Part shown: one piece after another, positions 1-64,000 of the stretch | Position numbering within the stretch: the stretch's first letter is position 1 | How the letters are laid out: each line of letters starts with the position of its first letter | Notes under the pieces: generated by a model | What the model was told of the DNA's origin: nothing | What the model saw: only the letters and a program-made list of their open reading frames with translations | Database searches by the model: none | IMG/VR virus record: IMGVR_UViG_3300028592_000004 | Location: 62,001 to 126,000 of that record | Length of the DNA: 64,000 nucleotides | Direction: 5' to 3' (one strand) | Program-made: the position numbers and the translations under genes

Positions 1-348
1 CTTGCGGCCGAAGATCGCGAACTCCAGACGCGGATCAACAGCGATCAGTTCGCCATCGACTGGAATCGCTGCACCAGACTTCGGCGCGCCGTACAGAGAC
101 TTGACCATGCGAGCCAGGAAGATCGGCGTCATGCCGAAGTTGATCGCCGTTGCGATTGCATTCGCCGCGGCCTGAACCAGCTGCAGGTCAGCTTCATCGT
201 CATTTGGCCCGTAGGTGGCAACGACAGCTTCCCTGCCGACTTCACCCTTCTCGTTCGTGTGGACCAGAAGTAGCGTCCGGTAGCCTTCGGCCTCCGGTCG
301 AATCAGGCTCGACCACCCCACCAGGTGCAGATTGGGCTGCTGCCGCAT
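1..348 (-). CDS. hypothetical protein, runs off the window edge
   Basis: Manually translated open frame from ATG 348 (MRQQPNLHLVGWSSLIRPEAEGYRTLLLVH...), AAGGAAG upstream, no stop before base 1. Confidence 0.6.
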   Translation of the reverse strand, partial: MRQQPNLHLVGWSSLIRPEAEGYRTLLLVHTNEKGEVGREAVVATYGPNDDEADLQLVQAAANAIATAINFGMTPIFLARMVKSLYGAPKSGAAIPVDGELIAVDPRLEFAIFGRK

Positions 349-646
349 CGATCGCTTCCTTAAAGGCCTGACGCATGTCTGCTGCGGTAGACTCAACGAG
401 TTCGATTGCCGCGTCGACATCCGCCAAGCATTTCTCTTGAATTCTCACGACGAGATCCTGAGTGGCCGCGTCACTCAGATTTGTAATGCGAATCGAAGTG
501 CCGCCAACGTCGATATCGGCGTACCGACCACTCGCCAGCTTCTTGAGCAAGTCCGGCAAGCGCATGCCGGTTGTGATCGCGACCTCCAGGCGCCGTGCGG
601 CAGAACACACGCTCTCCTGATGGACTTTGATGGATCGAATGTTCAT
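242..646 (-). CDS. hypothetical protein
   Basis: 134-aa ORF, start overlaps upstream stop (ATGA-type coupling). Confidence 0.6.
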   Translation of the reverse strand: MNIRSIKVHQESVCSAARRLEVAITTGMRLPDLLKKLASGRYADIDVGGTSIRITNLSDAATQDLVVRIQEKCLADVDAAIELVESTAADMRQAFKEAIDAAAAQSAPGGVVEPDSTGGRRLPDATSGPHEREG

Positions 647-1023
647 TTCTTAAACGCGAACCCCAGGTAGAACCGGAAACGACCATCGCTGGTCTCTTCG
701 ATGTCTCCAGAAAGGAAGATGTGGATGTGGTTCGGCTGAACACCAGCCGCCGCAACTTCGAAGGCGAGCTGCAGCGCCAAGGAAGCCGCGTACGCGATCG
801 CGTGCGTCGGCTTGTTCACCGACAGGTACTCGAACATCTGTGCAACCGCCATCGCTTCCGTGCGACAGTGGGTGATCGACGTCTGGGCATCAGCTTTGAT
901 CGGCGAAGCGGCGATATACCACGTGTCACCGGGTTTCTTTCGAATGAACCCAGCAGGTGTCTCGCGACGACCAATGGTCGCCACAATGTCCTCAAGCGGA
1001 ATCTCAGAGTGTGTGACTCTCAT
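643..1023 (-). CDS. hypothetical protein
   Basis: Likely start ATG 1023 (MRVTHSEIPL), tightly packed with neighbours. Confidence 0.6.
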   Translation of the reverse strand: MRVTHSEIPLEDIVATIGRRETPAGFIRKKPGDTWYIAASPIKADAQTSITHCRTEAMAVAQMFEYLSVNKPTHAIAYAASLALQLAFEVAAAGVQPNHIHIFLSGDIEETSDGRFRFYLGFAFKK

Positions 1024-1798
1024 GGTCTCGGAACGGGATGATGGAAGTGACAGGCTGCGGATCGACATGATCCGGGTAAAGACCCAGCGGCCTCTGACTG
1101 GTGCCGCGGCGACTGGCCGAGCTCTCCTTCTCAGGAGCCTCCAATGATGCGTTAAAACCAACGAGGTCGCGATTGATGCCGATCACCGCCGCACAGAGCT
1201 CTCCAACGGCGATGGAAAAAGCAATGTCGCCACCGCAGTGATCCAACTCCTTCCAGGGAAAGCCGAGCCGACGAACGATGTCCATTCGAGCGGCCCAGAA
1301 GGCACCTGGCATGAATCGAATCTTCGGACGTGCCAGGTCTCGACCGTTGTACCACGGCTGGGCGCGAATCCACGCAATCTGCTCTGGACGCAGCTGACGA
1401 TACAGGTACTCCCGACCAAGCAAGCCCACGTGCTCCATCTTGAACAGCGAGTTCAGATGTCGGATCAGAGGTCCAGCCTGGCGAACGAACGAGTCGTCAT
1501 CTGCCCAGATTACGAAGGGTGTGTCGATCGGATGATCGCCGTCAAACATGTACCGCATCAGTGGGTACTTGTGAGCATTTCGTCCGGAGTCGTAGATCTC
1601 TTCCGGCGTGAGTTGCTCAGCTCGGATCAACCCAGACAGGTAAGATCGTGTCGCGCCGCACGCTTCGTTGAGCCCGATACGCAGCTGAGCCCCGAGGAGT
1701 CGCAGCTTCAACAAAGAAGAAACGCACCGTACTGCATAGAGGGTGTTGTCCCCGTACAGTACGGTGCATGCAGTGTAGGCCTGGGCGTTGGGCTCCAT
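1004..1798 (-). CDS. GT-A fold glycosyltransferase-like protein
   Basis: IWADDDSF DxD-type motif; clearly paralogous to the C-terminal domain of 52389..54224. Confidence 0.65.
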   Translation of the reverse strand: MEPNAQAYTACTVLYGDNTLYAVRCVSSLLKLRLLGAQLRIGLNEACGATRSYLSGLIRAEQLTPEEIYDSGRNAHKYPLMRYMFDGDHPIDTPFVIWADDDSFVRQAGPLIRHLNSLFKMEHVGLLGREYLYRQLRPEQIAWIRAQPWYNGRDLARPKIRFMPGAFWAARMDIVRRLGFPWKELDHCGGDIAFSIAVGELCAAVIGINRDLVGFNASLEAPEKESSASRRGTSQRPLGLYPDHVDPQPVTSIIPFRDHESHTL

Positions 1799-2802
1799 TA
1801 CCGACGCCGCGCCACTTCCCGACGACCGGCCTTGGTCGCCTTTGCCGGCGCTTCGGCCTTCTCGCCTTCTTCGGCTTCCGCGGCGGGAGCCTCCGCCGGC
1901 TGCTCTTCGGCCTTCTCGTCGACGATCTTGCGACCGGCGTTGATCGCGTCAACGACACGCTCGCGGTCCGCGTCGATCTGCTCGGCCATCTTGTCGAGGT
2001 TCGTCTTCAGCTCTTCGAGCTGAGGCAGGGCCGCTTCGACGACTTCCGCTTCGACTTCTCCTTCACCGATCGAGGCGAGCGTCGGGAACAAGCTCGCTTC
2101 CCATACGTTCTGCCGCGAGGTGAGCCACTTCCCGGAGATCGTCGCCATGTTGCCGATGGCGTTGGCGAGGATCTTCGGCGACCGGCCGGCGTTCTGCGTC
2201 CGGTTGCTCCGGTTCCCGAGCGACTTCTGGATCGCCTTGGTCAGCTCGCGCCAGCCCCAGTTCTGCTGGATCGCCCGAGCTTCCAGGTCCTTCCGCATCT
2301 TCTCGTCCGGCACACCGGCGAGGAGACGGAAGTGCGACCAGGTCAGACCACCCTTGATCGCCAGTTCGACGTCCTTCTTCGCGTACAGGGCGTGGAACGC
2401 GACCGCCTTGCGGCAGGTGTCGGCGTTGAGCGCGAGGGCGGTCGCCATATCGGCCAGTCCGTTCCGCTCGTACCGCTTGAACATCGTCGACAGCTTGGCG
2501 CCGAGCTCGTACATCGCGAGCAGCTGGCTGCCCTCCTGCTCGCGAGTGATGTCGATGATCTCCTTGTACAGCGAGAAGGCGTCGAAGTCCTCCGTCTTGT
2601 ACTTGGCGAGCAGGATCCGCGCCGATTCGTCCTGGGCCTGCCGAGACTTGCTCTGCTTTTCGACCGCGGACTTGATGTCGGCCACCTTGCCATTCGACGC
2701 GGCCTTGGCCGGCAGTTTCTTCCCGGCAGCCTTGGACGGCGCTGCCTTCCCGGAAGCGGCCTTCTTGGCGGAGGCCTTCTTGTTGGGAGCTTTCGTAACC
2801 AT
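1798..2802 (-). CDS. DUF1016 N-terminal (YhcG-N)-like DNA-binding protein with Lys/Ala-rich histone-like N-tail
   Basis: LTWSHFRLLAGV...AIQQNWGWRELTKAI resembles the DUF1016_N signature LSWSHY..L...W..REL; N-terminus KAPNKKASAKKAASGKAAPSK. Confidence 0.6.
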   Translation of the reverse strand: MVTKAPNKKASAKKAASGKAAPSKAAGKKLPAKAASNGKVADIKSAVEKQSKSRQAQDESARILLAKYKTEDFDAFSLYKEIIDITREQEGSQLLAMYELGAKLSTMFKRYERNGLADMATALALNADTCRKAVAFHALYAKKDVELAIKGGLTWSHFRLLAGVPDEKMRKDLEARAIQQNWGWRELTKAIQKSLGNRSNRTQNAGRSPKILANAIGNMATISGKWLTSRQNVWEASLFPTLASIGEGEVEAEVVEAALPQLEELKTNLDKMAEQIDADRERVVDAINAGRKIVDEKAEEQPAEAPAAEAEEGEKAEAPAKATKAGRREVARRR

Positions 2803-2807
2803 GAGAG

Positions 2808-3974
2808 TCAGCTTTCTACTACGAGGGAGGGTGGAACGAAGATGCGGCCGGTCAGAAGCCTGTAGGCGACCTGCTCAACATCCTCTCTTAGCTGGACGGG
2901 CAGCTCCACAGCAACGTGCATTGCTGCGGTGTATAGGTCAAACACAGTCCTGGATGCAACAGATCCCTTGCCAACATACGTCGGCAGCCGGGTCTGGTAG
3001 TTGTAGCTTCCGAAGTGCATGGCGGTCGCCACGATCTGATCACTGATCTCTTTCGTGATGCGACCAGTCTTGTAGAGCAGGCGAGAAATGGACTCCGCGC
3101 GCTCGGCCCTCTGATCGTCTTTTGCCGACAAGCCGAGGTTCTGCCCACGAAGGCGGTTGAGCCAGTCACCGGCCTTCGCCAGCCGCTCATAGTGCATGAA
3201 CGCTCGCTTGAACATGTTCGTCACGTTCCGGCGGAAGTCCTTCGACGTGTGCCGGACCTTTCCAGCGGAGCGGAGGGCTCCACAGGCTGAGGACGAATCG
3301 TAGAGACGATACAGCATGACACCGCCACGGACAGACTCACCAGCGCTGGAGCTATTCGAAAAGTAGAACCCGGGCTGGAAGACGTCAACGATCCGGGATG
3401 GCGCGGGGACTTCGCCAACAACCTCGTCGGCAACGTACTTGAGGGCCATACGGCGCCCAGCCAGCTCAGCCTCCAGAAGGCGAACAGGCGGACGAGCCGT
3501 CGAAAGGGAGCTACGAGCCCAGTCGAACAGGTCGCCGTTCTCGACGTAGACAGTCCGGGGTCCGAGGATTCCGTCAATGACCTTGGCTTTGACATCCCGG
3601 ATCGCAGAAAGCCGGTTGAGGACTCGGTTGCGAGCTCGAAGCCCGATCACCTCGTTGAACATCCGGATCGCGAGCGAGTACGAGAAGTCAGATATCGGCT
3701 GATCGGGCGTACGGAACACGCCGGAAAGATCCAGGAGCGTATTCTGCAGGCCGCGACAGGCAAAGGCACACAGCTGTCGAAACGCAAGCTGCGAGAAGCG
3801 GTAGCCGTGTGGCAGGAAGCCCTGGTTGTCGAGGGTGACCAGGGACAGGGAGTGGATCGGTTCGACCCGTGTCTTGGCCTTGGACTCTGCCAAGGCCTCG
3901 ATCAGTTCCTTCTCCTGTCCGGTCCCGAATCGTCGGAATTCCGGCTGCACGAACAGTGTCGGCTTGCCCATCAA
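2808..3974 (-). CDS. DUF932-like protein
   Basis: AFRQLC, IDGILG..YVENGDL and GFYFSNS..GESVRGGVMLYRL resemble DUF932 family motifs. Confidence 0.5.
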   Translation of the reverse strand: MMGKPTLFVQPEFRRFGTGQEKELIEALAESKAKTRVEPIHSLSLVTLDNQGFLPHGYRFSQLAFRQLCAFACRGLQNTLLDLSGVFRTPDQPISDFSYSLAIRMFNEVIGLRARNRVLNRLSAIRDVKAKVIDGILGPRTVYVENGDLFDWARSSLSTARPPVRLLEAELAGRRMALKYVADEVVGEVPAPSRIVDVFQPGFYFSNSSSAGESVRGGVMLYRLYDSSSACGALRSAGKVRHTSKDFRRNVTNMFKRAFMHYERLAKAGDWLNRLRGQNLGLSAKDDQRAERAESISRLLYKTGRITKEISDQIVATAMHFGSYNYQTRLPTYVGKGSVASRTVFDLYTAAMHVAVELPVQLREDVEQVAYRLLTGRIFVPPSLVVES

Positions 3975-3975
3975 T

Positions 3976-3993
3976 TCAATTCCCGCGTTTTGA
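3976..3993. promoter_or_regulatory. 18-bp palindromic operator-like motif
   Basis: TCAATTCCCGCGTTTTGA (16/18), immediately before the DUF932-like gene. Confidence 0.65.
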
Positions 3994-4578
3994 TTAGCAG
4001 TGTGCCTCCACGAAGGATTCTAGAGTCTCGATCGTGTAAATCGAGGTGAGATTGCCGACTTTGAGGGGCCGCACGAACATCGGCGCGCGGACCGAGAAGT
4101 CGACGTGCGAGTCGTGCAGGACGACAAACTTCGAAATCCGCGGCCAGTTGAAGACCATCGCCATCGACCCGTCCGGCTGCAGATTCCGCTGCAGTTCAGC
4201 ATAGGCCCTGAAGATCTTCGTCTTCGTAAACCGCTTGAAGAGGTCGCTCAGGTCGAGATCCGACAGGTGCCAGAGTTTGGCAATCCCCAGCGTCACCGGA
4301 AATTCGAAGTACTGGTGGAACCAAGCACAGGAGAGCTTCGGCTTCCGCTGCCCGGTCGCTTCCTGCAAAGCCTCAAACAGAGGCTTCAGATCACCCTGCC
4401 GGCCGAGCTTCGCGATGACCGATCTGACGACAGCATCTTCGTAGGTGTTCGACCGCTCGACGATCGTGTCCTGCCAGACGGTGTCTAAACGATCGAAGGC
4501 GTGCCGGGCGGGATCCGCTTTACGCGGTTCCATGTCCGGACGCCTTCGTTGGATGAGCCGACGTCGTGCGTCAGTCAC
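3994..4578 (-). CDS. hypothetical protein
   Basis: 194-aa ORF coupled to recA stop. Confidence 0.65.
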   Translation of the reverse strand: MTDARRRLIQRRRPDMEPRKADPARHAFDRLDTVWQDTIVERSNTYEDAVVRSVIAKLGRQGDLKPLFEALQEATGQRKPKLSCAWFHQYFEFPVTLGIAKLWHLSDLDLSDLFKRFTKTKIFRAYAELQRNLQPDGSMAMVFNWPRISKFVVLHDSHVDFSVRAPMFVRPLKVGNLTSIYTIETLESFVEAHC

Positions 4579-6097
4579 TGTAGTCCTTCAGTTCTGCTTC
4601 GGAGACTTGACGGTTCGGAACGGCGTCCATCGCAGCGTCAACGTCGCCCTCGAAGTTGTCCGCCACGCTAGAATTGCCGACCAGAGCGCGATCCGTCTCA
4701 GCCATGTAGTAAGGCTTGTTGCGACCCTTCTCCAATCGCTTCAGCATCTTGTCGAAGTCGACTCCGGGTTCGTACGGACAGTACCGCGAGATCATGAACA
4801 GAGGATAGAGCTGATCCAGAAGATCAGGCCGATTCTCCAGCATGTTTCCCGCCACCGAGTACTTCACCGGGTGCGTCTTCGGAATGCCCAGCGCCTTGGA
4901 CCAGATCGTCTTCTGATTCGCGGGGTGCAGGTCGACAACGTCCTGAATCTGTTTCCACAGCGTCTTGTTAAACGTCTGCGTATGGAGCAGGATATCGATC
5001 GTCGCCTGATCCCAGTCCCAGTACGTCTGCTGACGGAACACCCCAGGCGAGTACTCGTAGGACCGCCACTTCATCTCAGCCTCGATCGACCGCTTGGACG
5101 GCGCGAGGCTGTTTTTGATGATCTGGAACTTGATGCGAACACCGCCGAACTGGTTCGTGTCGACGTCTTTCACGCGGACCATCTTCACCCGCAGTGACGC
5201 CATAAACTTCATGGCCTTGCCGCCCGGAACATTGTCCTGCGGCCGGCCGGCCGCGTCTGTGCCAGGCTTGAGGTGGTTCGTTGCAATGAACGACCAGGGC
5301 TTCTGCCGCATCCGGTCAGGCAACGTCTTGCAGTACTTTGAAATCTTGTAGGCCTCGATCGCGAACCCGCGATCGGCGTTTCCAGTGCTGTTGATCTTGT
5401 CGATGGTTTCTTCGTCAGCGGTGGCGGTGAGGCTGTCCAGCCCGAGACAGTACGGAAACAGCTTTCCGTGCTTGGCTTGAACGTCGGTGATCTGGTTCGT
5501 CCAGAACGTAATCGCCTTCTGCCAGTCCTGCAGCGAGTTAGTCGGATGCGACTTGACCCGCTTCGCAAATCGCGGATTTGCCAGCAGCGACTTCATCAGG
5601 ATCGCTGCATCCTTGTTCTCATTCTCAACGAGCGTGATCAGGGCTTCCTGGGCAGCATGCCACCGCATGATCTCGAACAGGAAGCTCGACTTGCAGGAGC
5701 CTTCCTGACCGAACAGTTCGGTGATGCGGCCCAACACCCACACGGTCATGCCGAAGAGGTACGACAGAGCGAACGACGGGAACGGGATCCCGACGATCCG
5801 CTTATCCATGTCGTCAGCACTGACGATGTCATCGCTGCCGGTCTCCTGGGCAACCTTCGCAACGATGGCGTCGATCAGGGTGTCAGAGAGAAACGCCTTC
5901 GGATCACTTCCCTTTTTCGTCCGGGCCTTGCCCTTCGCCGGCTTGGCATCTGCGTCGTCATCAGAAGCGGACGGATTGATCGGCCGGCGCTGCCTTTTCG
6001 GCGGTTGCCGAACAGGTGCTGCAACGTCTTCTTCGTCTTCGTCATCATCCTCGATGGCTGCGACAATTCGGTTGCGGTTTGTGCTTCGTGCAGTCAT
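4571..6097 (-). CDS. recA: RecA/UvsX-like recombinase
   Basis: GRITELFGQEGSCKS (Walker A), LGLDSLTA (Walker B), FIATNHLK, PGGKAMKFMASLRV; acidic N-terminal extension; start ATG 6097 or GTG 6109. Confidence 0.9.
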   Translation of the reverse strand: MTARSTNRNRIVAAIEDDDEDEEDVAAPVRQPPKRQRRPINPSASDDDADAKPAKGKARTKKGSDPKAFLSDTLIDAIVAKVAQETGSDDIVSADDMDKRIVGIPFPSFALSYLFGMTVWVLGRITELFGQEGSCKSSFLFEIMRWHAAQEALITLVENENKDAAILMKSLLANPRFAKRVKSHPTNSLQDWQKAITFWTNQITDVQAKHGKLFPYCLGLDSLTATADEETIDKINSTGNADRGFAIEAYKISKYCKTLPDRMRQKPWSFIATNHLKPGTDAAGRPQDNVPGGKAMKFMASLRVKMVRVKDVDTNQFGGVRIKFQIIKNSLAPSKRSIEAEMKWRSYEYSPGVFRQQTYWDWDQATIDILLHTQTFNKTLWKQIQDVVDLHPANQKTIWSKALGIPKTHPVKYSVAGNMLENRPDLLDQLYPLFMISRYCPYEPGVDFDKMLKRLEKGRNKPYYMAETDRALVGNSSVADNFEGDVDAAMDAVPNRQVSEAELKDYSD

Positions 6098-6111
6098 GCG
6101 CGTGCTCACAG

Positions 6112-6144
6112 AAAAGAAGCCCGGACCACAAGGATCCGGGCTTC
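6112..6144 (-). terminator. intrinsic terminator-like hairpin after the SSB-like gene
   Basis: Minus strand GAAGCCCGGA-9nt-TCCGGGCTTC followed by TTTT. Confidence 0.75.
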
Positions 6145-6168
6145 GGGTTCAGAACAGTATCGGACCGG

Positions 6169-7758
6169 CTACTTCTTCTTCTTGCCGGCCGCGGAACGGA
6201 GACTGCGGAGCTTGTCGAGGGTCGACGACTTCTTCGGTTCGTCGTCCTCTTCATCGTCCGGAACGGTCAGGTCCTTGCGGTTGCGCGGACTCTTCGGATT
6301 GCGTGGCCCCTTGGGCTTCGCCGCTTCACCGTCCTCTTCCTCCTCATCATCCTCCTGGTCGTCTTCTTCGTCACGAGCCTTCGAGCGAGACGAATTGGAA
6401 GACTTGCGGCCCTTGGGAGCCTCGTCTTCCTCATCGTCTTCTTCGTCCTCCTCGTACTTCTCGACGCTCAGGTCCTTCTTGCTACGGCTGCGAGTCCGGT
6501 CGTCGTCTTCGTCGCCGTCCTCGTCCTCACGATCCTCCTGATCTTCGTCGTCCTCGTCATCCTTCTGACCTTTCCGCCAGCCAGAGGAGACGGCACCGCG
6601 ACCTTCCCGTGCGTCGTCCGAGTCGTGCTCAGGGATCCACTCGGGGTGGTCCCGCCAGCAGTACTCCATCAGATTGAACGGAATGCCGCGGCCTTGGAGC
6701 AGCTTGGCCTGCTCTTCCAGGGTCGGGAAGAGGAAGACCTGATCCCAGGGAACGACCTTCTTCTGCAGCTTCTCGCGGATCTCGCCCTTCGGGATCACCG
6801 CCGACATGTCGTTGAACTCGCGCTCAGCGAACAGGTCGAAGCCCTTCCGATCGTTCCCGCCCTTGTCGGCGCCGGCCTGTCGCGAACCACCGCTCATCGA
6901 GCGGGACCGCTGACGTTCACGGCCGCGTTCCGCCAGCACACGGGGATCGTGTCCGACCGGGAAGAACCGCAGGAACAACCCGCGAGCCCAGCTGATCGGG
7001 TCACGACCGATCTTGTGCCAGTTGATCGGATCGTCCGGGTCCAGCTTGTGCTTGACCATCTCCTCCTCGGTCCAACGCTCTTCGAACAGATTCATCATCT
7101 GCACGCCAGCGTCGGCACCCAGGTCGATCAGCGGAATCCGCTTGTCCTCGTCCGCGAGGCCCTTGGGGACCTCCATCGTCTTCGAGCCGTGCTCGAACAC
7201 GAGGGCCTGGATGAAGCTGATCTTCTTCGGCGGAATGATGATCGCACCGGACTGATCGCCACGTTCGAGGAGTCCGGCCCAGCCGCGCTTCTCCTTCTTG
7301 TTCTTGATGGCGTTCTTCAGTCCGGCGTACAACAGGCCACCGGGCGACTCGGCGTAGGCGAAGTCCTTGCCCTTGTTCTCGTTCCCGTCTTCGAGCGGAT
7401 CGAAGATCAGGTACGTGATTCCGTTCTTGCCACCAATCCCGCGCATCGCCCAGTACGAGCGAATGAAGTCACCGAAGTCTTCTTCGTCAGGGAGGAGGAA
7501 CGGATCCCACTTCGGGAGATCGCTGCCCTCTTCGTAGTCGACGTTGTAGTTCGGCAGAACGCGGAGCGTGGTGGTAGACGCTTCTCCTTCCTTGAAGGTG
7601 AACGAGAGCTTGCTCGGTTCAACGAGCTTCTCGTCACAGAAATGGTTGCCCCGATAGGATCCGTATCCTTCGGTTTGGCCGTGCTCACCGTGACGGTAGC
7701 GACGACCCTTCTTTTGTTGACCGGACTTGGGTTGAGACCGGCCAGAAAGCCTACTCAT
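6169..7758 (-). CDS. probable single-stranded DNA-binding protein (gp32-like) with very long acidic tail
   Basis: TLRVLP motif, position next to recA, D/E-rich C-terminus. Confidence 0.5.
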   Translation of the reverse strand: MSRLSGRSQPKSGQQKKGRRYRHGEHGQTEGYGSYRGNHFCDEKLVEPSKLSFTFKEGEASTTTLRVLPNYNVDYEEGSDLPKWDPFLLPDEEDFGDFIRSYWAMRGIGGKNGITYLIFDPLEDGNENKGKDFAYAESPGGLLYAGLKNAIKNKKEKRGWAGLLERGDQSGAIIIPPKKISFIQALVFEHGSKTMEVPKGLADEDKRIPLIDLGADAGVQMMNLFEERWTEEEMVKHKLDPDDPINWHKIGRDPISWARGLFLRFFPVGHDPRVLAERGRERQRSRSMSGGSRQAGADKGGNDRKGFDLFAEREFNDMSAVIPKGEIREKLQKKVVPWDQVFLFPTLEEQAKLLQGRGIPFNLMEYCWRDHPEWIPEHDSDDAREGRGAVSSGWRKGQKDDEDDEDQEDREDEDGDEDDDRTRSRSKKDLSVEKYEEDEEDDEEDEAPKGRKSSNSSRSKARDEEDDQEDDEEEEDGEAAKPKGPRNPKSPRNRKDLTVPDDEEDDEPKKSSTLDKLRSLRSAAGKKKK

Positions 7759-7839
7759 TTAGAGGGTCCTTCTGAGTGGTGCCAGCAAAGAAATGCCAGC
7801 AGGAAAGGTACTGGATTGAGGGTATTTTCTCAACGCCAG

Positions 7840-8361
7840 TTAGAGGCCGTTCTGAGCCACAAACACACCCAAACGACGCTCAAAATCGTCGGTGGAGGTG
7901 TGGTTCAGAATGACGTCCAAGACGATCTCTTTCTGGCTCCGCGCAATCGCATAGGCGCAGAAGTTGAGATCGAACTTGAGGGTTGGATCGTTGGGAACAT
8001 CCCGCTCAATCCAGACGATCCGATCGACAAGGTGATTATCGCAAGCAGCGACAATCTCCTGAGCATCGCGCAGGCCGGCGACCAGATTTCCATTCGCCAA
8101 CGCTTCGCGGAGGAGGACTCCAGGGTCGTGAGCACGTAACTCATTACCCGTCTCGTACCAGAGCATCTTGTACTCGTGACGGACGCGATACGCCTCTTCG
8201 GTCGTAAGGCCCTGGCGCCTCGCTACGTGGGGACACAGATAGAGACTGGTTGTCCCTCCGTACTTCAGCCGCCCGGCAGTCAGCCGGGGCAGAATCTCAC
8301 CAGCGGTATCCTTACCGCACCGACTGGGTCCGACCAGCAGGATCTTCTGAGACATGATCAC
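7840..8361 (-). CDS. deoxynucleoside monophosphate kinase-like P-loop protein
   Basis: ILLVGPSRCGKDTA P-loop, VAGLRDAQE. Confidence 0.7.
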   Translation of the reverse strand: MIMSQKILLVGPSRCGKDTAGEILPRLTAGRLKYGGTTSLYLCPHVARRQGLTTEEAYRVRHEYKMLWYETGNELRAHDPGVLLREALANGNLVAGLRDAQEIVAACDNHLVDRIVWIERDVPNDPTLKFDLNFCAYAIARSQKEIVLDVILNHTSTDDFERRLGVFVAQNGL

Positions 8362-9056
8362 TCCACGTCGAGGCTTCGAGCCCCGACAACGACTTCTTGA
8401 TTGAGTTGGTTTTCGAGATAGCGGACTTGGGCAGTTGTCGTCCTGAGTTCGTCCAGCAGGGCGCTGGAGAGACGACCCGGGTTCTCCTTGGTATAGGTCA
8501 TCCCGCCAGAGAAGAGCTCACGTTGGACGTAGAGCATAGCCTCTGCCGGATTTGGGAACTTCAACTGCCTCGTCTCAGGGCGAAAGTCATTCGAGTCGGC
8601 TGGTATGCACAGACCTACCCCAAAGGCTTTCGACCCGGGCTCTCCCTGGTAGTTCGGGATCGCCCAGACGATCACCCGCACACTGACCGGCTCCGAACCT
8701 TCAGCACTGAGGTAGCCAGTCAGCATCCGGTTACCCGACTTCGTCGGACCCCACCGAATGAGCCATCCCAGCTCTTCATCGGTGGGTCGACGATGCAGGA
8801 CCTCACCCCAGTACCGCCTGGGCGAACTCACTGGAGCACTGAGAACGCGCACCGTGAACTCGTCCATCTCATCATCAAAATTGCTCATCTCCTTTCGACG
8901 TGCGAGAGCAGCTGCGCTGTCATCGCGGGACAGAATGTCACTGAGACGGTATCGCTTCTTCTTCTTGCCATCCGGCTCAGGTTTCGGCCGACGCGACTCT
9001 TCTACGCGCCGTCTCAATTCGCGTAGTTCTTTCACTTTGTCACTTCGACTGGCCAT
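8358..9056 (-). CDS. hypothetical protein
   Basis: Start MASRSDK at 9056, immediately after polymerase stop. Confidence 0.65.
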   Translation of the reverse strand: MASRSDKVKELRELRRRVEESRRPKPEPDGKKKKRYRLSDILSRDDSAAALARRKEMSNFDDEMDEFTVRVLSAPVSSPRRYWGEVLHRRPTDEELGWLIRWGPTKSGNRMLTGYLSAEGSEPVSVRVIVWAIPNYQGEPGSKAFGVGLCIPADSNDFRPETRQLKFPNPAEAMLYVQRELFSGGMTYTKENPGRLSSALLDELRTTTAQVRYLENQLNQEVVVGARSLDVE

Positions 9057-9057
9057 C

Positions 9058-12000
9058 TCACTTCGCTTTCGGACAGAACTTATCCGGAATGCCCAGAGAC
9101 CGGACCTGGTCCTGGGTGAGCTCCTCACCCCAGTGCGTCATAATCTCGGCATCAAAGCCGAAATGGTAGGGCTTGGCGATCTCAATGTCGTCTCCGTGCA
9201 GCGTCTTCGGCCACACGTCAACGCCATAGACCAAGCAGGCCGGCAGAACCTCCTCAATCAACCACGGCAACGCCTTCGGGCTCAACTCGAACATCAGGGC
9301 GTCGTGGATCTGCAGCACCAGATGGAACCACTTCTTCGGACGCGACCCGTACTTTTCCCGGTACGCCAGCAAGTTATGGATGCCGATCGAAATCGCGTCC
9401 GCCACCGTCGACTGAATCGGGAAGTTGCAAGCCTGACGCTCCTGCTCAGCCAACTTTGCGCGATCGTCTGTGATCGCGAACCGCCGGTGTCGCATGAACG
9501 GATTGCAGATCCATCCCGGCTCGCTCACGCTGAACTTGCATTCCTCCAGGTACGGATAGGTCTCGGGGTAGAGGGTGAAGTAACCGTCGATCAGGCCCTG
9601 GGCCTCCTCGACTGTCAGCTCCGTCCCTTCTTCCTTCGACTTCCGCGCAATGGCGTCCGGACCAGACTGGTACGGAACACCGAAGTTCACGGTCTTCGCC
9701 CCGGTTCGCAGGTGGAGCTTGTTGATGCTCTTCAGTCCGCTCTTGTTCGGTGGGCAGTTCAGTTTGAACGCGGCCACAGCCGTTTGGGAGTGAAGATCGA
9801 GGTAGTCCTTGTGGTCCTCTGGCAGCAAGTTCCGCGACACGTCCGAGATCATCCGCGGATCCTGCGAAAGCCATGCCATCACGCACAGCTCCGCCGACTT
9901 CAAGTCGACTTCGACCAGGATCTTTCCGGGCGACGCACAGAGCATGCTCCGAATCGGGAAGGTGTACTTCGGGCCGACGATACGGGCATAGTCGCCCTCT
10001 CGCCGTTTTGAATTCCCGCAGATTGAAATCTTCCCCTCGCGGCGAACCACCAAATACGACGTCGGCACCTCCACGCAGTACACCGGACCCGAAAACGATT
10101 CGACAGTCTTCCTGATCGTCGACGTGAGCGTTGTGTTGCTCTTCATCGCCCGAACCCGATCGCTGTCGGCGTTGACGACGGCCTGCAGATTGTTCAGCGC
10201 GAAGATCGTCTGGACCCAGACCACCTGATCCTCATCAGCGGTGGTAAAGTCCCAATGGCGTCCCTTCCGAAACCAACGCTGGATCAGCTTCGGCAGAGCT
10301 GCAAATACCTCAGCCCGAAGCTGGAACACCCAGGAGCCGAATTCCAAGCCGGTCTTCGCCGCAAGATCACAGAGCCCCGGACTGTCCTCAAACTCGAAGA
10401 TCACCTGACGGTTCTCGCGAGTGAAGCGGTGTCGGAAGCCACTGAGGAAGGACAGGGCGGTGACGAGAGGTGTGATCAGATTGGACGCACAGGGAAGCGA
10501 AATTTTTCCGTTTCCCTTGGCGTCAAACTCCCCATAGCGCAGGAACGCCAGGAGAACGGTCAGAGATTCCGGCGAAAGCTCGACAGCCTCGGCTGGATCG
10601 ACCCCCTTGTACTGACCGCTGTGGAGATGAAGAAACCGCCAGTCTGTAGGGAAGTCCTTTGCTTCCACCTCACGAACACCGCCCTCATCGGTCCGGACAA
10701 GGCACCGGTGATTCGGCGTCACCCGAAGCGAGGTCGATCGAGACTCCAGTCGAACCAGATCGCCACGGTGGCTGAACTTCAGCAGATTCGTCTTGGCGAA
10801 GGAGATCTCACCCGTCTCGGAATCGTACTGAGCCACATGGAACGGTTTGCTCTTCGGCAGGTCGCAGACACGGCGCCAGCCGTCAGGCGTCAGAAACTCC
10901 GTGAAGTCGTCATAGCAGAGGTTCTGTAGATTCGGCCGGCTGGACGACACCCGTCCCGTTTCCACGGGATAGAAGTGCGTTCGCACACGACCGTCTGAGG
11001 CCACCGCAGCGAGCAGACCACCGGGGAAGACTTCGAAGTCGTCTTCGACGATGACCTGGCCCATGTCGTCCGTCTTTGGCGGGCGGAGCACACCCTTGAG
11101 CACCTGCGACACGAATCGGACGTCACGGAGCAAGCCGACCGTACCAGAGGTGTCCTGGTACGAGAGGATCCCCAGAACTTCCTTGTCGGTGCTGGGTGCG
11201 TACTCATGGGTCTTCTTCTGCTTGACAATCTTCTCCCAAGGCTGGGGACGCTTCCCCGCGGCCTTGATCGGAGTGAACTTCAGCGATTTGACCGTGAGCG
11301 GCAGGAACCGTTTTGCACCCTGAGTGCCGTTGTACTCCTCACCAAACAGCAGCTCGCGACACTGTGGCGCCGAGTTCGCATTGAACTCGTCGTATCTCAC
11401 CTTGTTCCGAAGCTCCTGCAGTTTGATGTCCTTCGCCTCCATGAAGATCTTCGTCAGGTAGCTGCCTCGCTCGCGGTCGACGTTCAGCCCACGCATCTCC
11501 ATCTCCAGGTAACCCGGGGAGGACATCATCGTGTGCAGGAACGCCTGACGAGAGCTACGACCGTACCGATCCTTGTCGAGCATGCCGGGCTTCTTGCCGC
11601 GGCCGTTGTACGCGCTGAACAGCCGACGTGTCCCGTCAGCGTCGTACATGCCGTAGGGATGAAGAATCCAGTTCGGACACTCGCCATATCCCTCCATGTT
11701 CTTCGCGGTCAGGTTATGCTTCTTGCAGAACCACTCCTTCCACTTCTGCAGAGCGTGGTCATACCGCGGCGTACCGACGTGCCGGACACACAGCGTCTCC
11801 AGCTTGAACTCGGCCGTCTCGCAGTGCGCATGCGCTGCAGCTCCTGTGTCGAAACCGCCGGACCACTTCGTCTGCTCTCCGCGCTCTTCGTCCGTGGCAT
11901 CATCATCAATCAGGTCGACCGCGAACTCGTCGCGAATGTCGATCCCGATGCTGAGGAGCCACGGAATGTCGGCACGGAGGAAGTGGCCGATGATCCGGAC

Positions 12001-13146
12001 CTTCCGCTTCTTCGTCGATTTCAGCAGACGATTGAGGTGATAGACAGCACGCGACAGCCCAGGCCGAAACGCGGGAACGCCACCCTGACTATGCAGGACC
12101 ACACAGACCGCCGACTTCGGCTTGTGGGAGAACTGGATGGTACGCAGGTAGGCTCCGGCGTCCTGGGGTCTCTCTCCGTGCCACTCGGCGTCGATTGCGA
12201 TGTTGAGCGACTCAGGATCCGGGTCGTTGATGATCTCGTCGACGATTGCTTCCAGATGGCGCTCCTTGAAGCACACAACGTGGCGAATGTCGTCTTCGAC
12301 GCGACCAGCGTACTTGCCGTTGACCAGGCCCCAGAACTGAGCCAAACCGTCGCGATGGTTTTCGTACTGCTCCGGTTGATGGAACACCGCAGACGGATGC
12401 GTAACGACCATCACCTTGGCCGTGTGGTATTTCGGCTCTTCGCCTTCCTGGTGCAGCGGGATGTTGTAGTCGGCGGTCATGCCGAACATCGTCCCAACGG
12501 CACCCGTCTTCCCGAGGAGCAGCTTGCCGGCCTCCGAACCGAAGCACAGGATGAACTTCGGCAGGATCAGCCGCATCTCCATTTCCAGGAGAGGCCGACA
12601 GTTCTTGACCCAATCCGTGGCCAAACCATCCGACGCCGGGTCGAGCTTCATGTGGTGGCAGATGTTGGTGACGTACCAGTTCTGCCAGTCCTCCGGCGGG
12701 ATCTGCACTTCGTCCAGAGCCCGATAGAGGTCAGACGCAGCCTGCCCAACGAAGTTCCGAAACTTGTCCACCTCGTCGATGCCGGGATGCTTGCCGATCA
12801 CCATCACGTCCGCCGGCCGCGGGCCATCCGGGTTTTCTTGTCCCCAGATATGGCCCGCGACGAACGGGACGTCTTTCACTGTCCGGGTCTTCTTGACCAC
12901 GATGTCCAGACAGAACTCGGGGTCGTACAAAGCTCGCCGGTACAGGTACTCCAGCCACTTGCCGTTTTCAACGACACGCTTCTTGTCGGACTTCCCATCC
13001 ACCTTGAGGGGAGCATCCCCGAGCAACTCTGCCGCACGAACAAAGTCCGGACCAGGCAGAGGCATCCCAGGCGCCGTGAACGGCACAATGGGGAACTCCT
13101 CCTCATCCATGAAGGGGAGGTCATTCTTGTCTGCTTTGGCAATCAT
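9058..13146 (-). CDS. polA: family A DNA polymerase with N-terminal UDG-like domain, 3'-5' exonuclease and an intein (SPO1-type architecture)
   Basis: UDG-like VMVIGKHPG..E...FVG and HPSAV; Exo IDAEW and YGMYDA; GRVSSSRPNLQN; motif A VDLKSAEL, motif B RTGAKTVNFGVPY, motif C LQIHDAL. Confidence 0.92.
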   Translation of the reverse strand: MIAKADKNDLPFMDEEEFPIVPFTAPGMPLPGPDFVRAAELLGDAPLKVDGKSDKKRVVENGKWLEYLYRRALYDPEFCLDIVVKKTRTVKDVPFVAGHIWGQENPDGPRPADVMVIGKHPGIDEVDKFRNFVGQAASDLYRALDEVQIPPEDWQNWYVTNICHHMKLDPASDGLATDWVKNCRPLLEMEMRLILPKFILCFGSEAGKLLLGKTGAVGTMFGMTADYNIPLHQEGEEPKYHTAKVMVVTHPSAVFHQPEQYENHRDGLAQFWGLVNGKYAGRVEDDIRHVVCFKERHLEAIVDEIINDPDPESLNIAIDAEWHGERPQDAGAYLRTIQFSHKPKSAVCVVLHSQGGVPAFRPGLSRAVYHLNRLLKSTKKRKVRIIGHFLRADIPWLLSIGIDIRDEFAVDLIDDDATDEERGEQTKWSGGFDTGAAAHAHCETAEFKLETLCVRHVGTPRYDHALQKWKEWFCKKHNLTAKNMEGYGECPNWILHPYGMYDADGTRRLFSAYNGRGKKPGMLDKDRYGRSSRQAFLHTMMSSPGYLEMEMRGLNVDRERGSYLTKIFMEAKDIKLQELRNKVRYDEFNANSAPQCRELLFGEEYNGTQGAKRFLPLTVKSLKFTPIKAAGKRPQPWEKIVKQKKTHEYAPSTDKEVLGILSYQDTSGTVGLLRDVRFVSQVLKGVLRPPKTDDMGQVIVEDDFEVFPGGLLAAVASDGRVRTHFYPVETGRVSSSRPNLQNLCYDDFTEFLTPDGWRRVCDLPKSKPFHVAQYDSETGEISFAKTNLLKFSHRGDLVRLESRSTSLRVTPNHRCLVRTDEGGVREVEAKDFPTDWRFLHLHSGQYKGVDPAEAVELSPESLTVLLAFLRYGEFDAKGNGKISLPCASNLITPLVTALSFLSGFRHRFTRENRQVIFEFEDSPGLCDLAAKTGLEFGSWVFQLRAEVFAALPKLIQRWFRKGRHWDFTTADEDQVVWVQTIFALNNLQAVVNADSDRVRAMKSNTTLTSTIRKTVESFSGPVYCVEVPTSYLVVRREGKISICGNSKRREGDYARIVGPKYTFPIRSMLCASPGKILVEVDLKSAELCVMAWLSQDPRMISDVSRNLLPEDHKDYLDLHSQTAVAAFKLNCPPNKSGLKSINKLHLRTGAKTVNFGVPYQSGPDAIARKSKEEGTELTVEEAQGLIDGYFTLYPETYPYLEECKFSVSEPGWICNPFMRHRRFAITDDRAKLAEQERQACNFPIQSTVADAISIGIHNLLAYREKYGSRPKKWFHLVLQIHDALMFELSPKALPWLIEEVLPACLVYGVDVWPKTLHGDDIEIAKPYHFGFDAEIMTHWGEELTQDQVRSLGIPDKFCPKAK
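10012..10917 (-). mobile_element. intein (~302 aa) in DNA polymerase with probably degenerate LAGLIDADG core
   Basis: Starts CYDDFTEFLTPDGW directly after PNLQNL; ends VYCVEVPTSYLVVRREGKISICGN followed by Ser. Confidence 0.9.
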
Positions 13147-14258
13147 GCAGCGCGATACCTTTCAAGGTCGAAGCCAGCCCGACTGGCGCTCGTTTCCGCC
13201 AACTCCCAGAAGAAGTCGCGGTCGATATCGCCAGGGTCGTGGTTGTCGGGAAGGGAGACATTGCAGATGCGATCATGCACGTGAGGACGCAGCTCCCGAA
13301 GCGTCCCCTCTACGTTGTCCTGAGCATCAGGGTCCAGAGCTACGACGATCGCACACTCGCCATCGAGTTGACCAGCCCACTGCCGGATGAGCGACAGGTG
13401 CTGAGCGGACAGCTTCTTGCCGAGGAGAGCAATCCCGTGCTCGGGACTAGCGTTCCACACGCCCGGCGCCCCTTCAACGATAACGAGCAGGGGCGTCCGA
13501 GAAGCGTGGTCCCAGTTGTAGAGCATCTTGCCCTTGGGCATACCCGGCATCCCGTAGTACTTCGGAATGACGGACCAGTTCTTCTCGCCCACGAACCGTC
13601 CCTGCCAGCCGACCCGCATCCCGTTCATATAGATGGGAATGATCAGCCGGCTGTCGCACGGAGCCCAACGATCGTCAGCCTCAGTGCAGAAACCGAGCAT
13701 GAACCGTCGCGAGACGTTCCACACATCGAATCCGCGGCTGGCCATGTACTTGAAGGCTTCGTGGTCTCGATCGAGTTTGTGGAGCGGGGTCACCGCACCA
13801 GGCAGGTCGACATAGGAGAGCTTCCGGCGATCCGTATCCGGCTTCTCCCCCTCTTCAACGCGGATCTTGCTTCGCACATTGCGGTTGACGTGCGCGAAGA
13901 CCGCCTCATTGAGCAGAGTCCGATTCTTCGTCTCCAGCATGCACTCTTCGTTGTAGCACCAGGCGACCCACCAGAGTGTCCGCCGCTCCCCGTTGTCCTG
14001 CCAGGGCTCCTCCAGTCCGTACCGATGGTTCACCCACAACCGCTTGCGGGTATCGTTACAGAATGGGCAGTTGACGCGGTAGTACTCGCCACTGGAGACG
14101 ATTTCCAACCGCATCTCATTCAACACTGGATCTCGCTTCCGAACGGCGACCATCGCCTGCCGTTCGTTTGCGACGATGATCTCCCCGAACCTGCGTTTCA
14201 GCCTTCCGTAGAGGAAGGAGTTCAGGGGCTTCGCAGTCTCCATCAGATCCCACTCCAC
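13143..14258 (-). CDS. DNA primase (Zn finger + TOPRIM)
   Basis: CPFCND, WC..EEC, LIIPIY..G..VGWQGR, VIVEGAPG, VVALDPDA. Confidence 0.85.
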   Translation of the reverse strand: MEWDLMETAKPLNSFLYGRLKRRFGEIIVANERQAMVAVRKRDPVLNEMRLEIVSSGEYYRVNCPFCNDTRKRLWVNHRYGLEEPWQDNGERRTLWWVAWCYNEECMLETKNRTLLNEAVFAHVNRNVRSKIRVEEGEKPDTDRRKLSYVDLPGAVTPLHKLDRDHEAFKYMASRGFDVWNVSRRFMLGFCTEADDRWAPCDSRLIIPIYMNGMRVGWQGRFVGEKNWSVIPKYYGMPGMPKGKMLYNWDHASRTPLLVIVEGAPGVWNASPEHGIALLGKKLSAQHLSLIRQWAGQLDGECAIVVALDPDAQDNVEGTLRELRPHVHDRICNVSLPDNHDPGDIDRDFFWELAETSASRAGFDLERYRAA

Positions 14259-15982
14259 GGTGTGCTGTCGTCAGTCGAACTTTCGGTGCGGCGCCGCCGG
14301 GTTCGCCCAGCTCGCCGGTGCCGTTCGCTCGGCCCGGAGTCCTCGTCATCGTCGATCACGCCGTGGATCGACTCAAAGGAGGTCCGCGGCACAATCTGGT
14401 TCGCTTCGTGGTCCAGAACGTACGCGTTCCGAACATCAAGCACGCGAGCGAACGCCCCGTCGAGGAGCATAAGAGTCTCTTGGCCGTCCGTTCCGGCACG
14501 GCGCGCCTTCGTACACTGCACCCGAGCTACACGGGTCTGCGGGTCCTTTTGCCCGATGCAGATACAGAAGTCGCAGTTTTCGCCGAAGGCTTTCGCGCCG
14601 CCGGCATCAGTGTGGTGCATGTCCCGGGTGGGGCCACGCTTGTTAGCCTCCCCGGTGTACTGGTGCAGCAACCAGAGCGGGGAGTTGAAGCGACGAGCAA
14701 CAGCCTTGCACTGCAAGGGCAGGCGGTTGATCGCCGCGTACATGTCAGAGGTCGTGTGCTGCTTGTTGGAGGCTTCGAGATGCCGGCGGGCCAGGGTGCC
14801 TGCGTAGTCAACGATGATGATCCCTGGTTCGACGCCGAGTTGATGGATGTCGCGCTCAATGATGCCTGCGATCTCATCCACGCCGCCAAAGCCGCGGCCA
14901 TCTGCACCCATGTCCCGAATCTGACAATTCTGGTTCAGTTCAGTCATGGCCTGTTGAGCACGTTCGTACTCACCGAGCATCAGGCTTTCATCGGCGTCGT
15001 CGATTCCGGCGAGCGCCATCTGCCAGTATTCCTGCTCGTACGGCTCCAGCTCGCTGCCGGTCCGTGTCAGGGTCTCCCAATCCGTATCTGCCTCCAGCCG
15101 ATCACGAAGGATGTGAGCGGCATTGGACAGGAGCCGAACGCGATACGCGTCGAGTCCGTCCTCATATCCGAAGTAGTAGGCATGCTTCAGCGGAGCTCCC
15201 GTCTCAAGATGCTCCTGCAGAAACGCCCGCGCCGATGCCACAGCCAACGCCAAGGCAATCGTCGTCTTTCCACCACCGTACGGTCCCAGGAGTCCGAAGA
15301 CTTCGCCAGGAATCTGTCCTCCGTTCAGGAACGCGTCCAGGAACGTGAGGTAGGTTGGCAGCCCGATCAGTCGCTTGGGCGACCAGTTCTTCGGGAAGAG
15401 CTCCTTGTTACTGCCCCGTACATCCAGCGATTCCACCAGCTGAGCCGAGATCTGTGCGGTCGCCAGGAACTGGCTGAGGTTCCGCGGAGTACTCTCGTGC
15501 AGCTGATCGTCGGTCAAAACCCGCCGCAGCGGATCCATCACGGCGTGTTTGGTCATGAACCGCTTCAACAGTTGCGCACCGTAGTCGTACTGAACATCCT
15601 CAGCGGCAATCCGCTTGAAGGCGTGAAACAGCAGACCAGGCTTCTTCTTGTTGGACGAGCGAGGGTCGTCCAGCAGCTTCGCAATCAGACGGCTGTCGAT
15701 CGCCGAATCCGAGTCATTCAGCAGGGACTCCACTTCATCGCGAACTGCGAGGTAGCGGATCCCGGGCTCCCCATACTCCTCCATCAGATCGCCGAGAGCG
15801 GTCCACAGGACGGCATACTCCGGGTGACCGGCGTCGTCCCAGTGGTGCGACTCGACCGTTCCGAGTGCTTGCCGCAGAAGCGACGGCATTCGAACCAGAT
15901 GGATGATCAGGGTCTGGAGCTCGCGATCGGTGATGTTGCGAGTGAGCCGCAGTTCCCTCTTTGCGTCCTCAATTCCCGCCAT
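14243..15982 (-). CDS. dnaB: DnaB-like replicative helicase (SF4)
   Basis: GPYGGGKTT Walker A, IIVDYAG Walker B, WLLHQ, KARR arginine finger; adjacent to primase. Confidence 0.85.
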   Translation of the reverse strand: MAGIEDAKRELRLTRNITDRELQTLIIHLVRMPSLLRQALGTVESHHWDDAGHPEYAVLWTALGDLMEEYGEPGIRYLAVRDEVESLLNDSDSAIDSRLIAKLLDDPRSSNKKKPGLLFHAFKRIAAEDVQYDYGAQLLKRFMTKHAVMDPLRRVLTDDQLHESTPRNLSQFLATAQISAQLVESLDVRGSNKELFPKNWSPKRLIGLPTYLTFLDAFLNGGQIPGEVFGLLGPYGGGKTTIALALAVASARAFLQEHLETGAPLKHAYYFGYEDGLDAYRVRLLSNAAHILRDRLEADTDWETLTRTGSELEPYEQEYWQMALAGIDDADESLMLGEYERAQQAMTELNQNCQIRDMGADGRGFGGVDEIAGIIERDIHQLGVEPGIIIVDYAGTLARRHLEASNKQHTTSDMYAAINRLPLQCKAVARRFNSPLWLLHQYTGEANKRGPTRDMHHTDAGGAKAFGENCDFCICIGQKDPQTRVARVQCTKARRAGTDGQETLMLLDGAFARVLDVRNAYVLDHEANQIVPRTSFESIHGVIDDDEDSGPSERHRRAGRTRRRRTESSTDDSTPWSGI

Positions 15983-16754
15983 AGCGCTTAGCTCCTTGCT
16001 GCAAGTTGCGTCGTGCAGCGTCGCGAAGGACCTTCGGAATCAAGTCGCCCCAGATCTGGTCGTACTGATCCCGCAGTGGTGTGTATTCGAGCAGAGCCGC
16101 GTTCTGAAACTGGGCCGCGATCTTGGCGTAGTTGCCAGCGTAGGCCATGCAGTATCGGAACAGCGGAGACAGCTCAATGCGGATGTCGAGCAGGGCGCGG
16201 ATCGCAGCCTGTTCTTCATCCATGTGATGATGCAGCGTGTTGAGCGAGAACCGCTGCCGAAGCAAGCGGTCGCACATCTCCAGCTTGCGCTGAAGCTCGT
16301 CCGGCACCCGACGCATCTCGTCTTCGTAGAGACCGAGCGCCTGAGCCGACATCAGATGGTTGACCTGAGGCGGCGTCGGTGAACGCCACTTCCGGAAAAT
16401 GCACTGCATGTATGGCAGCGGCTCGATCTGCCGATCCAGGAAAAAGTCCGCCAGCCGCAACATGGGCGACGGGACGTGGACCCTTCGATCAGAGATGTAG
16501 CCACCGTAGAGTTGAAGCTCCGTCCCCTTCTGGCCGTACGTGGATTCCTTGCCCGTCCGCGCGTAGTAAAACTCCCGGACCATCGAAGCGTACAGCCTCT
16601 GGAGCTGGACCACGAACGGATGCGACGTTCCGTCATCGTATTCATCGGACGAAGAGGAGTTTTTGACGGCCCGTGAGGTTCGGCCACCGCTGCTCGTATC
16701 CCTTCTTCCGGTAGATCCTCTTCCGCGTTTCGCCGGCACGTTTGAACCCCTCAT
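15969..16754 (-). CDS. hypothetical protein (start uncertain)
   Basis: Open frame between the two helicase genes; helicase-loader role possible from position only. Confidence 0.55.
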   Translation of the reverse strand: MRGSNVPAKRGRGSTGRRDTSSGGRTSRAVKNSSSSDEYDDGTSHPFVVQLQRLYASMVREFYYARTGKESTYGQKGTELQLYGGYISDRRVHVPSPMLRLADFFLDRQIEPLPYMQCIFRKWRSPTPPQVNHLMSAQALGLYEDEMRRVPDELQRKLEMCDRLLRQRFSLNTLHHHMDEEQAAIRALLDIRIELSPLFRYCMAYAGNYAKIAAQFQNAALLEYTPLRDQYDQIWGDLIPKVLRDAARRNLQQGAKRYGGN

Positions 16755-18189
16755 CCCAGAGATCGACAAAGTCGTCCAGTTCCCCAATCTGCTTTCCACT
16801 GTCCGGGTCGAGTCGATCGACACGGCCAGGCAACTGTTCGTCGTAGATCTCGCTTCCATTTCGAGCGTCAGCTCGACTGATCCTTGCCAGCTGCTCAAAG
16901 CTCACACCCTGAGACCAGCAGTTGGTCGAGATAACCTTCTTGAGCGTCCCGCGACGGAAGTCCTTGTACATCTCCTCGCGGTCGACTTCGGTCAGCTTGA
17001 CGTAGTCCTCCGGCAGGAGGCCCATCTTGTAGAACTTCTCCTGCTTCTTCCGATCGAGCGTGGAGTACATCAAGCTGTAGTGCGGCAGCATCTCGTGCAG
17101 GTGCAGGACATGCTCCAGAGCGTCGCACATGATGAGATGTTGCGACTTGGCCGGGATGCTTCGGGCGACGTTTGCAATCGCCTGATTGCGGAACTCATTC
17201 CGCCAGATCCCGAACCGTTTGGCCTCAATGCCCATCATCCGAGACCCGTCGCTGCCAACGATCGGGTTGTACCTCGAATGGACGTTGTGCCAGTTGACGA
17301 CAATCGGCAAGACGAGGCCCATGTCGCGGGCCTCAGCGTAGCGGATCGAGAAGATCTGCCGGCCGAATATCGCTTCGATGCGGATGTCCGTGCCGTCCTT
17401 ACGGCCCTCCGGAGTGGCCGTGAAGCCGAAGCATCGAGCCGAGCCTGTAATCTGAGCAAGGGACTCCGCGTGCTTGTCAGACACCAGAGCATGCACCTCG
17501 TCCACGATCAGGATGTCGATCTCCTCCTCATCCAGATGGTGCATCGAGTCTGCGCTGCAGACTGTGACGCGTCCCCGGCTCTTCTCGGTGCCGGTGATCA
17601 TCCCGACCGATGGCAGATACTCACACAGGTGGGAGTACGTCTTTCGAACGTTCGCCAGCCCGGGAATAACGATCGCGATCTTGGCCCAGCGGTACGCCAG
17701 GCAGAACGCCGCGAAACCATAGCTCTTACCGAAACCAGCCGCAGCGACAAGCACGCCGCACTCGTTGTCGATCATCGCCGCCAGCATCTCATCCTGGCGT
17801 TCCTTGAATTCGAAGTTCGCGACACAGTGCTCCAGATCCACCTCGAACGCACGCTTCCGCGGTGAGGGTGGAGTCGAGTCCTGGTAGTCGAGTTCGAAGC
17901 CGTGCCGCTCAATCTCTTCGAAGATGCGGAAGCGGAAGCCAGCAGGACAAAGGAGCCGATCGTTCCGCCCGAAGCGGTACATGTCGACCGCCTCAGTTCG
18001 AACCGGAACGTAGTCCCCTGCCTCTGTGTAGGCCTCTTTCCCATGCAGCGTCTGCACGTAGGTGTAGACGAGCTGGCGCCGCAGCGAAGCGTTCAGATCG
18101 GCCGGCAGGACGCCGCCGTTGTACGACACGTCGAGAGCGTTTTTGCGCCGGCGGACACAAATGGTCTTTGGCAAATTTCCGGTCTCCAT
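16642..18189 (-). CDS. superfamily 2 helicase (UvsW/Rad25-like)
   Basis: AAAGFGKS, IVDEVH, FTATPEGR, STNCWSQGV, QLPGRVDR. Confidence 0.85.
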   Translation of the reverse strand: METGNLPKTICVRRRKNALDVSYNGGVLPADLNASLRRQLVYTYVQTLHGKEAYTEAGDYVPVRTEAVDMYRFGRNDRLLCPAGFRFRIFEEIERHGFELDYQDSTPPSPRKRAFEVDLEHCVANFEFKERQDEMLAAMIDNECGVLVAAAGFGKSYGFAAFCLAYRWAKIAIVIPGLANVRKTYSHLCEYLPSVGMITGTEKSRGRVTVCSADSMHHLDEEEIDILIVDEVHALVSDKHAESLAQITGSARCFGFTATPEGRKDGTDIRIEAIFGRQIFSIRYAEARDMGLVLPIVVNWHNVHSRYNPIVGSDGSRMMGIEAKRFGIWRNEFRNQAIANVARSIPAKSQHLIMCDALEHVLHLHEMLPHYSLMYSTLDRKKQEKFYKMGLLPEDYVKLTEVDREEMYKDFRRGTLKKVISTNCWSQGVSFEQLARISRADARNGSEIYDEQLPGRVDRLDPDSGKQIGELDDFVDLWDEGFKRAGETRKRIYRKKGYEQRWPNLTGRQKLLFVR

Positions 18190-18268
18190 AGATGGAGACG
18201 CGCTTGCCTACGCCCGGTACAGAGTCTAAAGTACCCGCGCACACAGCACGTCCCCACGTCGCTGAAAC

Positions 18269-18299
18269 AGGCCCGGCAAGTTGGTCGCTTGCCGGGCCT
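18269..18299. terminator. perfect 12-bp hairpin downstream of the RAMP gene (terminator or processing site)
   Basis: AGGCCCGGCAAG-ttggtcg-CTTGCCGGGCCT; only short T-tracts on either side. Confidence 0.6.
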
Positions 18300-18302
18300 T
18301 CT

Positions 18303-18794
18303 TTATTGCTCTGCTTGTTCTTCAGCCACTGCTGACAGGTCTATCACCTCGAAGTTTCCGAACTGGCCAGGCTTGTAGGGGCTGATCCCCCTGTACTTGC
18401 CCGCCGTGTTGAGCAGGTCTCGGAGCTGAGCATCCGAGAGTTCCCGCGGTGCCATCAGCCCTATCTCGATCACTGCATCAATCGCGAAAGCCTCGTGGAT
18501 CGCGTACCGCTTCCTCCTCCCGGGTTCGGGGGCCTCTCGCAGGTAACGCCGTAGCTCGCTGACTGGCCCAGATACGACAGGGTCCCAGGACACGTTGCGA
18601 ACGACCGCCTGCGGCAGATTCAATCCTTTGGCTGCGAACAGTGTGATGGCACGCCACCAGGTAGGTGCGAAGAGCACCCGACCCTTGGAATCCCTGGGCA
18701 TACGGAAGACCACTTGCGTACCCTGTTCGGAGCGCACGTCTCCGTAACATGGCTGCAAAAATCGCAGTCTAGCCTTCAACTCCCGCATGACCAT
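18303..18794 (-). CDS. stand-alone RAMP (Cas7/Csm3-like) RNA-binding protein
   Basis: Beta1 RLRFLQPCYG, RDSKGRVLFAPTWW (cf. RD..G.P.IPGSS), HEAF..DAVIEI, and C-terminal G-rich loop AGKYRGISPYKPGQFGNFEV. Confidence 0.65.
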   Translation of the reverse strand: MVMRELKARLRFLQPCYGDVRSEQGTQVVFRMPRDSKGRVLFAPTWWRAITLFAAKGLNLPQAVVRNVSWDPVVSGPVSELRRYLREAPEPGRRKRYAIHEAFAIDAVIEIGLMAPRELSDAQLRDLLNTAGKYRGISPYKPGQFGNFEVIDLSAVAEEQAEQ

Positions 18795-18806
18795 CCATCC
18801 GTGGAT
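18793..18806 (-). promoter_or_regulatory. CsrA-type binding hairpin at RAMP gene start
   Basis: AUCCA-CGGA-UGGAU overlapping the start at 18794; another ACGGA 9 nt upstream. Confidence 0.6.
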
Positions 18807-18878
18807 TCCGTCGAGGAGCCGATGTTAAGCGCCGGCTCGATTCTGGTCAAACACACCTTCACCAACCGTCGCAGCGGC

Positions 18879-19820
18879 CTATGAATGGTGGGTTTCCGGC
18901 TTCCAGGACTCAACATGCTGTGTGAACGCTTTACACACCAGCGGATCGTGGAAGAAGTAGTCCGGCACAAACAGCCGATCCCCCTTCCGTTCCACAACCG
19001 CGTCAGTCCACGTCCGGCACAGGAAGCTCATGAGGAGCTTGCAGACCCGCAGCTCGGCATGCGTCTTGTTCAGCCGGCACTGCCGCCAGAGGAAGTTCCG
19101 GGGATCCTCCAGCTGCGCGGCGGTCGGACCCGGCTGCCACTGCCAGGAGTTCAACACCAGCTTGGCTCGATCATTCGGCCCGTACGGTCGCTTCGCTCTC
19201 CCTAGCACCCACGCCATCGTCTGAGGGTTCATCCCCATGTACTGCATGACGCAGGACAGACTGTCAGGCTTGTCCCGCTTCACGTACCACCGGGGATCCC
19301 GGATCGCAGCCACGATACGAGCCAGAGCCGCTGTATCGTGATACCGGAAGAAGCTCCACATCTTCGCCGCCGGATGCGTCCAGAGCATGTTCCGGAGCTC
19401 ACTCTCCGGACGCTTCTGGGCGATCGCATCGGCGAGCGCGTAGGGGACATATTCGACAGCGGACATGACGTGCCACCCTCCCATCGAAGAGGGGAGGCCT
19501 TCGAGCTCACGAGCACGAAGAATAGCAATCCGCGGGTCGTCCATCTCAGCCGCGGTCAAAGACAGTCGTGGCGTGCACAGCTCAATAGGAGCCTGCGTCG
19601 CCACGAACAGTCTGGCAATCAGGACCGAGTTCGATGCAGAGGCAATCACCCGAAACCGCTTGCCACGGCTAATCGTGGGCGTCTCCATGAGAGCGTCCAC
19701 ATTCTCAGCGGCAAGGACCGGCGGGTGTTCGCCGTTCGCGCACCAAACTTGGCCCGTGGGGCACACATGCAGCTTCACGCTCGCGACGTCCGTCACTGCA
19801 CGGCTCGACTTAATCGACAT
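18879..19820 (-). CDS. IS110/Nop-domain-derived protein (Tas-like) with eroded RuvC-like N-domain
   Basis: ARIVAAIRDPRWY...CVMQYMGMNP (cf. AA.I.AEIGD..RF...L.SY.GL.P) and HAELRVCKLLMSFLCRTW (cf. HA..R..K.FL..LW); no DEDD acids and no catalytic SG. Confidence 0.55.
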   Translation of the reverse strand: MSIKSSRAVTDVASVKLHVCPTGQVWCANGEHPPVLAAENVDALMETPTISRGKRFRVIASASNSVLIARLFVATQAPIELCTPRLSLTAAEMDDPRIAILRARELEGLPSSMGGWHVMSAVEYVPYALADAIAQKRPESELRNMLWTHPAAKMWSFFRYHDTAALARIVAAIRDPRWYVKRDKPDSLSCVMQYMGMNPQTMAWVLGRAKRPYGPNDRAKLVLNSWQWQPGPTAAQLEDPRNFLWRQCRLNKTHAELRVCKLLMSFLCRTWTDAVVERKGDRLFVPDYFFHDPLVCKAFTQHVESWKPETHHS

Positions 19821-22062
19821 CAACTTTCCTTCTCCGACGACGTTCTTCTTTGATTCGTGCGACGGGGTGCAGGTCAATCATGTGGTCGAACATAGCCGAA
19901 AGACGCGGTTCGTGCGTCACGATCAAGCACTGAAGGCCTGTGGAAGCGGAAAGCTCCCTCAGACGCTCCACTGTCGGTGCCAGAGCCAGCACGTTCTCCT
20001 CGTCGAGGAACTGCGTGGGCTCATCCAGCGTCAACAGACCCAGGTCCTGGGTGAACAACGTGATGCGGGCTACACGAACCAGAATTCCGAGCAGGACTTT
20101 CTGGCCACCTGAGATTCGATCTGCAACTTGCTCCCGGCCGTCAAGGAACCGAGCAGCAAAGGTGAGTCCATCCGCTTGCCCGATCCTGAAATTCGCATCG
20201 ATCCGATGCAGAAGGTCGTTCGTGTCCTCCGCAATCATCGACAAGTAATCGGCAGCCACGATCTTCGGCAGTTCGAGCATCACCTCCCTCACGGAAGAGA
20301 TGTCCCGCTTCAACCGGATCAGGGCATTGCCGTTCTCCGCCCGAACCTTTGCAGATTCCAGGCGGGCCGTCAGAGTCTTCCGCGTCTTGTCCAGGGACGT
20401 GATCTCCCCTTCCAGACCAGATCGCTCCAGCAGTCGCTTCTTCTTTTCTTCGATCTTCTCCCGAGCTTCAGTCAGCTTCTTGGGATCGACCGCCTTTGGC
20501 TGACCGGCCAGCAACTTGTGCCTCCGGTCCTTCAAGGACTTGAGCGTCGCCTTTGCAGCGGTCACGTCCTTGTCGTGAGTCTGAACGTCCTTCTCGGCCT
20601 CCTGAATTTCGAGGAACACGTCCGAGTGATCCTCCTTCTTCTGAGCGAGAGTCTCTGTCAGCTCTTCATAGGTTGAGACCAGCTCTTCGAGCGTCTCCTT
20701 GTCGCCCTTCGGCGCGGCGGGGACGACAGTCTCTTCCAGTTGATCCTTCGTTCGATGGAAGTCCCTCTGGAGCTCCGCCAGCGCACGGTGCCGCTCAGCG
20801 AAGGCCTGATCGTGCTTACGAGATTTGGCCAGGACCTGCTCCGCAGTGCCGAGCTTGAAAACGAGTTCCTCAACACGATCGTCAGCAGAGTCTGCAATCT
20901 CATAGATTTTCGCCAGCAGCCCAGTCGGATTCCGGACCCGGACATACTGATTGACCAGATCCGAAATATACCTCGTGCTGGCGTATTCCCTGTCGAGCGT
21001 TTCTGTGTAGCTGTCGCGCTCTTCCTCAGGAACATAGTTTTTCGGGCGTTCGGGATCGCCAGCCTCTCGCAGAGTCTTGAGCTGCGCCTGCAACTCCTTG
21101 AGGCGCTTGGCAACCTTCTCTTTGGCCTCAGCAGCACGCTGGTAGGCGGAGAAGTTCTTGAGCACAGCCCGGGCGTCATCAACGTCCGCCTGCGACTCAG
21201 CGAGACCCTGCTCAGTGGCCGTGATCTCGTTATCGATGGCACGGATCTTAGTCCGAAGCTGATCCACCTCATCGGCTGCAGAGGTGTCCTCTTCCAGCTC
21301 CTGGACCTTCTTCTCCTGGGCTGCAATGTCGCGTAGCAGCTGGTCGGCATCGGCCTGAATCCGATCGTACGACTCCTGCTGCTTGATCAACGTCTGAAGC
21401 GGGTCCGCTTCGACGTCGTACCCTTCGACATCCCGATACCGCTTGAGGCTTGAGCCGGCCTTACGAGCGGACGCCTCGTTCTCCGCGAGGGAGCCCTCAA
21501 TCGTTCGGATCTCCACATCGGGATCTCCGATCTCAATTGAGGGGAGCCAGTCAGCAATCGCTTTTGCGACGAGCTCAGCCGCCTTAGTGCCGAACATCGA
21601 CTGGAAGGACTGAAGCCGAACCGCGGGCGTCTGATCGATGAAGTCGTACAGCCGACCCTGCCCGATAAAGCAGTTGTCGGAGATGAGCCGCATGTCGGCT
21701 CCGAGAATACGACCGATCTCAGCCGAGACTTCCGTCTCGCCGAACAGGGGCTTGCCGCCGTTGACCGTCATCTGGGTCTTGCACTTCTGCAAGCCCCGGA
21801 CAATCTCCAGGCGGTCGCCGGCGTGGGTCATGTTCAGAACACCGTAGGACTTCGCACCCTCGGGCGCGAGCGTACAGATGTTCGACTCCTTGACACCGGC
21901 GTTGGTGGTGAAGTCGCCAGTGATCAGCCACTGGACGATCTTCAGGATGCTGCTCTTCCCTGAGCCGTTTGGGCCGACGATTCCATTGATCCCCGGCTTG
22001 AAGTCCACCGACAGCTTGCGGTGGTAGCAGACTTCGAAAGCATCCAGGTGCTCAAGATTCAT
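19810..22062 (-). CDS. sbcC: SbcC/Rad50-like SMC ATPase
   Basis: GPNGSGKSS, long coiled coil, ISGGQK, LDEPTQFLD, IVTHE. Confidence 0.9.
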   Translation of the reverse strand: MNLEHLDAFEVCYHRKLSVDFKPGINGIVGPNGSGKSSILKIVQWLITGDFTTNAGVKESNICTLAPEGAKSYGVLNMTHAGDRLEIVRGLQKCKTQMTVNGGKPLFGETEVSAEIGRILGADMRLISDNCFIGQGRLYDFIDQTPAVRLQSFQSMFGTKAAELVAKAIADWLPSIEIGDPDVEIRTIEGSLAENEASARKAGSSLKRYRDVEGYDVEADPLQTLIKQQESYDRIQADADQLLRDIAAQEKKVQELEEDTSAADEVDQLRTKIRAIDNEITATEQGLAESQADVDDARAVLKNFSAYQRAAEAKEKVAKRLKELQAQLKTLREAGDPERPKNYVPEEERDSYTETLDREYASTRYISDLVNQYVRVRNPTGLLAKIYEIADSADDRVEELVFKLGTAEQVLAKSRKHDQAFAERHRALAELQRDFHRTKDQLEETVVPAAPKGDKETLEELVSTYEELTETLAQKKEDHSDVFLEIQEAEKDVQTHDKDVTAAKATLKSLKDRRHKLLAGQPKAVDPKKLTEAREKIEEKKKRLLERSGLEGEITSLDKTRKTLTARLESAKVRAENGNALIRLKRDISSVREVMLELPKIVAADYLSMIAEDTNDLLHRIDANFRIGQADGLTFAARFLDGREQVADRISGGQKVLLGILVRVARITLFTQDLGLLTLDEPTQFLDEENVLALAPTVERLRELSASTGLQCLIVTHEPRLSAMFDHMIDLHPVARIKEERRRRRKVDVD

Positions 22063-23206
22063 CGTCTTCCTCTTCCTCCTCATCGACCGTAGTGATCACC
22101 TCGGTCTGGATTTTCTTCAGCTCATCGAGCACGGCGTTCTTGCTTTCTGCAATCTCCAGCAAGCGCCGGCACAGCCTGTACTCATCGGATCCCTTCGGCG
22201 TCGCTCGCTCAAGGAACGAGAGCAGACTGGTGCGTTGACCGACGCGGTCCTTCGTCTTCTCGATCCGAACGACCTTTGAACCTGTCGGCCGCGGAGAGAG
22301 GAACACGTGGGCCTGATTGTCGAACGCCGTCATCAGGCGGTCGTACACGTCAGGCAGGTTATCGGGATAGTCCACGTGGATGATCGGCGTACGGACCACC
22401 TCCGGAATATCGTCGTCGTAGAAGTTGCCCTCCTTCGCGTCCTCGCACAGATCGTCCAGTCCACCGATGTCATCGAGGCTGAAGGTGTGGAAGGGGCGAG
22501 TGATGAGCTTCACCGACTTGTAGTCGACGAGCTTGTTCCTGTTGAACTCCAGCTCCCAGAAGGCCTTTTCGGGCGGCTCGTCGATCGACTGCATGCACGT
22601 CGATCCTGGAGAGAAGACACGCAACGTCGAGCCGTCCTCGCGCTTCAGCTTCACCGTCTTGTGCTGATGGAGATCCCCAGTCAGAACGACCGGAGCAGGG
22701 CAGTCTTCGAGTTGACCTTCGACGCCGGGCAGGGTGCCCATGAAGTCAGGTCCACCCCAAACCTGGTGACAGACGAACAGACCGATCTGGAGGTCAGCAG
22801 CCTCTTCAAGCTCGGTGAGAAGCTGGTGAGACGCCTGCCAGTCCAGGCCGTACATCTTCAGGCCACCGATAGTGACGAGCCTGCGATGAAAGTGACGCGG
22901 CCAGGGATGAGCATCGAACCGGGCGCGAACCGCGTTCCGCTCGTGCTGACCCTGAATGAAGTAGAACGGAATCCCAGCTTCCTGCAGCCTGTCGAACTGC
23001 TCGTGAGCCTGGACCTGAATGCTGGGAGTCGGATCCACCGTATCGATCAGGTCACCGGCGCCGATGACGGCGTCGACCTTCTCTTCAACGGCCCGATCCA
23101 CGATTTGCTTCAGAGAGAAAACTGCATCGCCAGCCAGATCCGGGTGACGACGCCAGGCACGCTCCTGAAGGTGCCAGTCTGAGGTGGACAGGAGACGAAT
23201 CGACAC
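22052..23206 (-). CDS. sbcD: SbcD/Mre11-like metallophosphoesterase nuclease
   Basis: SDWHL, GAGDLID, QGQHE, TGDLHQH; coupled to sbcC. Confidence 0.9.
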   Translation of the reverse strand: MSIRLLSTSDWHLQERAWRRHPDLAGDAVFSLKQIVDRAVEEKVDAVIGAGDLIDTVDPTPSIQVQAHEQFDRLQEAGIPFYFIQGQHERNAVRARFDAHPWPRHFHRRLVTIGGLKMYGLDWQASHQLLTELEEAADLQIGLFVCHQVWGGPDFMGTLPGVEGQLEDCPAPVVLTGDLHQHKTVKLKREDGSTLRVFSPGSTCMQSIDEPPEKAFWELEFNRNKLVDYKSVKLITRPFHTFSLDDIGGLDDLCEDAKEGNFYDDDIPEVVRTPIIHVDYPDNLPDVYDRLMTAFDNQAHVFLSPRPTGSKVVRIEKTKDRVGQRTSLLSFLERATPKGSDEYRLCRRLLEIAESKNAVLDELKKIQTEVITTVDEEEEEDDES

Positions 23207-23481
23207 TAGCTCCCTTTCAGAGTGATGACGGGACCAATAAGACCAAGATCGCGCTCGGCAATCTTCTGACCGATCGAGTTCTCGAACTCAACCGAGGCCG
23301 CAGCCAAAGACCTGGCGAGCCGAACACTGGCAAGCCCGCCCATCTTTTCAAGATACGACCGAACGCAGTGAAAGCGATCGCAGATCGGTCGTTCCTTCTC
23401 AACAACAGTCGTGTAGACCGTCAGAAACCTGCGAATGTCGGACTGCCTGGTAGTGCTCACGGATGGTGACCTCATCGACAC
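23206..23481 (-). CDS. hypothetical protein
   Basis: 91-aa ORF filling the gap, stop abuts sbcD start. Confidence 0.5.
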   Translation of the reverse strand: MSMRSPSVSTTRQSDIRRFLTVYTTVVEKERPICDRFHCVRSYLEKMGGLASVRLARSLAAASVEFENSIGQKIAERDLGLIGPVITLKGS

Positions 23482-24238
23482 CGGAACAACCGCGAATGGA
23501 GTGATAGATCTTGAAGTTCGGATGGAGGATCATCGGCGCGGGGGACCAACGCTGATGCTCCTTCGGATGATTCGCATAGACCGGAGCCTCGGGGTTCTCC
23601 ATCGATCCAGCGAACTGCGTCTGAAATCCAAGGGCCTGGCAAAGCCAGGAGATGTAGACATCAGGCCAGAGATCCCACGTCTCGTACTTCTCCGGCGCCA
23701 GGAAGCGTCGCTCAACAAGGCGGTCTACGAACTTCCGCGACATCCAGTGAGATGCGAAGAAGATCGTTTCTGCGGTCGGAGCAAAGTCCGCGGGCAGCTC
23801 GGTACAGAGGTCGCGAACGAACGCACCTCGGGACGGCCACCACATCTGATAGTTGACGCGATCCCGGACCCCGAGCAGATCGACATCGCACTTCTCCATC
23901 TCCAGGCGAGCCCAGATATCAAGATGCAGACCGATGGGCAGAGCATCATCGTCGAGGACGAGAACGCGATCGAAGGTGATGCCCTGATCGATCGCCCACT
24001 GGATGCCCTGGTAGGTGATGAAGCCAGACAGGTTCAGCTTCGGCATCAGCTTGTTGGGAATGACAGCGTACTCACGCGGGCCGGGCTCCGGCCCGAATGG
24101 CGAGTCGATGGCGCCGCCGCCGTCGACGATCACCATCAGGAATGACTCGCTGTGAGACCACTCGATCGCCTCGAACTGGTCTGTGGCGATGAACTGGCCC
24201 CGGTTCGTCGCCATCACGACCAAGGTTTTGACGTGCAT
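23399..24238 (-). CDS. GT-A fold glycosyltransferase-like protein
   Basis: LMVIVDGG, RVLVLDDDALP, WPDVYISW; TAATG coupling to upstream gene. Confidence 0.6.
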   Translation of the reverse strand: MHVKTLVVMATNRGQFIATDQFEAIEWSHSESFLMVIVDGGGAIDSPFGPEPGPREYAVIPNKLMPKLNLSGFITYQGIQWAIDQGITFDRVLVLDDDALPIGLHLDIWARLEMEKCDVDLLGVRDRVNYQMWWPSRGAFVRDLCTELPADFAPTAETIFFASHWMSRKFVDRLVERRFLAPEKYETWDLWPDVYISWLCQALGFQTQFAGSMENPEAPVYANHPKEHQRWSPAPMILHPNFKIYHSIRGCSGVDEVTIREHYQAVRHSQVSDGLHDCC

Positions 24239-25296
24239 TATCGGCTTTCGATCAGCCGGACCCACTGTTGAAGGTAAAGGCCCAGCTTAGGAACGTAGTT
24301 GCGGGTGTCTTCGTAGACAGAGTCGGCGGGTACGTCCTTGACCGCCACGGGATTCATGAGGAACTCACCGAGCTCCATCGCGCACGAAGAGAACGTGTTC
24401 GACGTCAGCTTCGCGTTGTCGATGATATCGACCAGGAACTCGTTGGCCAGGACACCCGGCGCCTCGCGGACCAGGTTGATCATGGGCTTGCTGGCGCGGG
24501 AGTGGTGGATGACCGGGTTACCCACGGCAATCGACCATCCAAGCTGGCGACAGATCCGTTGCAGAATCCAGCCGCCCCAGATGTCGTCGAATCGGAAGAA
24601 GGGCGTCCCGTTCCCCATCTTGGGGAAGTACGAGGCCGGCGCCGCTTCGGTGTTGATGGCAAAGTTCATCCCGCAGAGCGGAGTGAGCTGCCGCGGATTG
24701 AGCAGCTGGGTCATGACACGCGGGCAGCGATAGCCACCCGGCGTCTCCATACCGGACCGTTCTTTCGTCGGAGCCAGGGAGTGGATGGCGTCAAAGTCCG
24801 GGATCCCATCCCACAGGCCCACACTGGCTGCGACCTGATTCAAGTCTTTCTGCCGCTCATAAGGCAGGCCACGAACATGCAGGTGGCCAAGCGGAGACGA
24901 GAAGCGGGGGAAACCGCTGAGCTGGGCCAGGTGAGCCCGCGCCACGAAATCCGGATTCCGTTCGTCGACCGGGAAACAGTCGTCGTCCAGAATCAGGACC
25001 CGCTTCTCGTTGCTCCGCACAGCCTTCAGCAGGGCTGCCATTTTGATGCCGGGATCGCCGATCGAGATACACTCGGCGTCCGGTCCCCAGCTCTGAATCT
25101 CGTCGACCGTGATGATCTCGCAGTCGATGAAGGAGTAACGTTCGACCAACTCCCTCGCCTTGGGCAGCGTGGCGGTGTCCGCGTACACCAGATAGAAGGT
25201 GCCGAAAGGCCAACTTCGTTCTGAGCTGTCGCACCACTTCTCCAGAAACCACTCCAGATGCTTGATGCGGTTCGAGGCCATCGCCAGAGCAATCAT
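24238..25296 (-). CDS. reversibly glycosylated polypeptide / UDP-arabinopyranose mutase-like protein (GT75)
   Basis: ILDDDCFP, VRGLPY, VGLWDGIPDFDA, PLCGMNFA, RFDDIWGGW, HHSRAS, NLVREAPG follow the RGP/UAM motif series. Confidence 0.8.
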   Translation of the reverse strand: MIALAMASNRIKHLEWFLEKWCDSSERSWPFGTFYLVYADTATLPKARELVERYSFIDCEIITVDEIQSWGPDAECISIGDPGIKMAALLKAVRSNEKRVLILDDDCFPVDERNPDFVARAHLAQLSGFPRFSSPLGHLHVRGLPYERQKDLNQVAASVGLWDGIPDFDAIHSLAPTKERSGMETPGGYRCPRVMTQLLNPRQLTPLCGMNFAINTEAAPASYFPKMGNGTPFFRFDDIWGGWILQRICRQLGWSIAVGNPVIHHSRASKPMINLVREAPGVLANEFLVDIIDNAKLTSNTFSSCAMELGEFLMNPVAVKDVPADSVYEDTRNYVPKLGLYLQQWVRLIESR

Positions 25297-25305
25297 TGCT
25301 TCGCC

Positions 25306-26094
25306 TTACAGTACATCCCGTACTGACTGTGGGATCGGTTCGAGGGGCTGCATTGCCCCGATGTTGTCCACGTTTGTCCGGAACCACTTCTCGAACTCTT
25401 CGTCCGAACAGCGGTTCTGGAAGCCGGCACCTGCGGCAATGTCTGCCTTGCTCCACTTCCGATTCCGGAAGCGTTCCAGGCGACGACGGGCGACAGCATA
25501 ATCCAGCTTGTGCAGGTGGACAAGAAGGAGGTTCGGGTCGACCGAAATCGTCTTGTGCGGGACGAGGATCGACTCGTGGAAACCCTTGCACCACATCATC
25601 GGTACACGGCTCAAAAGCGGCTTGCTGTACTGCGTGGTCGGATACCACCAACCGCGGTGTTCCAGCATCCGACTCTGGATCAGAGCCTGATCCTCTTCAC
25701 CGATCTGATGCACAACCTCAAAGCCAGTGCATCGCACGACAGGCTGAACCATGTCGGCCGCGTACTCGACCAGATTCGTGTAGTGCGAGGCCGGATCAGT
25801 CAGGACGAACTCGTCGACCTCGACGAAGAGGACCGCCTCATAGCTGTTCAGCAGGAAGTGCTGGAAGTCCTGAACCGTCTTCAGCATCCAGTCGTGATCG
25901 ACCTCGTCGTTGAAGACCGACACGACACGGATATCGCGTGCAACCGCATCCTCCAGCGCCAGGTTGTCGTCCGAGTGGTTGTCCAGAATGAACAGGTCCG
26001 AACCATACCCATGATTGATGTAGTGGTCGCACCAGACCGGCAGAAACTCCGGCTCATCCTTGACGATCGTGAAGATGGCTAGGGGTTTTCGCAT
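25306..26094 (-). CDS. GT2-like glycosyltransferase (Glyco_tranf_2_4 type)
   Basis: IVKDEPEFLPVWCDHY, ILDNHSDD, VLFVEVDEF, LLLVHL. Confidence 0.75.
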   Translation of the reverse strand: MRKPLAIFTIVKDEPEFLPVWCDHYINHGYGSDLFILDNHSDDNLALEDAVARDIRVVSVFNDEVDHDWMLKTVQDFQHFLLNSYEAVLFVEVDEFVLTDPASHYTNLVEYAADMVQPVVRCTGFEVVHQIGEEDQALIQSRMLEHRGWWYPTTQYSKPLLSRVPMMWCKGFHESILVPHKTISVDPNLLLVHLHKLDYAVARRRLERFRNRKWSKADIAAGAGFQNRCSDEEFEKWFRTNVDNIGAMQPLEPIPQSVRDVL

Positions 26095-27515
26095 CCAAGG
26101 GCTTTCAGAATCTGCGTCGTGCTGTACTCTGGCAGACGCGGGACGTAGTAGGTCTCCTTGACCAGGTCACTGCCCACGGCTCCGCCGGGCAGGTCGATGT
26201 CATCCGCGACGCGGACAAGCACGTCAGGACGGATCAAGCGAATCAGCTCGCTCGGCGTCTGCTCGTTGAAGACGACGACGAGATCGACGCAGCCCAAGGC
26301 AGCGACCATCTCAGCGCGATCGCCCTGCTTTGTCTTCGGACGATTCGGCCCCTTGCTGGCCGACACGCTGCTGTCGGTGTTCACCGCGCCGATCAAACGG
26401 GTGCCGCGGCGGCGGGCCTCCACGAGAACGTGGACGTGCCCGGGATGCAGCATGTCAAAGCACCCGTTGCTGAAGACGACCTTCTCGCCGGCAGCCTGCC
26501 ACTGAGCACAGGCCAGGGCCGCAACCTCTGCACTGACGATCTTGAAGTACGGATGAATCGCGGCAGCCTTCGCCAGCCGCAGTTCGAGGGGATCGACGAC
26601 AGACGTCCCGGGCTTCGTCACAACCGTACCTGCCGCCAGGTTCGCAATCTGAATCGCCAGCGGAAGGTTGTCGTGAGAGATAAGCTCGACCGCCAGTGTT
26701 GCCGTAAACGTGTCGCCGGCACCGCAGACGTCATAGACATGCGAAACCCGCGTCGGAAATCGACTGACGCCAGCTTGATCGAACAGAATCGCTCCGTTCC
26801 GGCCGTTGGTGCAGACAACGTTGCTGACGATTCCGTCGAGCCCAAGGTCGACCAGGCTCTCGGAACCATTCTCAATCTCATCAACCTCCAGACCGGAAAT
26901 CTGAGCCAACTCAGTTTCATTCGGAGTGATGACGAACGCGCCACGGAGGTACGAAAAATGGACCGGCCGCGGATCGACGATGACCTTGGCGCCGGCAGCG
27001 TTCGCGTACTTGATCACTTCGGAGAGCAGGCTGTGCCTCGTACCGAGGGCACCTTTCGCGTAGTCGGAGATCAGGACGATCTTGTACGAATTCGCGTTCA
27101 GGACTGCCTTCAAGCGAGTCAGGTAGTCCGCGGCGCTGGCCGGTGCGTGCGGCTGATCGTTGTCCTCCCGGGTCAGCAGACGGGTGCCACTCCAGATCCG
27201 ACGCTTAACGGTCGGGCCAGCGAAGCGACGCTCGCTGCCCACCGAGTAGATGTCGATGGCGTGATGGCCGCACAGTGCGACGAGGTCCGAACGATGCGTC
27301 TCGTCGGACATCACAGTGAACAGGTCGCAACGGCCATGCAGGGCGGCGACATTGGCAGCGACGTTTGCAGCTCCGCCGAGGGAGCGAGTCACTGACTGGC
27401 GCTGGTAGACCGGAATCGGGGCCTCGGCCGCGATCCGAGTGGGCTCGACGAAGACTGCCTCGTCGATCATGACATCGCCGATCACGAGAATCTGCGATGG
27501 ATCCTGCTGGGGCAT
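26079..27515 (-). CDS. hldE: bifunctional heptose-7-phosphate kinase / heptose-1-phosphate adenylyltransferase
   Basis: VIGDVMID...EAPIPV, GGAANVA, VYDVCGAGDTF (PfkB) plus VFSNGCFDMLHPGH, NTDSSV..SKGPNRP. Confidence 0.9.
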   Translation of the reverse strand: MPQQDPSQILVIGDVMIDEAVFVEPTRIAAEAPIPVYQRQSVTRSLGGAANVAANVAALHGRCDLFTVMSDETHRSDLVALCGHHAIDIYSVGSERRFAGPTVKRRIWSGTRLLTREDNDQPHAPASAADYLTRLKAVLNANSYKIVLISDYAKGALGTRHSLLSEVIKYANAAGAKVIVDPRPVHFSYLRGAFVITPNETELAQISGLEVDEIENGSESLVDLGLDGIVSNVVCTNGRNGAILFDQAGVSRFPTRVSHVYDVCGAGDTFTATLAVELISHDNLPLAIQIANLAAGTVVTKPGTSVVDPLELRLAKAAAIHPYFKIVSAEVAALACAQWQAAGEKVVFSNGCFDMLHPGHVHVLVEARRRGTRLIGAVNTDSSVSASKGPNRPKTKQGDRAEMVAALGCVDLVVVFNEQTPSELIRLIRPDVLVRVADDIDLPGGAVGSDLVKETYYVPRLPEYSTTQILKALGCENP

Positions 27516-27516
27516 T

Positions 27517-27534
27517 TCAATTCCCGGGGATTAA
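27517..27534. promoter_or_regulatory. 18-bp palindromic operator-like motif
   Basis: TCAATTCCCGGGGATTAA (16/18), 1 nt before hldE ATG. Confidence 0.65.
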
Positions 27535-27737
27535 TTTCCATCGAAACCGCGAGAGGTATGCGGTGGAGCAATTTCGCCTGTGAGACCTCGGCCTCGATCG
27601 CGAACGCTGACGTCGCGATTGCTCTGGTTGCAAGGCGGGCAGATGAAGTTGAACCGGCCGATCTTTGGGAACGGCTTTCGACATTTCAAACACAGCCGGG
27701 TCTCACGACCCGGCTGCGATTCATTCTCTTTGGACAT
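27531..27737 (-). CDS. small C4 zinc-finger protein
   Basis: CLKCRKPF...FICPPC. Confidence 0.7.
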   Translation of the reverse strand: MSKENESQPGRETRLCLKCRKPFPKIGRFNFICPPCNQSNRDVSVRDRGRGLTGEIAPPHTSRGFDGN

Positions 27738-27744
27738 CCTTGTC
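27733..27744 (-). promoter_or_regulatory. CsrA-type binding hairpin on start codon
   Basis: GACA-AGGA-UGUC containing the AUG at 27737. Confidence 0.65.
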
Positions 27745-27768
27745 TAACCTGCGACCATCCGGGTCGGC

Positions 27769-28995
27769 TTATTCGGCGGCTTTCGTCAGCTCCACAACGA
27801 ACGTCGCCTTCTTGTATTCGATCAGGTGTTTCCCGATCAACTTCGTGGGCATTTCCTTGCCCTCGGCGACGACCTTGCCCTTCTCGTTCACGACGTAGAC
27901 GTCGATGTAGGGCGCTTCGTTGCCGTCTTCGGACGCGCCACCATTGGTGATGGCGACGACGACCTTGTCGGTCGTATCCGGGATCGTCTTCTGGATCGTC
28001 AGCAGCGCTTCACCGTCGCCGACGTCCTTGACCTTCTTCTTCATCGTGAGGAACTTCTGAGCCTGCGCGAGCTTCTCGGCCTTGACCTTGATGGTCATGT
28101 TGGCCTCGACGTCCTTCTCGGGCTCTTCTTCGTACTCCGCGTCCTGCTCCGGCGTCGTCCGGGACTTCTTGCCCTTGGACTTCGCCTTCGCCGGCTTCGG
28201 ATCTTCCTCTTCTTCGTCCTCGTCCTTGGACGCCTTCGAGGACTTGCTGGACTTCGACGACTTGTTGGACTTGGAGCTCTTGCCCTTGGGGGCTTCCTCC
28301 TCTTCATCCTCTTCGTCTTCCTGCTCCTCCTCGTCCTCCTCTTCTTCGGCAGGCTTCTTGGACGACTTGGAGCTCTTCGAGGACTTACCCTTTGCCGGCT
28401 TCGGATCCTCTTCTTCCTCTTCGTCGTCCTCTTCTTCGTCCTCGTCCTCTTCCTCATCCTCCTCTTCTTCGGCAGGCTTCTTGGACGACTTGGAGGACTT
28501 GCCCTTGGCGGGCTTCGGATCCTCTTCCTCTTCGTCTTCGGACTCGTCGTCCTCCTGCTCATCCTCTTCTTCGTCCTCTTCCTCCTTCGAGGCCTTAGAC
28601 GACTTGGAGGACTTGCCGGCCTTGGCTTTGCCCTTCGCTTCGGCCTCTTCGACCGCGGCGAGACGGAGCTCGACGAACTCACTGAACTTGAGGTCCGGCT
28701 TCTCCAGCAGGAAGTCGAGGTACTCGATGTACGCCGCGGCCTGGCCTTCGGCGTCGAGCCCTTCCTCTTCCGCGAGGTTGCCCATCAGGTACGAGGGCAG
28801 ATCGATCGTCGGCTCTCCGTCGACAACGGAGTCCTTGAAGAACTGCTCGAACGTCAGGTCTTCGTTGTACTGCGAGGCGATCACGAACGCCTCACAGAGC
28901 GCGATGTCGCCGCCGGCCTGGACAAGCTCCGCCGGGAGCGATTCGAGAAGCTCCTTCGGAGTGAGGACCTTCGTCGACTTCTTCTTCGGTGCCAT
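27769..28995 (-). CDS. protein with long disordered acidic / Lys-Ser block repeats
   Basis: Repeated EEEDPKPAKGKSSKSSK units between two folded-looking ends. Confidence 0.75.
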   Translation of the reverse strand: MAPKKKSTKVLTPKELLESLPAELVQAGGDIALCEAFVIASQYNEDLTFEQFFKDSVVDGEPTIDLPSYLMGNLAEEEGLDAEGQAAAYIEYLDFLLEKPDLKFSEFVELRLAAVEEAEAKGKAKAGKSSKSSKASKEEEDEEEDEQEDDESEDEEEEDPKPAKGKSSKSSKKPAEEEEDEEEDEDEEEDDEEEEEDPKPAKGKSSKSSKSSKKPAEEEEDEEEQEDEEDEEEEAPKGKSSKSNKSSKSSKSSKASKDEDEEEEDPKPAKAKSKGKKSRTTPEQDAEYEEEPEKDVEANMTIKVKAEKLAQAQKFLTMKKKVKDVGDGEALLTIQKTIPDTTDKVVVAITNGGASEDGNEAPYIDVYVVNEKGKVVAEGKEMPTKLIGKHLIEYKKATFVVELTKAAE

Positions 28996-29036
28996 GCTTC
29001 ATTCTTCCTTCGAGTGGGTGCTCAGAGCAGAGCGAA

Positions 29037-29228
29037 CTAGGACTGGATCTCGGCCGCGGGGCCGGCAATTTTCGGCTGAAGTTCATCACGCCAGATACGG
29101 CAGTTGCTCGGCGCGTTGACGCCGATCCGTGCCTTATCCTGGCGGCTGTCGCAGAGGACGATCTCAATCAGACCATCACTGGTCTCGATGACGATCTTTT
29201 CGTTTTTCTTACGGGACAGGACGAGCAT
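29037..29228 (-). CDS. csrA: carbon storage regulator CsrA/RsmA homologue
   Basis: MLVLSRKKNEKIVI...ARIGVNAP..CRIWRDEL; start ATG 29228. Confidence 0.92.
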   Translation of the reverse strand: MLVLSRKKNEKIVIETSDGLIEIVLCDSRQDKARIGVNAPSNCRIWRDELQPKIAGPAAEIQS

Positions 29229-29311
29229 TTTCGAATCCTTCTTTTGACGTGGTGATAGCCCTCCTGGGCGTAGGGTAACTGGTCCGGGAAACCGACTACA
29301 AGGGCCGGAAT

Positions 29312-30277
29312 CTACCGAAGAAATTCGCCAAACGCCGCGACGTTGCGTCGGCGGCACATGGCGTTGTAGAGGTCGACGACCTGATTCAGATCTCTCGATC
29401 GAAGAAGATACGTCGGGTAGCGCTGGACGCTGGCCAGGGCCTTGACTGCGTCCATCGGCGTGGGCTGCTCAATGCGCCGCACTTGGATTCGACCCAGACC
29501 GGACCGACTCGGATCACCGTAGACGGCTTCAGGAATCTGGGCACCAGCCGGATACAGCAACAACTGTCGGAACCGCATTGTCGGATGGGTTCCCTGTTTG
29601 TCGCCAGACAGGCTCATCACCTCAATCGCGCCGCTAGCCTCGAACTGGCGCATCATCTTCCGGGCTCGCCAGCGGTCGATCCGCGTGTCGATGAACTGTG
29701 TGAACGACATCTTCAGGCCGGCACGACGAATCGAGTAGAACTGCGGATCGTGCAGAACATGCTCATACACGGCATGTGAGTACGTTTCCGATCGAACAAC
29801 GAGGTCGTACTTCGTACAAGGCTGGGCAAGTCTCTGCCGGAACATCGACCAACCGTCGTCCTCTGGGTAGAGGTACGTGTCAGCCAGCTGCGGAAAGAGA
29901 ACTCGTTCGATCTGTTGCCAGCTGTTGCCAACGCGACGGGACCAACACCAGGGGCAGATGTTGGCGAGATTGCAATGTCGAAGGTTAAACGACTTGCCAC
30001 CCTCTTTGAGTCCGATGTCGCAACAGACGGGCATGCAGTTCAGAACATACGAGAGGTGATCTTCCCGATTGCCAGTGGTCTCCTCCCACCCGTTCTTCGT
30101 CAGCAACCCGACCCGAGCCCTCCAAATCGAAAGCACGGACGCCAGAGCCTCCTTAGTCGCCTGCTTGCCGGAAACAGGGTGACCGACGATCGTCGAAATG
30201 ACGGCGTAGATCTGAGAGAGGCTGAACGGACTCGCAATTTTCGGGTAGAGGATCTTGAGCGGCAGAATTTTCGGCAC
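29312..30277 (-). CDS. remote rolling-circle Rep (HUH family)-like protein with Zn knuckle, HUH motif lost
   Basis: CNLANICPWCWSRR (cf. Rep_1 C..RLCP.C.WRR), GAIEV, SVQRYP (cf. AKY), C-terminal AMCRRRNVAAFGEF. Confidence 0.45.
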   Translation of the reverse strand: MPKILPLKILYPKIASPFSLSQIYAVISTIVGHPVSGKQATKEALASVLSIWRARVGLLTKNGWEETTGNREDHLSYVLNCMPVCCDIGLKEGGKSFNLRHCNLANICPWCWSRRVGNSWQQIERVLFPQLADTYLYPEDDGWSMFRQRLAQPCTKYDLVVRSETYSHAVYEHVLHDPQFYSIRRAGLKMSFTQFIDTRIDRWRARKMMRQFEASGAIEVMSLSGDKQGTHPTMRFRQLLLYPAGAQIPEAVYGDPSRSGLGRIQVRRIEQPTPMDAVKALASVQRYPTYLLRSRDLNQVVDLYNAMCRRRNVAAFGEFLR

Positions 30278-30287
30278 GGTCTTCCTT

Positions 30288-30305
30288 TCAATTCCCGCGG
30301 ATTGA
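30288..30305. promoter_or_regulatory. 18-bp palindromic operator-like motif
   Basis: TCAATTCCCGCGGATTGA, 10 nt before the GTG at 30277; identical inverted copy at 36838. Confidence 0.7.
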
Positions 30306-30338
30306 ACCGGACGCAGAATAGCCAGTCGGAGGAGCCTG

Positions 30339-30412
30339 CACTACGTTATGTCGTCGAAAAACCCCCACTACGTTATGTCGACATAACCCAGTTACCTATT
30401 ACAAGGTAATAG
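30339..30412. repeat. direct repeat and palindrome cluster (iteron/origin-like)
   Basis: CACTACGTTATGTCG at 30339 and 30366; perfect palindrome GTTATGTCGACATAAC 30372-30387; CTATTAC-aag-GTAATAG 30396-30412. Confidence 0.75.
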
Positions 30413-30571
30413 TGCGCCTCCACGGACGGCCGCTCCGCTCGAAGAGCGGCGGAGCGTATGCCGTCGTGTCGGCGGAATGGGATCAAAATCACGCCACGAA
30501 TGAATAGTGGCCCGGTGTCACGATCCTTCGATCAACCGGGCCACGCTCCGCCACCGGGCGATTCGATTCCG

Positions 30572-30856
30572 TCATCCACGACGTCGACACGATGCCAGCG
30601 CAGGTCTGAGTGTCTCCTCATCCGCGATCACCAGTCGTGCTCTGTCAGCTTCGAGCCAGACCGTGGCCCCGCACTTCAGGGGATCATCCGGCTGATACTT
30701 CAGCGTAGCGATCACCTTTCCCTGATCATCCACGATCTGGATCTTCTGCGCCTTCTCAATGCTCCGGTAGGTGCGAAGAGAGAGCGGCGGGTTACGACTG
30801 CCGGTCTTGCGATTACCGCGAAGGATGTGCTGATCGACGTGAATGATCGCCTTCAC
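30572..30856 (-). CDS. conserved phage hypothetical protein
   Basis: IHVDQH..R.N.K.G...P and PLKCGATVWLE pattern, which I recognise from many phage genomes. Confidence 0.7.
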   Translation of the reverse strand: MKAIIHVDQHILRGNRKTGSRNPPLSLRTYRSIEKAQKIQIVDDQGKVIATLKYQPDDPLKCGATVWLEADRARLVIADEETLRPALASCRRRG

Positions 30857-31470
30857 GACTTCCCTTTCCGAAGTTTCGGGAGCACGAAGTTGCTCCCCTT
30901 CTTCTTCGAGACACGGTTGAACTTCTCAACGATCGACTGCGCAAGGTTGATGCCGCCGGCACTAGCAACCAAGACGGCGTAGATCACCGTATCGGCGAGT
31001 TCTTCGCCCAGACGCTCGAACGTGCCGCCCTTCGACTCCGTGACGATCTTCTTGGCGACATTCGAGGCTTCGCCGGACTCACCACAGAGCGCGCCAGTCC
31101 ATTCGAGCAGGCTCCATTCGGCGCTCTTGCTGAACGATTCCATGCTGCGGGCCGTGCAAATCGACTGGAGGGTGTCCAGATCGAGTACAGTAGGCGCCTG
31201 CTCTGCGAGCCGATCCAGCACCTTCTCCGCGACGGCCGTCATGAGCATGCCGTTTGACGAATTGGGGTTGAACTTGCGGGTGTCCTTCCGCGTCTCGTAC
31301 CCGAAGCTCGGGGCGAGCTTCTCGTACGTCTTGTGGAAGAACTCCGCCAGTCCGCGGCAGGCGAGTTCCTTCTCAGTCAGCGCGCTTGCCGAGCTTTCGC
31401 TGGAGTCTTTCGAGCTCGGCTTCGTCTTTGGCTCTTTGGACTTTTTCGGCTGCTTTCTTTCTTTTGGCAT
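30853..31470 (-). CDS. MazG-like NTP pyrophosphohydrolase
   Basis: LCGESGEASNVAKK, LGEELADTVIY, IVEKFN. Confidence 0.85.
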   Translation of the reverse strand: MPKERKQPKKSKEPKTKPSSKDSSESSASALTEKELACRGLAEFFHKTYEKLAPSFGYETRKDTRKFNPNSSNGMLMTAVAEKVLDRLAEQAPTVLDLDTLQSICTARSMESFSKSAEWSLLEWTGALCGESGEASNVAKKIVTESKGGTFERLGEELADTVIYAVLVASAGGINLAQSIVEKFNRVSKKKGSNFVLPKLRKGKS

Positions 31471-32122
31471 CTCGCTTTTCTTTCAGGGAAGTGAGGTTGA
31501 GGGACTTCCGTTGTGCGACTTCCAAGACCACGGCGTCTTCGATCCGACTCGTGCCAAATGCGAAGACTGTCTTGATGGCCGCATGCTGTGCGGAGTCCCA
31601 GTCTTTTGCTTTCAACGGGATAATTCGCTGGTTGCAGCCGATCGTGTGGTCGCAACCGTGGCCGCAGCCGAACAGCAGCAGCACGAATTTGGAGTTTCTC
31701 GCCGGATCCTGCGCCCGGCGGCGTTTGGCTGCCTTCGCATATTCCTTCTCCTGGGCCAGGTGCTGCTGTCGACGTTGCTCCGTGACCCAGGTCTTGAACT
31801 CGTCCCTGTATCCGGTCGGGGACAGGCCCTCGATCGGATAGTAGGCGACGATCGTCCAACCGGCGCCGCGCAGGACGACGTGGTTGGTTCCGAAAGTGAA
31901 CTTGACGCTTTTGTCGTCAGGTGCTTTCAGTCGGAAGATCGTCTCGTCGTCATCGCGGACGAAGGTCGGAATGCCGAAACCGTCGATCCCTGAGAACTCC
32001 GACACGAACTGCTTGGCATCGTTGTTCGGCAGCTCTCGCTGAAACCACTCGAAACAGATCAGGCGATCAAACTGCCCAGACCGCAGACACTCTGTGAGCT
32101 GGGCCTCTGTCTTTGGTTTCAC
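31373..32122 (-). CDS. hypothetical protein
   Basis: 249-aa ORF with GGAGG RBS and GTG start. Confidence 0.65.
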   Translation of the reverse strand: MKPKTEAQLTECLRSGQFDRLICFEWFQRELPNNDAKQFVSEFSGIDGFGIPTFVRDDDETIFRLKAPDDKSVKFTFGTNHVVLRGAGWTIVAYYPIEGLSPTGYRDEFKTWVTEQRRQQHLAQEKEYAKAAKRRRAQDPARNSKFVLLLFGCGHGCDHTIGCNQRIIPLKAKDWDSAQHAAIKTVFAFGTSRIEDAVVLEVAQRKSLNLTSLKEKRDAKRKKAAEKVQRAKDEAELERLQRKLGKRAD

Positions 32123-32135
32123 AGAGACCTCCTAG

Positions 32136-32531
32136 CTAGGGTTCGATATTCGCGGCGATGTTGGCAAATGCCGTAAGGATCTCAGTGAACGCTTCTCGCG
32201 TCTGCCGCAGATTGTGGACCAGCGTCGACGTTGACGCCGGATCCCCTGAGGCGGCGTTAAGACTGCCGCCTGCAGTCTTCTCGGCCTGAGGCGGTCGCTG
32301 ATATCGGGCTGTCGCCGTATTCAGCATCTCGACGATCTTCCATCCGTCGGAGATCAGTGATGCGGCCATACTGAACTCGACATCGACAGGTCTATCTGGT
32401 GGTGGAGCACCGCCGATACCGGCTGGAGGGGCCGCTCCCGGCGCGTCGGACTTGTCGGCGTATCCGCCAAGCCTCCCGCCCTCAGAAGGGCCGGTGGGAA
32501 TTCCGTGAAGTGAACGAAACACAGCGGACAT
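32136..32531 (-). CDS. hypothetical protein
   Basis: 131-aa ORF packed between thyX and the next gene. Confidence 0.55.
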   Translation of the reverse strand: MSAVFRSLHGIPTGPSEGGRLGGYADKSDAPGAAPPAGIGGAPPPDRPVDVEFSMAASLISDGWKIVEMLNTATARYQRPPQAEKTAGGSLNAASGDPASTSTLVHNLRQTREAFTEILTAFANIAANIEP

Positions 32532-32534
32532 GGT

Positions 32535-33656
32535 TCAAACTGCCTGTGTGGTGGAACGGGGACGGGTCTTGAGGTAGCGGGTCAGCTCTTCGTCGCTCAT
32601 CTCGTCGAGCGCCATCTGAGCCGACAGCTCGTACGGCTGCATCCGCATGCCGTACACCTCGGGGATGCCTTCGATCATGCGCGTCTTCGCGCCGTAGAAG
32701 GCCAGGGGATACTTCGCCTTGACCATCTCGAAGATCTTGGCGAAGACAAAGCGGATCTCCCACTCCGCGAACTTGGCGGTCCGCATCAGCACGGTGTGCC
32801 GAAGCGTCCGCAAGTTGCACGAGAACGCGATCTCATTCGACTGACCGTTGGGAGCGATCCGCCGAATGGCGCTGGTCATCTTCTTCCGGATGTCGAAGTT
32901 GAAGGAGTTGTCCGGCTCCCACTTCAGGTGATGGGCCAGCTCAGCGACAACTTCACCACTCCAGTCTCCCGCGGCATCCTTTGGCGTACTGAGCAGCGCC
33001 TTGATGACGTCGGGTACGTGATCCCGGTAAGACTTCTCGATCAGGAGACCGGCATTCCGCACGGCGTTGTAGTTGCCGAAGGTGAGGTCTTCGGCGAACA
33101 GGTGCTTCGACAGACCGCCAGGCGGCTTCCGAAGACCGAGCCGGCACTCAGCCAGGTAGACCGTCTTCTCGATCTGGGCGGCGCACGTCTCGAACAGGTC
33201 CCGCACCGGATTCAGGATCGGGTCCCACACGAGCTGCATGTTCTCGATCCGACAGTAACGGCCGGACGTCTGACTGAACGCCGTGCCGATCCGATGTCGA
33301 ACGAGCTCATGGGTGAAGACCCGACTGCAGTCCCGAATCAGGAAGTTGAACTGGACGTGCTCGAAGATCGACCCGTGGGCCGTATCGAAGCATCCGACCA
33401 GGTTGTCCCAGATATCCCGGGTCCGCGACACGTTCGAGTTCTTCCCAAGCGTGAGGCTCTTGTAGCAGAGCTTCGCGAACATCGAGCAGAGGATCTCCGC
33501 CCACGACAGACCCTGCTTGAGGGCCAGGTCCACTGACTCCAGGAACTGCTGATTCCCGGTGTCGATCAGGTAGCGGCTGACCTCGTTCTCGTCGACCTGG
33601 GTGAAGCCAACGAAGTAGACGCTGGGCTGCACGAAACGTTCAAACTCATCATCCAT
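32535..33656 (-). CDS. thyX: flavin-dependent thymidylate synthase
   Basis: AKLCYKS, HGSIFEH, SRVFTHELVRHR, SQTSGRY. Confidence 0.92.
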   Translation of the reverse strand: MDDEFERFVQPSVYFVGFTQVDENEVSRYLIDTGNQQFLESVDLALKQGLSWAEILCSMFAKLCYKSLTLGKNSNVSRTRDIWDNLVGCFDTAHGSIFEHVQFNFLIRDCSRVFTHELVRHRIGTAFSQTSGRYCRIENMQLVWDPILNPVRDLFETCAAQIEKTVYLAECRLGLRKPPGGLSKHLFAEDLTFGNYNAVRNAGLLIEKSYRDHVPDVIKALLSTPKDAAGDWSGEVVAELAHHLKWEPDNSFNFDIRKKMTSAIRRIAPNGQSNEIAFSCNLRTLRHTVLMRTAKFAEWEIRFVFAKIFEMVKAKYPLAFYGAKTRMIEGIPEVYGMRMQPYELSAQMALDEMSDEELTRYLKTRPRSTTQAV

Positions 33657-33669
33657 TGTGAGGGTCCTT

Positions 33670-33687
33670 TCAAAACCCGCGGATTGG
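33670..33687. promoter_or_regulatory. 18-bp palindromic operator-like motif
   Basis: TCAAAACCCGCGGATTGG (15/18), 13 nt before thyX ATG. Confidence 0.65.
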
Positions 33688-33688
33688 A

Positions 33689-34888
33689 TTACGCCTCTTC
33701 CCGGAAGCGGAGCGCGATCGGCATCCGCAGGGAGGGAGGTGTGGAAGTCGTCCGGCCGAAGTGCTTGACTGTCAGCAGGCGACCCTTGTACTGGTCACCC
33801 TCAATGAGGAACTTCCGTTTCTCGTTGTGGGTGCCAGGCGCCAGGATGTCGAACTCGCGTCCGCCGTCCGGCATCTTGCAGATGAAGACGCACATTCCCT
33901 TGTGCGTGCCACGGCCTTCCTTGAAGCCGGTAACGAGGAACTCCTCGTCCTTCCATGTCTTGACCTTCAGCAGCTCGCGGGACCGCTTGCCGGGCAGGTA
34001 CAGACCTGATCCAGCGCGGTACATCGCACCTTCGAAGCCCTGCTCGACCCACTCGCTTTGGACTTTCAGCAACTGGTCCTCATTAGAGACCGGCACGGTC
34101 TCGACGAGTTTGAAGAAGTCCGGAGACTTCCGCAGCAACTTCGCGAGCTTTTCGCTTCGCTCACGGAAGGGGGTATCTGGCATCGCAAGATCGTAGGCGT
34201 GGAAGTGGATCTTCTCGCTGTTGTCTTGCTTCCGCTTGATCGCGGAGGTGATCGCCTGGAACGAGAGCTCGTGGCTGTACAGCTCACCGTCGACGACCAG
34301 CTCTTCGCTCATGAAGCTGTGAGCCGAACTCTCGATGTGGGCCATCGTGAGGATGGCCTTTCCTTCGCGGCTCGTCAGGGTGATCTGGCCGTCAACCAGG
34401 CGCAGGTTGCAGCGGTGTCCGTCGAACTTCGGCTGAGCGAGCGCGTCGTCCCAGTCGATCTTCGCCTTGTGGTCTTCGTACTTCTCGGCCAGCATCGGAC
34501 CGGCCATGCGCTTCGCCGCGGACTCGTTGGCGTCCGGGTCGAGCCCGTAATGCTTGCGGTCCTTCTTCACGTTCCACTTCGACTGGGCCTCGTTGTAGGC
34601 CTGCTGCAGCGGAGTGGTGGCGTTCTTCCTGCCCTCGTTCTTGCCTTCCTTGATGACCTCCTCTTCGGTCCGCATCTTCCCGTTCACGAGGCCGTACTGA
34701 ACGATGATCCTGCCGTACCCTTCCTTTGTCTGCTCGACAGAGATCTTCCAGACCTGGACCTCCTGACTGGAAGTCCGCTTGAAGAGGGGAGGGAACTGGG
34801 GGAGAGAGTCTTTACCCACGGGAGGGTCCTTCTGGTTTGGGAGGGGAAAAATTTTCAGAAATCTTTCCCTGTTTGGATTCAAGAGCAT
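33689..34888 (-). CDS. ATP-dependent DNA ligase
   Basis: QPKFDGHR (KxDG), DGELY, FHAYD, EGAMYR, LLKVK. Confidence 0.9.
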   Translation of the reverse strand: MLLNPNRERFLKIFPLPNQKDPPVGKDSLPQFPPLFKRTSSQEVQVWKISVEQTKEGYGRIIVQYGLVNGKMRTEEEVIKEGKNEGRKNATTPLQQAYNEAQSKWNVKKDRKHYGLDPDANESAAKRMAGPMLAEKYEDHKAKIDWDDALAQPKFDGHRCNLRLVDGQITLTSREGKAILTMAHIESSAHSFMSEELVVDGELYSHELSFQAITSAIKRKQDNSEKIHFHAYDLAMPDTPFRERSEKLAKLLRKSPDFFKLVETVPVSNEDQLLKVQSEWVEQGFEGAMYRAGSGLYLPGKRSRELLKVKTWKDEEFLVTGFKEGRGTHKGMCVFICKMPDGGREFDILAPGTHNEKRKFLIEGDQYKGRLLTVKHFGRTTSTPPSLRMPIALRFREEA

Positions 34889-35153
34889 TCGCTCTCACGA
34901 TGAGCCGCAGTTTGTCGGTGCTGGAGAGTCGTTTCACTGCGATCTCCAGCTGAGCCGCCTCCCGGTGCGGCATGCCAGGAGAACAGCAGACCAACCGGAG
35001 CGGTCGACCCCAGCCGCGAACACACTTAGCGCCCTTACCACTTTGGTGCTGGGCCAGCCGACGTGGGACGTTGGTGGAGATGCCGGTGTACCGCAGAACG
35101 CCCAGCGAGTCGGTCAGGATGTAGACGTGCCACGTCTTTCGCTCTGGAGGCAC
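34812..35153 (-). CDS. small GIY-YIG nuclease (UPF0213-like)
   Basis: WHVYIL...YTGISTNVPRRLAQHQSGKGAK; GTG start with GGAGG. Confidence 0.85.
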   Translation of the reverse strand: MPPERKTWHVYILTDSLGVLRYTGISTNVPRRLAQHQSGKGAKCVRGWGRPLRLVCCSPGMPHREAAQLEIAVKRLSSTDKLRLIVRANALESKQGKISENFSPPKPEGPSRG

Positions 35154-35185
35154 CGGAACGGCCCTCCAGAGCCCCAGGACAGCGT

Positions 35186-35713
35186 CTAACGCAGAAAGTC
35201 CCGCCACAGGCCTGACTCCTTGGGCCGGGCTCCCTGGTTGGCGTACTTGCCCGCGTAGGGCTGACGCTCTCCCAGGAGAGTCGTATAAGCGATCTGACAT
35301 ATTTCGATCCCTGCATAGATCTTGATCGGTTTGACCGTGAAGATCTCCAGGGTCCAGTGCCCGGCGAATCCGTCGTCGCCGAAGCCGGCTGTGGCGTGCA
35401 CAGACAGGCCCAAACGCCCGACCGAGGACCTCCCCTCAAGGAAAGGGGCAAAGCCTTCAGTCCGCGTGTATTCGATTGTGGCGCCCAGGTAGAAATCTCC
35501 GGGATAAATCCAGAATCCCTCCTCAGGAATCTTGATTTCCTTCACCGGGTTCGACGTCGCCATGTCGAGGTGGGTCTGCTCATATCGGATCAGCGTGTCC
35601 GACAGGCAGAGGTTGTACGAGTTCGGGTTGAGGCGTTTCTCCTCAAAAGGGGCAATCTGAATCGTCCCCTTCCGAATCTCTTCGCGAATCTGGGGTCCTG
35701 TCAGGACGGACAT
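35186..35713 (-). CDS. dcd: dCTP deaminase
   Basis: LNPNSYNL, EGRSSVGRLGL, AGFGDDGFAGHWTLEI, EICQI. Confidence 0.92.
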   Translation of the reverse strand: MSVLTGPQIREEIRKGTIQIAPFEEKRLNPNSYNLCLSDTLIRYEQTHLDMATSNPVKEIKIPEEGFWIYPGDFYLGATIEYTRTEGFAPFLEGRSSVGRLGLSVHATAGFGDDGFAGHWTLEIFTVKPIKIYAGIEICQIAYTTLLGERQPYAGKYANQGARPKESGLWRDFLR

Positions 35714-36419
35714 GGGCCTGGGCTTTCTTTCTGGCCCCGCGGAGCTGGCGCCTTTCGCGAACGCCGCGCGGGTGGGGGTTAAGGTCAAAGACCGAGAGAG
35801 GTTCGTTGGTCGTCGGGTCGGAGGGAACCTGTACCTCCTGAATCCCAAGCCGCGATTGCCGAGACAGATGGTCGCAGTAGACGTTGAGGGCCAGGCTCTC
35901 CCGAGGGATCCAGTGCCACTCGATTCCGAACCCGCGACGGTCCAGTTCCATGACGCCGGCCCACAGTGCAGCGTTCTTCACGTCGCTGAGGGCGGTATGA
36001 CCCGAACGGAGCGCGGTGCCTGTGTCGGCAACGTACTCTGAGTCGGTGAGGACGTGGATCCGAAGAGGACGGCCGTACTGCTTGCGCAGTGCCCGGCCGT
36101 CGTTTTCCGAAAACCAAAGAAGGGCATGGATCGTCGGAATCAGCTCCCCGATTCCGATCGTGCCCGTGTTGAAAGCGCCGCTGAAGATCTTCCGGGTCCG
36201 GTTGTGGCGGTCGATCAGAACCGCGGCCCAACCGCACCCGAGCGTCCAGCCTGTCCCACTGCCGTCACTGACAATGATCACGTCCCAATTCGCAATGTTG
36301 AGACGAAGAGCGACGGCGTTGATGTCGCTCTCGTCAGTGACGACCTTGGGCTTCTTCGGCTTGACGGCCTTATCCGGGGTTTGACACCGGCGGCTGTTCT
36401 TTGGGTGGAAGTTTGTCAC
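35643..36419 (-). CDS. rnhA: ribonuclease HI
   Basis: VSDGSG, IGELIP, VLTDSEYV, WIPR...N..CDHLS; probable GTG start 36419. Confidence 0.85.
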   Translation of the reverse strand: MTNFHPKNSRRCQTPDKAVKPKKPKVVTDESDINAVALRLNIANWDVIIVSDGSGTGWTLGCGWAAVLIDRHNRTRKIFSGAFNTGTIGIGELIPTIHALLWFSENDGRALRKQYGRPLRIHVLTDSEYVADTGTALRSGHTALSDVKNAALWAGVMELDRRGFGIEWHWIPRESLALNVYCDHLSRQSRLGIQEVQVPSDPTTNEPLSVFDLNPHPRGVRERRQLRGARKKAQAHVRPDRTPDSRRDSEGDDSDCPF

Positions 36420-36813
36420 GAATGTCCTTTGCGAGGGACTCGAAAACGGACTCCATCTCGTCCATGCTGTTTCGGAGCATGCCGAGCTGGAATTCGAGAA
36501 GCGCGACCGTTTCACGTGCGAGTCGCAGGAGACGAGCCGGTTGAGTGATCGGGGTGCCGTTTCCGATCATGAGACTGGCGACAGGCCCGCCGGGGTTGGG
36601 GAACTTCCACGAGAGGACGAAGGCGACTCCGTCAATCTCGGGTATCTTCTCCATCACTGCTTTTGCTGCGGCTTGCAGCTCGCCGACCGCCTGCTGATCG
36701 ACTGGTAGTCTTTCCTCCATCGTCGTTTTCTTTCTCGTGCTGGTTCTGCAGCTCTTCGGTGAACTCCTGCTCTGTCCGTCGCTGTTGAACTTCAAGTTCG
36801 TAGTCGTGGCCAA
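36370..36813 (-). CDS. hypothetical protein
   Basis: ORF downstream of operator motif; alternative start ATG 36720. Confidence 0.6.
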   Translation of the reverse strand: MATTTNLKFNSDGQSRSSPKSCRTSTRKKTTMEERLPVDQQAVGELQAAAKAVMEKIPEIDGVAFVLSWKFPNPGGPVASLMIGNGTPITQPARLLRLARETVALLEFQLGMLRNSMDEMESVFESLAKDIRDKLPPKEQPPVSNPG

Positions 36814-37282
36814 TGCTGTCCAGACCGGAGAAGCCTTTCAATCCGCGGGAATTGACCAGGTCGTCGATAGCCAGGCACGTTCTCGCGGCTGCGAAAGCGC
36901 ATGTCAATGGCCAGAAGAACGAGCCAAAGAGGAACATCACCAGTCCCGGCAGGTAGAGGATCGTCATCACGAGCCAGACAGCAGCAGTCTGAGCTTGATA
37001 CGTCATGAGATTCCAGCCGGCGTGGTAGAACCAGCTGTCGACGACGATTCCGAGTCCGAGCAGAACGGGGACTGAGAAGGTCAGGCAGAACTTGCAGAGC
37101 AGTCCCTCGCCCAGAAGTGCGAGGGCACTTTCGCGGACCCGGGCAAACCCCTTGTCGGAGTCTTCCGGTCCTTGCCACGTTTCGACCCTCGCCCGCCAGG
37201 GAGCGAAGAGGGAGCCTTTGAGCCAAACAGTGATCAAGCCTGAGCTGGCCAGGACAACGATCAGGAATTCGAAAACCGTCAT
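36632..37282 (-). CDS. membrane protein, DUF1360-like
   Basis: N-terminal TM helix, LGEGLLCKFCL (cf. GELL.CPWC), further TM helices. Confidence 0.55.
   Translation of the reverse strand: MTVFEFLIVVLASSGLITVWLKGSLFAPWRARVETWQGPEDSDKGFARVRESALALLGEGLLCKFCLTFSVPVLLGLGIVVDSWFYHAGWNLMTYQAQTAAVWLVMTILYLPGLVMFLFGSFFWPLTCAFAAARTCLAIDDLVNSRGLKGFSGLDSIGHDYELEVQQRRTEQEFTEELQNQHEKENDDGGKTTSRSAGGRRAASRSKSSDGEDTRD
36838..36855. promoter_or_regulatory. 18-bp palindromic operator-like motif
   Basis: TCAATCCGCGGGAATTGA, exact reverse complement of the 30288 site, inside a CDS 24 nt before the next gene. Confidence 0.65.
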
Positions 37283-37473
37283 TGCTTTCGCTTTCGATTT
37301 GCCGGCGGTGTGTGGCCGGTCAGGTTGTTGATGAAGACGATGCAGAGGTACGTTCCGTAACCCACAACGAGCAGCAAGCCGAGCACAGGATAGCCCAGTC
37401 CCGGCAGAATTGAGAGCAACAGGAACGCAACCAGCATCAGGCCAACGGCGAAATTCAGTTGGCTTTTACCCAT
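37279..37473 (-). CDS. small two-helix membrane protein
   Basis: Hydrophobic 64 aa, GGAGG RBS. Confidence 0.65.
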   Translation of the reverse strand: MGKSQLNFAVGLMLVAFLLLSILPGLGYPVLGLLLVVGYGTYLCIVFINNLTGHTPPANRKRKQ

Positions 37474-37750
37474 GCGGCCACACCTCCGATTGCACGCGGT
37501 CAGGCGGCGGATTGCCGTTCGTGTCCTGCAGCAAGTACGGCAGGGGATACGGCGCCGTGAGAGACAAAAAGTGGGCCGGGTGGAGAGTAATGGAGAGTTT
37601 CGGGATTGGACCGCGACGCGTCGGCGTAATGCCTGCTCGCTCCAAGAAGTAAGAAGAGGCTTTGGAGATGATCATCCTATCGTCCCGAGAGAAGGCGTGC
37701 GGGCTCTGACCGCACGCGAATTCATTGACACGACTCATTCTGTCCGACAT
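37466..37750 (-). CDS. hypothetical protein
   Basis: 94-aa ORF, start lies in an ACAAGGATGT hairpin. Confidence 0.55.
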   Translation of the reverse strand: MSDRMSRVNEFACGQSPHAFSRDDRMIISKASSYFLERAGITPTRRGPIPKLSITLHPAHFLSLTAPYPLPYLLQDTNGNPPPDRVQSEVWPHG

Positions 37751-37923
37751 CCTTGTTCATCGCGACTGTCTTTGAAGACGGCTTTGACGATCAGAGCGCA
37801 AGCACTGAAAAACAACCCGCCGGCCACCTCGAAGGCGAACTGCAGGAAGCCCAACTCAGTGCCGTGTGTCGGCGGACACGCTCGCAAACGAATGACTCGC
37901 TCGCGACGGAATTGATTACGCAT
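37735..37923 (-). CDS. possible small membrane protein
   Basis: MRNQFRR...FLQFAFEVAGGLFFSACALIVKAVF, one hydrophobic helix. Confidence 0.4.
   Translation of the reverse strand: MRNQFRRERVIRLRACPPTHGTELGFLQFAFEVAGGLFFSACALIVKAVFKDSRDEQGCRTE
37747..37756 (-). promoter_or_regulatory. CsrA-type binding hairpin on start codon
   Basis: ACA-AGGA-UGU containing the AUG at 37750. Confidence 0.55.
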
Positions 37924-39856
37924 GGAAGCGTTGACCCTTTCGGAACGTGCTGCACGTGCTCCCGCACGAGAGTGCAACCGCTATGACCGGCTGAAAGCCG
38001 ATTTGGATCGCCTGTTCGCCGACAGCCGGCGGGACAAGCGTGAAGTTGTCCGGATCGTCCGGGAGTACGTCGAGGAAGAGGAGCTTCCAACTCTTGAGCC
38101 CATTCTCCCTCTCCTACTGAATCTCAAGGGCAAGCCGTTCACGCTGTTTGAACACTTGCCCTTCTCACCGCTGTTCTTTACTCACTGCGCGCGGTCAGTG
38201 ATTTTCAAAACAGGGCGTCAGTGCGGTAAGTCAACCTCCATTTCTGCGTCGGGGATCCTGCAGGCGAACACGATCCCGAACTTCACAAATCTGTTCGTCA
38301 CGCCTCTGTACGAGCAGGCGCGTCGTCTGTCGAACAACTCGGTGCGGCCGTTCATCGACGAATCGCCGATGCGGCACCTGATGACGGGTGTGGGGATCGA
38401 GCAGAGCGTTCTGCAGCGATCGTTCCTGAACAAGTCGAAGCTCATGTTCTCGTTCGCGCTGATGGACGCGGACCGGACCCGCGGTATCTCCGCGGACCGG
38501 CTGTCCATCGACGAACTGCAGGACATGGATGCGGCGCATATCCCGATCATGATTGAAACCATGTCCCACTCCGATTGGGGCTGGCTGCAAATGACGGGTA
38601 CGCCGAAGACATTGGACAACACGCTTGAAGAAAAGTGGATCCGATCGTCCCAGGCAGAGTGGTTCATTCCCTGCACGCATTGCACGACCGGCGGGCAGCC
38701 GACGCTGAATATCCCGGCCCGTGAGCACCACCTGCTCGACATGATCGGGCCGTACCACGACTTCATCTCGGAACAGAATCCGGCGATCATTTGCCACAAG
38801 TGCCGCAAACCGATCAACGCACTGTACGGCCGGTGGGTACACCGCTATCCGGAGCGTCGCTGGACCAGTGCTGGATACCACATCCCGCAGCTGATCCTTC
38901 CGCTGCACTACGCCCGTCCGGACAAATGGCAGGTCTTCCTGTCGAAGATGCAGGGCGGAACCACCAGCCCCGCCACGTTCTTCAACGAAGTGCTCGGGGA
39001 ATCGTACGACAAGGGCACCAAGCTCATCAGCTTGACTGAGCTGCAGTCTGCGGCCTGCCTCGACTACGAGAACAGTGGTCGAATGCCGAGTGCCAAGGTG
39101 ATCGAAGCAGCCAACGACAGCCGGTACGTCTGCCGTGTTCTAGCAATCGACTGGGGTGGTGGCGGTGAGGACGAAATCAGCTTCACGACGATGGCCTTCC
39201 TGGGCATGCGGCACAACGGCCAGATCGAGGTGATCTGGGGTCGCCGTCTGCTCACGCCGAACGATCACCTTCGGGAAGCCGAGCAGGTCTTCGCGGTCTG
39301 GCAGATGCTCCGGCCGGACGTTGTCGCGCACGACTTCACCGGTGCCGGCGCCTTCCGAGAAGACTTCATGGTCTCCGCCGGGGTGCCGCTGGAGACCATC
39401 ATGCCCGTCGCATATGTGCGGGCTGCCAGCTCCCGGATCATCCAGCACGTCCCAGCCACCATCCACCTGCCGCGGGACCACTACCGCGTCGACAAGACGC
39501 ACACGCTGCTGTTGACCAGCCAGTGCATCCGTCGCCAGATGGTCCGCTTCTTCAAGTGGGACAACAAGGGCGAAGAGGATCGCGGTCTGCTGTTCGACTT
39601 CATGTCCCTCATCGAAGAGAAGATCCACGGTCGGACGGCCGGCGACGTCTACCTCATCAAGCGCGGAACCGGCCCGGACGACTTCGCCCAGGCCGTCAAC
39701 ATCGGTTGTTTGGCGATCTGGCACACCCAGGACGCCTGGCCGAACTTCGTCAGCGGCGCTAAGTGGCACGTCAAGAAGGAGCAGGAGTGGGCCACGGGCA
39801 GCCGCGACCACGGCTGGGAGAACGACCGAGGCGACAGCTACTTCCAGACGCCCTAG
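37922..39856 (+). CDS. terL: terminase large subunit (lambda GpA-type with Zn finger)
   Basis: KTGRQCGKST, SIDELQD, TGTPK, CTHC/CHKC, GYHIPQL, nuclease LAIDWG and DDFAQA. Confidence 0.9.
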   Translation: MEALTLSERAARAPARECNRYDRLKADLDRLFADSRRDKREVVRIVREYVEEEELPTLEPILPLLLNLKGKPFTLFEHLPFSPLFFTHCARSVIFKTGRQCGKSTSISASGILQANTIPNFTNLFVTPLYEQARRLSNNSVRPFIDESPMRHLMTGVGIEQSVLQRSFLNKSKLMFSFALMDADRTRGISADRLSIDELQDMDAAHIPIMIETMSHSDWGWLQMTGTPKTLDNTLEEKWIRSSQAEWFIPCTHCTTGGQPTLNIPAREHHLLDMIGPYHDFISEQNPAIICHKCRKPINALYGRWVHRYPERRWTSAGYHIPQLILPLHYARPDKWQVFLSKMQGGTTSPATFFNEVLGESYDKGTKLISLTELQSAACLDYENSGRMPSAKVIEAANDSRYVCRVLAIDWGGGGEDEISFTTMAFLGMRHNGQIEVIWGRRLLTPNDHLREAEQVFAVWQMLRPDVVAHDFTGAGAFREDFMVSAGVPLETIMPVAYVRAASSRIIQHVPATIHLPRDHYRVDKTHTLLLTSQCIRRQMVRFFKWDNKGEEDRGLLFDFMSLIEEKIHGRTAGDVYLIKRGTGPDDFAQAVNIGCLAIWHTQDAWPNFVSGAKWHVKKEQEWATGSRDHGWENDRGDSYFQTP

Positions 39857-40242
39857 TCGCCTTTGGCGATTCGAATCGAGTCATCGTCCATGTGGTGGGT
39901 CGAGATCTCGATCAGCTCGTTGTAGAAGTCCATACCCCGGAAGCGGTGGCGGAGCCCGGTTGGGATCCGCACGCACTCTCCGGGGCTGAGGACTCGCGTC
40001 ACCAGGTCTGGGGAGCTCAGATCGAGCCCGCCGTCCGGACCCAGGCAGTCTTTCGGCGACGTGAACAACAGAACGTGACCCGCGCGGACGAAGAAGCACT
40101 CGTCCTTGAGCCGGTGGTAGTGGAAGCTGCATTGCTTCCCCTGTTCAATCACCAGGCTCTTGCCGCAATAGCCGGGCTGGTTGCACATGATCAGCTCATG
40201 GCCCCAGCCCTTCTCCACACGTTCCGTTTCGATGGCTTCCAT
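39853..40242 (-). CDS. cupin-fold sugar isomerase-like protein
   Basis: KGWGHE...YCGK.L....G..CSFHYH..KDECF, PTGLRHRF. Confidence 0.8.
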   Translation of the reverse strand: MEAIETERVEKGWGHELIMCNQPGYCGKSLVIEQGKQCSFHYHRLKDECFFVRAGHVLLFTSPKDCLGPDGGLDLSSPDLVTRVLSPGECVRIPTGLRHRFRGMDFYNELIEISTHHMDDDSIRIAKGD

Positions 40243-40261
40243 GCCGCACCGTCCTTAGGGC

Positions 40262-40651
40262 CTAATCGTCCTCGTCGTCGAGGAACTCCTCGTTCTCGTC
40301 GTCCTCGTCGTCGAAATCTTCGTCGTCGAGCTCTTCGTCATCGAACTCTTCGTCGTCGAGTTCCTCATCATCGAACTCTTCGTCGTCCTCTTCGTCGTCG
40401 AACTCTTCGTCCTCAAATTCCTCTTCGTCGTCGAACTCTTCGTCGTCGAGCTCTCCTTCGAAGTCATCCGCCAGCGCGGCAGGAGAAGGGATCCCAAGCC
40501 GAGCGTAGAGATCTTCCTCACGGTCAAACGCGACTCCGGTTGTATGAAGCACTGGTCCGATCCTTTTGGCTTTGTTCGGGCTCAAGTTGATATTTGCGTC
40601 GCTGGGATACCCACCACTCGGCTGACACGGCCCAGTGTGGCGAATCACCAT
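40262..40651 (-). CDS. small protein with extremely acidic C-terminus
   Basis: DDEEFDDEEL-type repeats over ~60 aa. Confidence 0.6.
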   Translation of the reverse strand: MVIRHTGPCQPSGGYPSDANINLSPNKAKRIGPVLHTTGVAFDREEDLYARLGIPSPAALADDFEGELDDEEFDDEEEFEDEEFDDEEDDEEFDDEELDDEEFDDEELDDEDFDDEDDENEEFLDDEDD

Positions 40652-43172
40652 CTTCGTTGATAGAGGCGAACGACGACTGCAGAAGCTCTGCGATCGTCTT
40701 CGAAGGGATGGAGACTCCGCATCGCTGCATGAGGCTCCGGTTGAGGGCCGTCTTCGAAATGAAGGTCGAGCCCTCGACGCTCTTCCGACCTCGCGTCTGA
40801 GGGATGATGGCCTCTCCGTCCCGGTGCAGACACACCAGGAGTTGAGCCAGTCGGTCTTCGGGCCGAATCGAATCTGGCGAAGTCAGCCGTGCAGCGCCCT
40901 CATCGAACGCAACAGGGCTGCCGCCCAACCTTGTCCACCAGCGACGGATGTCGAGCGACACCCGCTCCTGAACCGATCCTTCCCCGATCAGCATAAAACG
41001 TCGGCGACAGACGTCCTGCAGGTAGCCGGCGAGAACGGCCGGAATGTGATCAATCAGGGCGGAGCAGTCAACGGTGGATGGAAGCCGAGCGATCGACCAG
41101 GGCGACAGGATCGCCAACGCCCTGGCCTGAAGAAGCTGAACCGACGCTGCCAGCGTTGCCTTCGGCTGCTGCAGGAGTTGGCCTTGGTCTTTCAACATGC
41201 CATCTAGCTGCAGGTGAACCGGCCAGGTGTTGCCGTCCGCGTATTCCTTCAGGTCGCGGCTCTTGAGAGAAGCCACGCCCATGAGCTTCAGGAGGCCAGC
41301 TCCCATCGTACCGGCGCCGCGGCCGACCATCGCCAGACTGGACCGTGTCGAACCTGTCGCAGTCAGGACGGCGTCTGACAACACGTACGTCGCGAGACTC
41401 CAGAACGCGCGGACGTCTTCACGCTCGCACGAGAGCTCACGGAGGCACGCGTCTGTCATGACGCTGTACGGAAGGTCGCTGGCTTGAAACTCGGCTGGAA
41501 TCGCCCGATGGACGAACTCCACCTCACCAGCACTGCTGATGATGAACCTCGGGAAGGCAAAGGCAGCCTTCTTGGGATGCCACCCGACACCAGCTACGCC
41601 AGTTTCGAATGCAGGCTCGTGGAACTGTTTGGCGAGCGCCATGAGGGACGGCTTGGGGATCCCGTTTAGGATCAGCGGCCCGTGTCCGGCTTCTGCCATC
41701 AGCTCCCGCATCCATTCGAAGGTGTTGCGGGTGTCCGCTTCCGGTACTTGAAATGGAATCTGCTTTCCGCGGAATCCAATGAAGCCGGCATAGACGTAGG
41801 ACTTCCGCTGTGGATCGAAGATCTCCCGCTCGATGACCAGTCGCGCGGTCAGAACCGGCGACGAGGTCTCTTCGTGGATCCACATATCGTCACGCTCGAT
41901 CAGCGTCTTGCCGGCGTTGATCCGGATACGCGGACAGAGCGGGGTTTTGCCAAAGCACCCATCCAGGATCTCCATGACTGTCCCTCCGGCAGCAGTGGCC
42001 ATAGCGGACAGATCAGCTTCCGGGAGAGCGGAGGAGTACATGGCTGTTTCAGCCTGACTTCGACTGAGCCCACTCAAGTACTCGGTCAGGCAGACTTGCC
42101 ACGGACGAGCAGACCGGCCGACTCCGGCCAGTGCTACCCGAGCAGGCAAACCACGATCGGGACGTCCGGTGCAGACGAAGCCCTGGGCCTTGAACCCACG
42201 GGCGATCGCCAGCATGTCGAGACGGTCGCTGATCACGGTGAATTCGCGAGCTTCGTCCAGGCGATGCACGTCGAGCGACTGCATCGTGGACGTGTTGTAC
42301 GCCATCAGGATCGGCAGCATGTTCGGATTGCTGGCGATGTGGCGGATCTGCAGGTCCAGCGCTAGCAACGGATCGCTGACGATGAACATGCGGTTGTCGG
42401 CGGCGTCATCGAACGACGACACCATGCCGAAGCCGGCTTCGCTAAACAGCATTGACCGGCCGCGGCGATCGACGGTGGAGAGGAGGGCAAAGGTCGGCGT
42501 CTCGTCTCGCTCCAACGTGATGCAAAGGAACGAGCGGATCCGGCCCGGGACATCCTCGAATGGAAGGACGAGATGGTGGTTCCAGATGGCTCTTGCGAGC
42601 TCAGGAATGAGCGGTTTGCTGCTGGTCGCAAAGCACGGCTCGACGGCGAGCGAGGTCTCCCGGCCAGTGGACAGACCAACGAACCGGCCGAAGCGATTCT
42701 GCCAGTTCACCAGTTGTCGCGGGAAGCCGCATTTCGTGAGGAGCTTCTCCCAGGGGATCCTGTCGTCCACGGACGGCAGTTGCCGAACCTTGTTCCAGAA
42801 CGCATTCGTACGAGCGCGATCGGCGACCGGCCCTTGTACGAACTTCTGGATGGCATCAGCACTGGTTTCCTCACCTTTTGGCAAGGCCTCCAGCGCCAGC
42901 AACTTACGGACCGCCGTGAAAACGTCCGTCTTCCAGGTAGTTGCCGCAAGTGTTATCGTGTCCTCAGCGACACGGCACCGGCGACAGTAGAACCAGAACC
43001 CAGCGGGACGGTCCCGGTACACCGACAACGCCTTCTGCGTCAGGCATACCGGACACTGAACTCGCGCTGGAAACTGCTGATTCGGATCCGTTTCAACTGA
43101 CACCCCAAGTGCCCGAAGAACAGTTGCCCAATCGGCGACGTGGTTGGGCGCTTCCAAGCTGAGAATTGACAC
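40524..43172 (-). CDS. DnaG-like Zn finger + degenerate TOPRIM + DUF927-like multidomain protein
   Basis: CPVC...FYCRRC, LVLPFEDVPGRIRSF (cf. DnaG FPI.D..GRVIGF), FIVSDPLLAL (catalytic Glu absent), VGWHPKKAAFAFP; probable GTG start 43172. Confidence 0.5.
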   Translation of the reverse strand: MSILSLEAPNHVADWATVLRALGVSVETDPNQQFPARVQCPVCLTQKALSVYRDRPAGFWFYCRRCRVAEDTITLAATTWKTDVFTAVRKLLALEALPKGEETSADAIQKFVQGPVADRARTNAFWNKVRQLPSVDDRIPWEKLLTKCGFPRQLVNWQNRFGRFVGLSTGRETSLAVEPCFATSSKPLIPELARAIWNHHLVLPFEDVPGRIRSFLCITLERDETPTFALLSTVDRRGRSMLFSEAGFGMVSSFDDAADNRMFIVSDPLLALDLQIRHIASNPNMLPILMAYNTSTMQSLDVHRLDEAREFTVISDRLDMLAIARGFKAQGFVCTGRPDRGLPARVALAGVGRSARPWQVCLTEYLSGLSRSQAETAMYSSALPEADLSAMATAAGGTVMEILDGCFGKTPLCPRIRINAGKTLIERDDMWIHEETSSPVLTARLVIEREIFDPQRKSYVYAGFIGFRGKQIPFQVPEADTRNTFEWMRELMAEAGHGPLILNGIPKPSLMALAKQFHEPAFETGVAGVGWHPKKAAFAFPRFIISSAGEVEFVHRAIPAEFQASDLPYSVMTDACLRELSCEREDVRAFWSLATYVLSDAVLTATGSTRSSLAMVGRGAGTMGAGLLKLMGVASLKSRDLKEYADGNTWPVHLQLDGMLKDQGQLLQQPKATLAASVQLLQARALAILSPWSIARLPSTVDCSALIDHIPAVLAGYLQDVCRRRFMLIGEGSVQERVSLDIRRWWTRLGGSPVAFDEGAARLTSPDSIRPEDRLAQLLVCLHRDGEAIIPQTRGRKSVEGSTFISKTALNRSLMQRCGVSIPSKTIAELLQSSFASINEDGDSPHWAVSAEWWVSQRRKYQLEPEQSQKDRTSASYNRSRV

Positions 43173-44345
43173 ATGACCATCCTTGATCAGACCTCGGATC
43201 TCTCCGGCATCGAGACTGCGCGTGTGATGCAGGCCTACAGGGCTCCGGGTTACGTGAAGCAGGCATCTGTCTCCACGGCTCCCGAGAACGCTGCAGACTC
43301 GCGCCTCTACGCCGACTCCGTGCAGCGGAAGTTTCCGGTGCACACCAAGGCAGCGACGTGGCTGTCGAACGCATTCTGGTGCGAGAAGCGGGCGAATGTC
43401 CAGCCCGCCGATCGGCAACGCATCCAGACCGCTCTTCTCAAGGCCGCAGACTTCTACGGCATCCGTGCCGAAGTCGACTCGCTATACAAGCAGGCCGAAG
43501 TCGACAACGATGAGAACAAGCTGCCGGATGACGCCTTCGCCTTCCTTGGGGAAGACGCCAGTGGTAATCGTACGCGGCACATGCCGATGCGTACGGCCCT
43601 GGAAACGAAAACCGCTGCAGCTTTCTTCGTCGAGCACCGTGACCGTTTCACCTTTCCACAGCAGCAGAAGGTCGCAGTCCGGATCCTCGACAAGGCCGCA
43701 TCCCAGGGAGCAGGCCTGACGAACGAGGTCGATCAGATCCTTTCCCGGTGTGCAGGCTTCGGGATGTGCGCTGCCTCCCGAACGGCGGAATTCGTAGAGA
43801 AGCGGGCCGCGATGATCAAGTACTCGGATGGGAAGCTCTCGCAGCAGCTCATCGACACCGCGCAGGCCATCCGGAATAACCCGGAGCACGCCCGCCAGCC
43901 GGCCATCCTGGTCAAGCTCGCTGAGCAGCTCGACGTTCTCGATCGCCGCTTCCAGTTCAACAAGCGGTATCACCAGGACATTGAGCGTCCGGCGGATGTG
44001 CTGTTCGAGGTCAACGAGTTTTCGGTCAAGCAGGCCGCGGCCGATCACATCCAGATGACGAGCGGCTCGGTCTACCGGATCTCCGACCTGAACCACGTCA
44101 AGCTGGCGGACGTTCGCGACTACCTCGGCACCGACCTGGCTGACGCCCTCACGGACGACGGCATGACTGTCAGCCTGGAGAAGGCTGCCACGATCCTCCC
44201 GACGTTGCCCCGCGGTGACGCGGAGACGTTCGATCGGGTGGTCGAGTCGGTCATCCGGCCGGTGACGAAGATGGCAGCTGCCCGTGCCGGTCTCAGCCGG
44301 ACGGAGATGTGGGACCTGGCGATGCAGGCGTCTGGCAACCGCTAG
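43173..44345 (+). CDS. hypothetical protein, probably virion-associated
   Basis: 390-aa ORF with strong codon bias, YADSVQRKFPVHTKAATWLS and repeated KxAA/KQAS motifs. Confidence 0.75.
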   Translation: MTILDQTSDLSGIETARVMQAYRAPGYVKQASVSTAPENAADSRLYADSVQRKFPVHTKAATWLSNAFWCEKRANVQPADRQRIQTALLKAADFYGIRAEVDSLYKQAEVDNDENKLPDDAFAFLGEDASGNRTRHMPMRTALETKTAAAFFVEHRDRFTFPQQQKVAVRILDKAASQGAGLTNEVDQILSRCAGFGMCAASRTAEFVEKRAAMIKYSDGKLSQQLIDTAQAIRNNPEHARQPAILVKLAEQLDVLDRRFQFNKRYHQDIERPADVLFEVNEFSVKQAAADHIQMTSGSVYRISDLNHVKLADVRDYLGTDLADALTDDGMTVSLEKAATILPTLPRGDAETFDRVVESVIRPVTKMAAARAGLSRTEMWDLAMQASGNR

Positions 44346-45077
44346 TCACTTACGCCAGCAGATGCCGCAACGGGCGCAGGTCATCTTGGTCTTGAAGTTG
44401 ATCCCAGCTTCGACCGGACAGACCTGCACCCCGTTCATCTTCTTCAGGACCGACTTCGGCGAATCGCGGAAGACCAGGTCCACGTCAGATGGGGCCACCA
44501 GCTCATCCAGCGGGTCGATGCACATGTAAGCGCGTCGCGTGCTGGGGCTCTTTGGCGCCGGACCTGTCTCTCGGTCCTCGCTGAGCCACATGCGCCAGTT
44601 CGGCAAGAGGGCCAGCTTTTCGATTTCTGTCAGGATCTCAGGATCTCGCCAGGACCGTGTGTAGCTAAAGAACCGCACATTGCGTAGCCGTGTGGCGATC
44701 TGGCCCCAGGCGGCGGTATAGGAAGCGCTAAAGAAGTCTCCAGAGACATGGACCCGAAGGACCGATATCCCTTTGAGACGAATGGCCTGAACCATCAATT
44801 CGGCAAACCTGGGATCCTGTACGGCCTCCCAGTTCTTCATGTAGCGCTCTTGGATGCTCGGCATGTGGAACAGGCCGGAGCGGGCATAACAGTGACGACG
44901 GCAGTGAGCCGTCGACCCGGGGCAGGTGTCAACCGCTGGCAGGCTGAAGGAGAAGATGGCTTCCCCCAGCTTCGTGTTTCCCACGCACAGCGATCGAAGA
45001 AGATCCTCCCCGACATTTCGATTCTCAAGGACAACCACGTCTGCTCCTTCCAGGAGTGGGTGTCCGCAGTGGCTCAA
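44346..45077 (-). CDS. GP88-like (radical-SAM-related Fe-S) protein
   Basis: GNTKL..FSFSLP..TCPG...C...CYA, LRVHVSGDF, YTRSW, C-terminal CP...CARCGICW. Confidence 0.75.
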   Translation of the reverse strand: MSHCGHPLLEGADVVVLENRNVGEDLLRSLCVGNTKLGEAIFSFSLPAVDTCPGSTAHCRRHCYARSGLFHMPSIQERYMKNWEAVQDPRFAELMVQAIRLKGISVLRVHVSGDFFSASYTAAWGQIATRLRNVRFFSYTRSWRDPEILTEIEKLALLPNWRMWLSEDRETGPAPKSPSTRRAYMCIDPLDELVAPSDVDLVFRDSPKSVLKKMNGVQVCPVEAGINFKTKMTCARCGICWRK

Positions 45078-45496
45078 TCGATGTCGAGCTTCCTCGCGTG
45101 ATCCTGCGGCTTCGGCGCCGCCGGCAGCGAGTTCGAGCCGGTCTGCGGCTGATTGATGAGTGAGTCCTGACTCATCGTCAGGACCTTTCTGGAGTGCTTG
45201 CACTCCTTGCGATTCGACCATCCCGGACAGTTACAGCTCGCTGTATTGTCCGGCCACTTGATGGCGGTGTAGATCGTCGTGCCATTGGAGCTGTACTCCT
45301 GCAGCGTGACGGAGGCCGATGCAGGTCGGCCGTTGATGAGCTTGCGGCCGTTCTGGAACGACCAGGAGGCAGTTGGCACGTGCATTATCTCCGGCTGGCG
45401 TAAAAATGGACCCGTCCGCTGCGGCTTTACCCACCACAGGACGTTGAGCAGCACCAGGACGGTCCACCCTATGACGATGACGAGACTGTAGTCCAT
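45074..45496 (-). CDS. SWIM zinc-finger protein with N-terminal TM helix
   Basis: SCNCPGW...CKH. Confidence 0.7.
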   Translation of the reverse strand: MDYSLVIVIGWTVLVLLNVLWWVKPQRTGPFLRQPEIMHVPTASWSFQNGRKLINGRPASASVTLQEYSSNGTTIYTAIKWPDNTASCNCPGWSNRKECKHSRKVLTMSQDSLINQPQTGSNSLPAAPKPQDHARKLDID

Positions 45497-46560
45497 CAGT
45501 CGAGATCCAGGCTGCGAGCCTCCAGACCCATACTGTCACGGACGACTTGCATCGCCGCTGTGTCGAGACAGTGGTCCTTCAGAGCGTTGGCCACGGTCGC
45601 CAGCTGCTTGGCGTACGGCGCGATCGAAGCCGAGAACCCGACACCTCGGTCCTGTCCGGCTCGACCCGTCTCCACGACGTGCTCGACTTCCGTGCGGAGC
45701 TTGGCTGCCTTCTGCAGGAGCTCCTTATCGCCGATGTCAGCGAACGCTTCGACGCGACGGATCGCATCGCGGACTTCGTTGAAGGTGGCGTCCTTCACGA
45801 ACTTGGCGTCCGTCAGCTTCTTGACCATGTTGTCGAGCGAAGCCGCCAGCAGTCGCCGCGGCTCCTCCAGCATCGACGCCATCGCCGTGTTGATCTCGGT
45901 CCGGGCCGATGCACGGGCCGCTTCGATCTCCGCCCGCATCGTGGAGTCGGTCACGGAGCCGATTGACGCTTCGCCGATCTTGAAGATCCCCCACGACACG
46001 CGAAAGCGGTTCGTGATGTTCTTCTTCTCCGGCAGCCGGCCGAGGATCTTGATCTTGCAGTCCTGCTCGCCGAGCAGGGGCTCCCAGATGTCCTTGTTGT
46101 ACTGGACGACGTCGTACTCCCAGGCCGCGTAGAGTTCCGCGGCCAGCCGATTGACGGCGCCCTGGATCTGTCGCAGTTCCTTGAACACGTCGGTCGAGGC
46201 TCGCACCGGCAGCACCCGCATGTTGAGGATGCTGGGACCTGCCTGGAGCGGATCAGCTTCGTCTTCGGTTTGCTCCGTCATGCGAAGCGCAGCCGTATAG
46301 ACGTCCAGGATCTTGGCGACCTTGCCGAACTCTGCCTGGAACTTGTCGTGCCACTTGTCCGGGATGAGGTTCACCCGACCCTTGCTCACGGCCTGTTTCG
46401 GGACGTTCTGTCCGTCGACCGTGATCTGCAGGTTGGGCAGCGTGTGAATGCCGCGGTACTGGCTCCGCCGGACCGACAGCATGTAGAACTTCTTGTCGAG
46501 ATCACTACTCGGCGCCGGCGGGAGTTCCACCTTCGGCTTGGTCTTGGTCATTGTGGGCAT
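45496..46560 (-). CDS. DUF3150-like helical protein
   Basis: FRVSWGIF, KFVKDATFNEV and C-terminal ARSLDL follow the family pattern; context with DUF1257/DUF2997. Confidence 0.5.
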   Translation of the reverse strand: MPTMTKTKPKVELPPAPSSDLDKKFYMLSVRRSQYRGIHTLPNLQITVDGQNVPKQAVSKGRVNLIPDKWHDKFQAEFGKVAKILDVYTAALRMTEQTEDEADPLQAGPSILNMRVLPVRASTDVFKELRQIQGAVNRLAAELYAAWEYDVVQYNKDIWEPLLGEQDCKIKILGRLPEKKNITNRFRVSWGIFKIGEASIGSVTDSTMRAEIEAARASARTEINTAMASMLEEPRRLLAASLDNMVKKLTDAKFVKDATFNEVRDAIRRVEAFADIGDKELLQKAAKLRTEVEHVVETGRAGQDRGVGFSASIAPYAKQLATVANALKDHCLDTAAMQVVRDSMGLEARSLDLD

Positions 46561-46915
46561 CTTTCCGCTCGCAGAACACGTTGTCATGCAACCACCGCAG
46601 TTCAGCTTCGATGGCTTGCTGATGGAGATCGAACGGACCGAGAACCGGTCCAGCGCTAGGAGTCATGTCGGCCCACCAGGCGGCGGGAAAGTGAAAGAGG
46701 AGAAACGCAAGACCCAGGTCGAGACCGGTCTCGGGCATGACCTTCTGCGTCATGAGGCTGTGTATCGCCTCATCCGACAGCTCCTCGGTTGGCTCGACGC
46801 GGCTGGCTCGGGACCGCGTCATAGAACCCATCTTGTTGAAAAACGGCACGAGCGAATCAGCGTGAACCGACTCGATCGTACCGTCCGGACGAATCACAAG
46901 GTCGACAGTCTTCAC
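46505..46915 (-). CDS. small conserved protein of the DUF1257/DUF2997 module
   Basis: LVIRPDGTIESVH...RASRVEP and LGPF...QAIEAELRWL. Confidence 0.65.
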   Translation of the reverse strand: MKTVDLVIRPDGTIESVHADSLVPFFNKMGSMTRSRASRVEPTEELSDEAIHSLMTQKVMPETGLDLGLAFLLFHFPAAWWADMTPSAGPVLGPFDLHQQAIEAELRWLHDNVFCERKDAHNDQDQAEGGTPAGAE

Positions 46916-47091
46916 TGCGACACACGCTCCCGTTCCGTCTCCGTGGGCGTCTTGTCTTCCCGGTTCTCGACCAGGCCCAGCTTCTCTTCGAGAGGCCGGG
47001 TGGCGATCTTACAGGCATCGCCGCTGAAGCCCACAGCGTTGATGTTGGTCTTCCCCTGCGGGCTGATCGTGATCTCGATGTACTTTTCCAT
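46912..47091 (-). CDS. DUF2997 protein
   Basis: Manually translated MEKYIEITISPQGKTNINAVGFSGDACKIATRPLEEKLG... (59 aa). Confidence 0.8.
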   Translation of the reverse strand: MEKYIEITISPQGKTNINAVGFSGDACKIATRPLEEKLGLVENREDKTPTETERERVSQ

Positions 47092-47127
47092 CCGAGTTCG
47101 CGCTTTCTGTTGAGGGTGAGGAATGGA

Positions 47128-47490
47128 TCAGAGGACGGGTACACGCATCCGGATTGAGCCGTCCGTGAGGACTTCTCGCTCCGAAATGAAGTAGCCCTGC
47201 TCCTGGACGTAGGCGAGGGCGCCTTCTTCCGCGTACCGGCAGACGACCTCATCAAAGGCCTTCTGCCCAGCACGCCGGGCGTCTGCGTCCGTCGACACCT
47301 GACCGGTGGTCAGATCGACGACGCACGGATAGTGCCAGCCGCGAGGCCAGAATCCCAGACCGTCGACGGTCTGGCTACCCCACAGCTTGTGCTTGCCCTG
47401 AACCGGGGCCTTGAGACCGAGAGCCGCACAAGCCTTCTCCAAAAGGACGCGGTCCTTGAACTCGGTCTGGACGTTCACACGATGCGACAT
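47128..47490 (-). CDS. DUF1257 (Ycf35-like) protein
   Basis: MSH...TEFKD...LEKAC..LG, GWHYP.V.D..TG, DGSI.M. Confidence 0.8.
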   Translation of the reverse strand: MSHRVNVQTEFKDRVLLEKACAALGLKAPVQGKHKLWGSQTVDGLGFWPRGWHYPCVVDLTTGQVSTDADARRAGQKAFDEVVCRYAEEGALAYVQEQGYFISEREVLTDGSIRMRVPVL

Positions 47491-47500
47491 GACGAACCTT

Positions 47501-49189
47501 TCAGTTGGTGTCGAGGTTACGAGCCCGGCTGGGCCGTCTCGTGCTCCTCGACTCTTTGGTGGCGGGACGGGCGAACGAGCTGCAGAACTTGCGGATTTCA
47601 TCCAGCATGTCCTTCTGGCTCTTGAAGATCGTACTCTCGCCGCGCTTGGCGGCGGCTTCTTCGATCATCTCCAGGGTGGGCACGTGACGGCCATGCTCGA
47701 AGGCCGTCAGCCGCGAGTTGATGACGACGTCCTCCAGTTCCGATCCGACGAAGTTTTCCGTCATATCGAGAACAGAGCGCCACTTGTCGCTGCCGAGCTC
47801 TTTTTCGAGCCGCTCGATGCTGACTCCGCGCTTGGCGAAGTGAACTTCCAGGATCTCCCTGCGAACGTTGGGCGAGGGGACATCCGTGAAGTACGTCTCA
47901 TCGAACCGCCGGAAGAACTCTGGCGCCACGCCGGCGACGGAGTTCATCGTGACGACGATGAACGTGTCGTTCCGCTCCTCCTGCATCCAGTTCAGGAGCC
48001 GGCCGCGGACGCGGTTGGCGACTTCGTGTCCGCCGTCCGCGCTCTGCCCCATCGTCTTTTCGAACTCGTCGAAAACGGCGACGCAGCCGCGGTGCGCAGA
48101 CAGCTTGGTCAGCACGTTCTCCAGCCGATTCTCTGACTGACCGACGTACTGTCCGAAGATCTCACCGACGTTCACCCAGTAGCTGGGGAACGCCTGGCCG
48201 CAGACCTCCTGGAAGATGCCTGCGATGATCTTCGCGAACTGCGACTTCCCGGAGCCCGGGACGCCGATCAGCGCGATGCCGCGAGGCGTGTCGAGCTTCG
48301 CTTCCTTGCCGCCGTCCGTGTAGGCGAGGGCTCGACGACGAATATCCGGGATGCAGTTGTCGAAGCCGCACACCTCGTCGAGGTTCGGGATTTGATTCGG
48401 CGAGATGTACTTGAGCACACCGCCGGAACCGACCAGCCGCGCCTTCTGATCCCGGATCGTGAGCATCATCTCGGGGCAGAACCCCTTCTGCTCGATGATG
48501 GCCAGCGACAGGGCGTCGGATGCCTGCTGTCGGGAGAGGCCCCGCAGCGACGCGGAGATGCTGTTCCGCATCCCCGGTTCGAGTTCCTTCGTCTTATCGC
48601 CCCGACCGTGCTGGAACGACGCATGGACGTAGTCCACGATCGATCCGAGCTCTTCCTGATTCGGATGCGGAAGCGGCAAGGGCTGCAGCAGGTGCTGCAG
48701 CTCCGGATGGAGCGTCGGCACCGACTGGATGAAGAAGATCGGCCGCGAGAACGTCGCGTTCGACAGTTGCTGCTCGACGATCAGGTTCTGGAGCAGCTGT
48801 CTGGCTGTGACCGACTGGTCCAGCACGGCATGCAGGTTGTGCATGACGACGATCGCCGACTGGATCATCGACGGGAGCGCTGTCAGGACGCTCAGTGCCT
48901 GGATTGGATCCCGGTACTTCGCTTCGCCCAGAAGATCCTTCTGCTGAGTCGCGGCGGCGCCCTTTACGATGAAGCCGCGGTGGACGTCCCACTGAATGAA
49001 GCTGTAGGTCGCCAGGTCCTTCTTCGTTTGCCGGCGAGCGTCCATCTCAGTGGCGACGCTCTCAAGAATCATGGCCGCGTTTCGCGGCTCTTCGGTCTGC
49101 ACGACGACGGCCTGAAAGCCGGCACGAACCAGATTCGTGGCCTGTCGCGTGAACTCAGTTTGATGCTGCTTGATCTTCAGATCGGCCAT
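47501..49189 (-). CDS. Ycf46-like AAA+ ATPase
   Basis: GVPGSGKS, VFDEFEK, TMN...PEFFRRFDE; inactive N-terminal AAA-like module. Confidence 0.85.
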   Translation of the reverse strand: MADLKIKQHQTEFTRQATNLVRAGFQAVVVQTEEPRNAAMILESVATEMDARRQTKKDLATYSFIQWDVHRGFIVKGAAATQQKDLLGEAKYRDPIQALSVLTALPSMIQSAIVVMHNLHAVLDQSVTARQLLQNLIVEQQLSNATFSRPIFFIQSVPTLHPELQHLLQPLPLPHPNQEELGSIVDYVHASFQHGRGDKTKELEPGMRNSISASLRGLSRQQASDALSLAIIEQKGFCPEMMLTIRDQKARLVGSGGVLKYISPNQIPNLDEVCGFDNCIPDIRRRALAYTDGGKEAKLDTPRGIALIGVPGSGKSQFAKIIAGIFQEVCGQAFPSYWVNVGEIFGQYVGQSENRLENVLTKLSAHRGCVAVFDEFEKTMGQSADGGHEVANRVRGRLLNWMQEERNDTFIVVTMNSVAGVAPEFFRRFDETYFTDVPSPNVRREILEVHFAKRGVSIERLEKELGSDKWRSVLDMTENFVGSELEDVVINSRLTAFEHGRHVPTLEMIEEAAAKRGESTIFKSQKDMLDEIRKFCSSFARPATKESRSTRRPSRARNLDTN

Positions 49190-49859
49190 TCGAACTTCCG
49201 TTGGCAGTGATGGATTGAATCAGCTGCTCGGTGGTTCCGTTCTCCAGAACCAGCGAGCTCAGTTGTCGGAGCAGGGCCTGAACCCCCTCACGGATGATGG
49301 CGTTGATCTCGTCGGTTTTCGACCGCTCCATGTCGAAAATTGCGTTGAACATGACGGGATCGTCGGCGAAGTCGCCTTGCACGTTGGCAGCCTCTGGCCG
49401 CACGGCAATCTTGAGCACATCCGGAGGGACCATGATGCCCTCCTGATCGAGCACGACCCCGATGTACCGGCAGATCTCCGGCGAGAAGGGGTCGTCTTCT
49501 TCCGGCGGATTGAGGAGCATGGCCTCGCTGATTCCCCAGGCACACTCCTCGGCATCCGCCGGGTCGAATGTGGTTGGGTCGAACGTGCTGCCGGAAAGCA
49601 CGTTGCACAGCATGATGAAGTCGGGGGTCAGCTTGAAGAAGCGGTCCGACGTCAGAATGGCGATCCCTGCCATCAGACGGTCGAGGATCCCGCGAGCTAG
49701 CTGGAGATTGAAATCCGACTGCAGCTCCATCCGGATCGTCTCAGCGTCCCACTGAAGACTCTCAGGACCGTACGTGTCCATCAGGATCACGACGAGCGGC
49801 GTCGCGTACGTGTCACGACTCTGGAGGAGTTTGCGCTTGCTGTCCTTGCTGCGACTCAT
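49155..49859 (-). CDS. conserved jumbo-phage hypothetical protein
   Basis: 234-aa ORF, YGPESLQWD and FIMLCNVLSG...ECAWGISEA. Confidence 0.7.
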   Translation of the reverse strand: MSRSKDSKRKLLQSRDTYATPLVVILMDTYGPESLQWDAETIRMELQSDFNLQLARGILDRLMAGIAILTSDRFFKLTPDFIMLCNVLSGSTFDPTTFDPADAEECAWGISEAMLLNPPEEDDPFSPEICRYIGVVLDQEGIMVPPDVLKIAVRPEAANVQGDFADDPVMFNAIFDMERSKTDEINAIIREGVQALLRQLSSLVLENGTTEQLIQSITANGSSNGRSEDQAASN

Positions 49860-50334
49860 TGACCGTTGCCCCTTGTTGGACGCGCCGGCACTCAGCCAGA
49901 CGTCGGATGAACAGGACGGTCACATTGTAGGCGATCGTTTCCAGCGGTTCATGCGGCAGCTCGTCTACAGTCGTCAGTGTCGTGTAGTCGAAGTACGCCT
50001 TGCTTCGGGTGCTTCGGACGAACCGACGATCCGCGAACCCGAGGTGCATCGCCTCGGTAGCTTTGCCTTCTCGGCTGGCCGCAAACAGCGTCAGCGCGTG
50101 CGTAACCAGCTCGCGGTGAAAGCGCTTCAGGATCATCAGACGCGCTTCGGGTGTGGACATGTTCAGCCGGGACAGCAGATCCGCTGTCCAGAGCATCATC
50201 CACTCCCCGGGCATCAACTCCTGGGTGTCCGGCGGCACGTGCTCGTAGCGGAGCACGAGAGTGAAGACCGACGCTATCTGACTGGGAGACAGCGCCGGGC
50301 AGGTTGGTCGAATCGATTCGAGAGTGACCATCAC
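49813..50334 (-). CDS. hypothetical protein
   Basis: 173-aa ORF coupled to neighbours. Confidence 0.65.
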   Translation of the reverse strand: MMVTLESIRPTCPALSPSQIASVFTLVLRYEHVPPDTQELMPGEWMMLWTADLLSRLNMSTPEARLMILKRFHRELVTHALTLFAASREGKATEAMHLGFADRRFVRSTRSKAYFDYTTLTTVDELPHEPLETIAYNVTVLFIRRLAECRRVQQGATVNESQQGQQAQTPPES

Positions 50335-50630
50335 TTGCAGTTGACGACGAAGTCCTGACGGTAAGCGGCCGGCGTCACTTCGCGGGACTGGAACTTTTCG
50401 AAGTCGATTTCCTTCCCCGCGGCGTCGACCGGGTACGAGCCCGACTGGTTGGTCGGGTCGAGGCTGATCTGGCCGGGCAGCTTGCTGTTCTTCATCGCGA
50501 AGTTGCGAGCGTCGGTCGTGGTGACTTCGGTGGGGTTGTCTCCCTCCACGCTGACGAGGGCGGAGTTCGGTCCGCGCTCTTCGATCTTTCCAATTCGCAG
50601 TGCCATCTTGGGTCTCCGGGATTCAGCCAA
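50331..50630 (-). CDS. hypothetical protein
   Basis: 99-aa ORF (start may be ATG 50606). Confidence 0.65.
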   Translation of the reverse strand: MAESRRPKMALRIGKIEERGPNSALVSVEGDNPTEVTTTDARNFAMKNSKLPGQISLDPTNQSGSYPVDAAGKEIDFEKFQSREVTPAAYRQDFVVNCK

Positions 50631-50673
50631 TAGCTAAAAGAAAGGCTGATGGTTAAGGGGCAGGGCATAGTAG

Positions 50674-50762
50674 GCACCTCACGCAGAATGCTCAATTCGG
50701 AATTCGCGGCCCGCCGGAACGGGCCTATTCGAAATTCGATATTGAGCACCCTGCGGAGGTGC
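50674..50762. other. long intergenic imperfect hairpin (~89 nt)
   Basis: GCACCTC/GAGGTGC, CGCAG/CTGCG, TGCTCAAT/ATTGAGCA and GGCCCG/CGGGCC nested arms. Confidence 0.75.
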
Positions 50763-50775
50763 GCGAGGACGTGCC

Positions 50776-50991
50776 TCAGACAGTGACCAGCAGACGCTGA
50801 TCGACCGTGTACGTGGGGTTCTCGGGGAACCGGAGTTCGGCTCGCTCAGCAGCAGCCGAATAGATTTCATGGGCCGCGGCGGTCAAAGGCACTTCAGCGA
50901 TCCGATCGCTGAGGCCGCGAAGGTGAAGGAGATTCAGTCCAGTTGATGCCAGCATGGCGTCAACGACGGGGTGCCAGGTGTGGGTGGCCAT
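50776..50991 (-). CDS. small hypothetical protein
   Basis: 71 aa from ATG 50991, downstream of operator motif. Confidence 0.55.
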   Translation of the reverse strand: MATHTWHPVVDAMLASTGLNLLHLRGLSDRIAEVPLTAAAHEIYSAAAERAELRFPENPTYTVDQRLLVTV

Positions 50992-51042
50992 TGCAGAAGT
51001 CCTCAAGTTGCCGGCTTCTCCGAGGTGCCGACGAGCCTCATT

Positions 51043-51060
51043 TCAATGCACGGGTATTAA
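51043..51060. promoter_or_regulatory. 18-bp palindromic operator-like motif (degenerate)
   Basis: TCAATGCACGGGTATTAA (14/18 on the reverse strand), directly after a strong terminator. Confidence 0.5.
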
Positions 51061-51062
51061 AC

Positions 51063-51096
51063 AAAAAAAAACCCGGTCAGGGGGTGCCTGACCGGG
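51063..51096 (-). terminator. strong intrinsic terminator
   Basis: Minus strand CCCGGTCAGG-5nt-CCTGACCGGG followed by 9 T. Confidence 0.9.
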
Positions 51097-51290
51097 CTCG
51101 CGCTCATGTGATTGGGATTACTTCATTGGAGCACCTGTACGAGTGGTTGTGTCGGATGGGTGAGGGAAAGTCTCAATCTTGTCGACCACTAACTGGTGGC
51201 CAACCACGGTCTCCGTCAGTCAGTGGTCAGTGCTAGAGCATGATACACCTCATTGTTCCTGGTCTTTCGCCAACGGCTAAGCTGACATCG
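51097..51290 (-). ncRNA. candidate structured non-coding RNA
   Basis: ORF-free ~200 nt ending in a strong terminator; three-way junction closed by GACCACTGACT/AGTTAGTGGTC (51183-51228). Confidence 0.35.
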
Positions 51291-51315
51291 AGCAAGTATA
51301 ATGACACAAAACCGC

Positions 51316-51630
51316 TCAAGATTTAGCGCGGCGGATTGTGATTTCCTTACGACGACTTCCGCGACGAACAACGACCCGGATCTGCCTCGCGTTCAGGGCC
51401 TCGAACACCGCCTCTTTTGCAGTCCCCGAAAGCGAGACGAGGCATTCCTTGGCATTCGAGTAGAGGTTGTCGAGCTGAGCTCTGACGGCACCACGCTTGC
51501 AGGGTCTGCAGCCAGACATCGAGGGCCGATTCTTGTGAGCCTGAAGTAGACATGGGACCGCCTCCCTGACAGTCGTGTTGGCGATGAGCGCGTCGATCGT
51601 CGCATCTTCGATGTAGACCAGGTTCTTCAT
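51316..51630 (-). CDS. hypothetical protein (Cys motif)
   Basis: 104 aa, GGAG RBS, GCRPC. Confidence 0.65.
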   Translation of the reverse strand: MKNLVYIEDATIDALIANTTVREAVPCLLQAHKNRPSMSGCRPCKRGAVRAQLDNLYSNAKECLVSLSGTAKEAVFEALNARQIRVVVRRGSRRKEITIRRAKS

Positions 51631-52058
51631 GCCGCATCTCCGATTCGAACTTCATCCTCCTCGCTGAGGTCTTCCATCAGCTTGATCGTGTCTCGCAGCG
51701 CAGACACTTCATCGACCAGAGTGCGGTAGGCCTCCTCCAGCTCGTGACGCGATCGGAAGACGAGGTCGACGTAGGCCAGACGGAACCAAGGCGGATCAGC
51801 CGTTGTGTACGGTTCGTTGATCGGAAATTCTTCCAGGTCGGCCGGCGAGCAGACGCCGTCGAAGACACCCCACTGCTCGCTCTCGACTTCCTCTTCTTCG
51901 TCATTGAGGGAGTTTGGCTGCAGAGGGATCGCCCGATATCGAAAGACCTCGTTGGGCATGTTGAGCCCATCCGAGGCTGTCACACGCATGCGGAACCCGT
52001 CAATGTTGCCGGCCTGGTAGGTCTGGAACTCTGGGGTCAGCGTGATGCCGTAGTTCAT
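51627..52058 (-). CDS. hypothetical protein, probably structural
   Basis: 143 aa, start lies in AGTTCATGGATGAACT hairpin. Confidence 0.7.
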   Translation of the reverse strand: MNYGITLTPEFQTYQAGNIDGFRMRVTASDGLNMPNEVFRYRAIPLQPNSLNDEEEEVESEQWGVFDGVCSPADLEEFPINEPYTTADPPWFRLAYVDLVFRSRHELEEAYRTLVDEVSALRDTIKLMEDLSEEDEVRIGDAA

Positions 52059-52067
52059 CCATGAACT
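52052..52067 (-). promoter_or_regulatory. CsrA-type binding hairpin on start codon
   Basis: AGUUCA-UGGA-UGAACU containing the AUG at 52058. Confidence 0.65.
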
Positions 52068-52068
52068 C

Positions 52069-52446
52069 CTAGAAGGTCACTTTGAGGTGCTTTCCATTCT
52101 TGCGGTAGAGGATGGCACAACCATCTACAGGGTATCCGATCTTGCCCTGGATGAAGAGACGCACTCGCTCTCGTACTTCAGGGCTCGCGTTGCTGATGAC
52201 TTCCACGAAGGAGTTCCGATAGCCGTCGATCGTCTTGCTGCCCGGCCCGCAGCACTGATTCGTGCTCAGCTCCGAGAGCATGACCTGATACGCCGGCACG
52301 GTGTAGACGCCGAACCCGCGGAACTCCGGGCAGGCCGCGAAAAAGGTGGGATCACCGAGTAGTTGCCGGAGCAGCTCCTTGGTGACGATCAGGAAGTTAG
52401 GCCCGGATGCTTCTCGCTCAGTCCGCGGCGGGGAACTGCCGACCAT
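52069..52446 (-). CDS. hypothetical protein, apparent paralogue of 51316..51630
   Basis: Start MVGSSPP at 52446; similar helix/Cys layout. Confidence 0.55.
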   Translation of the reverse strand: MVGSSPPRTEREASGPNFLIVTKELLRQLLGDPTFFAACPEFRGFGVYTVPAYQVMLSELSTNQCCGPGSKTIDGYRNSFVEVISNASPEVRERVRLFIQGKIGYPVDGCAILYRKNGKHLKVTF

Positions 52447-54224
52447 TCGATGACGTCCTTCCGCAGGGAGAACTGCTGAATCTTGAGGCCTTGCTGATAC
52501 ACCGCGGCGCCATTCATGACGTCTCCGCCGTTGTGACCGAGACGCAGGTCTGGGATGTTTGCTTGCCGCATTGCCGATGTCCGGATCGCCCAGAAGGCAC
52601 CAACAGGAAAGTGGACACGGTCGCCGCTCGCCTGGGTTCGTCCAAAGCTGTCCTGCCAGGGCCGGCCCGTGTACCACGAACCACCCGCGGCCCACGCTTT
52701 CTGCCCTGGCGTCAGCCGATAGTGCTTCACTGGACCGAGCATGTCCGCGTTAGTAGCGACGATCTTCTGCGCCAGGATCTGCATCCAGCGGGCATCCCGA
52801 TCGCAGAACGTGTCGTCGTCCATCCAGATCAGGTAAGGCGTCTCGATCGGCAGCTCCGGGTCGTAGAACATCTCCCGCATCACCGGGTACTTCTTGGCGT
52901 TCTCGACGTGCTGGTAGTGCTTGCGGATCAGGTTCTGGCTGACGAGTTCTTCCACCAGCTTCAACGACTCGGGTCCGAGTTCGTTGCTGCCGATCCGCAG
53001 ATCCATCCGATCGCGAGGCACGGTGCTGGTGATGGCGTGTAGGAACCGCCGGTGCATTTCGGGGTAGTCGCCATACAGCAGGCCGAAGATCGTAAAGCGT
53101 CCACCAATCTTGGGGTGATCGAAGATGGAGTGATCCACAGGCTGTCCGATGACTCTCAGCTGGAACTGGCTTGCCGGCGCCGGCTTCTTTGTCAGGCTGC
53201 GGCGGACCGTTCCATCGTTCTTGTGATCCAGGCTGGTCCGGTCAATCTGGAAGAGCGGCTCGGCCTTGTCGATCGCCTGAAGCGTGCCATCCGTGTAGTA
53301 CGACATGACAGCGTCTACGACCATCTCCGGCGAGATCATGTCGAGGCACTTCGGCACGGTCTCTTCGCCTTGCCGAATCGGATAGACGCAGTTCTGGCTC
53401 GGGTCGTCGCCGACGACTTTGCTTCGCCAGCAGCCGTGATGCTCGCAGCAGTCGAGCTGGCCGATCGTGTGCAGGAATCGGTGTGGGACCTGGATCTTCT
53501 CGGGACAGACCAGGCCGGAGTTCTCTCGGATGTAAGCCTCCCACCACCACGCCTCACGTCCGCCGGCCAGACAGACGCACGGCTTCTGCAGAGCTGCGGC
53601 GGCGTGCATCAGCATCGTCACACCGCAGATGGCGCCATCAGCGCCGTGGAGCAATCGCAGGACATCTCGAAGGGTCGTCTTGTTGACGAGGTTGATGACT
53701 CCCCTGAGTTCCGGGTGCCAGTTGTTCTTCGCGTCGGTTCCGATATGGACGACGTTGATGCCACGCTCCGCCAGCATGTCGACAACACGCTGAAAGCGAT
53801 CGATCCGCCACACCTTCGCAGGCATGTCGGCCTTCCCGCCCGAGATCATGATCCAGTACCGACCGCTGAAGATGCGCGTCTTTTCATACGCGCTCAGGTG
53901 GAGATCCGGATAGGGCTGTGTCACCGGAGCGACGAGGCCCGTCCGCTTCTGCAGGTCTCGGTGAAACCACGGCATGAAGTGGACGACTTCGTTCCGCTGG
54001 GCCTTGATCCCCTCGCCGTACTCCAGCTGGACAACTCGGCTCTCTTTCGGAAAGCCCGATCCCGTGTTGTGGAGGCGGATATGCGGGTTGTTCTCCCACA
54101 AGGCACTGTAGGTCGTCATCACGCCGATCTCGACATCCGGTCGAGCCAGGGCAAGATCCCGGACCACACCCGTCATGGCGATGATATCGCCGGGCGCCCG
54201 CCTATGCTTCAGCACCAGCTTCAC
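52389..54224 (-). CDS. GT9 (ADP-heptose heptosyltransferase-like) fused to a GT-A domain
   Basis: GDIIAM, PAKVW...F, NKTTLRDV, LMHAAAALQKP (GT9); C-terminal IWMDDDTF. Confidence 0.85.
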   Translation of the reverse strand: MKLVLKHRRAPGDIIAMTGVVRDLALARPDVEIGVMTTYSALWENNPHIRLHNTGSGFPKESRVVQLEYGEGIKAQRNEVVHFMPWFHRDLQKRTGLVAPVTQPYPDLHLSAYEKTRIFSGRYWIMISGGKADMPAKVWRIDRFQRVVDMLAERGINVVHIGTDAKNNWHPELRGVINLVNKTTLRDVLRLLHGADGAICGVTMLMHAAAALQKPCVCLAGGREAWWWEAYIRENSGLVCPEKIQVPHRFLHTIGQLDCCEHHGCWRSKVVGDDPSQNCVYPIRQGEETVPKCLDMISPEMVVDAVMSYYTDGTLQAIDKAEPLFQIDRTSLDHKNDGTVRRSLTKKPAPASQFQLRVIGQPVDHSIFDHPKIGGRFTIFGLLYGDYPEMHRRFLHAITSTVPRDRMDLRIGSNELGPESLKLVEELVSQNLIRKHYQHVENAKKYPVMREMFYDPELPIETPYLIWMDDDTFCDRDARWMQILAQKIVATNADMLGPVKHYRLTPGQKAWAAGGSWYTGRPWQDSFGRTQASGDRVHFPVGAFWAIRTSAMRQANIPDLRLGHNGGDVMNGAAVYQQGLKIQQFSLRKDVIEWSAVPRRGLSEKHPGLTS

Positions 54225-54236
54225 GATGAATCCTTT

Positions 54237-55166
54237 CTACTCGGCCAGCATGGTCTGGACCGTCTTGTCCGCCCACTCGTTCAAGGCCTCGGCGCCGTAC
54301 GCGAGATCGAACCAGGCTTTGCCCGTTTCAGCGACGTACTGGTAGGCCCCTGCCGAAAGCAGCGTCACAATCTGGTCGAAGGCTTCCTGGGGCGTCTCTG
54401 TCCACTCGACTCCGATCGGGCTCGCCCAGTCGAGGACCTTCTGCATGGGCTGTGCAATGCAGCAGCAGCCGGAGGCCAGCCCCTCGAACAGCCGAAAGCT
54501 GTAGTCGGCACATCCGCGGAGGCACAGCAGGATCTTCGACTGCTGGAGGAGGTTGGCGAATCCACCCTGCTGCCCGAGATGCTTCTCGTTCCGGAGGAAG
54601 CTGAACGGTTGGCCCGCCGCCTTCCAGATGGACTCAAACTCGTCGAGCCACGTCACCCGATAGACCATCGAGCTGCCCATGAACACGTTCTCGTTCCCGG
54701 ACCACACGACGTCATACGTGCGATCCTGGGACAGGGCCTCACGGATCTGCTGCAGCGGAATGGCCGGCACCCCGTACGGCATCTGCACGTCAACGATCCG
54801 CTCGTTTCGAAAGTGATCCATCGAGTAGTGCGGCTTCCAGAGACAGTTCTGGATCGAGCGGCAGGAATAGATCGCCGGGCAGTCGTCCTGTCGATAGGCC
54901 CATGCCTTCTTTGCCTGGAGCGGCACGTCGAAGGTGGGTGCCTGGTAGACCTGGCACAGCAGATGAAGGTCGAAGGGCAGATCGCGACCCGCTTCCGTCA
55001 GCAGTGCGGAGAGCTCGGCTTTGCCCCGGAGAGTGGCCTTCAGGAGAGCGAAGTCCACCGTGTGTCCGAGACGCTCGAAAGCCGCCTGCAGGAGCTTGTA
55101 GTGCTCGAAGTCGACGAGATGATTGTCGCGAACCGCGGTGATGCCGATGTGCATGGTCACTTCCAT
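54237..55166 (-). CDS. GT-B glycosyltransferase (Glyco_trans_1_2/CgeB-like)
   Basis: LLQQSKILLCLRG...SFRLFEGLASGCCCI. Confidence 0.7.
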   Translation of the reverse strand: MEVTMHIGITAVRDNHLVDFEHYKLLQAAFERLGHTVDFALLKATLRGKAELSALLTEAGRDLPFDLHLLCQVYQAPTFDVPLQAKKAWAYRQDDCPAIYSCRSIQNCLWKPHYSMDHFRNERIVDVQMPYGVPAIPLQQIREALSQDRTYDVVWSGNENVFMGSSMVYRVTWLDEFESIWKAAGQPFSFLRNEKHLGQQGGFANLLQQSKILLCLRGCADYSFRLFEGLASGCCCIAQPMQKVLDWASPIGVEWTETPQEAFDQIVTLLSAGAYQYVAETGKAWFDLAYGAEALNEWADKTVQTMLAE

Positions 55167-55534
55167 TTCGGCCCGTCAGGGTGCGGGCAAATCTCGGTCT
55201 TGAGGTAGATCTTGTTCAGAAAGGTCTGCTTTGAGTTGCAGTTGCAGCCGCAGGCCGTACACACGCCTGTGTTCAGCAGCTCGCAGCCCTCGCAGATCTG
55301 CAAGATGGCGTCGATCTCCTCCTGAGTTCGGTGCTCACCGCCACCCCAGCCCCATCGCAATAGCGCTCTCGTGAAGTTGTACCCTCGGACGAAGAGGTTG
55401 GGGATGGGGTGGTCGGGTTCGCCGTCGACGTTGTAGCCGTACTTCCGGAGAATTTCCACTTCTCGTTCAGAGAGCTTGCCGGCCCGTAGCTTGGCCTCTG
55501 CCAGTGGCGGTAGCTTCTTCTTGTGCTGAGGCAT
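55157..55534 (-). CDS. Cys-rich zinc-binding protein (DUF6171-like)
   Basis: ICEGC...CTACGC...K....CP...KW. Confidence 0.65.
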   Translation of the reverse strand: MPQHKKKLPPLAEAKLRAGKLSEREVEILRKYGYNVDGEPDHPIPNLFVRGYNFTRALLRWGWGGGEHRTQEEIDAILQICEGCELLNTGVCTACGCNCNSKQTFLNKIYLKTEICPHPDGPKWK

Positions 55535-55980
55535 CAGAAAGTTACTTTCCAGGTTGCACTAGCCGGACAGCAGGGACACGGCGTGGGTGTCACGAAGTTC
55601 GAATCCCACAGGCCGACGCCGGCCTGCCATAGGAATCCGTCAGGATGGTCACAGTTCTGGAGGATCGTTCCAGCGTAAGGACCGCCTGCGGCATAACAGG
55701 CGCCACCCTCCAACACAATGTTGCCAACGAATGCACTCAACGTTCCACAGAAGAATGAAACGGTAATCTTGCCACAGTCTGAGTCGTACTCTCCTTCCCA
55801 GCCGCCGAGATCGGGATCCCAGATCAGGGCGCAGCCACCGACAAGGCAGTCGTTCGTCTCCGGCAGGCTAATTGAGAACTCAGCATTCAGAACGAATGGG
55901 AGTTCGCAGTCCTCGTAACCCGGGCAGCGAACACCGTCCGGGCAGCAAGGGCAATCAGCAAAGAACGTTGTCGTGGGCAT
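55534..55980 (-). CDS. Cys-rich hypothetical virion-associated protein
   Basis: Start MPTTT at 55980; ~14 Cys; in structural cluster. Confidence 0.6.
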   Translation of the reverse strand: MPTTTFFADCPCCPDGVRCPGYEDCELPFVLNAEFSISLPETNDCLVGGCALIWDPDLGGWEGEYDSDCGKITVSFFCGTLSAFVGNIVLEGGACYAAGGPYAGTILQNCDHPDGFLWQAGVGLWDSNFVTPTPCPCCPASATWKVTF

Positions 55981-55982
55981 CG

Positions 55983-56660
55983 CTACGGGACTGTGGCCAT
56001 GATGGTAGTTTTCGTGACCTGCAGGCCTTGAGGACCGCAAGACACGTCGGTGACGACTTCGAGTTCTTCCCCACCACCGCCACCCTGACTGCCCTCACCG
56101 GGAGGTCCTTGCGGTCCTTGCGGGCCGGCAGGACCTTGCGTGCCTTCGCCTTGAGGGCCAGGAGGTCCCTGCGGGCCGTCCCCGCCCTGGGGACCCGGAG
56201 GCCCCTGCGGTCCACCGTAAGGCCCCTGCGGGCCGGCCGGACCGGGCGGACCTTGGGCGCCATCACCGCCGGCAGGACCGATCGGTCCCTGTGCACCGGT
56301 GAAGCCGATCGGACCGATCGGTCCGGGCTGCCCGGGTACGCCGATTGGCCCCTGGACGCCTTGCGGTCCTTGAGGACCCTGCGGTCCTTGTGGTCCTTGA
56401 GGCCCCTGCGGTCCTTGTGGTCCCTGAGGTCCCTGTGGACCTTGTGGTCCTTGAGGACCTTGAAGTCCCTGCGGACCTTGAGGGCCGTCGATCCCCTGCG
56501 GACCCTGCAGACCGGCTGCGCCGGAGGGCGGGATCTCCAGAGGCGGCGTAGTGCATCCGCGGATCGGATCCGGAATGTCAGGCTGTTCGCACGTGTCGAA
56601 CAGGTTGAAGTCCGTGACGCGTGCGAGATCGCATCCGGTACAGGGCTGGTCGGTGGACAC
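55983..56660 (-). CDS. collagen-like protein
   Basis: ~50 contiguous G-X-Y triplets dominated by GPQ. Confidence 0.9.
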
Positions 56661-57580
56661 TATTCACCTCCCAGCGAGAACTGTTCAACCTCTTGGCAGT
56701 AGTCGAGGTCACTGAGTCCGAAGTCGATAATCAGCTTCGACGGGTTGTCTTCGGCAACTGAGATCGAGACACCGCGGGCCGACAACAGCTGTATGTACCG
56801 GGCTGTGACGCCATTGAGCGAGGTAATCCGGTCATTGCACGCCGGACCGCCGGTCAGAAGGCTCGACAGGGACTCTTCATCATCGGAGATCGGGATCTCT
56901 TCGCAAGGGGCGCCGGCGCCGGCGCCGACACTCGCCGAGAACAGGAGGGAGTTCTCTGTCGTGTTCGTGCGGATCGCGCAGTTGTAGCCCTCCATGAAAC
57001 GGAGGCTTCCAGACAAGCATTGGCTGTCGACGAAGATCGGCGGTGAGTCGTCCAGGGAGAGGGACTCCTCAACACAGTCATCCGGCAGCGTTGCGCGGAC
57101 GCGGTCCTCGTTGCCGAGGCTGACCGATCGCAGAAAGGTGCCGTGCAGCGTCTGGATCCGGGAAGGCTCGATACGCACGCCCGTTTCGAACGTGAGGGCC
57201 TCGCTGATCTCCAGGTTGAGCTTCGACAGCCGGCCGACCTGCAGGTAGCCCTCCCAGAGAGGCGGCTCGTCGCAGGCGTTCTCCCCAGCAGCCGACTCAG
57301 CACTGTAGATGGTGAACTCGCCCGCGGCGACCGGTACTTCGAACGTCAGCCGCTCCGACAGGACCGAGCAGCCAAATTCGAACTCGAACGTGTCTGCGTC
57401 GACACGCCGGATCTCAACTAGCCAGACGTAATCATCGGCAGTGAAATCGACCTCGGGACCGAGCAGGCACCCGAAGTCAACGATGACAGCTTCCGGCGGG
57501 AACTCAATGCCGAGATCCTCCCGGTCAACGAGAGGATAGCTGCGGAACTCATTGTCATTGAGCCATCCTGGCTGCGACAT
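56660..57580 (-). CDS. putative baseplate/tail structural protein
   Basis: [24 protein letters not shown]; paralogous motifs shared with the next three genes. Confidence 0.65.
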
Positions 57581-57586
57581 CCTGTC
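57576..57586 (-). promoter_or_regulatory. CsrB-repeat-like CAGGAUG hairpin on start codon
   Basis: GAC-AGGAU-GUC containing the AUG at 57580. Confidence 0.5.
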
Positions 57587-58352
57587 AGGCTCCTGAGAGC
57601 GGCCGTCCAACAGCCGCGATGGTCAAACTGGATTCCCCGGACGGAGTGATTCGCAGAATCGTGTCGCCCTTCTGGGCGTCCACGACCAGCAGATTGAGAA
57701 TGCCGTACTCGTCCGGACCGATCCCGTTGATTGTCTGCAAAAACCGAGGCGCCTGGAAGAGCTCCAGGGGTCGACACAGCCGGCGCTTGAACAGCGGGTC
57801 ACCTACCACGTCGACGCGGATAACGCCGTCATCAACTTGGCGGAGCACGACACCGTCCGCCCCGACGAGCCAGACGTCTCCCGTGTGAAGCACGCCATCG
57901 TCAGTCAGAAACCCGCGGATCCCGACTTCGGGCGTCGGAATGATGCAGCTCGCGACGAAAGCTGCAGCGCCAAAGGCGAAGGCGTGATCACCAGTGGCCC
58001 AGGTCTGCAACTCCAGCGCTCGACTCGTATCCAGCACCAGCACACCGCCGGCCCGGCCGCGTGAGTCGGTCAGGTTGAGTACTTCCGGCGGATCCGCTGT
58101 GTCGATGGTGGCCGTCAGGACCGCTAGCGCGTTCGCCTGTCCGATGCTGATCGTGGCCGACTGCGGAGTGATTGCAATCTTCGTGATCTGGAGGTTGTCG
58201 TAGGACCCGATTGGGAACAACGAGGCGTCGAGGATCAGATCGTCCGGGATGGCGACTCCGCCGCTATCCAGCAGAGAGGCGTCATCTCGGAAGGGATACC
58301 GCCCGGGTCGGAGCTCTTCGCGATAGTCGGAGGTGCGGATTCGATTGCTCAT
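57585..58352 (-). CDS. putative baseplate/tail structural protein
   Basis: RYPFRDDASL, LQTINGIGPDEYG. Confidence 0.65.
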   Translation of the reverse strand: MSNRIRTSDYREELRPGRYPFRDDASLLDSGGVAIPDDLILDASLFPIGSYDNLQITKIAITPQSATISIGQANALAVLTATIDTADPPEVLNLTDSRGRAGGVLVLDTSRALELQTWATGDHAFAFGAAAFVASCIIPTPEVGIRGFLTDDGVLHTGDVWLVGADGVVLRQVDDGVIRVDVVGDPLFKRRLCRPLELFQAPRFLQTINGIGPDEYGILNLLVVDAQKGDTILRITPSGESSLTIAAVGRPLSGA

Positions 58353-60157
58353 ACGTCCTCCTCAAGGTGGAAGTAGCTGAACCGGGCTTCGGCCTTGATC
58401 GAGCCGATGCCGAACTTGCCGTTGGCGGGAAGATAACTGGCAGTGGTCAGCGTCACTTCCGCGGAGGGCAGTGATGGATTTGTGACCGATTCCAGCGTAG
58501 CGAAGATATCGACACTGCCAGAGACGTTCGAGAGGGTCGTCTGAACCGTAAGCCGATAGCAGTGGCCCACGATAACGCCCAGCGGCCCGGCCTGAACCAG
58601 CGGAGCACTCATGATCGTTCCGTTGAAGAACCGGATCTCCAATGCGTCGCTGTTCTTGTTCAGGCTGACGTAGTAGTACTGCTCGATCTGGCTCGTGCCC
58701 ACCAGGTGCCAGTTGACGATGATCCCGCCGTTCCGCTCGATTCCCTCGACAAGCTGGAAGACCGTCTCGCACCGCTTGTCGAGCGAGGACGTGTAAGCGC
58801 AGTTGTTCCAGATTGCGACGTTGCGGCGGCTGAGGTTGACGGCCGAGTAGGAGCGATTGATCGGGACCGGGAAGAGTCCGGACGCTGCCTCGTCGATTCC
58901 GTCGACACAGACCAGGAAGCGCCGGGTCAGCGCAAACAGCTCAAAGTGGGTCTCCCAGACAAGGATCGGCGGATCCTCTTCGTCGACCCCAGGCAGGGAG
59001 CTGACCAGCGACGAGACAAGACTGCTGACGCTGTCGATCGAGCTGTCGCTGTAGCAGGACTCCGAGGTGAAGACGGACGAGACGGAGTCGTACCCCGCGC
59101 CGAGCTCCTGCGGGCAGTCTGTGTTCCGGATCGCGAACGTACCAAACTTGACTTCCCAGTCCGGGTCCACCGCGTGATCGAAAGAGTCGGTGAACGGCAA
59201 GTTCCCGCAATCTTCCGCGCTGCTGGATTCGCTCGGATCTGGATCAGGCCCAGGTCCGCCGCCGTCCGAGGAGTCCTCAGAGATGGAGAAGGAATTCAGA
59301 CTGTCGCAAAGGTCATTGAAGTCGCCGTCGACCTGCGGCCTGCCGGCACAGACCTCCTCGATCCCGATCGGTAGGTTGAGCCCGATCCCGCCAACGTCAC
59401 CTTCGATCGGCAGCACTTCGATTCCGGTGAACTCGATCTCAATGTTGCCGTCGCAGTCCGGGATTGCCGGCCCGAGACGTTCAATCCCGGGACGCAGGCA
59501 AGTCTTTGACTCTGGCCGGTCACCGCACGGACCGCGGTAAAGGTCGAAGACGTTCCGGTTCAGCTGGTTTCGGAGGCGGAAGACAATCGCGTCGACTTCG
59601 TTGCCTTCGACTTCCAGCGTCTCGCTGACGATCTGCAGGTCCTGCCCGCCGCGGAGTCGCACAATCCCGGTCATGGCGGGATCGACATTCAGCTTGCCGA
59701 CTTCCGTTACGGGAATCGGGTTGTACGGGCGGGCACACCGCGGCAGCAGCATCGACTGGTTGGGCGACGAAAAGCGGCCGGAGTAGAGCGTGTGGAGAGC
59801 CTCTCCGAAGACAAGCCAGCCACCCACTCCGGGCACCTGACCCGTGATCGCATACGGTTTGCCAGCTACGAATGCAGACTTCAGAATCGTGACAGCCCCG
59901 AGTGGGGCGAGCGTTGGCGTGGATCCACCGGCCGGCTGGTCCGAGGCCACCAGGGCGACGGTCAGAAGCCGCTCGGTGGACGCGATGCCGCTGATGCAGA
60001 CGTACCGGCCAAGAGTCAGCGGAAATCGCAGCGCGCAGTCGACAATCAGACGACTCGGCAGGATCTGGCCGGCGTCGTCTCGACAGGTGGCATTGTCGTC
60101 AAGCGGGTAGGCGCGATTCGCATTCCGATTGAAGAACTGGTGTCCGCTCGTTCCCAT
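58349..60157 (-). CDS. putative baseplate/tail structural protein with C-terminal beta-sandwich (lectin-like) region
   Basis: FFNRNANRAYPLDD, IERLGPAIPDCDG; TGATG coupling at 60157. Confidence 0.65.
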   Translation of the reverse strand: MGTSGHQFFNRNANRAYPLDDNATCRDDAGQILPSRLIVDCALRFPLTLGRYVCISGIASTERLLTVALVASDQPAGGSTPTLAPLGAVTILKSAFVAGKPYAITGQVPGVGGWLVFGEALHTLYSGRFSSPNQSMLLPRCARPYNPIPVTEVGKLNVDPAMTGIVRLRGGQDLQIVSETLEVEGNEVDAIVFRLRNQLNRNVFDLYRGPCGDRPESKTCLRPGIERLGPAIPDCDGNIEIEFTGIEVLPIEGDVGGIGLNLPIGIEEVCAGRPQVDGDFNDLCDSLNSFSISEDSSDGGGPGPDPDPSESSSAEDCGNLPFTDSFDHAVDPDWEVKFGTFAIRNTDCPQELGAGYDSVSSVFTSESCYSDSSIDSVSSLVSSLVSSLPGVDEEDPPILVWETHFELFALTRRFLVCVDGIDEAASGLFPVPINRSYSAVNLSRRNVAIWNNCAYTSSLDKRCETVFQLVEGIERNGGIIVNWHLVGTSQIEQYYYVSLNKNSDALEIRFFNGTIMSAPLVQAGPLGVIVGHCYRLTVQTTLSNVSGSVDIFATLESVTNPSLPSAEVTLTTASYLPANGKFGIGSIKAEARFSYFHLEEDV

Positions 60158-61629
60158 CAGCATCCACTACCAACGGCCACAGTGATCGTCCTGACCTGTG
60201 GGGCTTCTGCGGACGGCTGTGGCACGCCGTTGACATAAGCCGTGGCGGTGATTGTCAGGCTTGTGCTCTCCTGAGTGCAAGGCACGATAGCCCGGAATCG
60301 GACCGTCGCCGGACGTCCCGGACTAAGATAGTCCCAGAACACCGAGTAGCCGCCGGTGGGGTTACCGTCGTCGTCCAGGATCGGTGCGACGTTCCCCAGG
60401 GTGCTGCCGCCCGTATCCGAGGACAAGACGACTGAGCAACTCGGGAAGGAAACCTCCTCATCGCAACCCTCTGCCGGGTTGTTGATGGTGAAGCCGAAGC
60501 GGATCTCGACGTTGCGATTGCAGCCGCTCTGCATGTTGCAGAAGGACGCCAGCACCTCAACATTGAAGCCGCCGCTCGCCCGAGCGACGAGATCGAGCAC
60601 ATCCAGTCGACGGCAATCCGCGACGGTCGTGAACCGCTGGATCTGATCCACAAGGCTGTCACGTGTCGACATGTAGTTGCTGCCGACGCCGACCCAACGG
60701 TTGTAGACCTGGCGGAAGTTCTCGTAGGTCGCAATGAAGTCTTCCTTCTTACAGCACGGCGAGCAGTCGTTTCCGATCTTGAGGGTCGCTGCGGTCGGTC
60801 GCACCTTGCCGTCGACGATTTCAGTCGGTTGCCGGACGTAGTGGCAGAGATCTGTCTCCAGCTTGAACTCCCCGTACGCATTCGGGCTCACACCGTTGAT
60901 ACGGCGGACAAGGATGTCCGGCTCCTGGCACGCCTCGAACCGGCCCAGCCCGCCGCCTGGCGCTGACGTGACCGTAATTCGCGTGATGTTGCGAAGCCCC
61001 TCTGTGCGCTGCGCAACGTCGAGCACTGTGTTGAAGCCGGCCTCCAGCACGATGTCGTTCGTTGCCGTGACCAATCCGGTGCGAACGGATGTGACCCGCT
61101 TCGGCCGCTTGTCCGCACAGCGGGCGTCAATGACAGCCGACTCCGGCTCAATGTAGAGCTCGTACTCGGTCGCGTCGTCGACGTTCATGACGGCCGTCCA
61201 CTGGACGACCCTCAATACCATCTCACCCAGGGACCACTCGTGAACCCGCAGCCGATCGCCGAAGTCCGCGGCGCTGTAGTAGGTCGCCTCCGTTGTGTCG
61301 AAGACCGTAACACCGTTGGCGTCCACGATTTTGATGTCGCAGTCGTGGGTTGGAGTAATCGGGAGATCCTCCGGTTCCTCGACCAGTGACTCTTCTTCAG
61401 CGATGTATTTTGCGAAGCCGTAAACCCACTCCACCCGGAGCGGCTCAGCAGCCGGATCCGGGTGGTTCAGGTACATGTCCGAGAGGAGACCCTTGATGTC
61501 CGAACTCGGTCGAATGAGCGGATAGTCCCGACCTTCGATGTTGACCGTGTACGACAGTCCGGACCGCTGGGCGGCGCCGTCAGGCGTGTCGAACTCGAAG
61601 TTGAACTCTTCGTTGAATTCGCCGGGCAT
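60157..61629 (-). CDS. putative baseplate/tail structural protein
   Basis: RDYPL, VRRINGVSPNAYGEF, DCSPCC. Confidence 0.65.
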   Translation of the reverse strand: MPGEFNEEFNFEFDTPDGAAQRSGLSYTVNIEGRDYPLIRPSSDIKGLLSDMYLNHPDPAAEPLRVEWVYGFAKYIAEEESLVEEPEDLPITPTHDCDIKIVDANGVTVFDTTEATYYSAADFGDRLRVHEWSLGEMVLRVVQWTAVMNVDDATEYELYIEPESAVIDARCADKRPKRVTSVRTGLVTATNDIVLEAGFNTVLDVAQRTEGLRNITRITVTSAPGGGLGRFEACQEPDILVRRINGVSPNAYGEFKLETDLCHYVRQPTEIVDGKVRPTAATLKIGNDCSPCCKKEDFIATYENFRQVYNRWVGVGSNYMSTRDSLVDQIQRFTTVADCRRLDVLDLVARASGGFNVEVLASFCNMQSGCNRNVEIRFGFTINNPAEGCDEEVSFPSCSVVLSSDTGGSTLGNVAPILDDDGNPTGGYSVFWDYLSPGRPATVRFRAIVPCTQESTSLTITATAYVNGVPQPSAEAPQVRTITVAVGSGC

Positions 61630-61631
61630 CG

Positions 61632-62102
61632 TTAGACCGGGTTGGAGGTGGACAGAGTGAGGGCTTCGCGGAACAGGTCGTCTACGTCGTTCTCGTCCTT
61701 CCCGAGGAACTGCTTGAACAGAAGCACCGAGGGATGATCGCGACGGACGTACGGGGCGTACTGTACGTCGTCCATGAGGTCCTCGTTGCCTGGAGCCAGA
61801 ATGTACTGATCAATCAGGTCTAGAGCAGTGACAATCTCCGGATCATCGTAAATGACCAGCCGCCGCAGAGCTTTCCGGAGGCCGTGCATGGCGACGGTGT
61901 CCGGCACAGGCGATGCGTTCCAGTCCCAGCCTGCAAGAACAGCGTTGGCGGCGGTCTGCTGTTCCTCCGTCGCTTCCGGAAGGAATGAGATCGATGACTG
62001 TGACACGCCTTCGATGGGAAGTCCCAGATCCAGGAGGTGCCGGTGAAGGTCCTGAAGGCGTCCACCCAGTTTTTCCAACTCAGCTGAGATGCTCACACCC
62101 AC
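61632..62102 (-). CDS. tail-fibre-associated small protein (chaperone-like)
   Basis: Directly downstream of fibre gene; LRKAL and DVDDLFREA resemble fibre-assembly proteins. Confidence 0.5.
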
Positions 62103-63967
62103 ACCAGTCCTTTGACATCGTAGTAGTAGAAGGTCGAGTTATTCGTTCCGGTCGCAGACTCGCTGACGTAGTAGATTACATAACCCGTGCTGGGTGCGAG
62201 TGGCAGCGCAAAGCCGTCTCCAACAGCGGCGGCAGCGCTATGGTCAATGACCAGGGCCGGCGTAGTCGACGTCGAGGTTCCGAGACCCAGACGAGCGCCC
62301 TGAGTACCAGCACCGGACGGCAACATCGCGCCGACGAGCGACAACATTGGAGCTCGGGACGGGAAAGTGGATACCCACTCCAAAGTCGCTCCGCTGCCGT
62401 TATTCCATCCGCGAATGGTCGTGGAGCTGTATGTGTGACTGTTCACATAGTCCGATCGAGCCAGCAACTTCGGCACAGGATTCAGCGCGTTCGACACGAA
62501 CCGCTTTGTCACAGAGTCTTCGGTCGTGGTCGTGCTGGTCGTACGAATCGTACCGAGCAGGATGGCTTGATTCGCACTAACGACGTTTCCGCTGATCACG
62601 CCGGTGATCTGGGACGCGTTGGTCTGTATACCGTGGAGCCATTCGATTGAAATGGCCCGGTCGGTATCGTTGGTCCACGCAACGTAGTCCAGGGTGAAGC
62701 TACCGCTGTTCACGTAGCCGTAGACGTCGTAGTTCTTGCCGCTCGTCAGGCCGGTCAGCGTTCGGCCGATCTGCGAAAAGACGTATGGCACCCACATGGT
62801 GCCGTTCCAGATGGTGACAAGGTTGCCGTTGTAGGGCGTGAAGAAGACGCTCGATGAGCCGGTGACGTCGCTCGTTGTGACGGGCACGCCGGTGGTCAGC
62901 GTCAGCCGTCCGGACATCGGAACGTTGGCCGCGTATCCCGCCACGGTCGAGTTGTTGGCGAACAGCCAGCCGGTGAGATTCGTCGTTGTCGATGACGTCA
63001 CCTGGTTCGGACCAACGGCGCCCTGAGCACCCTGGTTTCCCTGGGTGCCTTGCGGACCTTGAGTTCCTTGCGGACCGGCAGCGCCTTGGGCTCCCTGGTT
63101 TCCCTGGGGACCCTGTGCTCCGGCTGCTCCCTGGTTGCCTTGCGGACCTTGTGCTCCAGCCGCACCCTGATTCCCCTGGGGACCCTGCGCCCCAGCGGCA
63201 CCCTGATTGCCCTGATTGCCTTGGGTGCCCTGATTCCCCTGCGGTCCCTGCGGGCCAGCGGGTCCCTGGGGACCGGTCGCACCTACGGCCCCGGGTTCAC
63301 CCTGTGGGCCAATATCGCCCTGGGGTCCGACATCACCCTGCGGGCCGGTGTTGCCGGTCGCACCGGTAGCACCTTGCGGTCCCTGCGGGCCGGCAGGTCC
63401 CTGTGGACCAACCATCGACACAACGACGGCGTCGTTCCAGTTGTAGTCGACCAGCTTGGGGCCGAACATTACGTTGAGGTCGGTCCGGATGTAGAAGTCG
63501 CCGGTCTTGCCGTACAACGCGTCGGGATCGCCTACGCCACTGAGAACCGTGTTGCCGTCAGCGCCGGCTGCCCCGTTGGATCCTGCAGCCCCCTGGGGTC
63601 CGGTCGCACCCTGCGGACCCTGAGCGCCCGTTCCGCCGGCCGCGCCGGCAGCTCCCTGAGGTCCCTGCGGACCCGTGGCCCCTTGCGGACCCGTGTCCCC
63701 ATCATCCCCGTCGTTGCCGGCCGGACCTTCCGGACCTTGTGCACCAGTGGCGCCCTGAGGACCCGCCCCGCCAGTAGCACCGGCGGCACCCTGGGCGCCT
63801 TGGGCTCCCTGCGCTCCCTGTGGCCCGGAGAGGCCTTCTGCGATCTTGGCTTCGATCGTGACCACCAGGTCACGCATCGACTGCGCCTTGATCCACTTTC
63901 GGGTGCCATCCTTGAAGATCCCGTCCGGACCCAGGAAGTCATCCCATTCGCGAATTGTGTCAGGCAT
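62093..63967 (-). CDS. collagen-like tail fibre protein
   Basis: Two long G-X-Y tracts split by [17 protein letters not shown]; C-terminal [11 protein letters not shown]...FTPYNGN fibre domain. Confidence 0.85.
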
Positions 63968-63975
63968 CCTTGCCT
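63962..63975 (-). promoter_or_regulatory. CsrA-type binding hairpin on start codon
   Basis: AGGCA-AGGA-UGCCU containing the AUG at 63967. Confidence 0.65.
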
Positions 63976-64000
63976 CTCAACAGGAAACGCACCCCCGATC

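What the first reader, a model, noticed from the sequence alone, without database searches (positions are those of the whole stretch)
3976..51060. Recurrent 18-bp palindrome TCAATTCCCGCGGATTGA just upstream of six genes
Seen: copies at 3976 (16/18), 27517 (16/18), 30288 (18/18), 33670 (15/18), 36838 (18/18, inverted) and 51043 (14/18). They lie 1-51 nt before the starts of the DUF932-like gene, hldE, the Rep-like gene, thyX, the gene upstream of rnhA and a small gene after a terminator. Three are followed on the coding strand by AAGG. The ends TCAA/TTGA are the conserved part. Inference: this is the operator of a dimeric regulator (phage or host) that co-controls heptose synthesis, dTMP synthesis and replication genes. 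It lies too close to hldE to be a -35 element.
Basis: partly seen in the sequence, partly recalled or inferred. Interest (0 to 1): 0.7.

Follow-up and report, generated by a model that had tools for sequence, protein, structure and literature searches.

The report
Dispersed palindromic protein-binding sites in a jumbo phage
An 18-20 bp near-palindrome is real and sits at about 21 gene junctions of a 229-kb soil jumbo phage; it is most likely a genome-wide set of binding sites for a dimeric phage DNA-binding protein, not the operator of a small regulon.

Summary
All six copies are at the stated coordinates, against 0.04 expected by chance. A seventh copy lies inside the DNA polymerase gene at 10009.

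The window is part of a 229,210-bp uncultured soil jumbo phage. The phage encodes its own multisubunit RNA polymerase and a sigma factor, and nearly all its genes are on the minus strand. Genome-wide there are 21 strong and 2 degenerate copies, with nothing intermediate.

- Copies face either way relative to the genes (11 versus 10).
- Conservation is symmetric between the two half-sites.
- Variants are not compensatory and the hairpin is weak.

These features point to double-stranded DNA bound by a dimer, not to a promoter or an RNA element.

Nineteen of 21 copies sit at gene junctions, often replacing the ribosome-binding spacer that a sister phage has at the matching junction. The downstream genes span most modules of the genome, not one pathway.

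Seven of the eight sister-phage records checked carry a different dispersed palindrome (WWGATATCWW). It lies mostly inside genes and is held in place by selection. One sister shares this motif's outer arms.

I read the motif as a lineage-specific version of a family-wide site array. The reader protein and its effect remain unknown.

The parts
3976..3993 (.). Motif copy (16/18). The stop of gene 3994-4533(-) abuts it. The ATG of the DUF932-like gene (2808-3971, -) follows after 4 nt.
10009..10026 (.). Motif copy (16/18) inside the UDG-exonuclease-intein-PolA gene (9058-13146, -). It encodes SICGN|S at the intein C-terminal junction.
27517..27534 (.). Motif copy (16/18). The TAA stop of the 68-aa CxxC...CxxC ORF (27531-27737, -) lies inside it. 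The hldE ATG (27515) follows after 1 nt, with no separate Shine-Dalgarno sequence.
30288..30305 (.). Perfect copy at the downstream end of a ~280-nt non-coding stretch. AAGGAAG and then GTG (30277) of the 321-aa Zn-binding 'Rep-like' gene follow after 10 nt.
33670..33687 (.). Motif copy (15/18). The stop of the ATP-dependent DNA ligase gene (33689-34819, -) lies 1 nt before it. AAGGA and then the thyX ATG (33656) follow after 13 nt.
36838..36855 (.). Perfect copy in the opposite orientation, inside ORF 36632-37282(-) at codons 143-148. This is where the region homologous to the 125-129-aa orthologues ends.
51043..51060 (.). Motif copy (14/18, 32-bit matrix score) just after an intrinsic terminator on the minus strand. 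A 12-codon ORF starts 1 nt after it and a 71-aa ORF 51 nt after it.
29312..30277 (-). 321-aa Zn-binding protein with a ferredoxin-like C-terminal domain ('Rep-like'). It is a fast-evolving gene present in all four compared phages. Its role as reader of the palindromes is inference only.

Best explanation
The motif (T)TCAAT-CCGCGGGW-ATTGA(A) is a set of about 21-23 binding sites on double-stranded DNA. They are recognised by a sequence-specific, probably homodimeric, phage-encoded DNA-binding protein and are spread over the whole 229-kb genome at roughly 10-kb intervals.

It is this lineage's version of a feature shared by its sister phages. Seven of the eight sister records checked carry a dispersed palindrome (WWGATATCWW types). 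The recognised sequence has shifted between lineages.

In this phage the 18-20 bp site is almost confined to cistron junctions. There it often takes the place of the usual ribosome-binding spacer.

Shown here:
- the array of sites exists;
- its conservation is symmetric;
- it is independent of orientation;
- it lies at junctions;
- it is specific to this lineage;
- the sisters have analogous arrays under purifying selection.

Inferred:
- a dimeric protein binds the sites;
- the primary role is genome-wide (marking or organising phage DNA, or global rather than gene-specific control);
- a bound protein at a junction would also act as an orientation-independent barrier to RNA polymerase between gene blocks.

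The reader protein is not identified.
For: - Enrichment: 6 copies in the window against 0.04 expected. Genome-wide there are 19 at 3 or fewer mismatches against 0 for the reversed control, and 21 when W is allowed.
- The matrix scores are bimodal. The 21 sites score at least 30.9 bits; the next best score 20.6, 14.7 and 14.0; no shuffle reaches 14.
- Orientation relative to the uniformly minus-strand genes is 11 versus 10.
- Information content is symmetric between half-sites (r = 0.87). Invariant positions are AA/TT and the core CGGG.
- Natural variants are not compensatory. The RNA hairpin is only -3.5 to -5.3 kcal/mol and drops to -0.4/-0.5 in real variants.
- Nineteen of 21 copies lie outside called genes and 14 have the upstream stop codon abutting or inside them. 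In 17-18 copies a start codon follows within 31 nt, against 14% of random non-coding positions within 35 nt.
- Three of four syntenic junctions in sister phage G003 hold an ordinary 9-14-nt spacer (two with a clear Shine-Dalgarno sequence) where this phage has the motif; the fourth is a 143-nt gap.
- Sister arrays are abundant. G003 has 42 copies of AGATATCT, G001 has 26-40 copies, and G002 has 31 copies of TGATATCA extended to CTCAWTGATATCAWTGAG, with the same outer arms TCAWT/AWTGA.
- Four further sister records carry 9-40 copies each against 0 for the control. This phage has none of that type.
- Between G003 and G001, 17 of 21 alignable sites keep the palindrome in place while flanks are about 25% diverged. 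At two places G002 has converted the sequence in situ.
- No bacterial genome holds multiple copies, and no other viral contig has the motif.
Against: - No reader protein was identified. No ParB_N domain is detectable. The only clear helix-turn-helix protein is the sigma factor, and its recognition helix does not co-vary with the palindromes.
- The core is consistently asymmetric. One half reads CCGC and the other WCCC in 20 of 21 sites. A strictly symmetric dimer does not require this; copying from one founder would explain it equally well.
- In the sisters most sites lie inside genes, whereas here they cling to gene starts. The two arrays may therefore not do the same thing.
- Spacing here is not significantly regular (CV 0.69, P = 0.06).
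- No expression or binding data exist. No RNA run was listed.
Confidence: 0.5

Rival explanations
1. One reading: a classical operator at the promoters of a small regulon. A dimeric repressor or activator co-controls heptose synthesis, dTMP synthesis and replication genes.
For: - The site has dyad symmetry and a symmetric conservation profile.
- Copies lie directly before hldE, thyX and the Rep-like gene.
- One copy follows a terminator.
- One copy (3976) lies about 22 nt downstream of a good sigma-70-like promoter match.
- Where the gap is long (30288, genome 45248, 51043), the site sits nearer the downstream start than the upstream stop.
Against: - The 21-23 copies precede genes of many modules, most of unknown function.
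- Fourteen copies abut or overlap the upstream stop codon inside co-directional gene strings.
- There is no excess of promoter-like sequence upstream once the motif itself is excluded (P = 0.22).
- The motif is absent upstream of orthologous thyX and at syntenic junctions in relatives.
- Sister phages keep their palindromes mostly inside genes, far from starts.
Confidence: 0.15
2. A promoter, or the core of one, for the phage's own RNA polymerase and sigma factor. It would give very short or no leaders.
For: - The phage encodes a beta-beta'N fusion, a beta'C subunit and a sigma-70-family factor.
- The homologous proteins of the nearest isolate, Salmonella phage Arash, are found in virions (PMC10585845).
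- This is the only high-information recurrent motif found in the non-coding DNA.
- A sharp, nearly identical family of sites is typical of phage-polymerase promoters (own knowledge of T7-type promoters).
- One copy follows a terminator.
Against: - Orientation is 11 versus 10 relative to genes that all run one way. Half the copies would fire antisense.
- In at least 5 cases the ATG follows after 1-2 nt, so any start site would have to lie inside the motif.
- The conservation profile is symmetric.
- Sister-phage palindromes sit at random positions within genes, up to more than 1 kb from the next start.
- The sigma region-4 helix is the same in G001-G003 although the extended arms of their palindromes differ.
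Confidence: 0.08
3. An RNA-level element: an intercistronic hairpin or a translational operator at the ribosome-binding site. It would be read by an RNA-binding protein such as the phage's CsrA homologue, or would serve as a processing or stabilising structure.
For: - Copies lie 1-31 nt before start codons and replace the Shine-Dalgarno spacer.
- A full-length CsrA homologue is encoded at 29037-29228(-) and is conserved in sister phages.
- Both orientations give RNAs identical at 14 of 18 positions (read directly from the sequence).
Against: - The hairpin is weak and real variants abolish it, with almost no compensatory change.
- GGA, the defining CsrA contact (own knowledge), is present in only 12 of 21 copies and is absent from the sister palindromes.
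- There is no U tract.
- Sister palindromes inside genes are conserved at the DNA level in all reading frames.
Confidence: 0.07
4. A selfish or recombination-derived repeat. All copies descend from one founder and were spread by a nuclease or transposase (REP/RAYT-like, HUH Rep-like) or by gene conversion, with no function for the phage.
For: - The asymmetric core (CCGC on one side, WCCC on the other) is kept in 20 of 21 copies whichever way the site faces.
- Scores are sharply bimodal.
- The motif is lineage-specific and looks like an insertion at syntenic junctions.
- One copy sits at an intein boundary.
- A perfect copy lies directly before a Zn-binding protein whose C-terminal domain weakly resembles HUH nuclease folds.
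Against: - The pattern of invariant positions is symmetric and non-uniform. Eight of 18 positions never vary.
- The analogous sister palindromes are under clear purifying selection.
- No HUH motif or Rep_1 match was found, and the fold matches are below the noise line (Z at most 6.3).
- An 18-bp unit is far shorter than known mobile palindromic elements (own knowledge).
Confidence: 0.12

Closest known systems
17-bp dyad-symmetric repeats of Cluster O mycobacteriophages (TGTTCGGNNNCCGAACA; PMC4351075)
   Same: Both are 17-18 bp palindromes with tens of copies spread through a phage genome. Many copies lie in short intergenic gaps. There is no meaningful orientation relative to transcription, few copies are near promoters, a dimeric binding protein is suspected, and the function is unknown.
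   Different: About a third of the Cluster O repeats lie inside genes, and they are described as not closely linked to start codons. Here 19 of 21 copies are at junctions and 17-18 lie within 31 nt of a start. The host, phage type and sequence are unrelated. Here the sister phages carry a different palindrome, which documents a shift in specificity.
Stoperators of Cluster A mycobacteriophages (L5/D29 type; PMC9283540, PMC6550527)
   Same: Both comprise many copies of one binding site in short intergenic spaces between co-directional genes. In Cluster A, a protein bound there stops elongating RNA polymerase. This is the model for the barrier effect I infer.
   Different: Stoperators are asymmetric 13-mers, are oriented with transcription, and are bound by a monomeric immunity repressor of a temperate phage. 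The present sites are symmetric and orientation-free, and the phage shows no sign of lysogeny in what was examined.
Start-associated sequences (SAS) of Cluster K mycobacteriophages (as cited in PMC4351075)
   Same: Both are a conserved repeat immediately upstream of the start codons of a subset of genes, occupying the ribosome-binding region.
   Different: By my own knowledge of the Cluster K description, SAS is an asymmetric 13-mer that contains the Shine-Dalgarno sequence at a fixed short distance, in one orientation. Here the distance varies from 1 to 31 nt, both orientations occur, and a separate Shine-Dalgarno sequence appears whenever the gap is long.
Dispersed palindromic sites of chromosome or plasmid organisers and global regulators (KorB-OB of IncP plasmids, ParB-parS, Noc-NBS, SlmA-SBS, MatP-matS; own knowledge)
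   Same: These are 12-16 bp palindromes with 10-70 copies spread over a replicon. Many lie inside genes. They are bound by dimers, and their specificity differs between relatives. This matches the sister-phage arrays in particular.
   Different: No ParB_N domain is detectable in this genome. No organiser protein was identified. The present copies are junction-bound.

Membership tests
Classical operator of a dimeric transcription factor | Dyad symmetry with a symmetric conservation profile | tested here: met
   Seven of 9 position pairs are complementary. Half-site information content correlates at r = 0.87.
Classical operator of a dimeric transcription factor | Overlaps or adjoins a promoter | tested here: not met
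   There is no excess of sigma-70-like promoter scores upstream once the motif is excluded (P = 0.22). Fourteen of 21 sites abut or overlap the upstream stop codon inside gene strings. Promoters of the phage's own sigma factor are unknown, so this test covers host-type promoters only.
Classical operator of a dimeric transcription factor | Conserved upstream of orthologous genes | tested here: not met
   The motif is absent upstream of thyX homologues, at four syntenic junctions of G003 and in five relatives' genomes.
Classical operator of a dimeric transcription factor | Cognate regulator identified | tested here: inconclusive
   Pfam and PHROG scans of about 100 proteins found only the sigma factor, a weak HTH_ParB/DUF1016_N hit and a Zn-ribbon ORF. 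The complex prediction was not folded.
Phage RNA-polymerase promoter (T7- or N4-like) | One orientation, matching the direction of transcription | tested here: not met
   Eleven copies face one way and 10 the other, while nearly all genes are on the minus strand.
Phage RNA-polymerase promoter (T7- or N4-like) | Transcripts start at a fixed position of the motif | not testable with these tools
   No RNA run was listed for this phage.
Cluster A stoperator | Asymmetric site oriented with transcription | tested here: not met
   The site is a pseudo-palindrome found in both orientations.
Cluster A stoperator | Many copies in short intergenic gaps of co-directional genes | tested here: met
Cluster O-type dispersed dyad repeat | 17-18 bp dyad repeat with tens of dispersed copies, no orientation preference, mostly not at promoters | tested here: met
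   the family description is from PMC4351075.
Cluster K start-associated sequence | Asymmetric motif containing the Shine-Dalgarno sequence at a fixed short distance from the start | tested here: not met
   The distance varies from 1 to 31 nt, both orientations occur, and separate Shine-Dalgarno sequences appear when the gap is at least 9 nt.
Intrinsic terminator or structured RNA element | Stable stem kept by compensatory changes (plus a U tract for terminators) | tested here: not met
   The hairpin is -3.5 to -5.3 kcal/mol and falls to -0.4/-0.5 in natural variants. There is no U tract. Only one symmetric double change was seen (genome 162590).
ParB-parS / KorB-OB system | A ParB_N-domain protein encoded on the replicon | tested here: not met
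   The six-frame search with PF02195 found nothing at E <= 1. The only related signal is a weak HTH_ParB hit (E = 0.004) in the DUF1016_N protein.
CsrA/RsmA binding site | An invariant GGA, usually in a hairpin loop at the Shine-Dalgarno sequence | tested here: not met
   GGA is present in 12 of 21 copies and never in the predicted loop (read). A CsrA homologue does exist.
REP/RAYT or HUH-Rep-associated repeat | An HUH/Y1 nuclease encoded in the genome | tested here: inconclusive
   The Rep_1 HMM found nothing. The 321-aa protein has only sub-threshold fold resemblance to HUH domains. A Y1 transposase model was not searched.

The most novel reading that the evidence does not exclude
A clade of uncultured soil jumbo phages, which carry their own sigma factor and RNA polymerase, keeps a co-evolving pair: a sequence-specific reader protein and an array of 20-50 palindromic sites on the phage chromosome. 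This would be a phage counterpart of parS, matS, SBS or KorB-OB arrays, used for marking or organising the phage's own DNA, or for global control. In this phage the recognised sequence has switched from a 10-12 bp GATATC type to an 18-20 bp CCGCGG type with the same outer arms. That switch forced the sites out of genes and into cistron junctions, where they replace ribosome-binding spacers and may have gained a role as transcription or translation boundaries.
Probability: 0.3. Interest if true: 0.75.

Novelty: new variant of a known kind. Interest (0 to 1): 0.55.

Why it matters
Dispersed palindromes in phage genomes have been noted before, for example in Cluster O mycobacteriophages, but their function is unknown. 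This case adds three things.

- There is a whole clade in which the array is kept while the recognised sequence changes.
- There is direct evidence of purifying selection on such sites, even inside genes: 17 of 21 stay in place across about 25% flank divergence.
- There is a lineage in which the sites have moved to gene junctions and displaced the ribosome-binding spacer.

This gives a comparative handle for finding the reader protein and for asking what such arrays do. Candidate roles are marking or organising phage DNA, global transcriptional barriers, or both.

For annotation, it warns against reading "palindrome before gene X" as a pathway-specific operator.

Tried and rejected
- **Exact motif in other sequence collections.** IMG/VR gave 0 hits. 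One genome per prokaryote species gave 56 single hits. Several of these are the codons F-N-P-R-E-L of response regulators, some are shared by related MAGs, and none is a multi-copy genome. A host operator is therefore rejected as far as the collection reaches.
- **Protein-guided searches for close relatives.**
  - The Rep-like protein found nothing in viral contigs.
  - My first metagenome scan was wasted on the low-complexity acidic protein.
  - ThyX found only 49-55% relatives without the motif.
- **Population data.** Logan contigs of four soil metagenomes hold near-identical strains. A few SNPs lie near the copies at 27517 and 30288 but none inside them. The numbers are too small to show selection.
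- **RNA evidence.** No RNA run was listed.
- **Other motifs.** K-mer enrichment and a Gibbs sampler found no other convincing non-coding motif apart from Shine-Dalgarno sequences and terminator tails.
- **Terminator association.** Only 1 of 21 sites follows an intrinsic terminator.
- **Sigma-70-type promoters upstream.** The apparent excess (P = 0.006) came from the motif's own arm. It vanished when the motif was excluded.
- **Reader hunt by co-variation.** I looked for proteins alike in G001 and G003 but different in G002. The top hit was a beta-rich 131-137-aa protein that I judged a probable virion protein and not a DNA binder.
- **Sigma factor as reader.** Rejected, because its recognition helix is the same in G001-G003.
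- **ParB.** None was found.
- **The 321-aa 'Rep-like' protein.**
  - The single-sequence model was unusable (pLDDT 40).
  - The model built with an alignment was good (pLDDT 86.5), but Foldseek and VIA-align gave only sub-threshold HUH-like or ferredoxin-like matches.
  - The profile search against PDB sequences found nothing.
  - Its orthologues in G001-G003 have no palindrome directly upstream.
- **Complex prediction.** The job with two copies of that protein plus the site DNA was not folded by the tool. It is not evidence either way.
- **Salmonella phage Arash.** The first 50 kb of this nearest isolate shows no comparable palindrome. The rest was not examined.
- **Regular spacing in this phage.** Not significant (CV 0.69, P = 0.06).


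Full report
**Check of the observation**

The expectation is 0.04, and none of 100 dinucleotide-preserving shuffles reaches six. The sixth, at 51043, is 14/18 in the inverted reading and scores with the others in a weight-matrix scan.

**Where the window comes from**

The window is bases 62001-126000 of a 229,210-bp IMG/VR virus record. The record comes from soil, has 61% G+C and is rated complete.

Genome-wide there are 19 copies at 3 or fewer mismatches, against 0 for the reversed control. Allowing the variable W position gives 21.

A matrix built from these copies gives a sharply two-peaked score distribution. The 21 sites score at least 30.9 bits. The next best score 20.6 (genome 142104), 14.7, 14.0 (genome 168514) and 11.8. 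No shuffled genome reaches 14. The hits at 142104 and 168514 lie at junctions and look like decayed copies.

**The genome**

A codon-usage gene caller that I wrote for this genome places nearly all genes on the minus strand. The only solid plus-strand genes are the large terminase (window 37922-39856) and one other.

The phage encodes:
- a fused RNA polymerase beta-beta'N subunit of 1486 aa;
- a beta'C subunit;
- a 248-aa protein with sigma-70 regions 2, 3 and 4.

The nearest isolate is Salmonella phage Arash, at about 30% identity. There the homologous polymerase subunits and sigma factor are found in virions (PMC10585845).

The window itself is a replication, recombination and nucleotide-metabolism region. 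It also contains sugar-modification genes.

**Anatomy of the motif**

The consensus is TCAATCCGCGGGWATTGA, extended by T before it (15/21) and A after it (17/21).

- Seven of the nine position pairs are complementary.
- Positions 3-4 (AA), 9-12 (CGGG) and 15-16 (TT) never vary.
- Information content in the two halves correlates at r = 0.87.
- Relative to the coding strand, 11 copies face one way and 10 the other.

The variants that occur do not restore pairing. Examples are TCAAAAC for TCAATCC, and TTTTGA for WATTGA. Only one site (genome 162590) has a symmetric double change.

As RNA the consensus folds at only -3.5 to -5.3 kcal/mol. Real variants fold at -0.4 or -0.5.

Orientation independence, a symmetric profile and no structural covariation point to recognition of double-stranded DNA by a two-fold symmetric protein. 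They argue against a promoter, a terminator or a structured RNA.

One feature does not fit a purely symmetric reader. The core is consistently asymmetric: one half reads CCGC and the other WCCC in 20 of 21 copies, whichever way the site faces.

**Position of the copies**

Nineteen of 21 copies lie outside called genes.

- In 14 copies the upstream gene's stop codon abuts the motif or lies inside it. Several times the motif's own terminal TGA, or a TAA in its first arm, serves as the stop.
- In 17-18 copies a start codon follows within 31 nt. By comparison, 14% of random non-coding positions lie within 35 nt of a start.
- Five times the arrangement is ATTGA-A-ATG, with no separate Shine-Dalgarno sequence. 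When the gap is 9 nt or more, an AAGGA-type Shine-Dalgarno sequence follows the motif.

The two in-gene copies are special cases:
- The copy at 10009 encodes the last five residues of the polymerase intein plus the +1 serine.
- The copy at 36838 lies just beyond the part of a membrane protein that is homologous to its shorter orthologues.

Only one copy follows an intrinsic terminator. Host-type promoter scores upstream are not raised once the motif's own arm is excluded.

The downstream genes are of many kinds: HldE, ThyX, a 5'-nucleotidase, a glycosyltransferase, a portal-like protein, conserved genes of unknown function and small early-type ORFs. This is not one pathway.

**Comparison with relatives**

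The motif occurs in no other IMG/VR contig. In one genome per prokaryote species it occurs only as single matches, several of them the codons F-N-P-R-E-L of response regulators.

Eight related viral records were found through the polymerase, at about 54% identity. They lack the motif in the fetched loci and, for the five searched whole, genome-wide. ThyX homologues in metagenomes (49-55% identity) have nothing like it upstream.

Four junctions are syntenic with the complete relative G003. At three of them G003 has an ordinary 9-14-nt spacer where this phage has the motif (one of those is the degenerate copy at genome 142104). At the fourth G003 has a 143-nt gap.

**The relatives have palindromes of their own**

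- G003 has 42 copies of AGATATCT, extended to AWAGATATCTWT.
- G001 has the same type.
- G002 has 31 copies of TGATATCA, extended to CTCAWTGATATCAWTGAG.
- Records G004, G006, G007 and G008 carry 9-40 copies of WNGATATCNW against 0 for the control. G005 has only a near-chance 8.
- Single 20-kb pieces hold 5-8 copies against 0.05-0.08 expected.
- This phage has none of that type.

In these sisters 60-70% of copies lie inside genes, in all frames and at all relative positions. Non-coding DNA is nevertheless enriched three- to five-fold.

Between G003 and G001, 17 of 21 alignable sites keep the palindrome exactly in place, although the flanks are about 25% diverged. Between G003 and G002 only 2 of 16 sites coincide, and there the sequence has been converted in place, for example AAAGATATCTTT to TTTGATATCAAA.

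G002's outer arms (TCAWT ... AWTGA) are the same as those of the present motif. Its core has six bases instead of eight.

I conclude that the clade maintains an array of dispersed palindromic sites under selection, that the recognised sequence changes between lineages, and that the present motif is most likely this lineage's version.

**What it most likely does**

I commit to this reading: an array of binding sites for a dimeric, sequence-specific, phage-encoded DNA-binding protein, acting genome-wide and not on one pathway. My confidence is about 0.5.

In the sisters the sites cannot be gene-start signals, so the ancestral role is probably at the level of the DNA molecule. Marking or organising phage DNA, or global control, are the candidates. 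Bacterial and plasmid arrays such as KorB-OB, parS, NBS, SBS and matS work this way (own knowledge).

An 18-20 bp G+C-rich site can hardly be written into coding sequence. That alone would push the copies into junctions. But the copies also lie nearer to downstream starts than chance placement in non-coding DNA would give. I therefore consider it likely that a protein bound there also acts as an orientation-independent barrier between gene blocks, as stoperators do in Cluster A mycobacteriophages (PMC9283540). That step is inference.

**The reader protein**

- The sigma factor's recognition helix does not co-vary with the palindromes.
- No ParB domain is present.
- The 321-aa protein behind the perfect copy at 30288 is more interesting. 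It has an invariant Cys cluster and a confident model (pLDDT 86.5). A profile of its 43 homologues finds one orthologue in each of G001-G003.
- That protein evolves faster than the genome average. It is 62% identical between G003 and G001 and 39% between G003 and G002, against proteome means of 71% and 60%.
- Its resemblance to HUH Rep nucleases is below the noise line. Its orthologues have no palindrome directly upstream. It is a candidate only.

**Rivals**

- A founder-copy or selfish repeat: about 0.12. This is the reading that best explains the conserved asymmetric core.
- A promoter of the phage polymerase: about 0.08.
- An RNA-level element, possibly linked to the phage CsrA homologue at 29037-29228: about 0.07.

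**Comparison with known systems, and novelty**

The closest described case is the 17-bp dyad repeat of Cluster O mycobacteriophages. It is also dispersed, orientation-free, mostly away from promoters and of unknown function (PMC4351075).

Stoperators and start-associated sequences share the junction position. They fail the symmetry and orientation tests.

I class the finding as a new variant of a known kind. The new elements are the clade-wide conservation of the array together with a switch in the recognised sequence, the direct evidence of selection, and the confinement to junctions in this lineage.

Noticed in passing
Loci L028-L038 (G003), L100-L109 (G002), L110-L117 (G001); records G004, G006-G008: Sister jumbo phages carry 20-50 dispersed copies of WWGATATCWW-type palindromes. 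Most lie inside genes. Seventeen of 21 are kept in place between G003 and G001, and two are converted in place in G002. Spacing in G003 is more even than random (CV 0.55-0.66).
   Followed up: yes
window 29037-29228 (-): A full-length CsrA/RsmA homologue of 63 aa (Pfam E = 2e-15). It is conserved in sister phages G002 and G003 and lies in the gene string headed by the perfect motif copy at 30288. A phage-encoded global translational regulator is notable in itself.
   Followed up: partly
window 9058-13146 (-): The DNA polymerase is a single 1362-aa fusion of a uracil-DNA-glycosylase-like domain, a 3'-5' exonuclease and PolA. An intein of about 300 aa (C...GN|S) interrupts it. The intein is absent from the roughly 1045-aa orthologues in G002 and G003.
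   Followed up: partly
whole genome G000; G003: Several 6-bp palindromes are completely absent from this phage: CTCGAG (0 vs 95 expected), GGGCCC (0 vs 53), CCATGG (0 vs 41), AAGCTT (0 vs 40), ATGCAT and TACGTA. G003 lacks GCCGGC (0 vs 127). This looks like avoidance of restriction sites.
   Followed up: no
genome 165567-172978 and 133353-134099 (loci L015, L016, L013): The phage has its own multisubunit RNA polymerase, a beta-beta'N fusion plus beta'C, and a divergent sigma-70-family factor. All are conserved in the sisters. The homologues in Salmonella phage Arash are virion proteins (PMC10585845). No promoter motif for this enzyme could be found.
   Followed up: partly
window 30306-30571: The ~280-nt non-coding stretch upstream of the perfect copy contains a direct repeat CGACATAACGTAGTG (twice, 11 nt apart) and an inverted repeat CTATTAC...GTAATAG. 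No sigma-70-like promoter or terminator was found there.
   Followed up: partly
window 25306-27515 and 52389-55166; genome 46907-47974, 185624-186481, 195391-195996: There is a set of sugar-modification genes: HldE (heptose kinase/adenylyltransferase), a GT9 heptosyltransferase fused to GT2, further glycosyltransferases and a sulfotransferase. They suggest heptose-based glycosylation of phage or host structures.
   Followed up: no
window 27769-28995 (-): A 408-aa highly acidic low-complexity protein with EEEDEEE and KSSKSSK repeats. Its repeat region attracts hundreds of unrelated metagenome contigs when reads are laid on it, and it has weak DNA similarity to genes in Burkholderia, Xanthomonas and Rhizobium jumbo phages.
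   Followed up: no
window 46912-49189 (-): A DUF2997 + DUF1257 + AAA-ATPase gene trio, conserved in the sister phages.
   Followed up: no
window 62093-63967 (-): A 624-aa protein with collagen triple-helix repeats, probably a fibre.
   Followed up: no
G003 (L028-L038); G001: There are further high-copy words unrelated to the palindromes: GCAGTTCGGTACC... (15 copies) in G003 and GGACCTGTGGGACC (7 copies) in G001. Neither was examined.
   Followed up: no

What the first reader, a model, noticed from the sequence alone, without database searches (positions are those of the whole stretch)
18190..19820. Candidate two-protein guide-RNA module: Nop/IS110-like protein + RAMP, flanked by the only structured gaps in the operon
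Seen: genes from 7.8 to 27.7 kb abut or overlap, yet the RAMP gene has an 84-nt gap upstream (18795-18878) and a 113-nt gap downstream (18190-18302). The upstream gap holds hairpins UGGU/ACCA with two UGA motifs, GAGCCG/CGGCUC, and AUCCA-CGGA-UGGAU. The downstream gap holds a perfect 12-bp hairpin plus a GGTAC/GTACC arm. The adjacent gene encodes a Nop/IS110 C-terminal-like domain. Established: Nop/IS110 domains bind box C/D, bridge and tigRNAs, and RAMPs bind crRNA. Inference: two unrelated guide-RNA-binding folds side by side, between SbcCD and an SF2 helicase, could form an undescribed RNP that steers recombination, gene silencing or inter-phage competition, with the gap sequences as candidate RNAs.
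Basis: inference. Interest (0 to 1): 0.82.

Follow-up and report, generated by a model that had tools for sequence, protein, structure and literature searches.

The report
Phage RAMP beside IS110-like protein
Two neighbouring genes in the DNA-replication block of an uncultivated 229-kb phage do fold like a CRISPR-type RNA-binding protein (RAMP) and an IS110/TasR-type protein. The gaps around them look like a promoter, a terminator and a small antisense RNA rather than guide RNAs, so what the pair does is open and worth testing.

Summary
gpB (18303-18794, minus strand, 163 aa) models at pLDDT 94, and its top 50 PDB matches are all Cas7-type RAMPs (best E 1e-6). Its C-terminal helix, G-loop and last strand match a profile of phage Vipr RAMPs (E 4e-6). 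gpA (18879-19820, minus strand, 313 aa) has TIGR-TasR as its best structural match (probability 0.99, TM 0.40) and resembles IS110 in language-model features, but it lacks the RuvC catalytic acids.

The order SbcD-SbcC-gpA-gpB-SF2 helicase-DnaB-PolA recurs in about 60 viral contigs. The guide-RNA reading of the gaps fails:
- Both gaps are 15 nt or less, or absent, in most relatives.
- The upstream gap folds no better than shuffles and holds a sigma-70-like promoter, as in five of five relatives with such a gap.
- The downstream gap holds a terminator and a candidate 68-nt antisense RNA. The same unit occurs in relatives that lack gpB.
- No YNNGG, CRISPR-like or other tandem array lies nearby (0 of 63 loci, against 75 of 80 canonical VIPR loci).
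- gpA occurs without gpB in at least 16 fetched loci or contigs (about 8 distinct lineages).

Best reading: conserved nucleic-acid-binding accessories of a recombination-replication module. This is an array-less RAMP lineage, a new variant, with function unknown.

The parts
18879..19820 (-). gpA, 313 aa. It has a two-domain architecture: an RNase H/RuvC-like N-terminal domain followed by a helical Nop/Transposase_20-like C-terminal domain, as in TIGR-TasR and IS110. The RuvC catalytic carboxylates are not conserved.
   Evidence: AF2 model pLDDT 91.3. Foldseek top hits are both chains of 9mty TasR: probability 0.99, E 0.016, TM 0.38-0.42 over about 311-316 columns. Weaker hits are RNase H-fold proteins. 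The nearest named ESM Atlas clusters by features carry IS110/Transposase_20 families, score 0.88. Transposase_20 is the only Pfam family hit by more than one of 140 members (3 members, best E 0.028). The family has 1044 clusters at 50% identity. No conserved acidic residue sits on strand 1.
18303..18794 (-). gpB, 163 aa. It is a minimal single-RRM RAMP (Cas7/Vipr-like) with a conserved glycine-rich loop (residues about 132-148) between helix 2 and the last strand.
   Evidence: AF2 model pLDDT 93.9. Foldseek against PDB gives 105 hits at E<=1e-3. The top 50 are all Csm3, Cmr4, type VII Cas7, Cas7-11 or Cmr1, with best E 1e-6 and TM 0.54-0.66. The nearest named ESM Atlas structures are RAMPs (PF03787), TM 0.68. 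hhalign against a Vipr profile gives probability 87 and E 4e-6 over 44 C-terminal columns. It is the only window ORF hit by the Vipr HMM.
18822..18850 (-). Sigma-70-like promoter (TTGACC, 17-nt spacer, TAACAT) in the gpA-gpB gap, reading into gpB.
   Evidence: It is one of only two matches of 9 of 12 or better in 20 kb. A sense promoter of the same type and position occurs in five of five relatives that have a non-coding gap here: L002, L008, L013, L015 and L018. The gap folds no better than shuffles.
18269..18299 (+). GC-rich hairpin of 12-13 bp directly after the gpB stop. It is an intrinsic terminator whose good T-tail is on the plus strand, antisense to the genes. On the minus strand the tail is weak.
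   Evidence: It is the top terminator hit in the region, called on the plus strand. Equivalent hairpins with antisense-side T-runs occur in L005, L008, L013, L015, L018, L149 and L204.
18239..18306 (+). Candidate small antisense RNA of about 68 nt. It has a 5' hairpin with a CCCC loop, then the terminator hairpin and a U-tail that overlaps the gpB stop codon.
   Evidence: z -6.4. The same two-hairpin design with a C-rich loop follows near-consensus antisense promoters in L008, L013, L015 and L018. Gap-encoded antisense units also occur in L149, L183 and L204. Transcription is not shown.
18204..18232 (+). Weak sigma-70-like promoter (TTGCCT, 17-nt spacer, TAAAGT) for the antisense unit. Its -10 element sits in the AT-rich loop of the GGTAC/GTACC palindrome.
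   Evidence: It matches 8 of 12 positions with a 17-nt spacer. Orthologous sites match 10 of 12 in L008, L013, L015, L018 and L149.
19810..23206 (-). SbcC-like gene (19810-22083) and SbcD-like gene (22052-23206), upstream partners in the conserved block.
   Evidence: Pfam SMC_N/AAA_23 and PHROG SbcC. Pfam Metallophos. Synteny.
16642..18189 (-). SF2 (ResIII/DEAD) helicase, the first gene after the gap. It is followed by a DnaB-like helicase, a 371-aa protein and a PolA fused to a UDG-like domain.
   Evidence: Pfam and PHROGs. Synteny.

Best explanation
gpA and gpB are conserved, vertically inherited members of the replication-recombination gene block SbcD-SbcC-gpA-gpB-SF2 helicase-DnaB-(371-aa protein)-PolA. 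This block belongs to a large clade of uncultivated phages of about 200 kb.

gpA is the older, core member and is also found without gpB. It has the RuvC-like plus Nop-like architecture of TasR/IS110, with a degenerate nuclease site. gpB is an array-less minimal RAMP, a distant relative of Vipr and Cas7, inserted between gpA and the helicase in a sub-lineage.

Inferred mechanism: both are nucleic-acid-binding accessory factors that act on replication or recombination intermediates.
- gpB binds a single strand, most likely RNA or the RNA strand of a hybrid, through its RRM face and G-loop. It probably does so as an oligomer.
- gpA binds structured or branched nucleic acid alongside SbcCD and the helicase.
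- They do not form a self-contained cassette with locally encoded guides.

The two gaps are transcription signals that exist only in this sub-lineage. The upstream gap holds a sigma-70-type promoter for gpB. The downstream gap holds a terminator and a small convergent antisense transcription unit at the boundary with the helicase operon.

Shown: the folds, the synteny, the promoter and terminator motifs, and the absence of arrays. Inferred: binding, oligomerisation and the role in replication.
For: Folds: gpB; gpA.

Synteny: the block recurs in 58 IMG/VR loci, in metagenome contigs and in one MAG contig.

Core-gene behaviour: mean pairwise identity of gpB is 0.52, against 0.52 for the helicase, 0.53 for PolA and 0.40 for SbcC. 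Its distances track those of the helicase, SbcC and gpA (Spearman 0.76-0.88, permutation p 0.001).

gpA without gpB: L147/148, L149/150, the P0120 contig, L204 and 9 of 53 IMG/VR gpA loci, each with the order SbcC-gpA-helicase.

No arrays: a YNNGG scanner validated on phiSUSP1 (4 arrays found) gives 0 hits in the 64-kb window. It gives 0 of 63 gpB loci within 1.5 kb, against 75 of 80 canonical Vipr loci. All repeats found in the window lie in coding sequence. Rfam finds nothing.

Gaps: they are absent in most relatives. A sense promoter is present in five of five relatives with an upstream gap. An antisense promoter plus terminator is present in the downstream gap, including in gpB-less genomes.

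Degenerate RuvC site: residue 20 is Asp in 57 of 140 members, residue 22 is Asp/Glu in 67 of 140, and residue 80 is Glu in 88 and Gln in 38.
Against: No binding, interaction or expression data exist. The replication role rests on gene neighbourhood alone.

RAMPs with a conserved G-loop are so far known only as guide-RNA binders (Cas5-7, Vipr). Specific RNA partners encoded elsewhere in the 229-kb genome cannot be excluded, because only 64 kb was visible.

The gpA-TasR match is weak in TM-score (0.40) and has no sequence-level support above threshold.

gpA keeps several near-invariant polar residues (H117, D/E123, H149, D175, R177, D181, E295). These could form an active site, so calling it non-catalytic is provisional.

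The window's own antisense promoter matches only 8 of 12 positions.
Confidence: 0.5

Rival explanations
1. gpB is an array-less or remote-array VIPR-like effector. It assembles on a guide RNA encoded elsewhere in the genome, or on the antisense small RNA or another transcript. Together with gpA and the helicase as accessory (vap-like) factors, it targets DNA of competitors or of the phage itself.
For: gpB has the RAMP fold and a G-loop of the same length and pattern as Vipr. It is the only window ORF hit by the Vipr HMM. VIPR loci pair a RAMP with DNA-acting accessory genes, including nucleases and helicases, and some encode a single vrRNA. A relative (L051) shows that this phage clade can carry VIPR arrays. 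Only 64 of 229 kb was seen.
Against: 0 of 63 loci have arrays within 1.5 kb, and none within 10 kb except L051's separate cassette, which has its own canonical Vipr. Of the GGY-reading residues of SUSP1 Vipr (H17, D177, W178, R179), D177 aligns with an invariant Pro in gpB and H17 has no counterpart. The D177 comparison rests on the alignment; the H17 comparison was made by eye. gpB behaves as a slowly evolving, vertically inherited core gene inside a replication block, unlike a competition cassette.
Confidence: 0.17
2. One reading: the two flanking gaps encode the guide RNAs of a gpA-gpB ribonucleoprotein.
For: The downstream gap is strongly structured (z -6.6) and probably does encode a small RNA, though on the opposite strand. 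Both proteins have folds known for binding guide RNA.
Against: The gaps are missing in most of the clade. The upstream gap is unstructured and is a promoter. The antisense unit also occurs next to gpA in genomes without gpB, and low-GC gpB-less relatives hold a plain helicase promoter at that spot. There are no box C/D, bridge-like, TIGR-like or YNNGG features.
Confidence: 0.05
3. gpA is an active enzyme: a domesticated IS110-type recombinase, a junction resolvase, or a nuclease with a relocated active site. It processes recombination intermediates together with SbcCD. gpB is an unrelated later insertion.
For: gpA has an IS110/TasR-like architecture. It is tightly coupled to SbcC and the helicase even without gpB. 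Its polar residues H117, D/E123, H149, D175, R177, D181 and E295 are near-invariant.
Against: The strand-1 Asp that all RuvC/IS110 enzymes need is absent. No Transposase_20 match passes threshold. The window protein itself carries K at residue 181 and V at 295, where the family has D and E. There are no element ends and no sign of mobility, because the syntenic position is fixed.
Confidence: 0.12
4. The downstream gap is a replication origin or control region. The antisense promoter would make a short RNA that forms an R-loop primer. gpB (RNA strand binder), gpA and the UvsW-like helicase would stabilise or remove that R-loop.
For: A promoter plus a short terminated transcript sits between the recombination genes and the helicase, DnaB and PolA genes in at least 8 lineages. 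The precedent of transcript-primed phage origins and R-loop removal by an SF2 helicase (T4 UvsW) comes from my own knowledge and was not tested here.
Against: No iterons or AT-rich unwinding element were seen. The unit is absent from most of the clade. Cumulative GC skew across the window shows no inflection here.
Confidence: 0.06
5. gpB is a decoy RAMP, an anti-CRISPR that poisons host type I or type III complexes.
For: gpB has a Cas7-like fold in a phage.
Against: It has a core position, is vertically inherited and is as conserved as the helicase. It has no sequence similarity to any Cas7 family in Pfam or NCBIfam. Counter-defence genes usually sit in variable regions and turn over quickly; that point is from my own knowledge.
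Confidence: 0.04

Closest known systems
VIPR systems (Vipr RAMP + vap + vrRNA; bioRxiv 10.64898/2026.04.26.720920 and 10.64898/2026.04.26.720927)
   Same: Both are phage-encoded, stand-alone, minimal single-RRM RAMPs of about 18-20 kDa outside any CRISPR locus, next to a DNA-acting accessory gene. The C-terminal helix, G-loop and last strand align (hhalign E 4e-6). The aromatic and basic residues that follow the G-loop glycine are kept.
   Different: gpB loci have no YNNGG arrays (0 of 63, against 75 of 80). The N-terminal 110 residues do not align. The GGY-reading Asp is replaced by an invariant Pro, and the strand-1 His is missing. gpB is embedded in a core replication block rather than a small mobile cassette. 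Its neighbour is an IS110/TasR-like protein, not a WH, HTH or HNH vap.
Cas7-family RAMPs of type III, III-E and VII CRISPR-Cas (Csm3, Cmr4, Cas7, Cas7-11 domains)
   Same: These are the best structural matches (E 1e-6, TM up to 0.66). They share the RRM core, the inserted beta-hairpins and the G-rich loop in the same topological place.
   Different: The window and the related loci hold no CRISPR array, no Cas10, Cas5, Cas11 or Cas6, and no conserved catalytic Asp. gpB is smaller. There is no HMM-level similarity.
TIGR-TasR (PDB 9mty; PMC12045711)
   Same: This is the top structural match of gpA over its whole length, with the same domain order: RuvC-like, then Nop-like. The paper also describes Tas proteins with a predicted inactive RuvC.
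   Different: TM is only 0.40. Most loci have no adjacent non-coding space that could hold a TIGR array. The RuvC acids are not conserved. gpA is a core partner of SbcCD and a helicase, not a stand-alone system.
IS110-family bridge-RNA recombinases (IS621/IS110)
   Same: Both have a RuvC-like N-domain plus a Transposase_20/Nop-related C-domain. The nearest named clusters by language-model features are IS110. Transposase_20 is the only recurrent weak Pfam hit.
   Different: There is no DEDD tetrad, no above-threshold Transposase_20 or DEDD_Tnp_IS110 match, no flanking bridge-RNA region and no mobility, because the position is fixed.
Archaeal and eukaryotic Nop5/Nop56/58 of box C/D RNPs
   Same: Both combine a dead RuvC-like N-domain with a Nop domain, as described in PMC12045711.
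   Different: There is no box C motif in either gap, no fibrillarin or L7Ae partner was seen, and there is no sequence similarity.
Cis-antisense small RNAs bounded by a promoter and an intrinsic terminator, such as lambda OOP (comparison from my own knowledge)
   Same: The candidate 68-nt RNA at 18239-18306 (+) is a short convergent transcript whose 3' end overlaps the stop codon of the upstream gene.
   Different: Expression has not been shown. The C-rich apical loop suggests a possible additional trans target. The sequence is unrelated.

Membership tests
RAMP superfamily (Cas5/6/7, Vipr) | RRM (ferredoxin-like) core that matches solved RAMPs structurally | tested here: met
   105 PDB hits at E<=1e-3. 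The top 50 are all Cas7-type, with TM 0.54-0.66. The nearest named ESM Atlas structures are PF03787 RAMPs, TM 0.68.
RAMP superfamily (Cas5/6/7, Vipr) | Glycine-rich loop between helix 2 and the last strand | tested here: met
   G132, Y134, G136, S138, P139, G146 and F148 are invariant. They lie between H121-134 and E148-155 of the model.
RAMP superfamily (Cas5/6/7, Vipr) | Thumb beta-hairpin that inserts into the guide-target duplex | tested here: inconclusive
   The model has two beta-hairpin insertions (residues 20-31 and 97-116). Which of them, if either, is a thumb cannot be told without coordinates or a complex.
RAMP superfamily (Cas5/6/7, Vipr) | Match to curated RAMP sequence models | tested here: not met
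   None of 34 members hits a Pfam or NCBIfam RAMP model at E<=1.
VIPR system | Vipr-family protein (sequence homology over the whole protein) | tested here: inconclusive
   Profile-profile comparison gives probability 87 and E 4e-6, but over only 44 C-terminal columns. The Vipr HMM hits gpB alone among window ORFs, at E 0.002.
VIPR system | vrRNA genes (tandem YNNGG or related pentamer repeats) in the flanking intergenic DNA | tested here: not met
   The scanner recovers 4 arrays in phiSUSP1 and arrays in 75 of 80 canonical Vipr loci. It finds none in the window and 0 of 63 gpB loci. Relaxed NNNGG, YNNNG and NNNNG scans are at or below the shuffle level.
VIPR system | GGY-reading residues (SUSP1 H17, R138, D177, W178, R179) | tested here: not met
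   In the hhalign G-loop alignment, D177 aligns to invariant P139, W178 to Y/F140 and R179 to K/N141. The H17 equivalent is Ala or Asp by eye. R138 could not be aligned.
VIPR system | Forms a helical filament on RNA and silences DNA targets | not testable with these tools
   This needs purification, RNA-seq and reporter assays.
CRISPR-Cas (type III/IV/VII) | CRISPR array and further cas genes | tested here: not met
   The 64-kb window has no interspaced repeats. Its neighbours are SbcCD, helicases and PolA.
TIGR-Tas | Nop-domain Tas protein | tested here: inconclusive
   The best structural match is TasR (probability 0.99) but TM is 0.40 and E is 0.016. No sequence-level match was found.
TIGR-Tas | Adjacent TIGR array | tested here: not met
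   gpA overlaps SbcC upstream and abuts gpB or the helicase in most loci. The gaps hold no tandem repeats. TIGR arrays are weakly conserved, so a remote array is not excluded.
IS110-family transposase | DEDD RuvC catalytic residues | tested here: not met
   No conserved acidic residue lies on strand 1 (residue 20 is Asp in 57 of 140, residue 22 is Asp/Glu in 67 of 140). Residue 80 is Glu or Gln.
IS110-family transposase | Transposase_20 or DEDD_Tnp_IS110 HMM match above threshold | tested here: not met
   Only 3 of 140 members reach E 0.028 or weaker for PF02371. None hits PF01548.
IS110-family transposase | Mobile element with non-coding ends that encode a bridge RNA | tested here: not met
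   gpA keeps a fixed syntenic position in more than 100 loci and has no upstream non-coding region.
Box C/D RNP (Nop5-like) | Box C (RUGAUGA) and box D (CUGA) RNA nearby | tested here: not met
   There is no RUGAUGA on either strand of either gap, and one CUGA.

The most novel reading that the evidence does not exclude
gpB and gpA could together form an undescribed RNA-dependent machine that is built into a phage replisome and recombination module. A RAMP filament, with a Nop-type protein carrying a dead RuvC, would load on a transcript: the convergent small RNA, a primer-like RNA, or a guide encoded elsewhere. That complex would form or read R-loops and so direct SbcCD, the SF2 helicase or replication initiation to particular DNA sites. 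gpB would then represent a RAMP lineage whose function is not defence, which would bear on what RAMPs did before CRISPR and VIPR. It would also be the first case where the RAMP and Nop/IS110 RNA-binding lineages work side by side.
Probability: 0.12. Interest if true: 0.9.

Novelty: new variant of a known kind. Interest (0 to 1): 0.62.

Why it matters
Stand-alone phage RAMPs were described only in 2026, as VIPR, and are defined by their pentamer-repeat guide RNAs. Here a distant RAMP relative has no such array. It is as conserved as the replicative helicase, and it sits in the core replication-recombination block of a large clade of 200-kb phages, next to a protein with the TasR/IS110 architecture that is itself a constant partner of SbcCD.

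If gpB binds RNA, this is either a new way to use a RAMP (replication or recombination instead of interference) or a VIPR-like system with remote or unrecognised guides. Either outcome informs the debate on where CRISPR RAMPs came from. The gpA family has about a thousand clusters at 50% identity and no annotation. It is a sizeable unexplored branch of the Nop/IS110 superfamily.

The practical lesson for the scan is that the protein calls were right. The RNA calls were ordinary transcription signals, plus one plausible small antisense RNA.

Tried and rejected
- Pfam, PHROGs and NCBIfam on both proteins and on their family alignments gave nothing above threshold.
- PDB sequence searches with profiles gave nothing.
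- DNA and protein BLAST against 50,697 GenBank phages gave no match.
- Rfam at gathering and at E-value thresholds gave nothing real. One chance-level SorX match landed on the terminator.
- A last word-index search with the 140-member gpA profile returned 35 family members. None carried a Pfam family or a name. The one NCBI-sourced member gave no accession.
- Foldseek of the gpB model against the viral library (BFVD) failed twice with 'no such model on the box'. A direct structural comparison with Vipr was therefore not made.
- RNAalifold on nine candidate antisense RNAs recovered only the terminator helix. The sequences are too divergent for MAFFT, so covariation in the 5' hairpin is not demonstrated.
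- The L051 YNNGG array looked at first like gpB's missing guide. It belongs to a separate cassette with its own canonical Vipr (hhalign probability 99.4) and an HNH-like ORF, in a variable region after tRNA-Gln.
- The ESM Atlas was uninformative on the 309-aa ORF between the two helicases.
- Two alignments were too diverse for the search for related loci.
- Only one hit was found in 185,579 species genomes, a phage-like MAG contig.
Full report
**Anatomy.** All genes in this part of the window are on the minus strand. Reading 5' to 3' on that strand, the order is as follows.
- SbcD-like (22052-23206) and SbcC-like (19810-22083).
- gpA (ATG at 19820, stop at 18879-18881; 313 aa).
- An 84-nt gap.
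- gpB (18794-18303; 163 aa).
- A 113-nt gap.
- An SF2/ResIII helicase (18189-16642).
- A 309-aa ORF, a DnaB-like helicase and a 371-aa protein.
- A 1362-aa PolA fused to a UDG-like domain and a 3'-5' exonuclease.

The claim that these are the only gaps in the block is not. A 192-nt gap lies upstream of SbcD (23207-23398) and an 81-nt gap lies at 7759-7839.

**The window's source.** By coordinate matching, the window is contig positions 62001-126000 of IMGVR_UViG_3300028592_000004 (229,210 bp). It has no DNA or protein match among 50,697 GenBank phage records. It has no tRNA and no Rfam family.

**gpB is a RAMP.** Sequence libraries find nothing.
- A 34-sequence alignment gave an AlphaFold2 model with mean pLDDT 93.9.
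- Foldseek against the PDB returned 105 matches at E<=1e-3. The top 50 are all Cas7-type RAMPs: Csm3, Cmr4, type VII Cas7, Cas7-11 domains and Cmr1. The best E is 1e-6 and TM is 0.54-0.66.
- In the ESM Atlas, the nearest named structures are RAMPs (PF03787; TM 0.68) and Csm4. The 100 nearest clusters by features are all unnamed, and those listed are viral.
- The invariant motif G-x-Y-x-G-x-S-P-(8 residues)-G-x-F lies between the second helix and the last strand. That is where the RAMP glycine-rich loop belongs.

**gpA is TasR/IS110-like, with a degenerate nuclease site.** A 43-sequence alignment gave a model with pLDDT 91.3: an alpha/beta N-domain followed by a helical C-domain.
- Its two best PDB matches are the two chains of TIGR-TasR (9mty). 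Probability is 0.99, E is 0.016 and TM is 0.38-0.42, aligned over the whole length. Much weaker RNase H-fold matches follow (UvrC C-terminal half, RuvC, retroviral integrase).
- By language-model features, the nearest named clusters carry IS110-family domains (Transposase_20, DEDD_Tnp_IS110), score 0.88, a lead only.
- Transposase_20 is the only Pfam family hit by more than one of 140 family members (3 members, best E 0.028).
- These are three independent but individually weak lines. I accept the architecture and leave family membership open.
- The strand-1 Asp needed by every RuvC/IS110 enzyme is missing. Residue 20 is Asp in 57 of 140 members, residue 22 is Asp/Glu in 67, and residue 80 is Glu in 88 or Gln in 38. 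The window protein has Cys, Thr and Glu at these positions.
- Near-invariant polar residues do exist elsewhere: H117, D/E123, H149, D175-P-R-W, D181 and E295. The window protein deviates at 181 (Lys) and 295 (Val).
- The family is large, with 1044 clusters at 50% identity and lengths of about 300-350 aa among those listed. No listed member carries a name or a Pfam family.

**Synteny.** A scan of IMG/VR with the gpB alignment gave 58 loci, many on contigs of 150-225 kb.
- All loci with enough flank show SbcD-SbcC-gpA-gpB-helicase-DnaB-(371-aa protein)-PolA. So do five metagenome contigs and the single hit among 185,579 species genomes, a phage-like MAG contig.
- gpB is missing its gpA neighbour only in L010 and L016.
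- The converse does not hold. gpA lies directly between SbcC and the helicase, with no gpB, in L147/148, L149/150, the P0120 contig, L204 and 9 of 53 IMG/VR gpA loci.
- So gpA is the core partner of SbcCD and the helicase, and gpB is an addition in one sub-lineage.
- Within that lineage gpB behaves like a core gene. Its mean pairwise identity is 0.52, equal to the helicase (0.52) and PolA (0.53) and above SbcC (0.40) and DnaB (0.33).
- Its distances track those of the helicase, SbcC and gpA (Spearman 0.76-0.88; label-permutation p 0.001). Relatedness alone produces such correlations. The point is only that nothing suggests independent horizontal movement.

**The gaps.** The gpA-gpB gap is 15 nt or less in 45 of 60 loci. 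gpB abuts or overlaps the helicase gene in most. Neither gap can therefore encode something the proteins generally need.

*The upstream gap.*
- It folds no better than shuffled sequence (z +0.66).
- It contains TTGACC, a 17-nt spacer and TAACAT (18850 to 18822). This is one of two sigma-70-like matches in 20 kb.
- Five of five relatives with a non-coding gap here carry the same kind of sense-strand promoter at the same place. They are L002, L008, L013, L015 and L018, each matching 9-10 of 12 positions where scored.

*The downstream gap.*
- It is strongly structured (z -6.6), but the signals point to the other strand.
- The 12-13-bp GC hairpin has its T-tail on the plus strand.
- In L008, L013, L015, L018 and gpB-less L149, a near-consensus promoter on the antisense strand sits 65-85 nt upstream of that terminator. 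The motifs are TTGACC or TTGACA, a 17-nt spacer, then TATCAT, TACCAT or TACGAT, matching 10 of 12 positions.
- In L013, the only two promoter-like sites of 9 of 12 or better in 5 kb are the two that flank gpB. In L015, those two are the best of six.
- The window has a weaker version at 18204-18232 on the plus strand (TTGCCT, 17-nt spacer, TAAAGT, matching 8 of 12). Its -10 element lies in the loop of the GGTAC/GTACC palindrome.
- The predicted transcripts fold into a 5' hairpin with a C-rich loop (CCCC, UCCCC, UUCCCC or GCCCCU) plus a terminator. Their z-scores run from -2.8 to -6.4.
- Weaker or similar antisense units occur in L005, L183 and gpB-less L204.
- Low-GC gpB-less relatives instead hold a strong sense promoter for the helicase at this spot.
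- The gap is therefore an operon boundary. In this sub-lineage it probably carries a small convergent RNA gene, which is not tied to gpB.
- Covariation could not be shown, because the alignment is too poor. Expression is untested.

**Comparison with VIPR.** Two 2026 preprints describe phage-encoded minimal RAMPs (Vipr). These polymerise on vrRNAs made of 9-16 YNNGG repeats that are encoded beside the gene. A vap accessory gene usually lies next to them.
- I wrote a pentamer-repeat scanner and checked it on phiSUSP1. It finds exactly the four arrays reported around the two-gene locus.
- It finds arrays within 1.5 kb in 75 of 80 canonical Vipr loci from IMG/VR. It finds none in the 64-kb window and none near gpB in 63 loci.
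- The one array within 10 kb of a gpB gene is at L051:2311-2826 (six units). It belongs to an inserted cassette after tRNA-Gln, with an HNH-like ORF and a canonical Vipr (hhalign probability 99.4, E 8e-22 to SUSP1 Vipr).
- gpB is nevertheless related to Vipr. A 13-sequence Vipr profile aligns with the gpB profile over the last 44 columns (probability 87, E 4e-6). The Vipr HMM picks gpB as its only hit among all window ORFs (E 0.002).
- In that alignment, the SUSP1 residues that read the GGY motif are only partly kept. W178 aligns with Tyr/Phe and R179 with Lys/Asn. D177, which is essential in the reported alanine scan, aligns with an invariant Pro. The strand-1 His has no counterpart (the His comparison is by eye).
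- gpB therefore fails the defining VIPR features while sharing ancestry or design with Vipr.

**Other systems.** The window has no CRISPR-like or other tandem arrays. Every repeat family found lies in coding sequence, either collagen-like or acidic runs. TIGR arrays are weakly conserved and could escape these scans. Neither gap has a box C motif. There is no IS110-style non-coding end, because gpA overlaps SbcC.

**Mechanism.** What is shown:
- two folds that elsewhere bind guide RNAs;
- a degenerate nuclease site in gpA;
- a fixed place in a recombination-replication block;
- core-gene conservation;
- ordinary transcription signals in the gaps.

What I infer is that both proteins bind nucleic acid intermediates of replication or recombination, and that they do not form an autonomous guide-RNA cassette. 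gpB would act on a single strand, probably RNA and probably as an oligomer. gpB's own promoter in this sub-lineage would fit a need for higher copy number. gpA would act on structured or branched substrates with SbcCD and the helicase. I put this at about 0.5.

The main rival, at about 0.17, is a VIPR-like effector whose guides lie elsewhere in the 165 kb I could not see, or are of an unrecognised type.

**Verdict.** The finding is real and unusual at the protein level and ordinary at the RNA level. It is best filed as a new, array-less variant of the phage stand-alone RAMP theme, coupled to an unannotated branch of the Nop/IS110 superfamily. Its function is unknown but directly testable.

Noticed in passing
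L051:2247-3897 (IMGVR_UViG_3300022752_005685): A complete canonical VIPR cassette sits in a relative of this phage. It runs tRNA-Gln, six tandem YNNGG-repeat units (2311-2826), a 120-aa HNH-like ORF and a 234-aa Vipr homologue. It lies in a variable region that close relatives (L035, L047) fill with other DNA.
   Followed up: yes
window 18239-18306 (+); L013:10445-10526(-), L015:3993-4074(-), L018:10473-10548(-), L008:10564-10636(-), L149:5051-5127(-), L204 gap 5973-6139: A family of candidate antisense RNAs of 65-85 nt lies between gpA/gpB and the helicase gene. Each has a sigma-70-like promoter and a terminator. In the window, L013, L015 and L018 a 5' hairpin carries a C-rich loop, which could be an anti-Shine-Dalgarno seed. 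No target was searched for.
   Followed up: partly
L008, L013, L018: gpA-gpB gap, upstream of the gpB promoter: A conserved motif resembling GACCACAAAATAYGGGA occurs about 25-45 nt upstream of the -35 element. It is present twice in L008. It could be an operator for a phage regulator. It is not present in the window.
   Followed up: no
window 9058-13146 (-): A 1362-aa family A DNA polymerase has an N-terminal UDG-superfamily domain and a 3'-5' exonuclease. A weak Intein_splicing hit at residues 762-833 suggests an intein or a remnant of one.
   Followed up: no
L025, L029, L033, L050, L058 (helicase ORFs of about 890 aa); L149:5188-7938: The SF2 helicase gene is about 380 codons longer in several relatives. 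The 916-aa product in L149 carries a Pfam Intein_splicing hit. This suggests inteins in the helicase of some clade members.
   Followed up: no
window 24238-27515 (-); also L149 and L204 upstream of SbcD: Sugar-activation and transfer genes sit just upstream of the SbcCD block and are conserved there in distant relatives. They include an RGP-like glycosyltransferase, a GT2 and a PfkB kinase fused to a cytidylyltransferase (HldE-like). They are candidates for DNA or virion glycosylation.
   Followed up: no
window 56070-56525 and 63009-63830 (-): Long 9-nt-period repeats encode collagen-like Gly-X-Y tracts in two large ORFs, probably fibre or decoration proteins.
   Followed up: no
window 6200-6580, 28100-28620, 40260-40470 (-): Three genes carry long acidic (Asp/Glu-rich) repeat tracts. 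The one at 28.1-28.6 kb has a 114-nt unit repeated about twice.
   Followed up: no
window 18879-19820 (-), residues 181 and 295: The window's gpA has Lys and Val where 80% and 96% of 140 family members have Asp/Glu. It may be a relaxed or diverged copy compared with the family norm.
   Followed up: partly
L010:6370-7753 and L016 (between SbcD and SbcC): These two lineages lack gpA but keep gpB. They have two or three unrelated small ORFs inserted between SbcD and SbcC. Whether these ORFs replace gpA is unknown.
   Followed up: no
L030, L050, L057 (gpA-gpB spacing of 1.1-3.3 kb); L005 (709 nt); L008 (517 nt): Extra DNA, in some cases with ORFs, is inserted between gpA and gpB in several relatives. 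This junction is an insertion hotspot.
   Followed up: no

What the first reader, a model, noticed from the sequence alone, without database searches (positions are those of the whole stretch)
18303..18794. Stand-alone minimal RAMP (Cas7/Csm3-like) gene with no CRISPR array or other cas gene in the window
Seen: the 163-aa protein carries the RAMP signature series in order: beta1+Pro+Gly (RLRFLQPCYG), RD..G-aromatic-P helix (RDSKGRVLFAPTWW), thumb and beta strand (HEAF..DAVIEI), and a C-terminal glycine-rich loop (GKYRGISPYKPGQFGNFEV). Established: RAMPs are the RNA-binding backbone of class 1 CRISPR effectors and polymerise on guide RNA. Inference: this is a phage-domesticated, CRISPR-independent RNA-binding filament protein, possibly RNA-guided or an anti-CRISPR decoy. 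As I recall, stand-alone phage RAMPs with GGY/NN-repeat RNAs (VIPR-type) have been reported recently, but I find no such repeats here, so this may be a different subtype.
Basis: partly seen in the sequence, partly recalled or inferred. Interest (0 to 1): 0.85.

Follow-up and report, generated by a model that had tools for sequence, protein, structure and literature searches.

The report
Array-less Vipr-like RAMP in phage replication module
A small gene in an uncultured 229-kb phage encodes a Cas7-like RAMP protein related to the recently described phage "Vipr" proteins, but it has no guide-RNA repeat array nearby and sits, vertically inherited, inside the DNA replication/recombination gene block, so it is probably a Vipr relative doing a different, still unknown job.

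Summary
Window 18303-18794 (-) is a real 163-aa ORF (likely start M3, 161 aa). Its AlphaFold model (pLDDT 95.9) matches Cas7-type RAMPs in the PDB (128 hits at E<=1e-3; all 50 listed are RAMP subunits).

The family comprises 163 clusters at 50% identity, all from metagenomes or viral contigs. At sequence level it links only to Vipr proteins:
- hhalign gives 95% probability.
- The family HMM hits 20 array-flanked Viprs and nothing else.
- The only PHROG hit is phrog_4652, the SUSP1 Vipr family.

It is not a canonical VIPR system:
- No period-4 to 8 repeat array occurs in the window, in 99 kb of the source contig, or beside about 20 relatives. The same scan recovers all SUSP1 vrRNAs.
- Two of the three G-loop GGY contacts are replaced.
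- No accessory gene co-varies with it.

The gene always lies between SbcCD and an XPB-like helicase. It co-diverges with that helicase (Mantel r 0.90) and was lost at least six times.

Best reading: a Vipr-lineage binder of single-stranded nucleic acid, co-opted as a dispensable accessory of the replication/recombination module. The mechanism is inferred. It is a new variant of a known kind.

The parts
18303..18794 (-). Vipr-like stand-alone RAMP gene (163-aa ORF; probable start at 18788, giving 161 aa)
   Evidence: ORF. AF2 model pLDDT 95.9. Foldseek: Cas7-type RAMPs. hhalign to the Vipr profile 95.1%. Only PHROG hit is phrog_4652, the SUSP1 Vipr family. Start codon.
18822..18850 (-). Sigma-70-like promoter match (TTGACC-17-TAACAT) just upstream of the RAMP gene
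   Evidence: Consensus scan: 1 found against 0.2 expected. A consensus match only; function not shown.
18269..18299 (.). GC-rich 12-13 bp hairpin immediately after the RAMP stop codon (terminator-like)
   Evidence: Analogous hairpins follow the RAMP stop in L001, L003, L004, L009, L011 and L014.
18190..18257 (-). Second long hairpin in the RAMP-helicase spacer, ending at the helicase start codon
   Evidence: The whole spacer 18190-18302 folds with z = -6.6; 0 of 200 shuffles fold as well. Not conserved in loci where the RAMP gene abuts the helicase gene. Any link to the RAMP is unproven.
16642..18189 (-). XPB/Rad25-like SF2 helicase, the constant downstream neighbour (context)
   Evidence: Pfam ResIII 1.5e-11 and phrog_16. 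PDB XPBII 5e-11. Synteny. Co-divergence with the RAMP, Mantel r 0.90.
18879..19877 (-). Unknown 332-aa protein, frequent upstream neighbour (context; present whether or not the RAMP is)
   Evidence: No family hit. Present in 18/18 RAMP-plus and 11/12 RAMP-minus clade members.
19810..23206 (-). SbcC-like (19810-22083) and SbcD-like (22052-23206) nuclease genes, upstream flank of the slot (context)
   Evidence: In L019 and L021 the RAMP gene directly follows SbcC.
9058..16898 (-). Rest of the replication block: UDG-exo-PolA fusion (9058-13146), primase (13143-14258), DnaB-like helicase (14243-15982), unknown 309-aa protein (15969-16898) (context)
   Evidence: Syntenic in all relatives.

Best explanation
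**What it is.** The gene encodes a minimal single-domain RAMP of the Vipr lineage. It has an RRM-like core, helix-1, a thumb-like basic hairpin and a glycine-rich loop.

**History.** It belongs to a distinct, array-less clade. The clade was acquired once by a lineage of large uncultured phages. Since then it has been inherited vertically in one fixed slot of the replication/recombination block, between SbcCD (with or without a 332-aa unknown) and an XPB-like SF2 helicase. It was lost repeatedly.

**Inferred mechanism.**
- It still binds single-stranded nucleic acid through the RAMP surface. Conserved candidates are helix-1 W46/W47, thumb R83 and H100/E101, and G-loop aromatics Y134, Y140 and F145.
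- It does not read a locally encoded GGY/NN repeat guide.
- It acts as a dispensable accessory of the phage's own DNA metabolism, coating or holding RNA or ssDNA intermediates (primers, R-loops, resected ends) handled by the neighbouring helicase and nuclease.

**Shown:** fold, homology to Vipr, absence of arrays, synteny, co-divergence with the helicase, repeated loss.

**Inferred:** nucleic-acid binding, oligomerisation, guide independence, and any link to replication or recombination.
For: **Fold**
- AF2 model: pLDDT 95.9, pTM 0.88.
- Foldseek PDB: 128 hits at E<=1e-3; all 50 listed are RAMP subunits, mostly Cas7-type plus Cmr1; TM 0.44-0.62 normalised to the query.
- The best BFVD hits are phage proteins, including one named as a RAMP superfamily protein.

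**Vipr homology**
- The family profile's top PDB hit is the SUSP1 Vipr protein.
- hhalign of the family against a 61-sequence Vipr profile: 95.1%, E 3.2e-8.
- The family HMM hits 20 array-adjacent ORFs at E 2e-8 to 1e-3. All 20 are also hit by the Vipr HMM. Alignments cover both the helix-1 block and the alpha2/G-loop/beta4 block.
- The Vipr HMM hits only this ORF in the window.
- The only PHROG hit is phrog_4652, which the SUSP1 Vipr matches at 1e-96.

**No guide array**
- No period-4, 5, 7 or 8 array rises above shuffle level, and the only period-6 signals are coding acidic repeats. This holds for the window, the related loci, and 99.4 kb of the source contig.
- The same scan scores 24/24 on all four SUSP1 vrRNAs and on one array in Gordonia phage Trine.
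- In L021 the gene is flanked within 16 nt on both sides.

**Context**
- The order SbcD-SbcC-(u332)-RAMP-helicase-(u309)-DnaB-primase-PolA is kept down to 23-24% protein identity.
- All RAMP-plus loci fall in one helicase clade with 98% support (18 plus, 12 minus; at least 6-7 state changes).
- RAMP-minus loci hold no remnant of the gene.
- Pairwise identities of RAMP and helicase correlate: Mantel r 0.90, 0 of 2000 permutations as high.
- No other gene co-varies with RAMP presence.

**Conserved surface residues:**
Against: - Nothing here shows binding to any nucleic acid, or oligomerisation.
- Only 43% of the 229-kb contig was scanned, so a distal guide RNA cannot be excluded.
- At least six independent losses, plus the gene's own promoter-like and terminator-like signals, resemble a moron or accessory gene. 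That fits a conflict function as well as a replication accessory.
- Canonical Viprs can also sit among replication genes: Trine gp41 lies between Pol I and a primase/helicase, and SUSP1 Vipr lies next to a ligase. Location alone is therefore weak evidence of function.
- The window protein itself keeps aromatic-basic-Pro (Y140-K141-P142) in the G-loop, like Vipr W178-R179-P180. Sequence-specific RNA reading may survive.
- The window already encodes SSB-like, RecA-like and RNase H genes, so there is no obvious functional gap for the RAMP to fill.
Confidence: 0.5

Rival explanations
1. It is a bona fide VIPR effector. Its vrRNA(s) are encoded far from the gene in the unscanned 57% of the genome, or use a repeat pattern too degenerate for my scans. 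It silences competitor DNA by RNA-guided binding, perhaps with the neighbouring helicase acting as a vap-like partner.
For: - Clear homology to Vipr.
- The window protein keeps Y140-K141-P142, matching Vipr W178-R179-P180.
- The VIPR paper reports types whose accessory genes are helicases or nucleases, degenerate repeats (NNNNG) and single-vrRNA systems.
- Repeated loss and moron-like signals fit a conflict gene.
Against: - All described VIPR types have vrRNAs next to the vipr gene. Here there are none within about 37 kb on one side and about 62 kb on the other in the source contig, and none within 6-10 kb in about 20 distinct relatives. This includes single-column period-5 scans, with positive controls.
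- The equivalents of D177 and R179, and apparently of H17, are not conserved.
- The helicase and u332 are present whether or not the RAMP is.
- The gene co-diverges with a replication helicase over deep time.
Confidence: 0.2
2. It is a regulatory RNA-binding protein, analogous in role to T4 RegA. It would be a small, dispensable translational repressor or RNA chaperone encoded inside the replication cluster, binding leaders of replication-gene mRNAs such as the structured helicase leader.
For: - RAMPs bind single-stranded RNA (established).
- The gene sits directly upstream of the helicase.
- In the window the spacer is strongly structured and its second hairpin ends at the helicase ATG.
- Dispensability fits repeated loss.
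- The analogy with T4 regA rests on my own knowledge, not on a tool result.
Against: - The structured spacer is not conserved. In many relatives the RAMP gene abuts or overlaps the helicase gene.
- No sequence motif shared by leaders was found in the window.
- There is no homology to RegA.
Confidence: 0.12
3. It is a RAMP-type ribonuclease (Cas6- or Cas5d-like in role). The near-invariant H100/E101 pair would be catalytic, for example for processing primers or transcripts.
For: - H100 (97%) and E101 (98%) are the most conserved polar residues.
- Several RAMP families are metal-independent RNases that use a His (my own knowledge).
Against: - Fold hits are to backbone Cas7-type subunits, not Cas6.
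- The Csm3/Cmr4-type catalytic Asp after beta1 is not conserved: position 19 is N/S/A in the family.
- By position, H100 may simply replace the thumb Arg (R138) that holds a flipped base in SUSP1 Vipr. This is inference only, because the region is not aligned by hhalign.
Confidence: 0.08
4. It is a counter-defence decoy. A guide-less Cas7/Vipr mimic would poison host class 1 CRISPR complexes or a competitor's VIPR filaments, or would sequester their RNAs.
For: - Structural mimicry of Cas7.
- Patchy presence with repeated loss, and its own promoter and terminator.
- VIPR systems are reported to target each other.
Against: - It diverges at the same rate as the helicase (mean pairwise identity 0.48 against 0.46) and in step with it.
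- The slot stays fixed across phages that are only 23-45% identical. This is unlike the rapidly exchanged anti-defence genes I know of.
- The GGY-binding residues needed to sponge vrRNAs are mostly lost.
- No PADLOC hit.
Confidence: 0.07
5. It is not a RAMP at all. On this reading it is a generic ferredoxin-like or RRM fold with a chance glycine-rich loop.
For: - No Pfam, NCBIfam or PADLOC RAMP model is hit.
- Sequence identity to PDB RAMPs is only 7-17%.
Against: - All 50 listed PDB fold hits are RAMPs with probability 1.00.
- Independent sequence-profile links point only to Vipr.
Confidence: 0.03

Closest known systems
Vipr proteins of VIPR systems (type II prototype: Escherichia phage SUSP1 Vipr, PDB 36pp; phrog_4652; bioRxiv 10.64898/2026.04.26.720920 and 10.64898/2026.04.26.720927)
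   Same: - Phage-encoded, single-domain minimal RAMP outside any CRISPR locus.
- Detectable sequence homology in the helix-1 block and the alpha2/G-loop/beta4 block.
- The G-loop glycines and the aromatic residue equivalent to W178 are conserved.
   Different: - Shorter: about 145-175 aa against about 190-230 aa.
- No vrRNA array beside the gene, or within tens of kb (against the control).
- The D177 equivalent is Pro (94%). The R179 equivalent is not conserved. No conserved His follows beta1 at the place of H17 (my reading of the consensus; that region is not aligned by any tool).
- No co-varying vap gene.
- Inherited vertically within a replication/recombination module.
- Absent from GenBank phages (tblastn). 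Also absent from 185,579 reference genomes, though that scan used only two narrow peptide patterns.
Cas7-family backbone subunits of class 1 CRISPR effectors (Cmr4, Csm3, type VII Cas7, Cas7-11 domains)
   Same: Best structural matches among solved structures (E 8e-7 to 7e-5, query-normalised TM about 0.44-0.62): RRM core, G-rich loop, thumb-like hairpin.
   Different: - No sequence-level match to any CRISPR RAMP model.
- No CRISPR array or cas genes.
- No conserved catalytic Asp after beta1.
- Much smaller, without the lid or other insertions.
T4 RegA (functional analogy only, from my own knowledge)
   Same: A small, dispensable nucleic-acid-binding protein encoded inside a phage replication gene cluster.
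   Different: Unrelated fold and sequence. No evidence here for translational repression.

Membership tests
RAMP superfamily (Cas5/6/7-like) | RRM/ferredoxin-like beta-alpha-beta-beta-alpha-beta core | tested here: met
   The AF2 model (pLDDT 95.9) has beta1 3-12, helix 44-57, strands 69-116, helix 121-134 and beta4 148-155. All 50 listed Foldseek PDB hits are RAMPs, probability 1.00.
RAMP superfamily (Cas5/6/7-like) | Glycine-rich loop between alpha2 and beta4 | tested here: met
   G132 (98%), G136 (100%) and G146 (100%) are conserved across 111 homologues, lying between helix 121-134 and strand 148-155.
RAMP superfamily (Cas5/6/7-like) | Thumb hairpin that intercalates into the bound nucleic acid | tested here: inconclusive
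   The model has a hairpin (69-75, 79-84), a basic loop 85-96 and conserved R83. I could not superpose coordinates on Cas7 or Vipr to confirm equivalence.
CRISPR-Cas class 1 effector subunit (Cas7/Csm3/Cmr4) | Encoded with a CRISPR array and other cas genes | tested here: not met
   No CRISPR-like repeats. No Rfam hit. No cas family among about 36 proteins scanned. About 28 smaller ORFs were not scanned.
CRISPR-Cas class 1 effector subunit (Cas7/Csm3/Cmr4) | Catalytic Asp in the loop after beta1 (target RNA cleavage in type III) | tested here: not met
   The window protein has D19, but the family column is N 41%, S 20%, A 15%.
VIPR system | Vipr-type RAMP protein (homology to described Viprs) | tested here: met
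   - hhalign 95.1%, E 3.2e-8.
- The family HMM hits 20 array-flanked Viprs and nothing else.
- The Vipr HMM hits the target at E 3.9e-4.
- Top PDB sequence hit is the SUSP1 Vipr protein.
- Only PHROG hit is phrog_4652.
- Homology is local, about 75 of 163 residues.
VIPR system | vrRNA: tandem pentanucleotide repeats (YNNGG or a related fixed/variable pattern) flanking the vipr gene | tested here: not met
   - Zero YNNGGx4 in the window, against 0.14 expected.
- No period-4, 5, 7 or 8 array above shuffle level, and only coding acidic repeats at period 6, in the window, in 99.4 kb of the contig, or in the loci of relatives.
- The scan finds SUSP1 and Trine arrays at the maximal score.
- 57% of the contig was not scanned.
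VIPR system | Residues that lock the GGY motif (SUSP1 H17, R138, D177, W178, R179) | tested here: not met
   - These residues are 92-100% conserved in SUSP1-type Viprs.
- In the target family the D177 equivalent is P (94%).
- The W178 equivalent is aromatic (86%).
- The R179 equivalent is G/R/K mixed.
- The H17 and R138 regions are not alignable.
VIPR system | Dedicated accessory gene (vap) in a minimal two-gene locus | tested here: not met
   No gene within 6 kb either side co-varies with RAMP presence. The helicase and u332 occur with or without it.
VIPR system | Protein oligomerises on the RNA and binds dsDNA targets | not testable with these tools
   Requires biochemistry or cryo-EM.
Anti-CRISPR / anti-defence protein | Inhibits a host or competitor defence system | not testable with these tools
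   No PADLOC hit. The evolutionary pattern argues weakly against it.

The most novel reading that the evidence does not exclude
The array-less clade preserves, or has reverted to, a guide-independent function of the ancestral RAMP. On this reading it is a binder of single-stranded nucleic acid that works with a helicase and nuclease in viral DNA replication or recombination. That would mean the RNA-guided VIPR and CRISPR RAMPs grew out of a replication accessory protein. A variant of this reading: it promotes R-loop or triplex formation at the phage's own DNA, without a repeat-coded guide, to help origin opening or recombination.
Probability: 0.1. Interest if true: 0.9.

Novelty: new variant of a known kind. 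Interest (0 to 1): 0.66.

Why it matters
VIPR systems were described only in 2026. They are proposed to predate CRISPR, and every described type pairs the Vipr protein with an adjacent pentanucleotide-repeat guide RNA. This family differs in three ways:
- It is large (163 clusters at 50% identity), metagenome-only and clearly Vipr-related, yet it has no such RNA nearby.
- It lacks most of the GGY-locking residues.
- It has been carried vertically inside a phage replication/recombination block.

If it works without a guide, it shows what a RAMP does outside RNA-guided targeting, and it bears on how guide-dependent RAMPs arose. If instead it uses a distal or unconventional guide, it extends the VIPR repertoire to a new architecture. 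Either way it is a compact, well-folded protein (161 aa, pLDDT 96) that can be tested directly in E. coli.

Tried and rejected
**Searches that found nothing**
- Pfam, NCBIfam and PADLOC on the protein and on all 111 homologues: no RAMP or cas model hit.
- phmmer of the single sequence against the PDB: nothing.
- tblastn of the RAMP, and of the helicase, against 50,697 GenBank phages: no match. PolA matches only T5-like phages, at about 24% identity.
- Scan of 185,579 reference genomes with the 5-sequence alignment: no relative, but the scan used only two narrow peptide patterns.

**Guide-RNA tests**
- Looked for a conserved RNA in the RAMP-helicase spacer. Terminator-like hairpins and a second hairpin are common. 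However, the spacer disappears in many relatives, so it is not a conserved partner.
- Looked for a shared hairpin or box motif in other intergenic regions of the window: none seen.
It is uninformative for that purpose, but it supplied canonical VIPR loci that served as controls.

**Ideas dropped**
- "Strictly core replisome gene" was rejected: 12 of 30 clade members lack it and carry no remnant.
- The idea that u332 or the helicase is a RAMP-specific partner was rejected, because both occur without it.

**Steps that failed**
- The search for related loci with the 111-sequence alignment failed because no stretch was conserved enough.
- The supplements of the VIPR paper, which list the Vipr types, are not held. 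I therefore could not check directly whether this clade is among the 2,664 published Viprs. It has no NCBI-sourced member in the two protein searches.
Full report
**1. The observation**

The functional start is probably the second ATG (M3, position 18788, 161 aa). 88% of homologues begin there, and the identical database protein P0001 is 161 aa.

A sigma-70-like promoter match (TTGACC-17-TAACAT, 18850-18822) precedes the gene, and a 12-13 bp GC-rich hairpin (18269-18299) follows the stop codon. No Pfam, NCBIfam or PADLOC model matches. The only PHROG hit is a weak one to phrog_4652 (E 0.015, C-terminus).

**2. The protein is a RAMP**

An exhaustive HMMER search of 1.84 billion cluster representatives found 163 clusters at E<=1e-3 and 110 at E<=1e-10. 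A word-indexed search of 5.8 billion proteins found only four relatives, all from JGI or Logan metagenomes.

An AlphaFold2 model built on 111 homologues is very confident (pLDDT 95.9, pTM 0.88). It has the order beta1 / two-strand insertion / helix-1 / four strands / helix-2 / glycine loop / beta4.

Foldseek against the PDB returns 128 hits at E<=1e-3. All 50 listed are RAMP subunits, mostly Cas7-type plus Cmr1: Cmr4 (6s6b_I, 8e-7), Csm3, type VII Cas7, Cas7-11/gRAMP domains and Cmr1. Probability is 1.00 and query-normalised TM is 0.44-0.62. Against predicted viral structures the best hits are three phage proteins (1.5e-8 to 3e-6), one of them named a RAMP superfamily protein.

- F12, L17 and G18
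- R34 (98% K/R)
- W46/W47 at the start of helix-1
- R83
- H100/E101 (97-98%)
- G132/G136/G146 (98-100%)
- S138/P139
- aromatic residues at 134, 140 and 145

**3. At sequence level it is a Vipr relative**

VIPR systems are real and recent (bioRxiv 10.64898/2026.04.26.720920; structures in 10.64898/2026.04.26.720927). Five lines of evidence tie the family to Vipr:
- A profile of the family searched against all PDB sequences gives "SUSP1 Vipr protein" (36pp_D) as top hit. The E-value is borderline (0.05), and the match covers helix-2, the G-loop and beta4.
- I recovered the SUSP1 gene (L017:2539-3126) and a Gordonia phage Trine homologue, collected 529 Vipr homologues and aligned 61 of them (A3). 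Profile-profile comparison of the two families gives 95.1% probability, E 3.2e-8, over 43 columns.
- I fetched about 117 canonical VIPR loci from IMG/VR with a GG-period-5 pattern. The target-family HMM, run over 6,835 stop-to-stop segments of all held loci, hits its own family plus 20 further ORFs (E 2e-8 to 1e-3). Every one of the 20 is also hit by the Vipr HMM, and alignments of the five best cover the helix-1 block as well as the C-terminal block.
- Conversely, the Vipr HMM hits the target ORF (E 3.9e-4) and nothing else among 542 window segments.
- phrog_4652 is the SUSP1-type Vipr family: SUSP1 matches at 1.4e-96 and Trine gp41 at 5e-62.

**4. It is not a canonical VIPR locus**

I scanned for YNNGG and NNNGG runs and for any period-4 to 8 array with one, two or three fixed columns. 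I also ran Tandem Repeats Finder, the paper's own low threshold of four YNNGG units (0 found, 0.14 expected) and a six-unit GG pattern with one mismatch (chance level, inside a coding gene).

No period-4, 5, 7 or 8 signal rises above shuffles, and the only period-6 signals are coding acidic repeats. This holds for the 64-kb window, for 6-10 kb each side of about 20 distinct relatives, and for two further stretches on each side of the window in the source contig.

By walking with the search for related loci I covered contig positions 43,056-142,469, which is 99.4 kb or 43% of IMGVR_UViG_3300028592_000004. The gene lies at about 80.3 kb.

The scan is sensitive. It recovers all four SUSP1 vrRNAs, and a (GGCNN)n array next to Trine gp41, at the maximal score of 24/24. 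The target loci stay at 17-19, which is the shuffle level.

In several relatives the gene is packed tightly. In L021 it is 16 nt from SbcC and abuts the helicase. In about ten IMG/VR loci the gap to the helicase is 26 nt or less. No conserved adjacent non-coding RNA is therefore possible.

The residues that lock the GGY motif in SUSP1 are H17, R138, D177, W178 and R179. They are 92-100% conserved in SUSP1-type Viprs (counting D/E at 177 and any aromatic at 178). In the target family:
- the D177 equivalent is Pro (94%);
- the R179 equivalent is mixed G/R/K;
- only the aromatic W178 equivalent is kept (86% Y/F/W).

The window protein itself retains Y140-K141-P142.

No CRISPR array, Rfam family, tRNA or second RAMP is present. 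None of about 36 proteins scanned against Pfam is a cas protein.

**5. Context and evolution**

The window is part of a 229-kb viral contig. It carries a replication/recombination block on the minus strand:
- RecA-like gene
- UDG-exo-PolA fusion
- primase
- DnaB-like helicase
- a 309-aa unknown
- XPB/Rad25-like SF2 helicase
- the RAMP
- a 332-aa unknown
- SbcC and SbcD
- sugar-nucleotide and glycosyltransferase genes
- SSB-like gene, ThyX, ligase and RNase H

The order SbcD-SbcC-(u332)-RAMP-helicase-(u309)-DnaB-primase-PolA recurs in every relative examined, down to RAMP identities of 24%.

Anchoring on the helicase instead gave 78 IMG/VR loci with 61 distinct helicases. The RAMP is present in 18 of the 61. 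All 18 fall in one clade of 30 with 98% local support, and the window's phage is its earliest branch. Twelve clade members lack the gene, which requires at least 6-7 changes on the tree. This was a FastTree run with some long branches, so it indicates clustering rather than an exact count.

RAMP-less members have no remnant of the gene. The slot is empty or holds unrelated small genes.

Among RAMP-plus loci, pairwise identities of RAMP and helicase are tightly correlated (Mantel r 0.90; 0 of 2000 permutations as high) and have similar means (0.48 against 0.46). No other gene within 6 kb either side co-varies with the RAMP. The helicase, u332 and SbcCD occur with or without it.

The picture is one old acquisition, vertical inheritance at the pace of a replication gene, and repeated loss.

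The lineage has no cultured relative:
- The RAMP and the helicase have no tblastn match in 50,697 GenBank phages.
- PolA matches T5-like phages at about 24% identity.
- The scan of 185,579 reference genomes found nothing, although it used narrow patterns.

**6. How it most likely works**

Shown: a Vipr-lineage RAMP fold, no local guide array, partial loss of the GGY-reading residues, a fixed slot next to an XPB-like helicase and SbcCD, co-divergence with the helicase, and dispensability.

Inferred: it still binds single-stranded nucleic acid with the RAMP surface. The most conserved exposed-type residues are aromatic and basic and sit on helix-1, the thumb region and the G-loop. In SUSP1 Vipr these are the elements that contact RNA.

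I further infer that it does so without a repeat-coded guide, as an optional accessory to the phage's own replication or recombination intermediates. I give this 0.5.

The rivals are:
- a canonical VIPR with a distal or cryptic guide (0.2);
- a RegA-like regulator of replication-gene mRNAs (0.12);
- an H100/E101 ribonuclease (0.08);
- a Cas7/Vipr decoy (0.07);
- a non-RAMP look-alike (0.03).

Weaknesses of the preferred reading:
- No binding data exist.
- 57% of the genome is unscanned.
- Canonical Viprs also sit among replication genes.
- The gene's own promoter and terminator signals and its repeated loss would suit a conflict gene equally well.

**7. Comparison, novelty and verdict**

The protein is a member of the RAMP superfamily by fold and G-loop, and of the Vipr protein lineage by local sequence homology. 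It fails three defining features of a VIPR system: an adjacent vrRNA, the GGY-locking residues and a dedicated vap gene. It also fails the defining context of a CRISPR Cas7.

The VIPR papers held in the library do not mention array-less or replication-module Viprs. Their supplementary lists are not available.

I rate it a new variant of a known kind, with interest 0.66. It is not categorically new, because VIPR is published. It is nonetheless a large, unexplored and experimentally tractable clade whose behaviour could show what RAMPs do without guides.

Noticed in passing
window 9058-13146 (-): The DNA polymerase is a 1362-aa fusion of UDG, 3'-5' exonuclease and PolA. It has a weak intein-splicing-domain hit at residues 762-833. 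Relatives carry the same fusion at only 846-879 aa (L019, L021), so this copy has about 480 extra residues, possibly an intein.
   Followed up: no
window 24238-27515 (-) and 52389-54224 (-): Sugar-nucleotide and glycosyltransferase genes sit inside or near the DNA-metabolism block. They include an RGP-like GT, a GT2-like protein, a PfkB kinase fused to a cytidylyltransferase-like domain (similar to heptose kinase/adenylyltransferase) and a GT9 heptosyltransferase-like protein. They could serve DNA glycosylation or surface modification.
   Followed up: no
window 18190-18257 (-); also L001, L007/L008, L009/L011/L014 upstream of the helicase gene: The spacer before the helicase gene is strongly structured (z -6.6 for 18190-18302). 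Several relatives also show a hairpin followed by a short (C/T)A(A/G)GC-like box upstream of the helicase start, which might be a regulatory or promoter element. It is absent where the RAMP gene abuts the helicase gene.
   Followed up: partly
L018:3167-3241 (Gordonia phage Trine, NC_047991): Trine gp41 is a SUSP1-type Vipr (phrog_4652, 5e-62). A (GGCNN)n vrRNA-like array lies immediately downstream, inside the annotated hypothetical CDS gp40, which may therefore be mis-annotated. The Vipr sits between DNA polymerase I and a primase/helicase.
   Followed up: partly
window 55872-56702 and 62093-63967 (-): Collagen-like Gly-X-Y repeat proteins (Pfam Collagen 8e-34 for 62093-63967) account for the period-9 DNA repeats at 56.1-56.5 kb and 63.0-63.8 kb.
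   Followed up: no
window 50631-50775 (-) and 51007-51315 (-): RNAfold predicts a long imperfect hairpin in an intergenic region and, nearby, a strong terminator-like hairpin with a long T run. The repeat finder with 9-nt seeds did not report the inverted repeat, so its significance is unclear.
   Followed up: partly
L146:4132-5651, L173:4144-5551: In RAMP-less relatives the slot between SbcC/u332 and the helicase holds unrelated small genes. By eye these look like a ClpS-like protein, a pyrimidine-dimer-glycosylase-like protein, a cupin-like protein and a ThiF-like protein followed by tandem ubiquitin-like repeats. The slot therefore behaves as a variable insertion hotspot. These names come from reading the sequences, not from a family search.
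   Followed up: no
window 27769-28995 (-), 6169-7758 (-), 40255-40527 (-): Long acidic (D/E-rich) tracts in several proteins, including the SSB-like one, produce the period-3, -6 and -9 DNA repeats that dominate the repeat finders.
   Followed up: no
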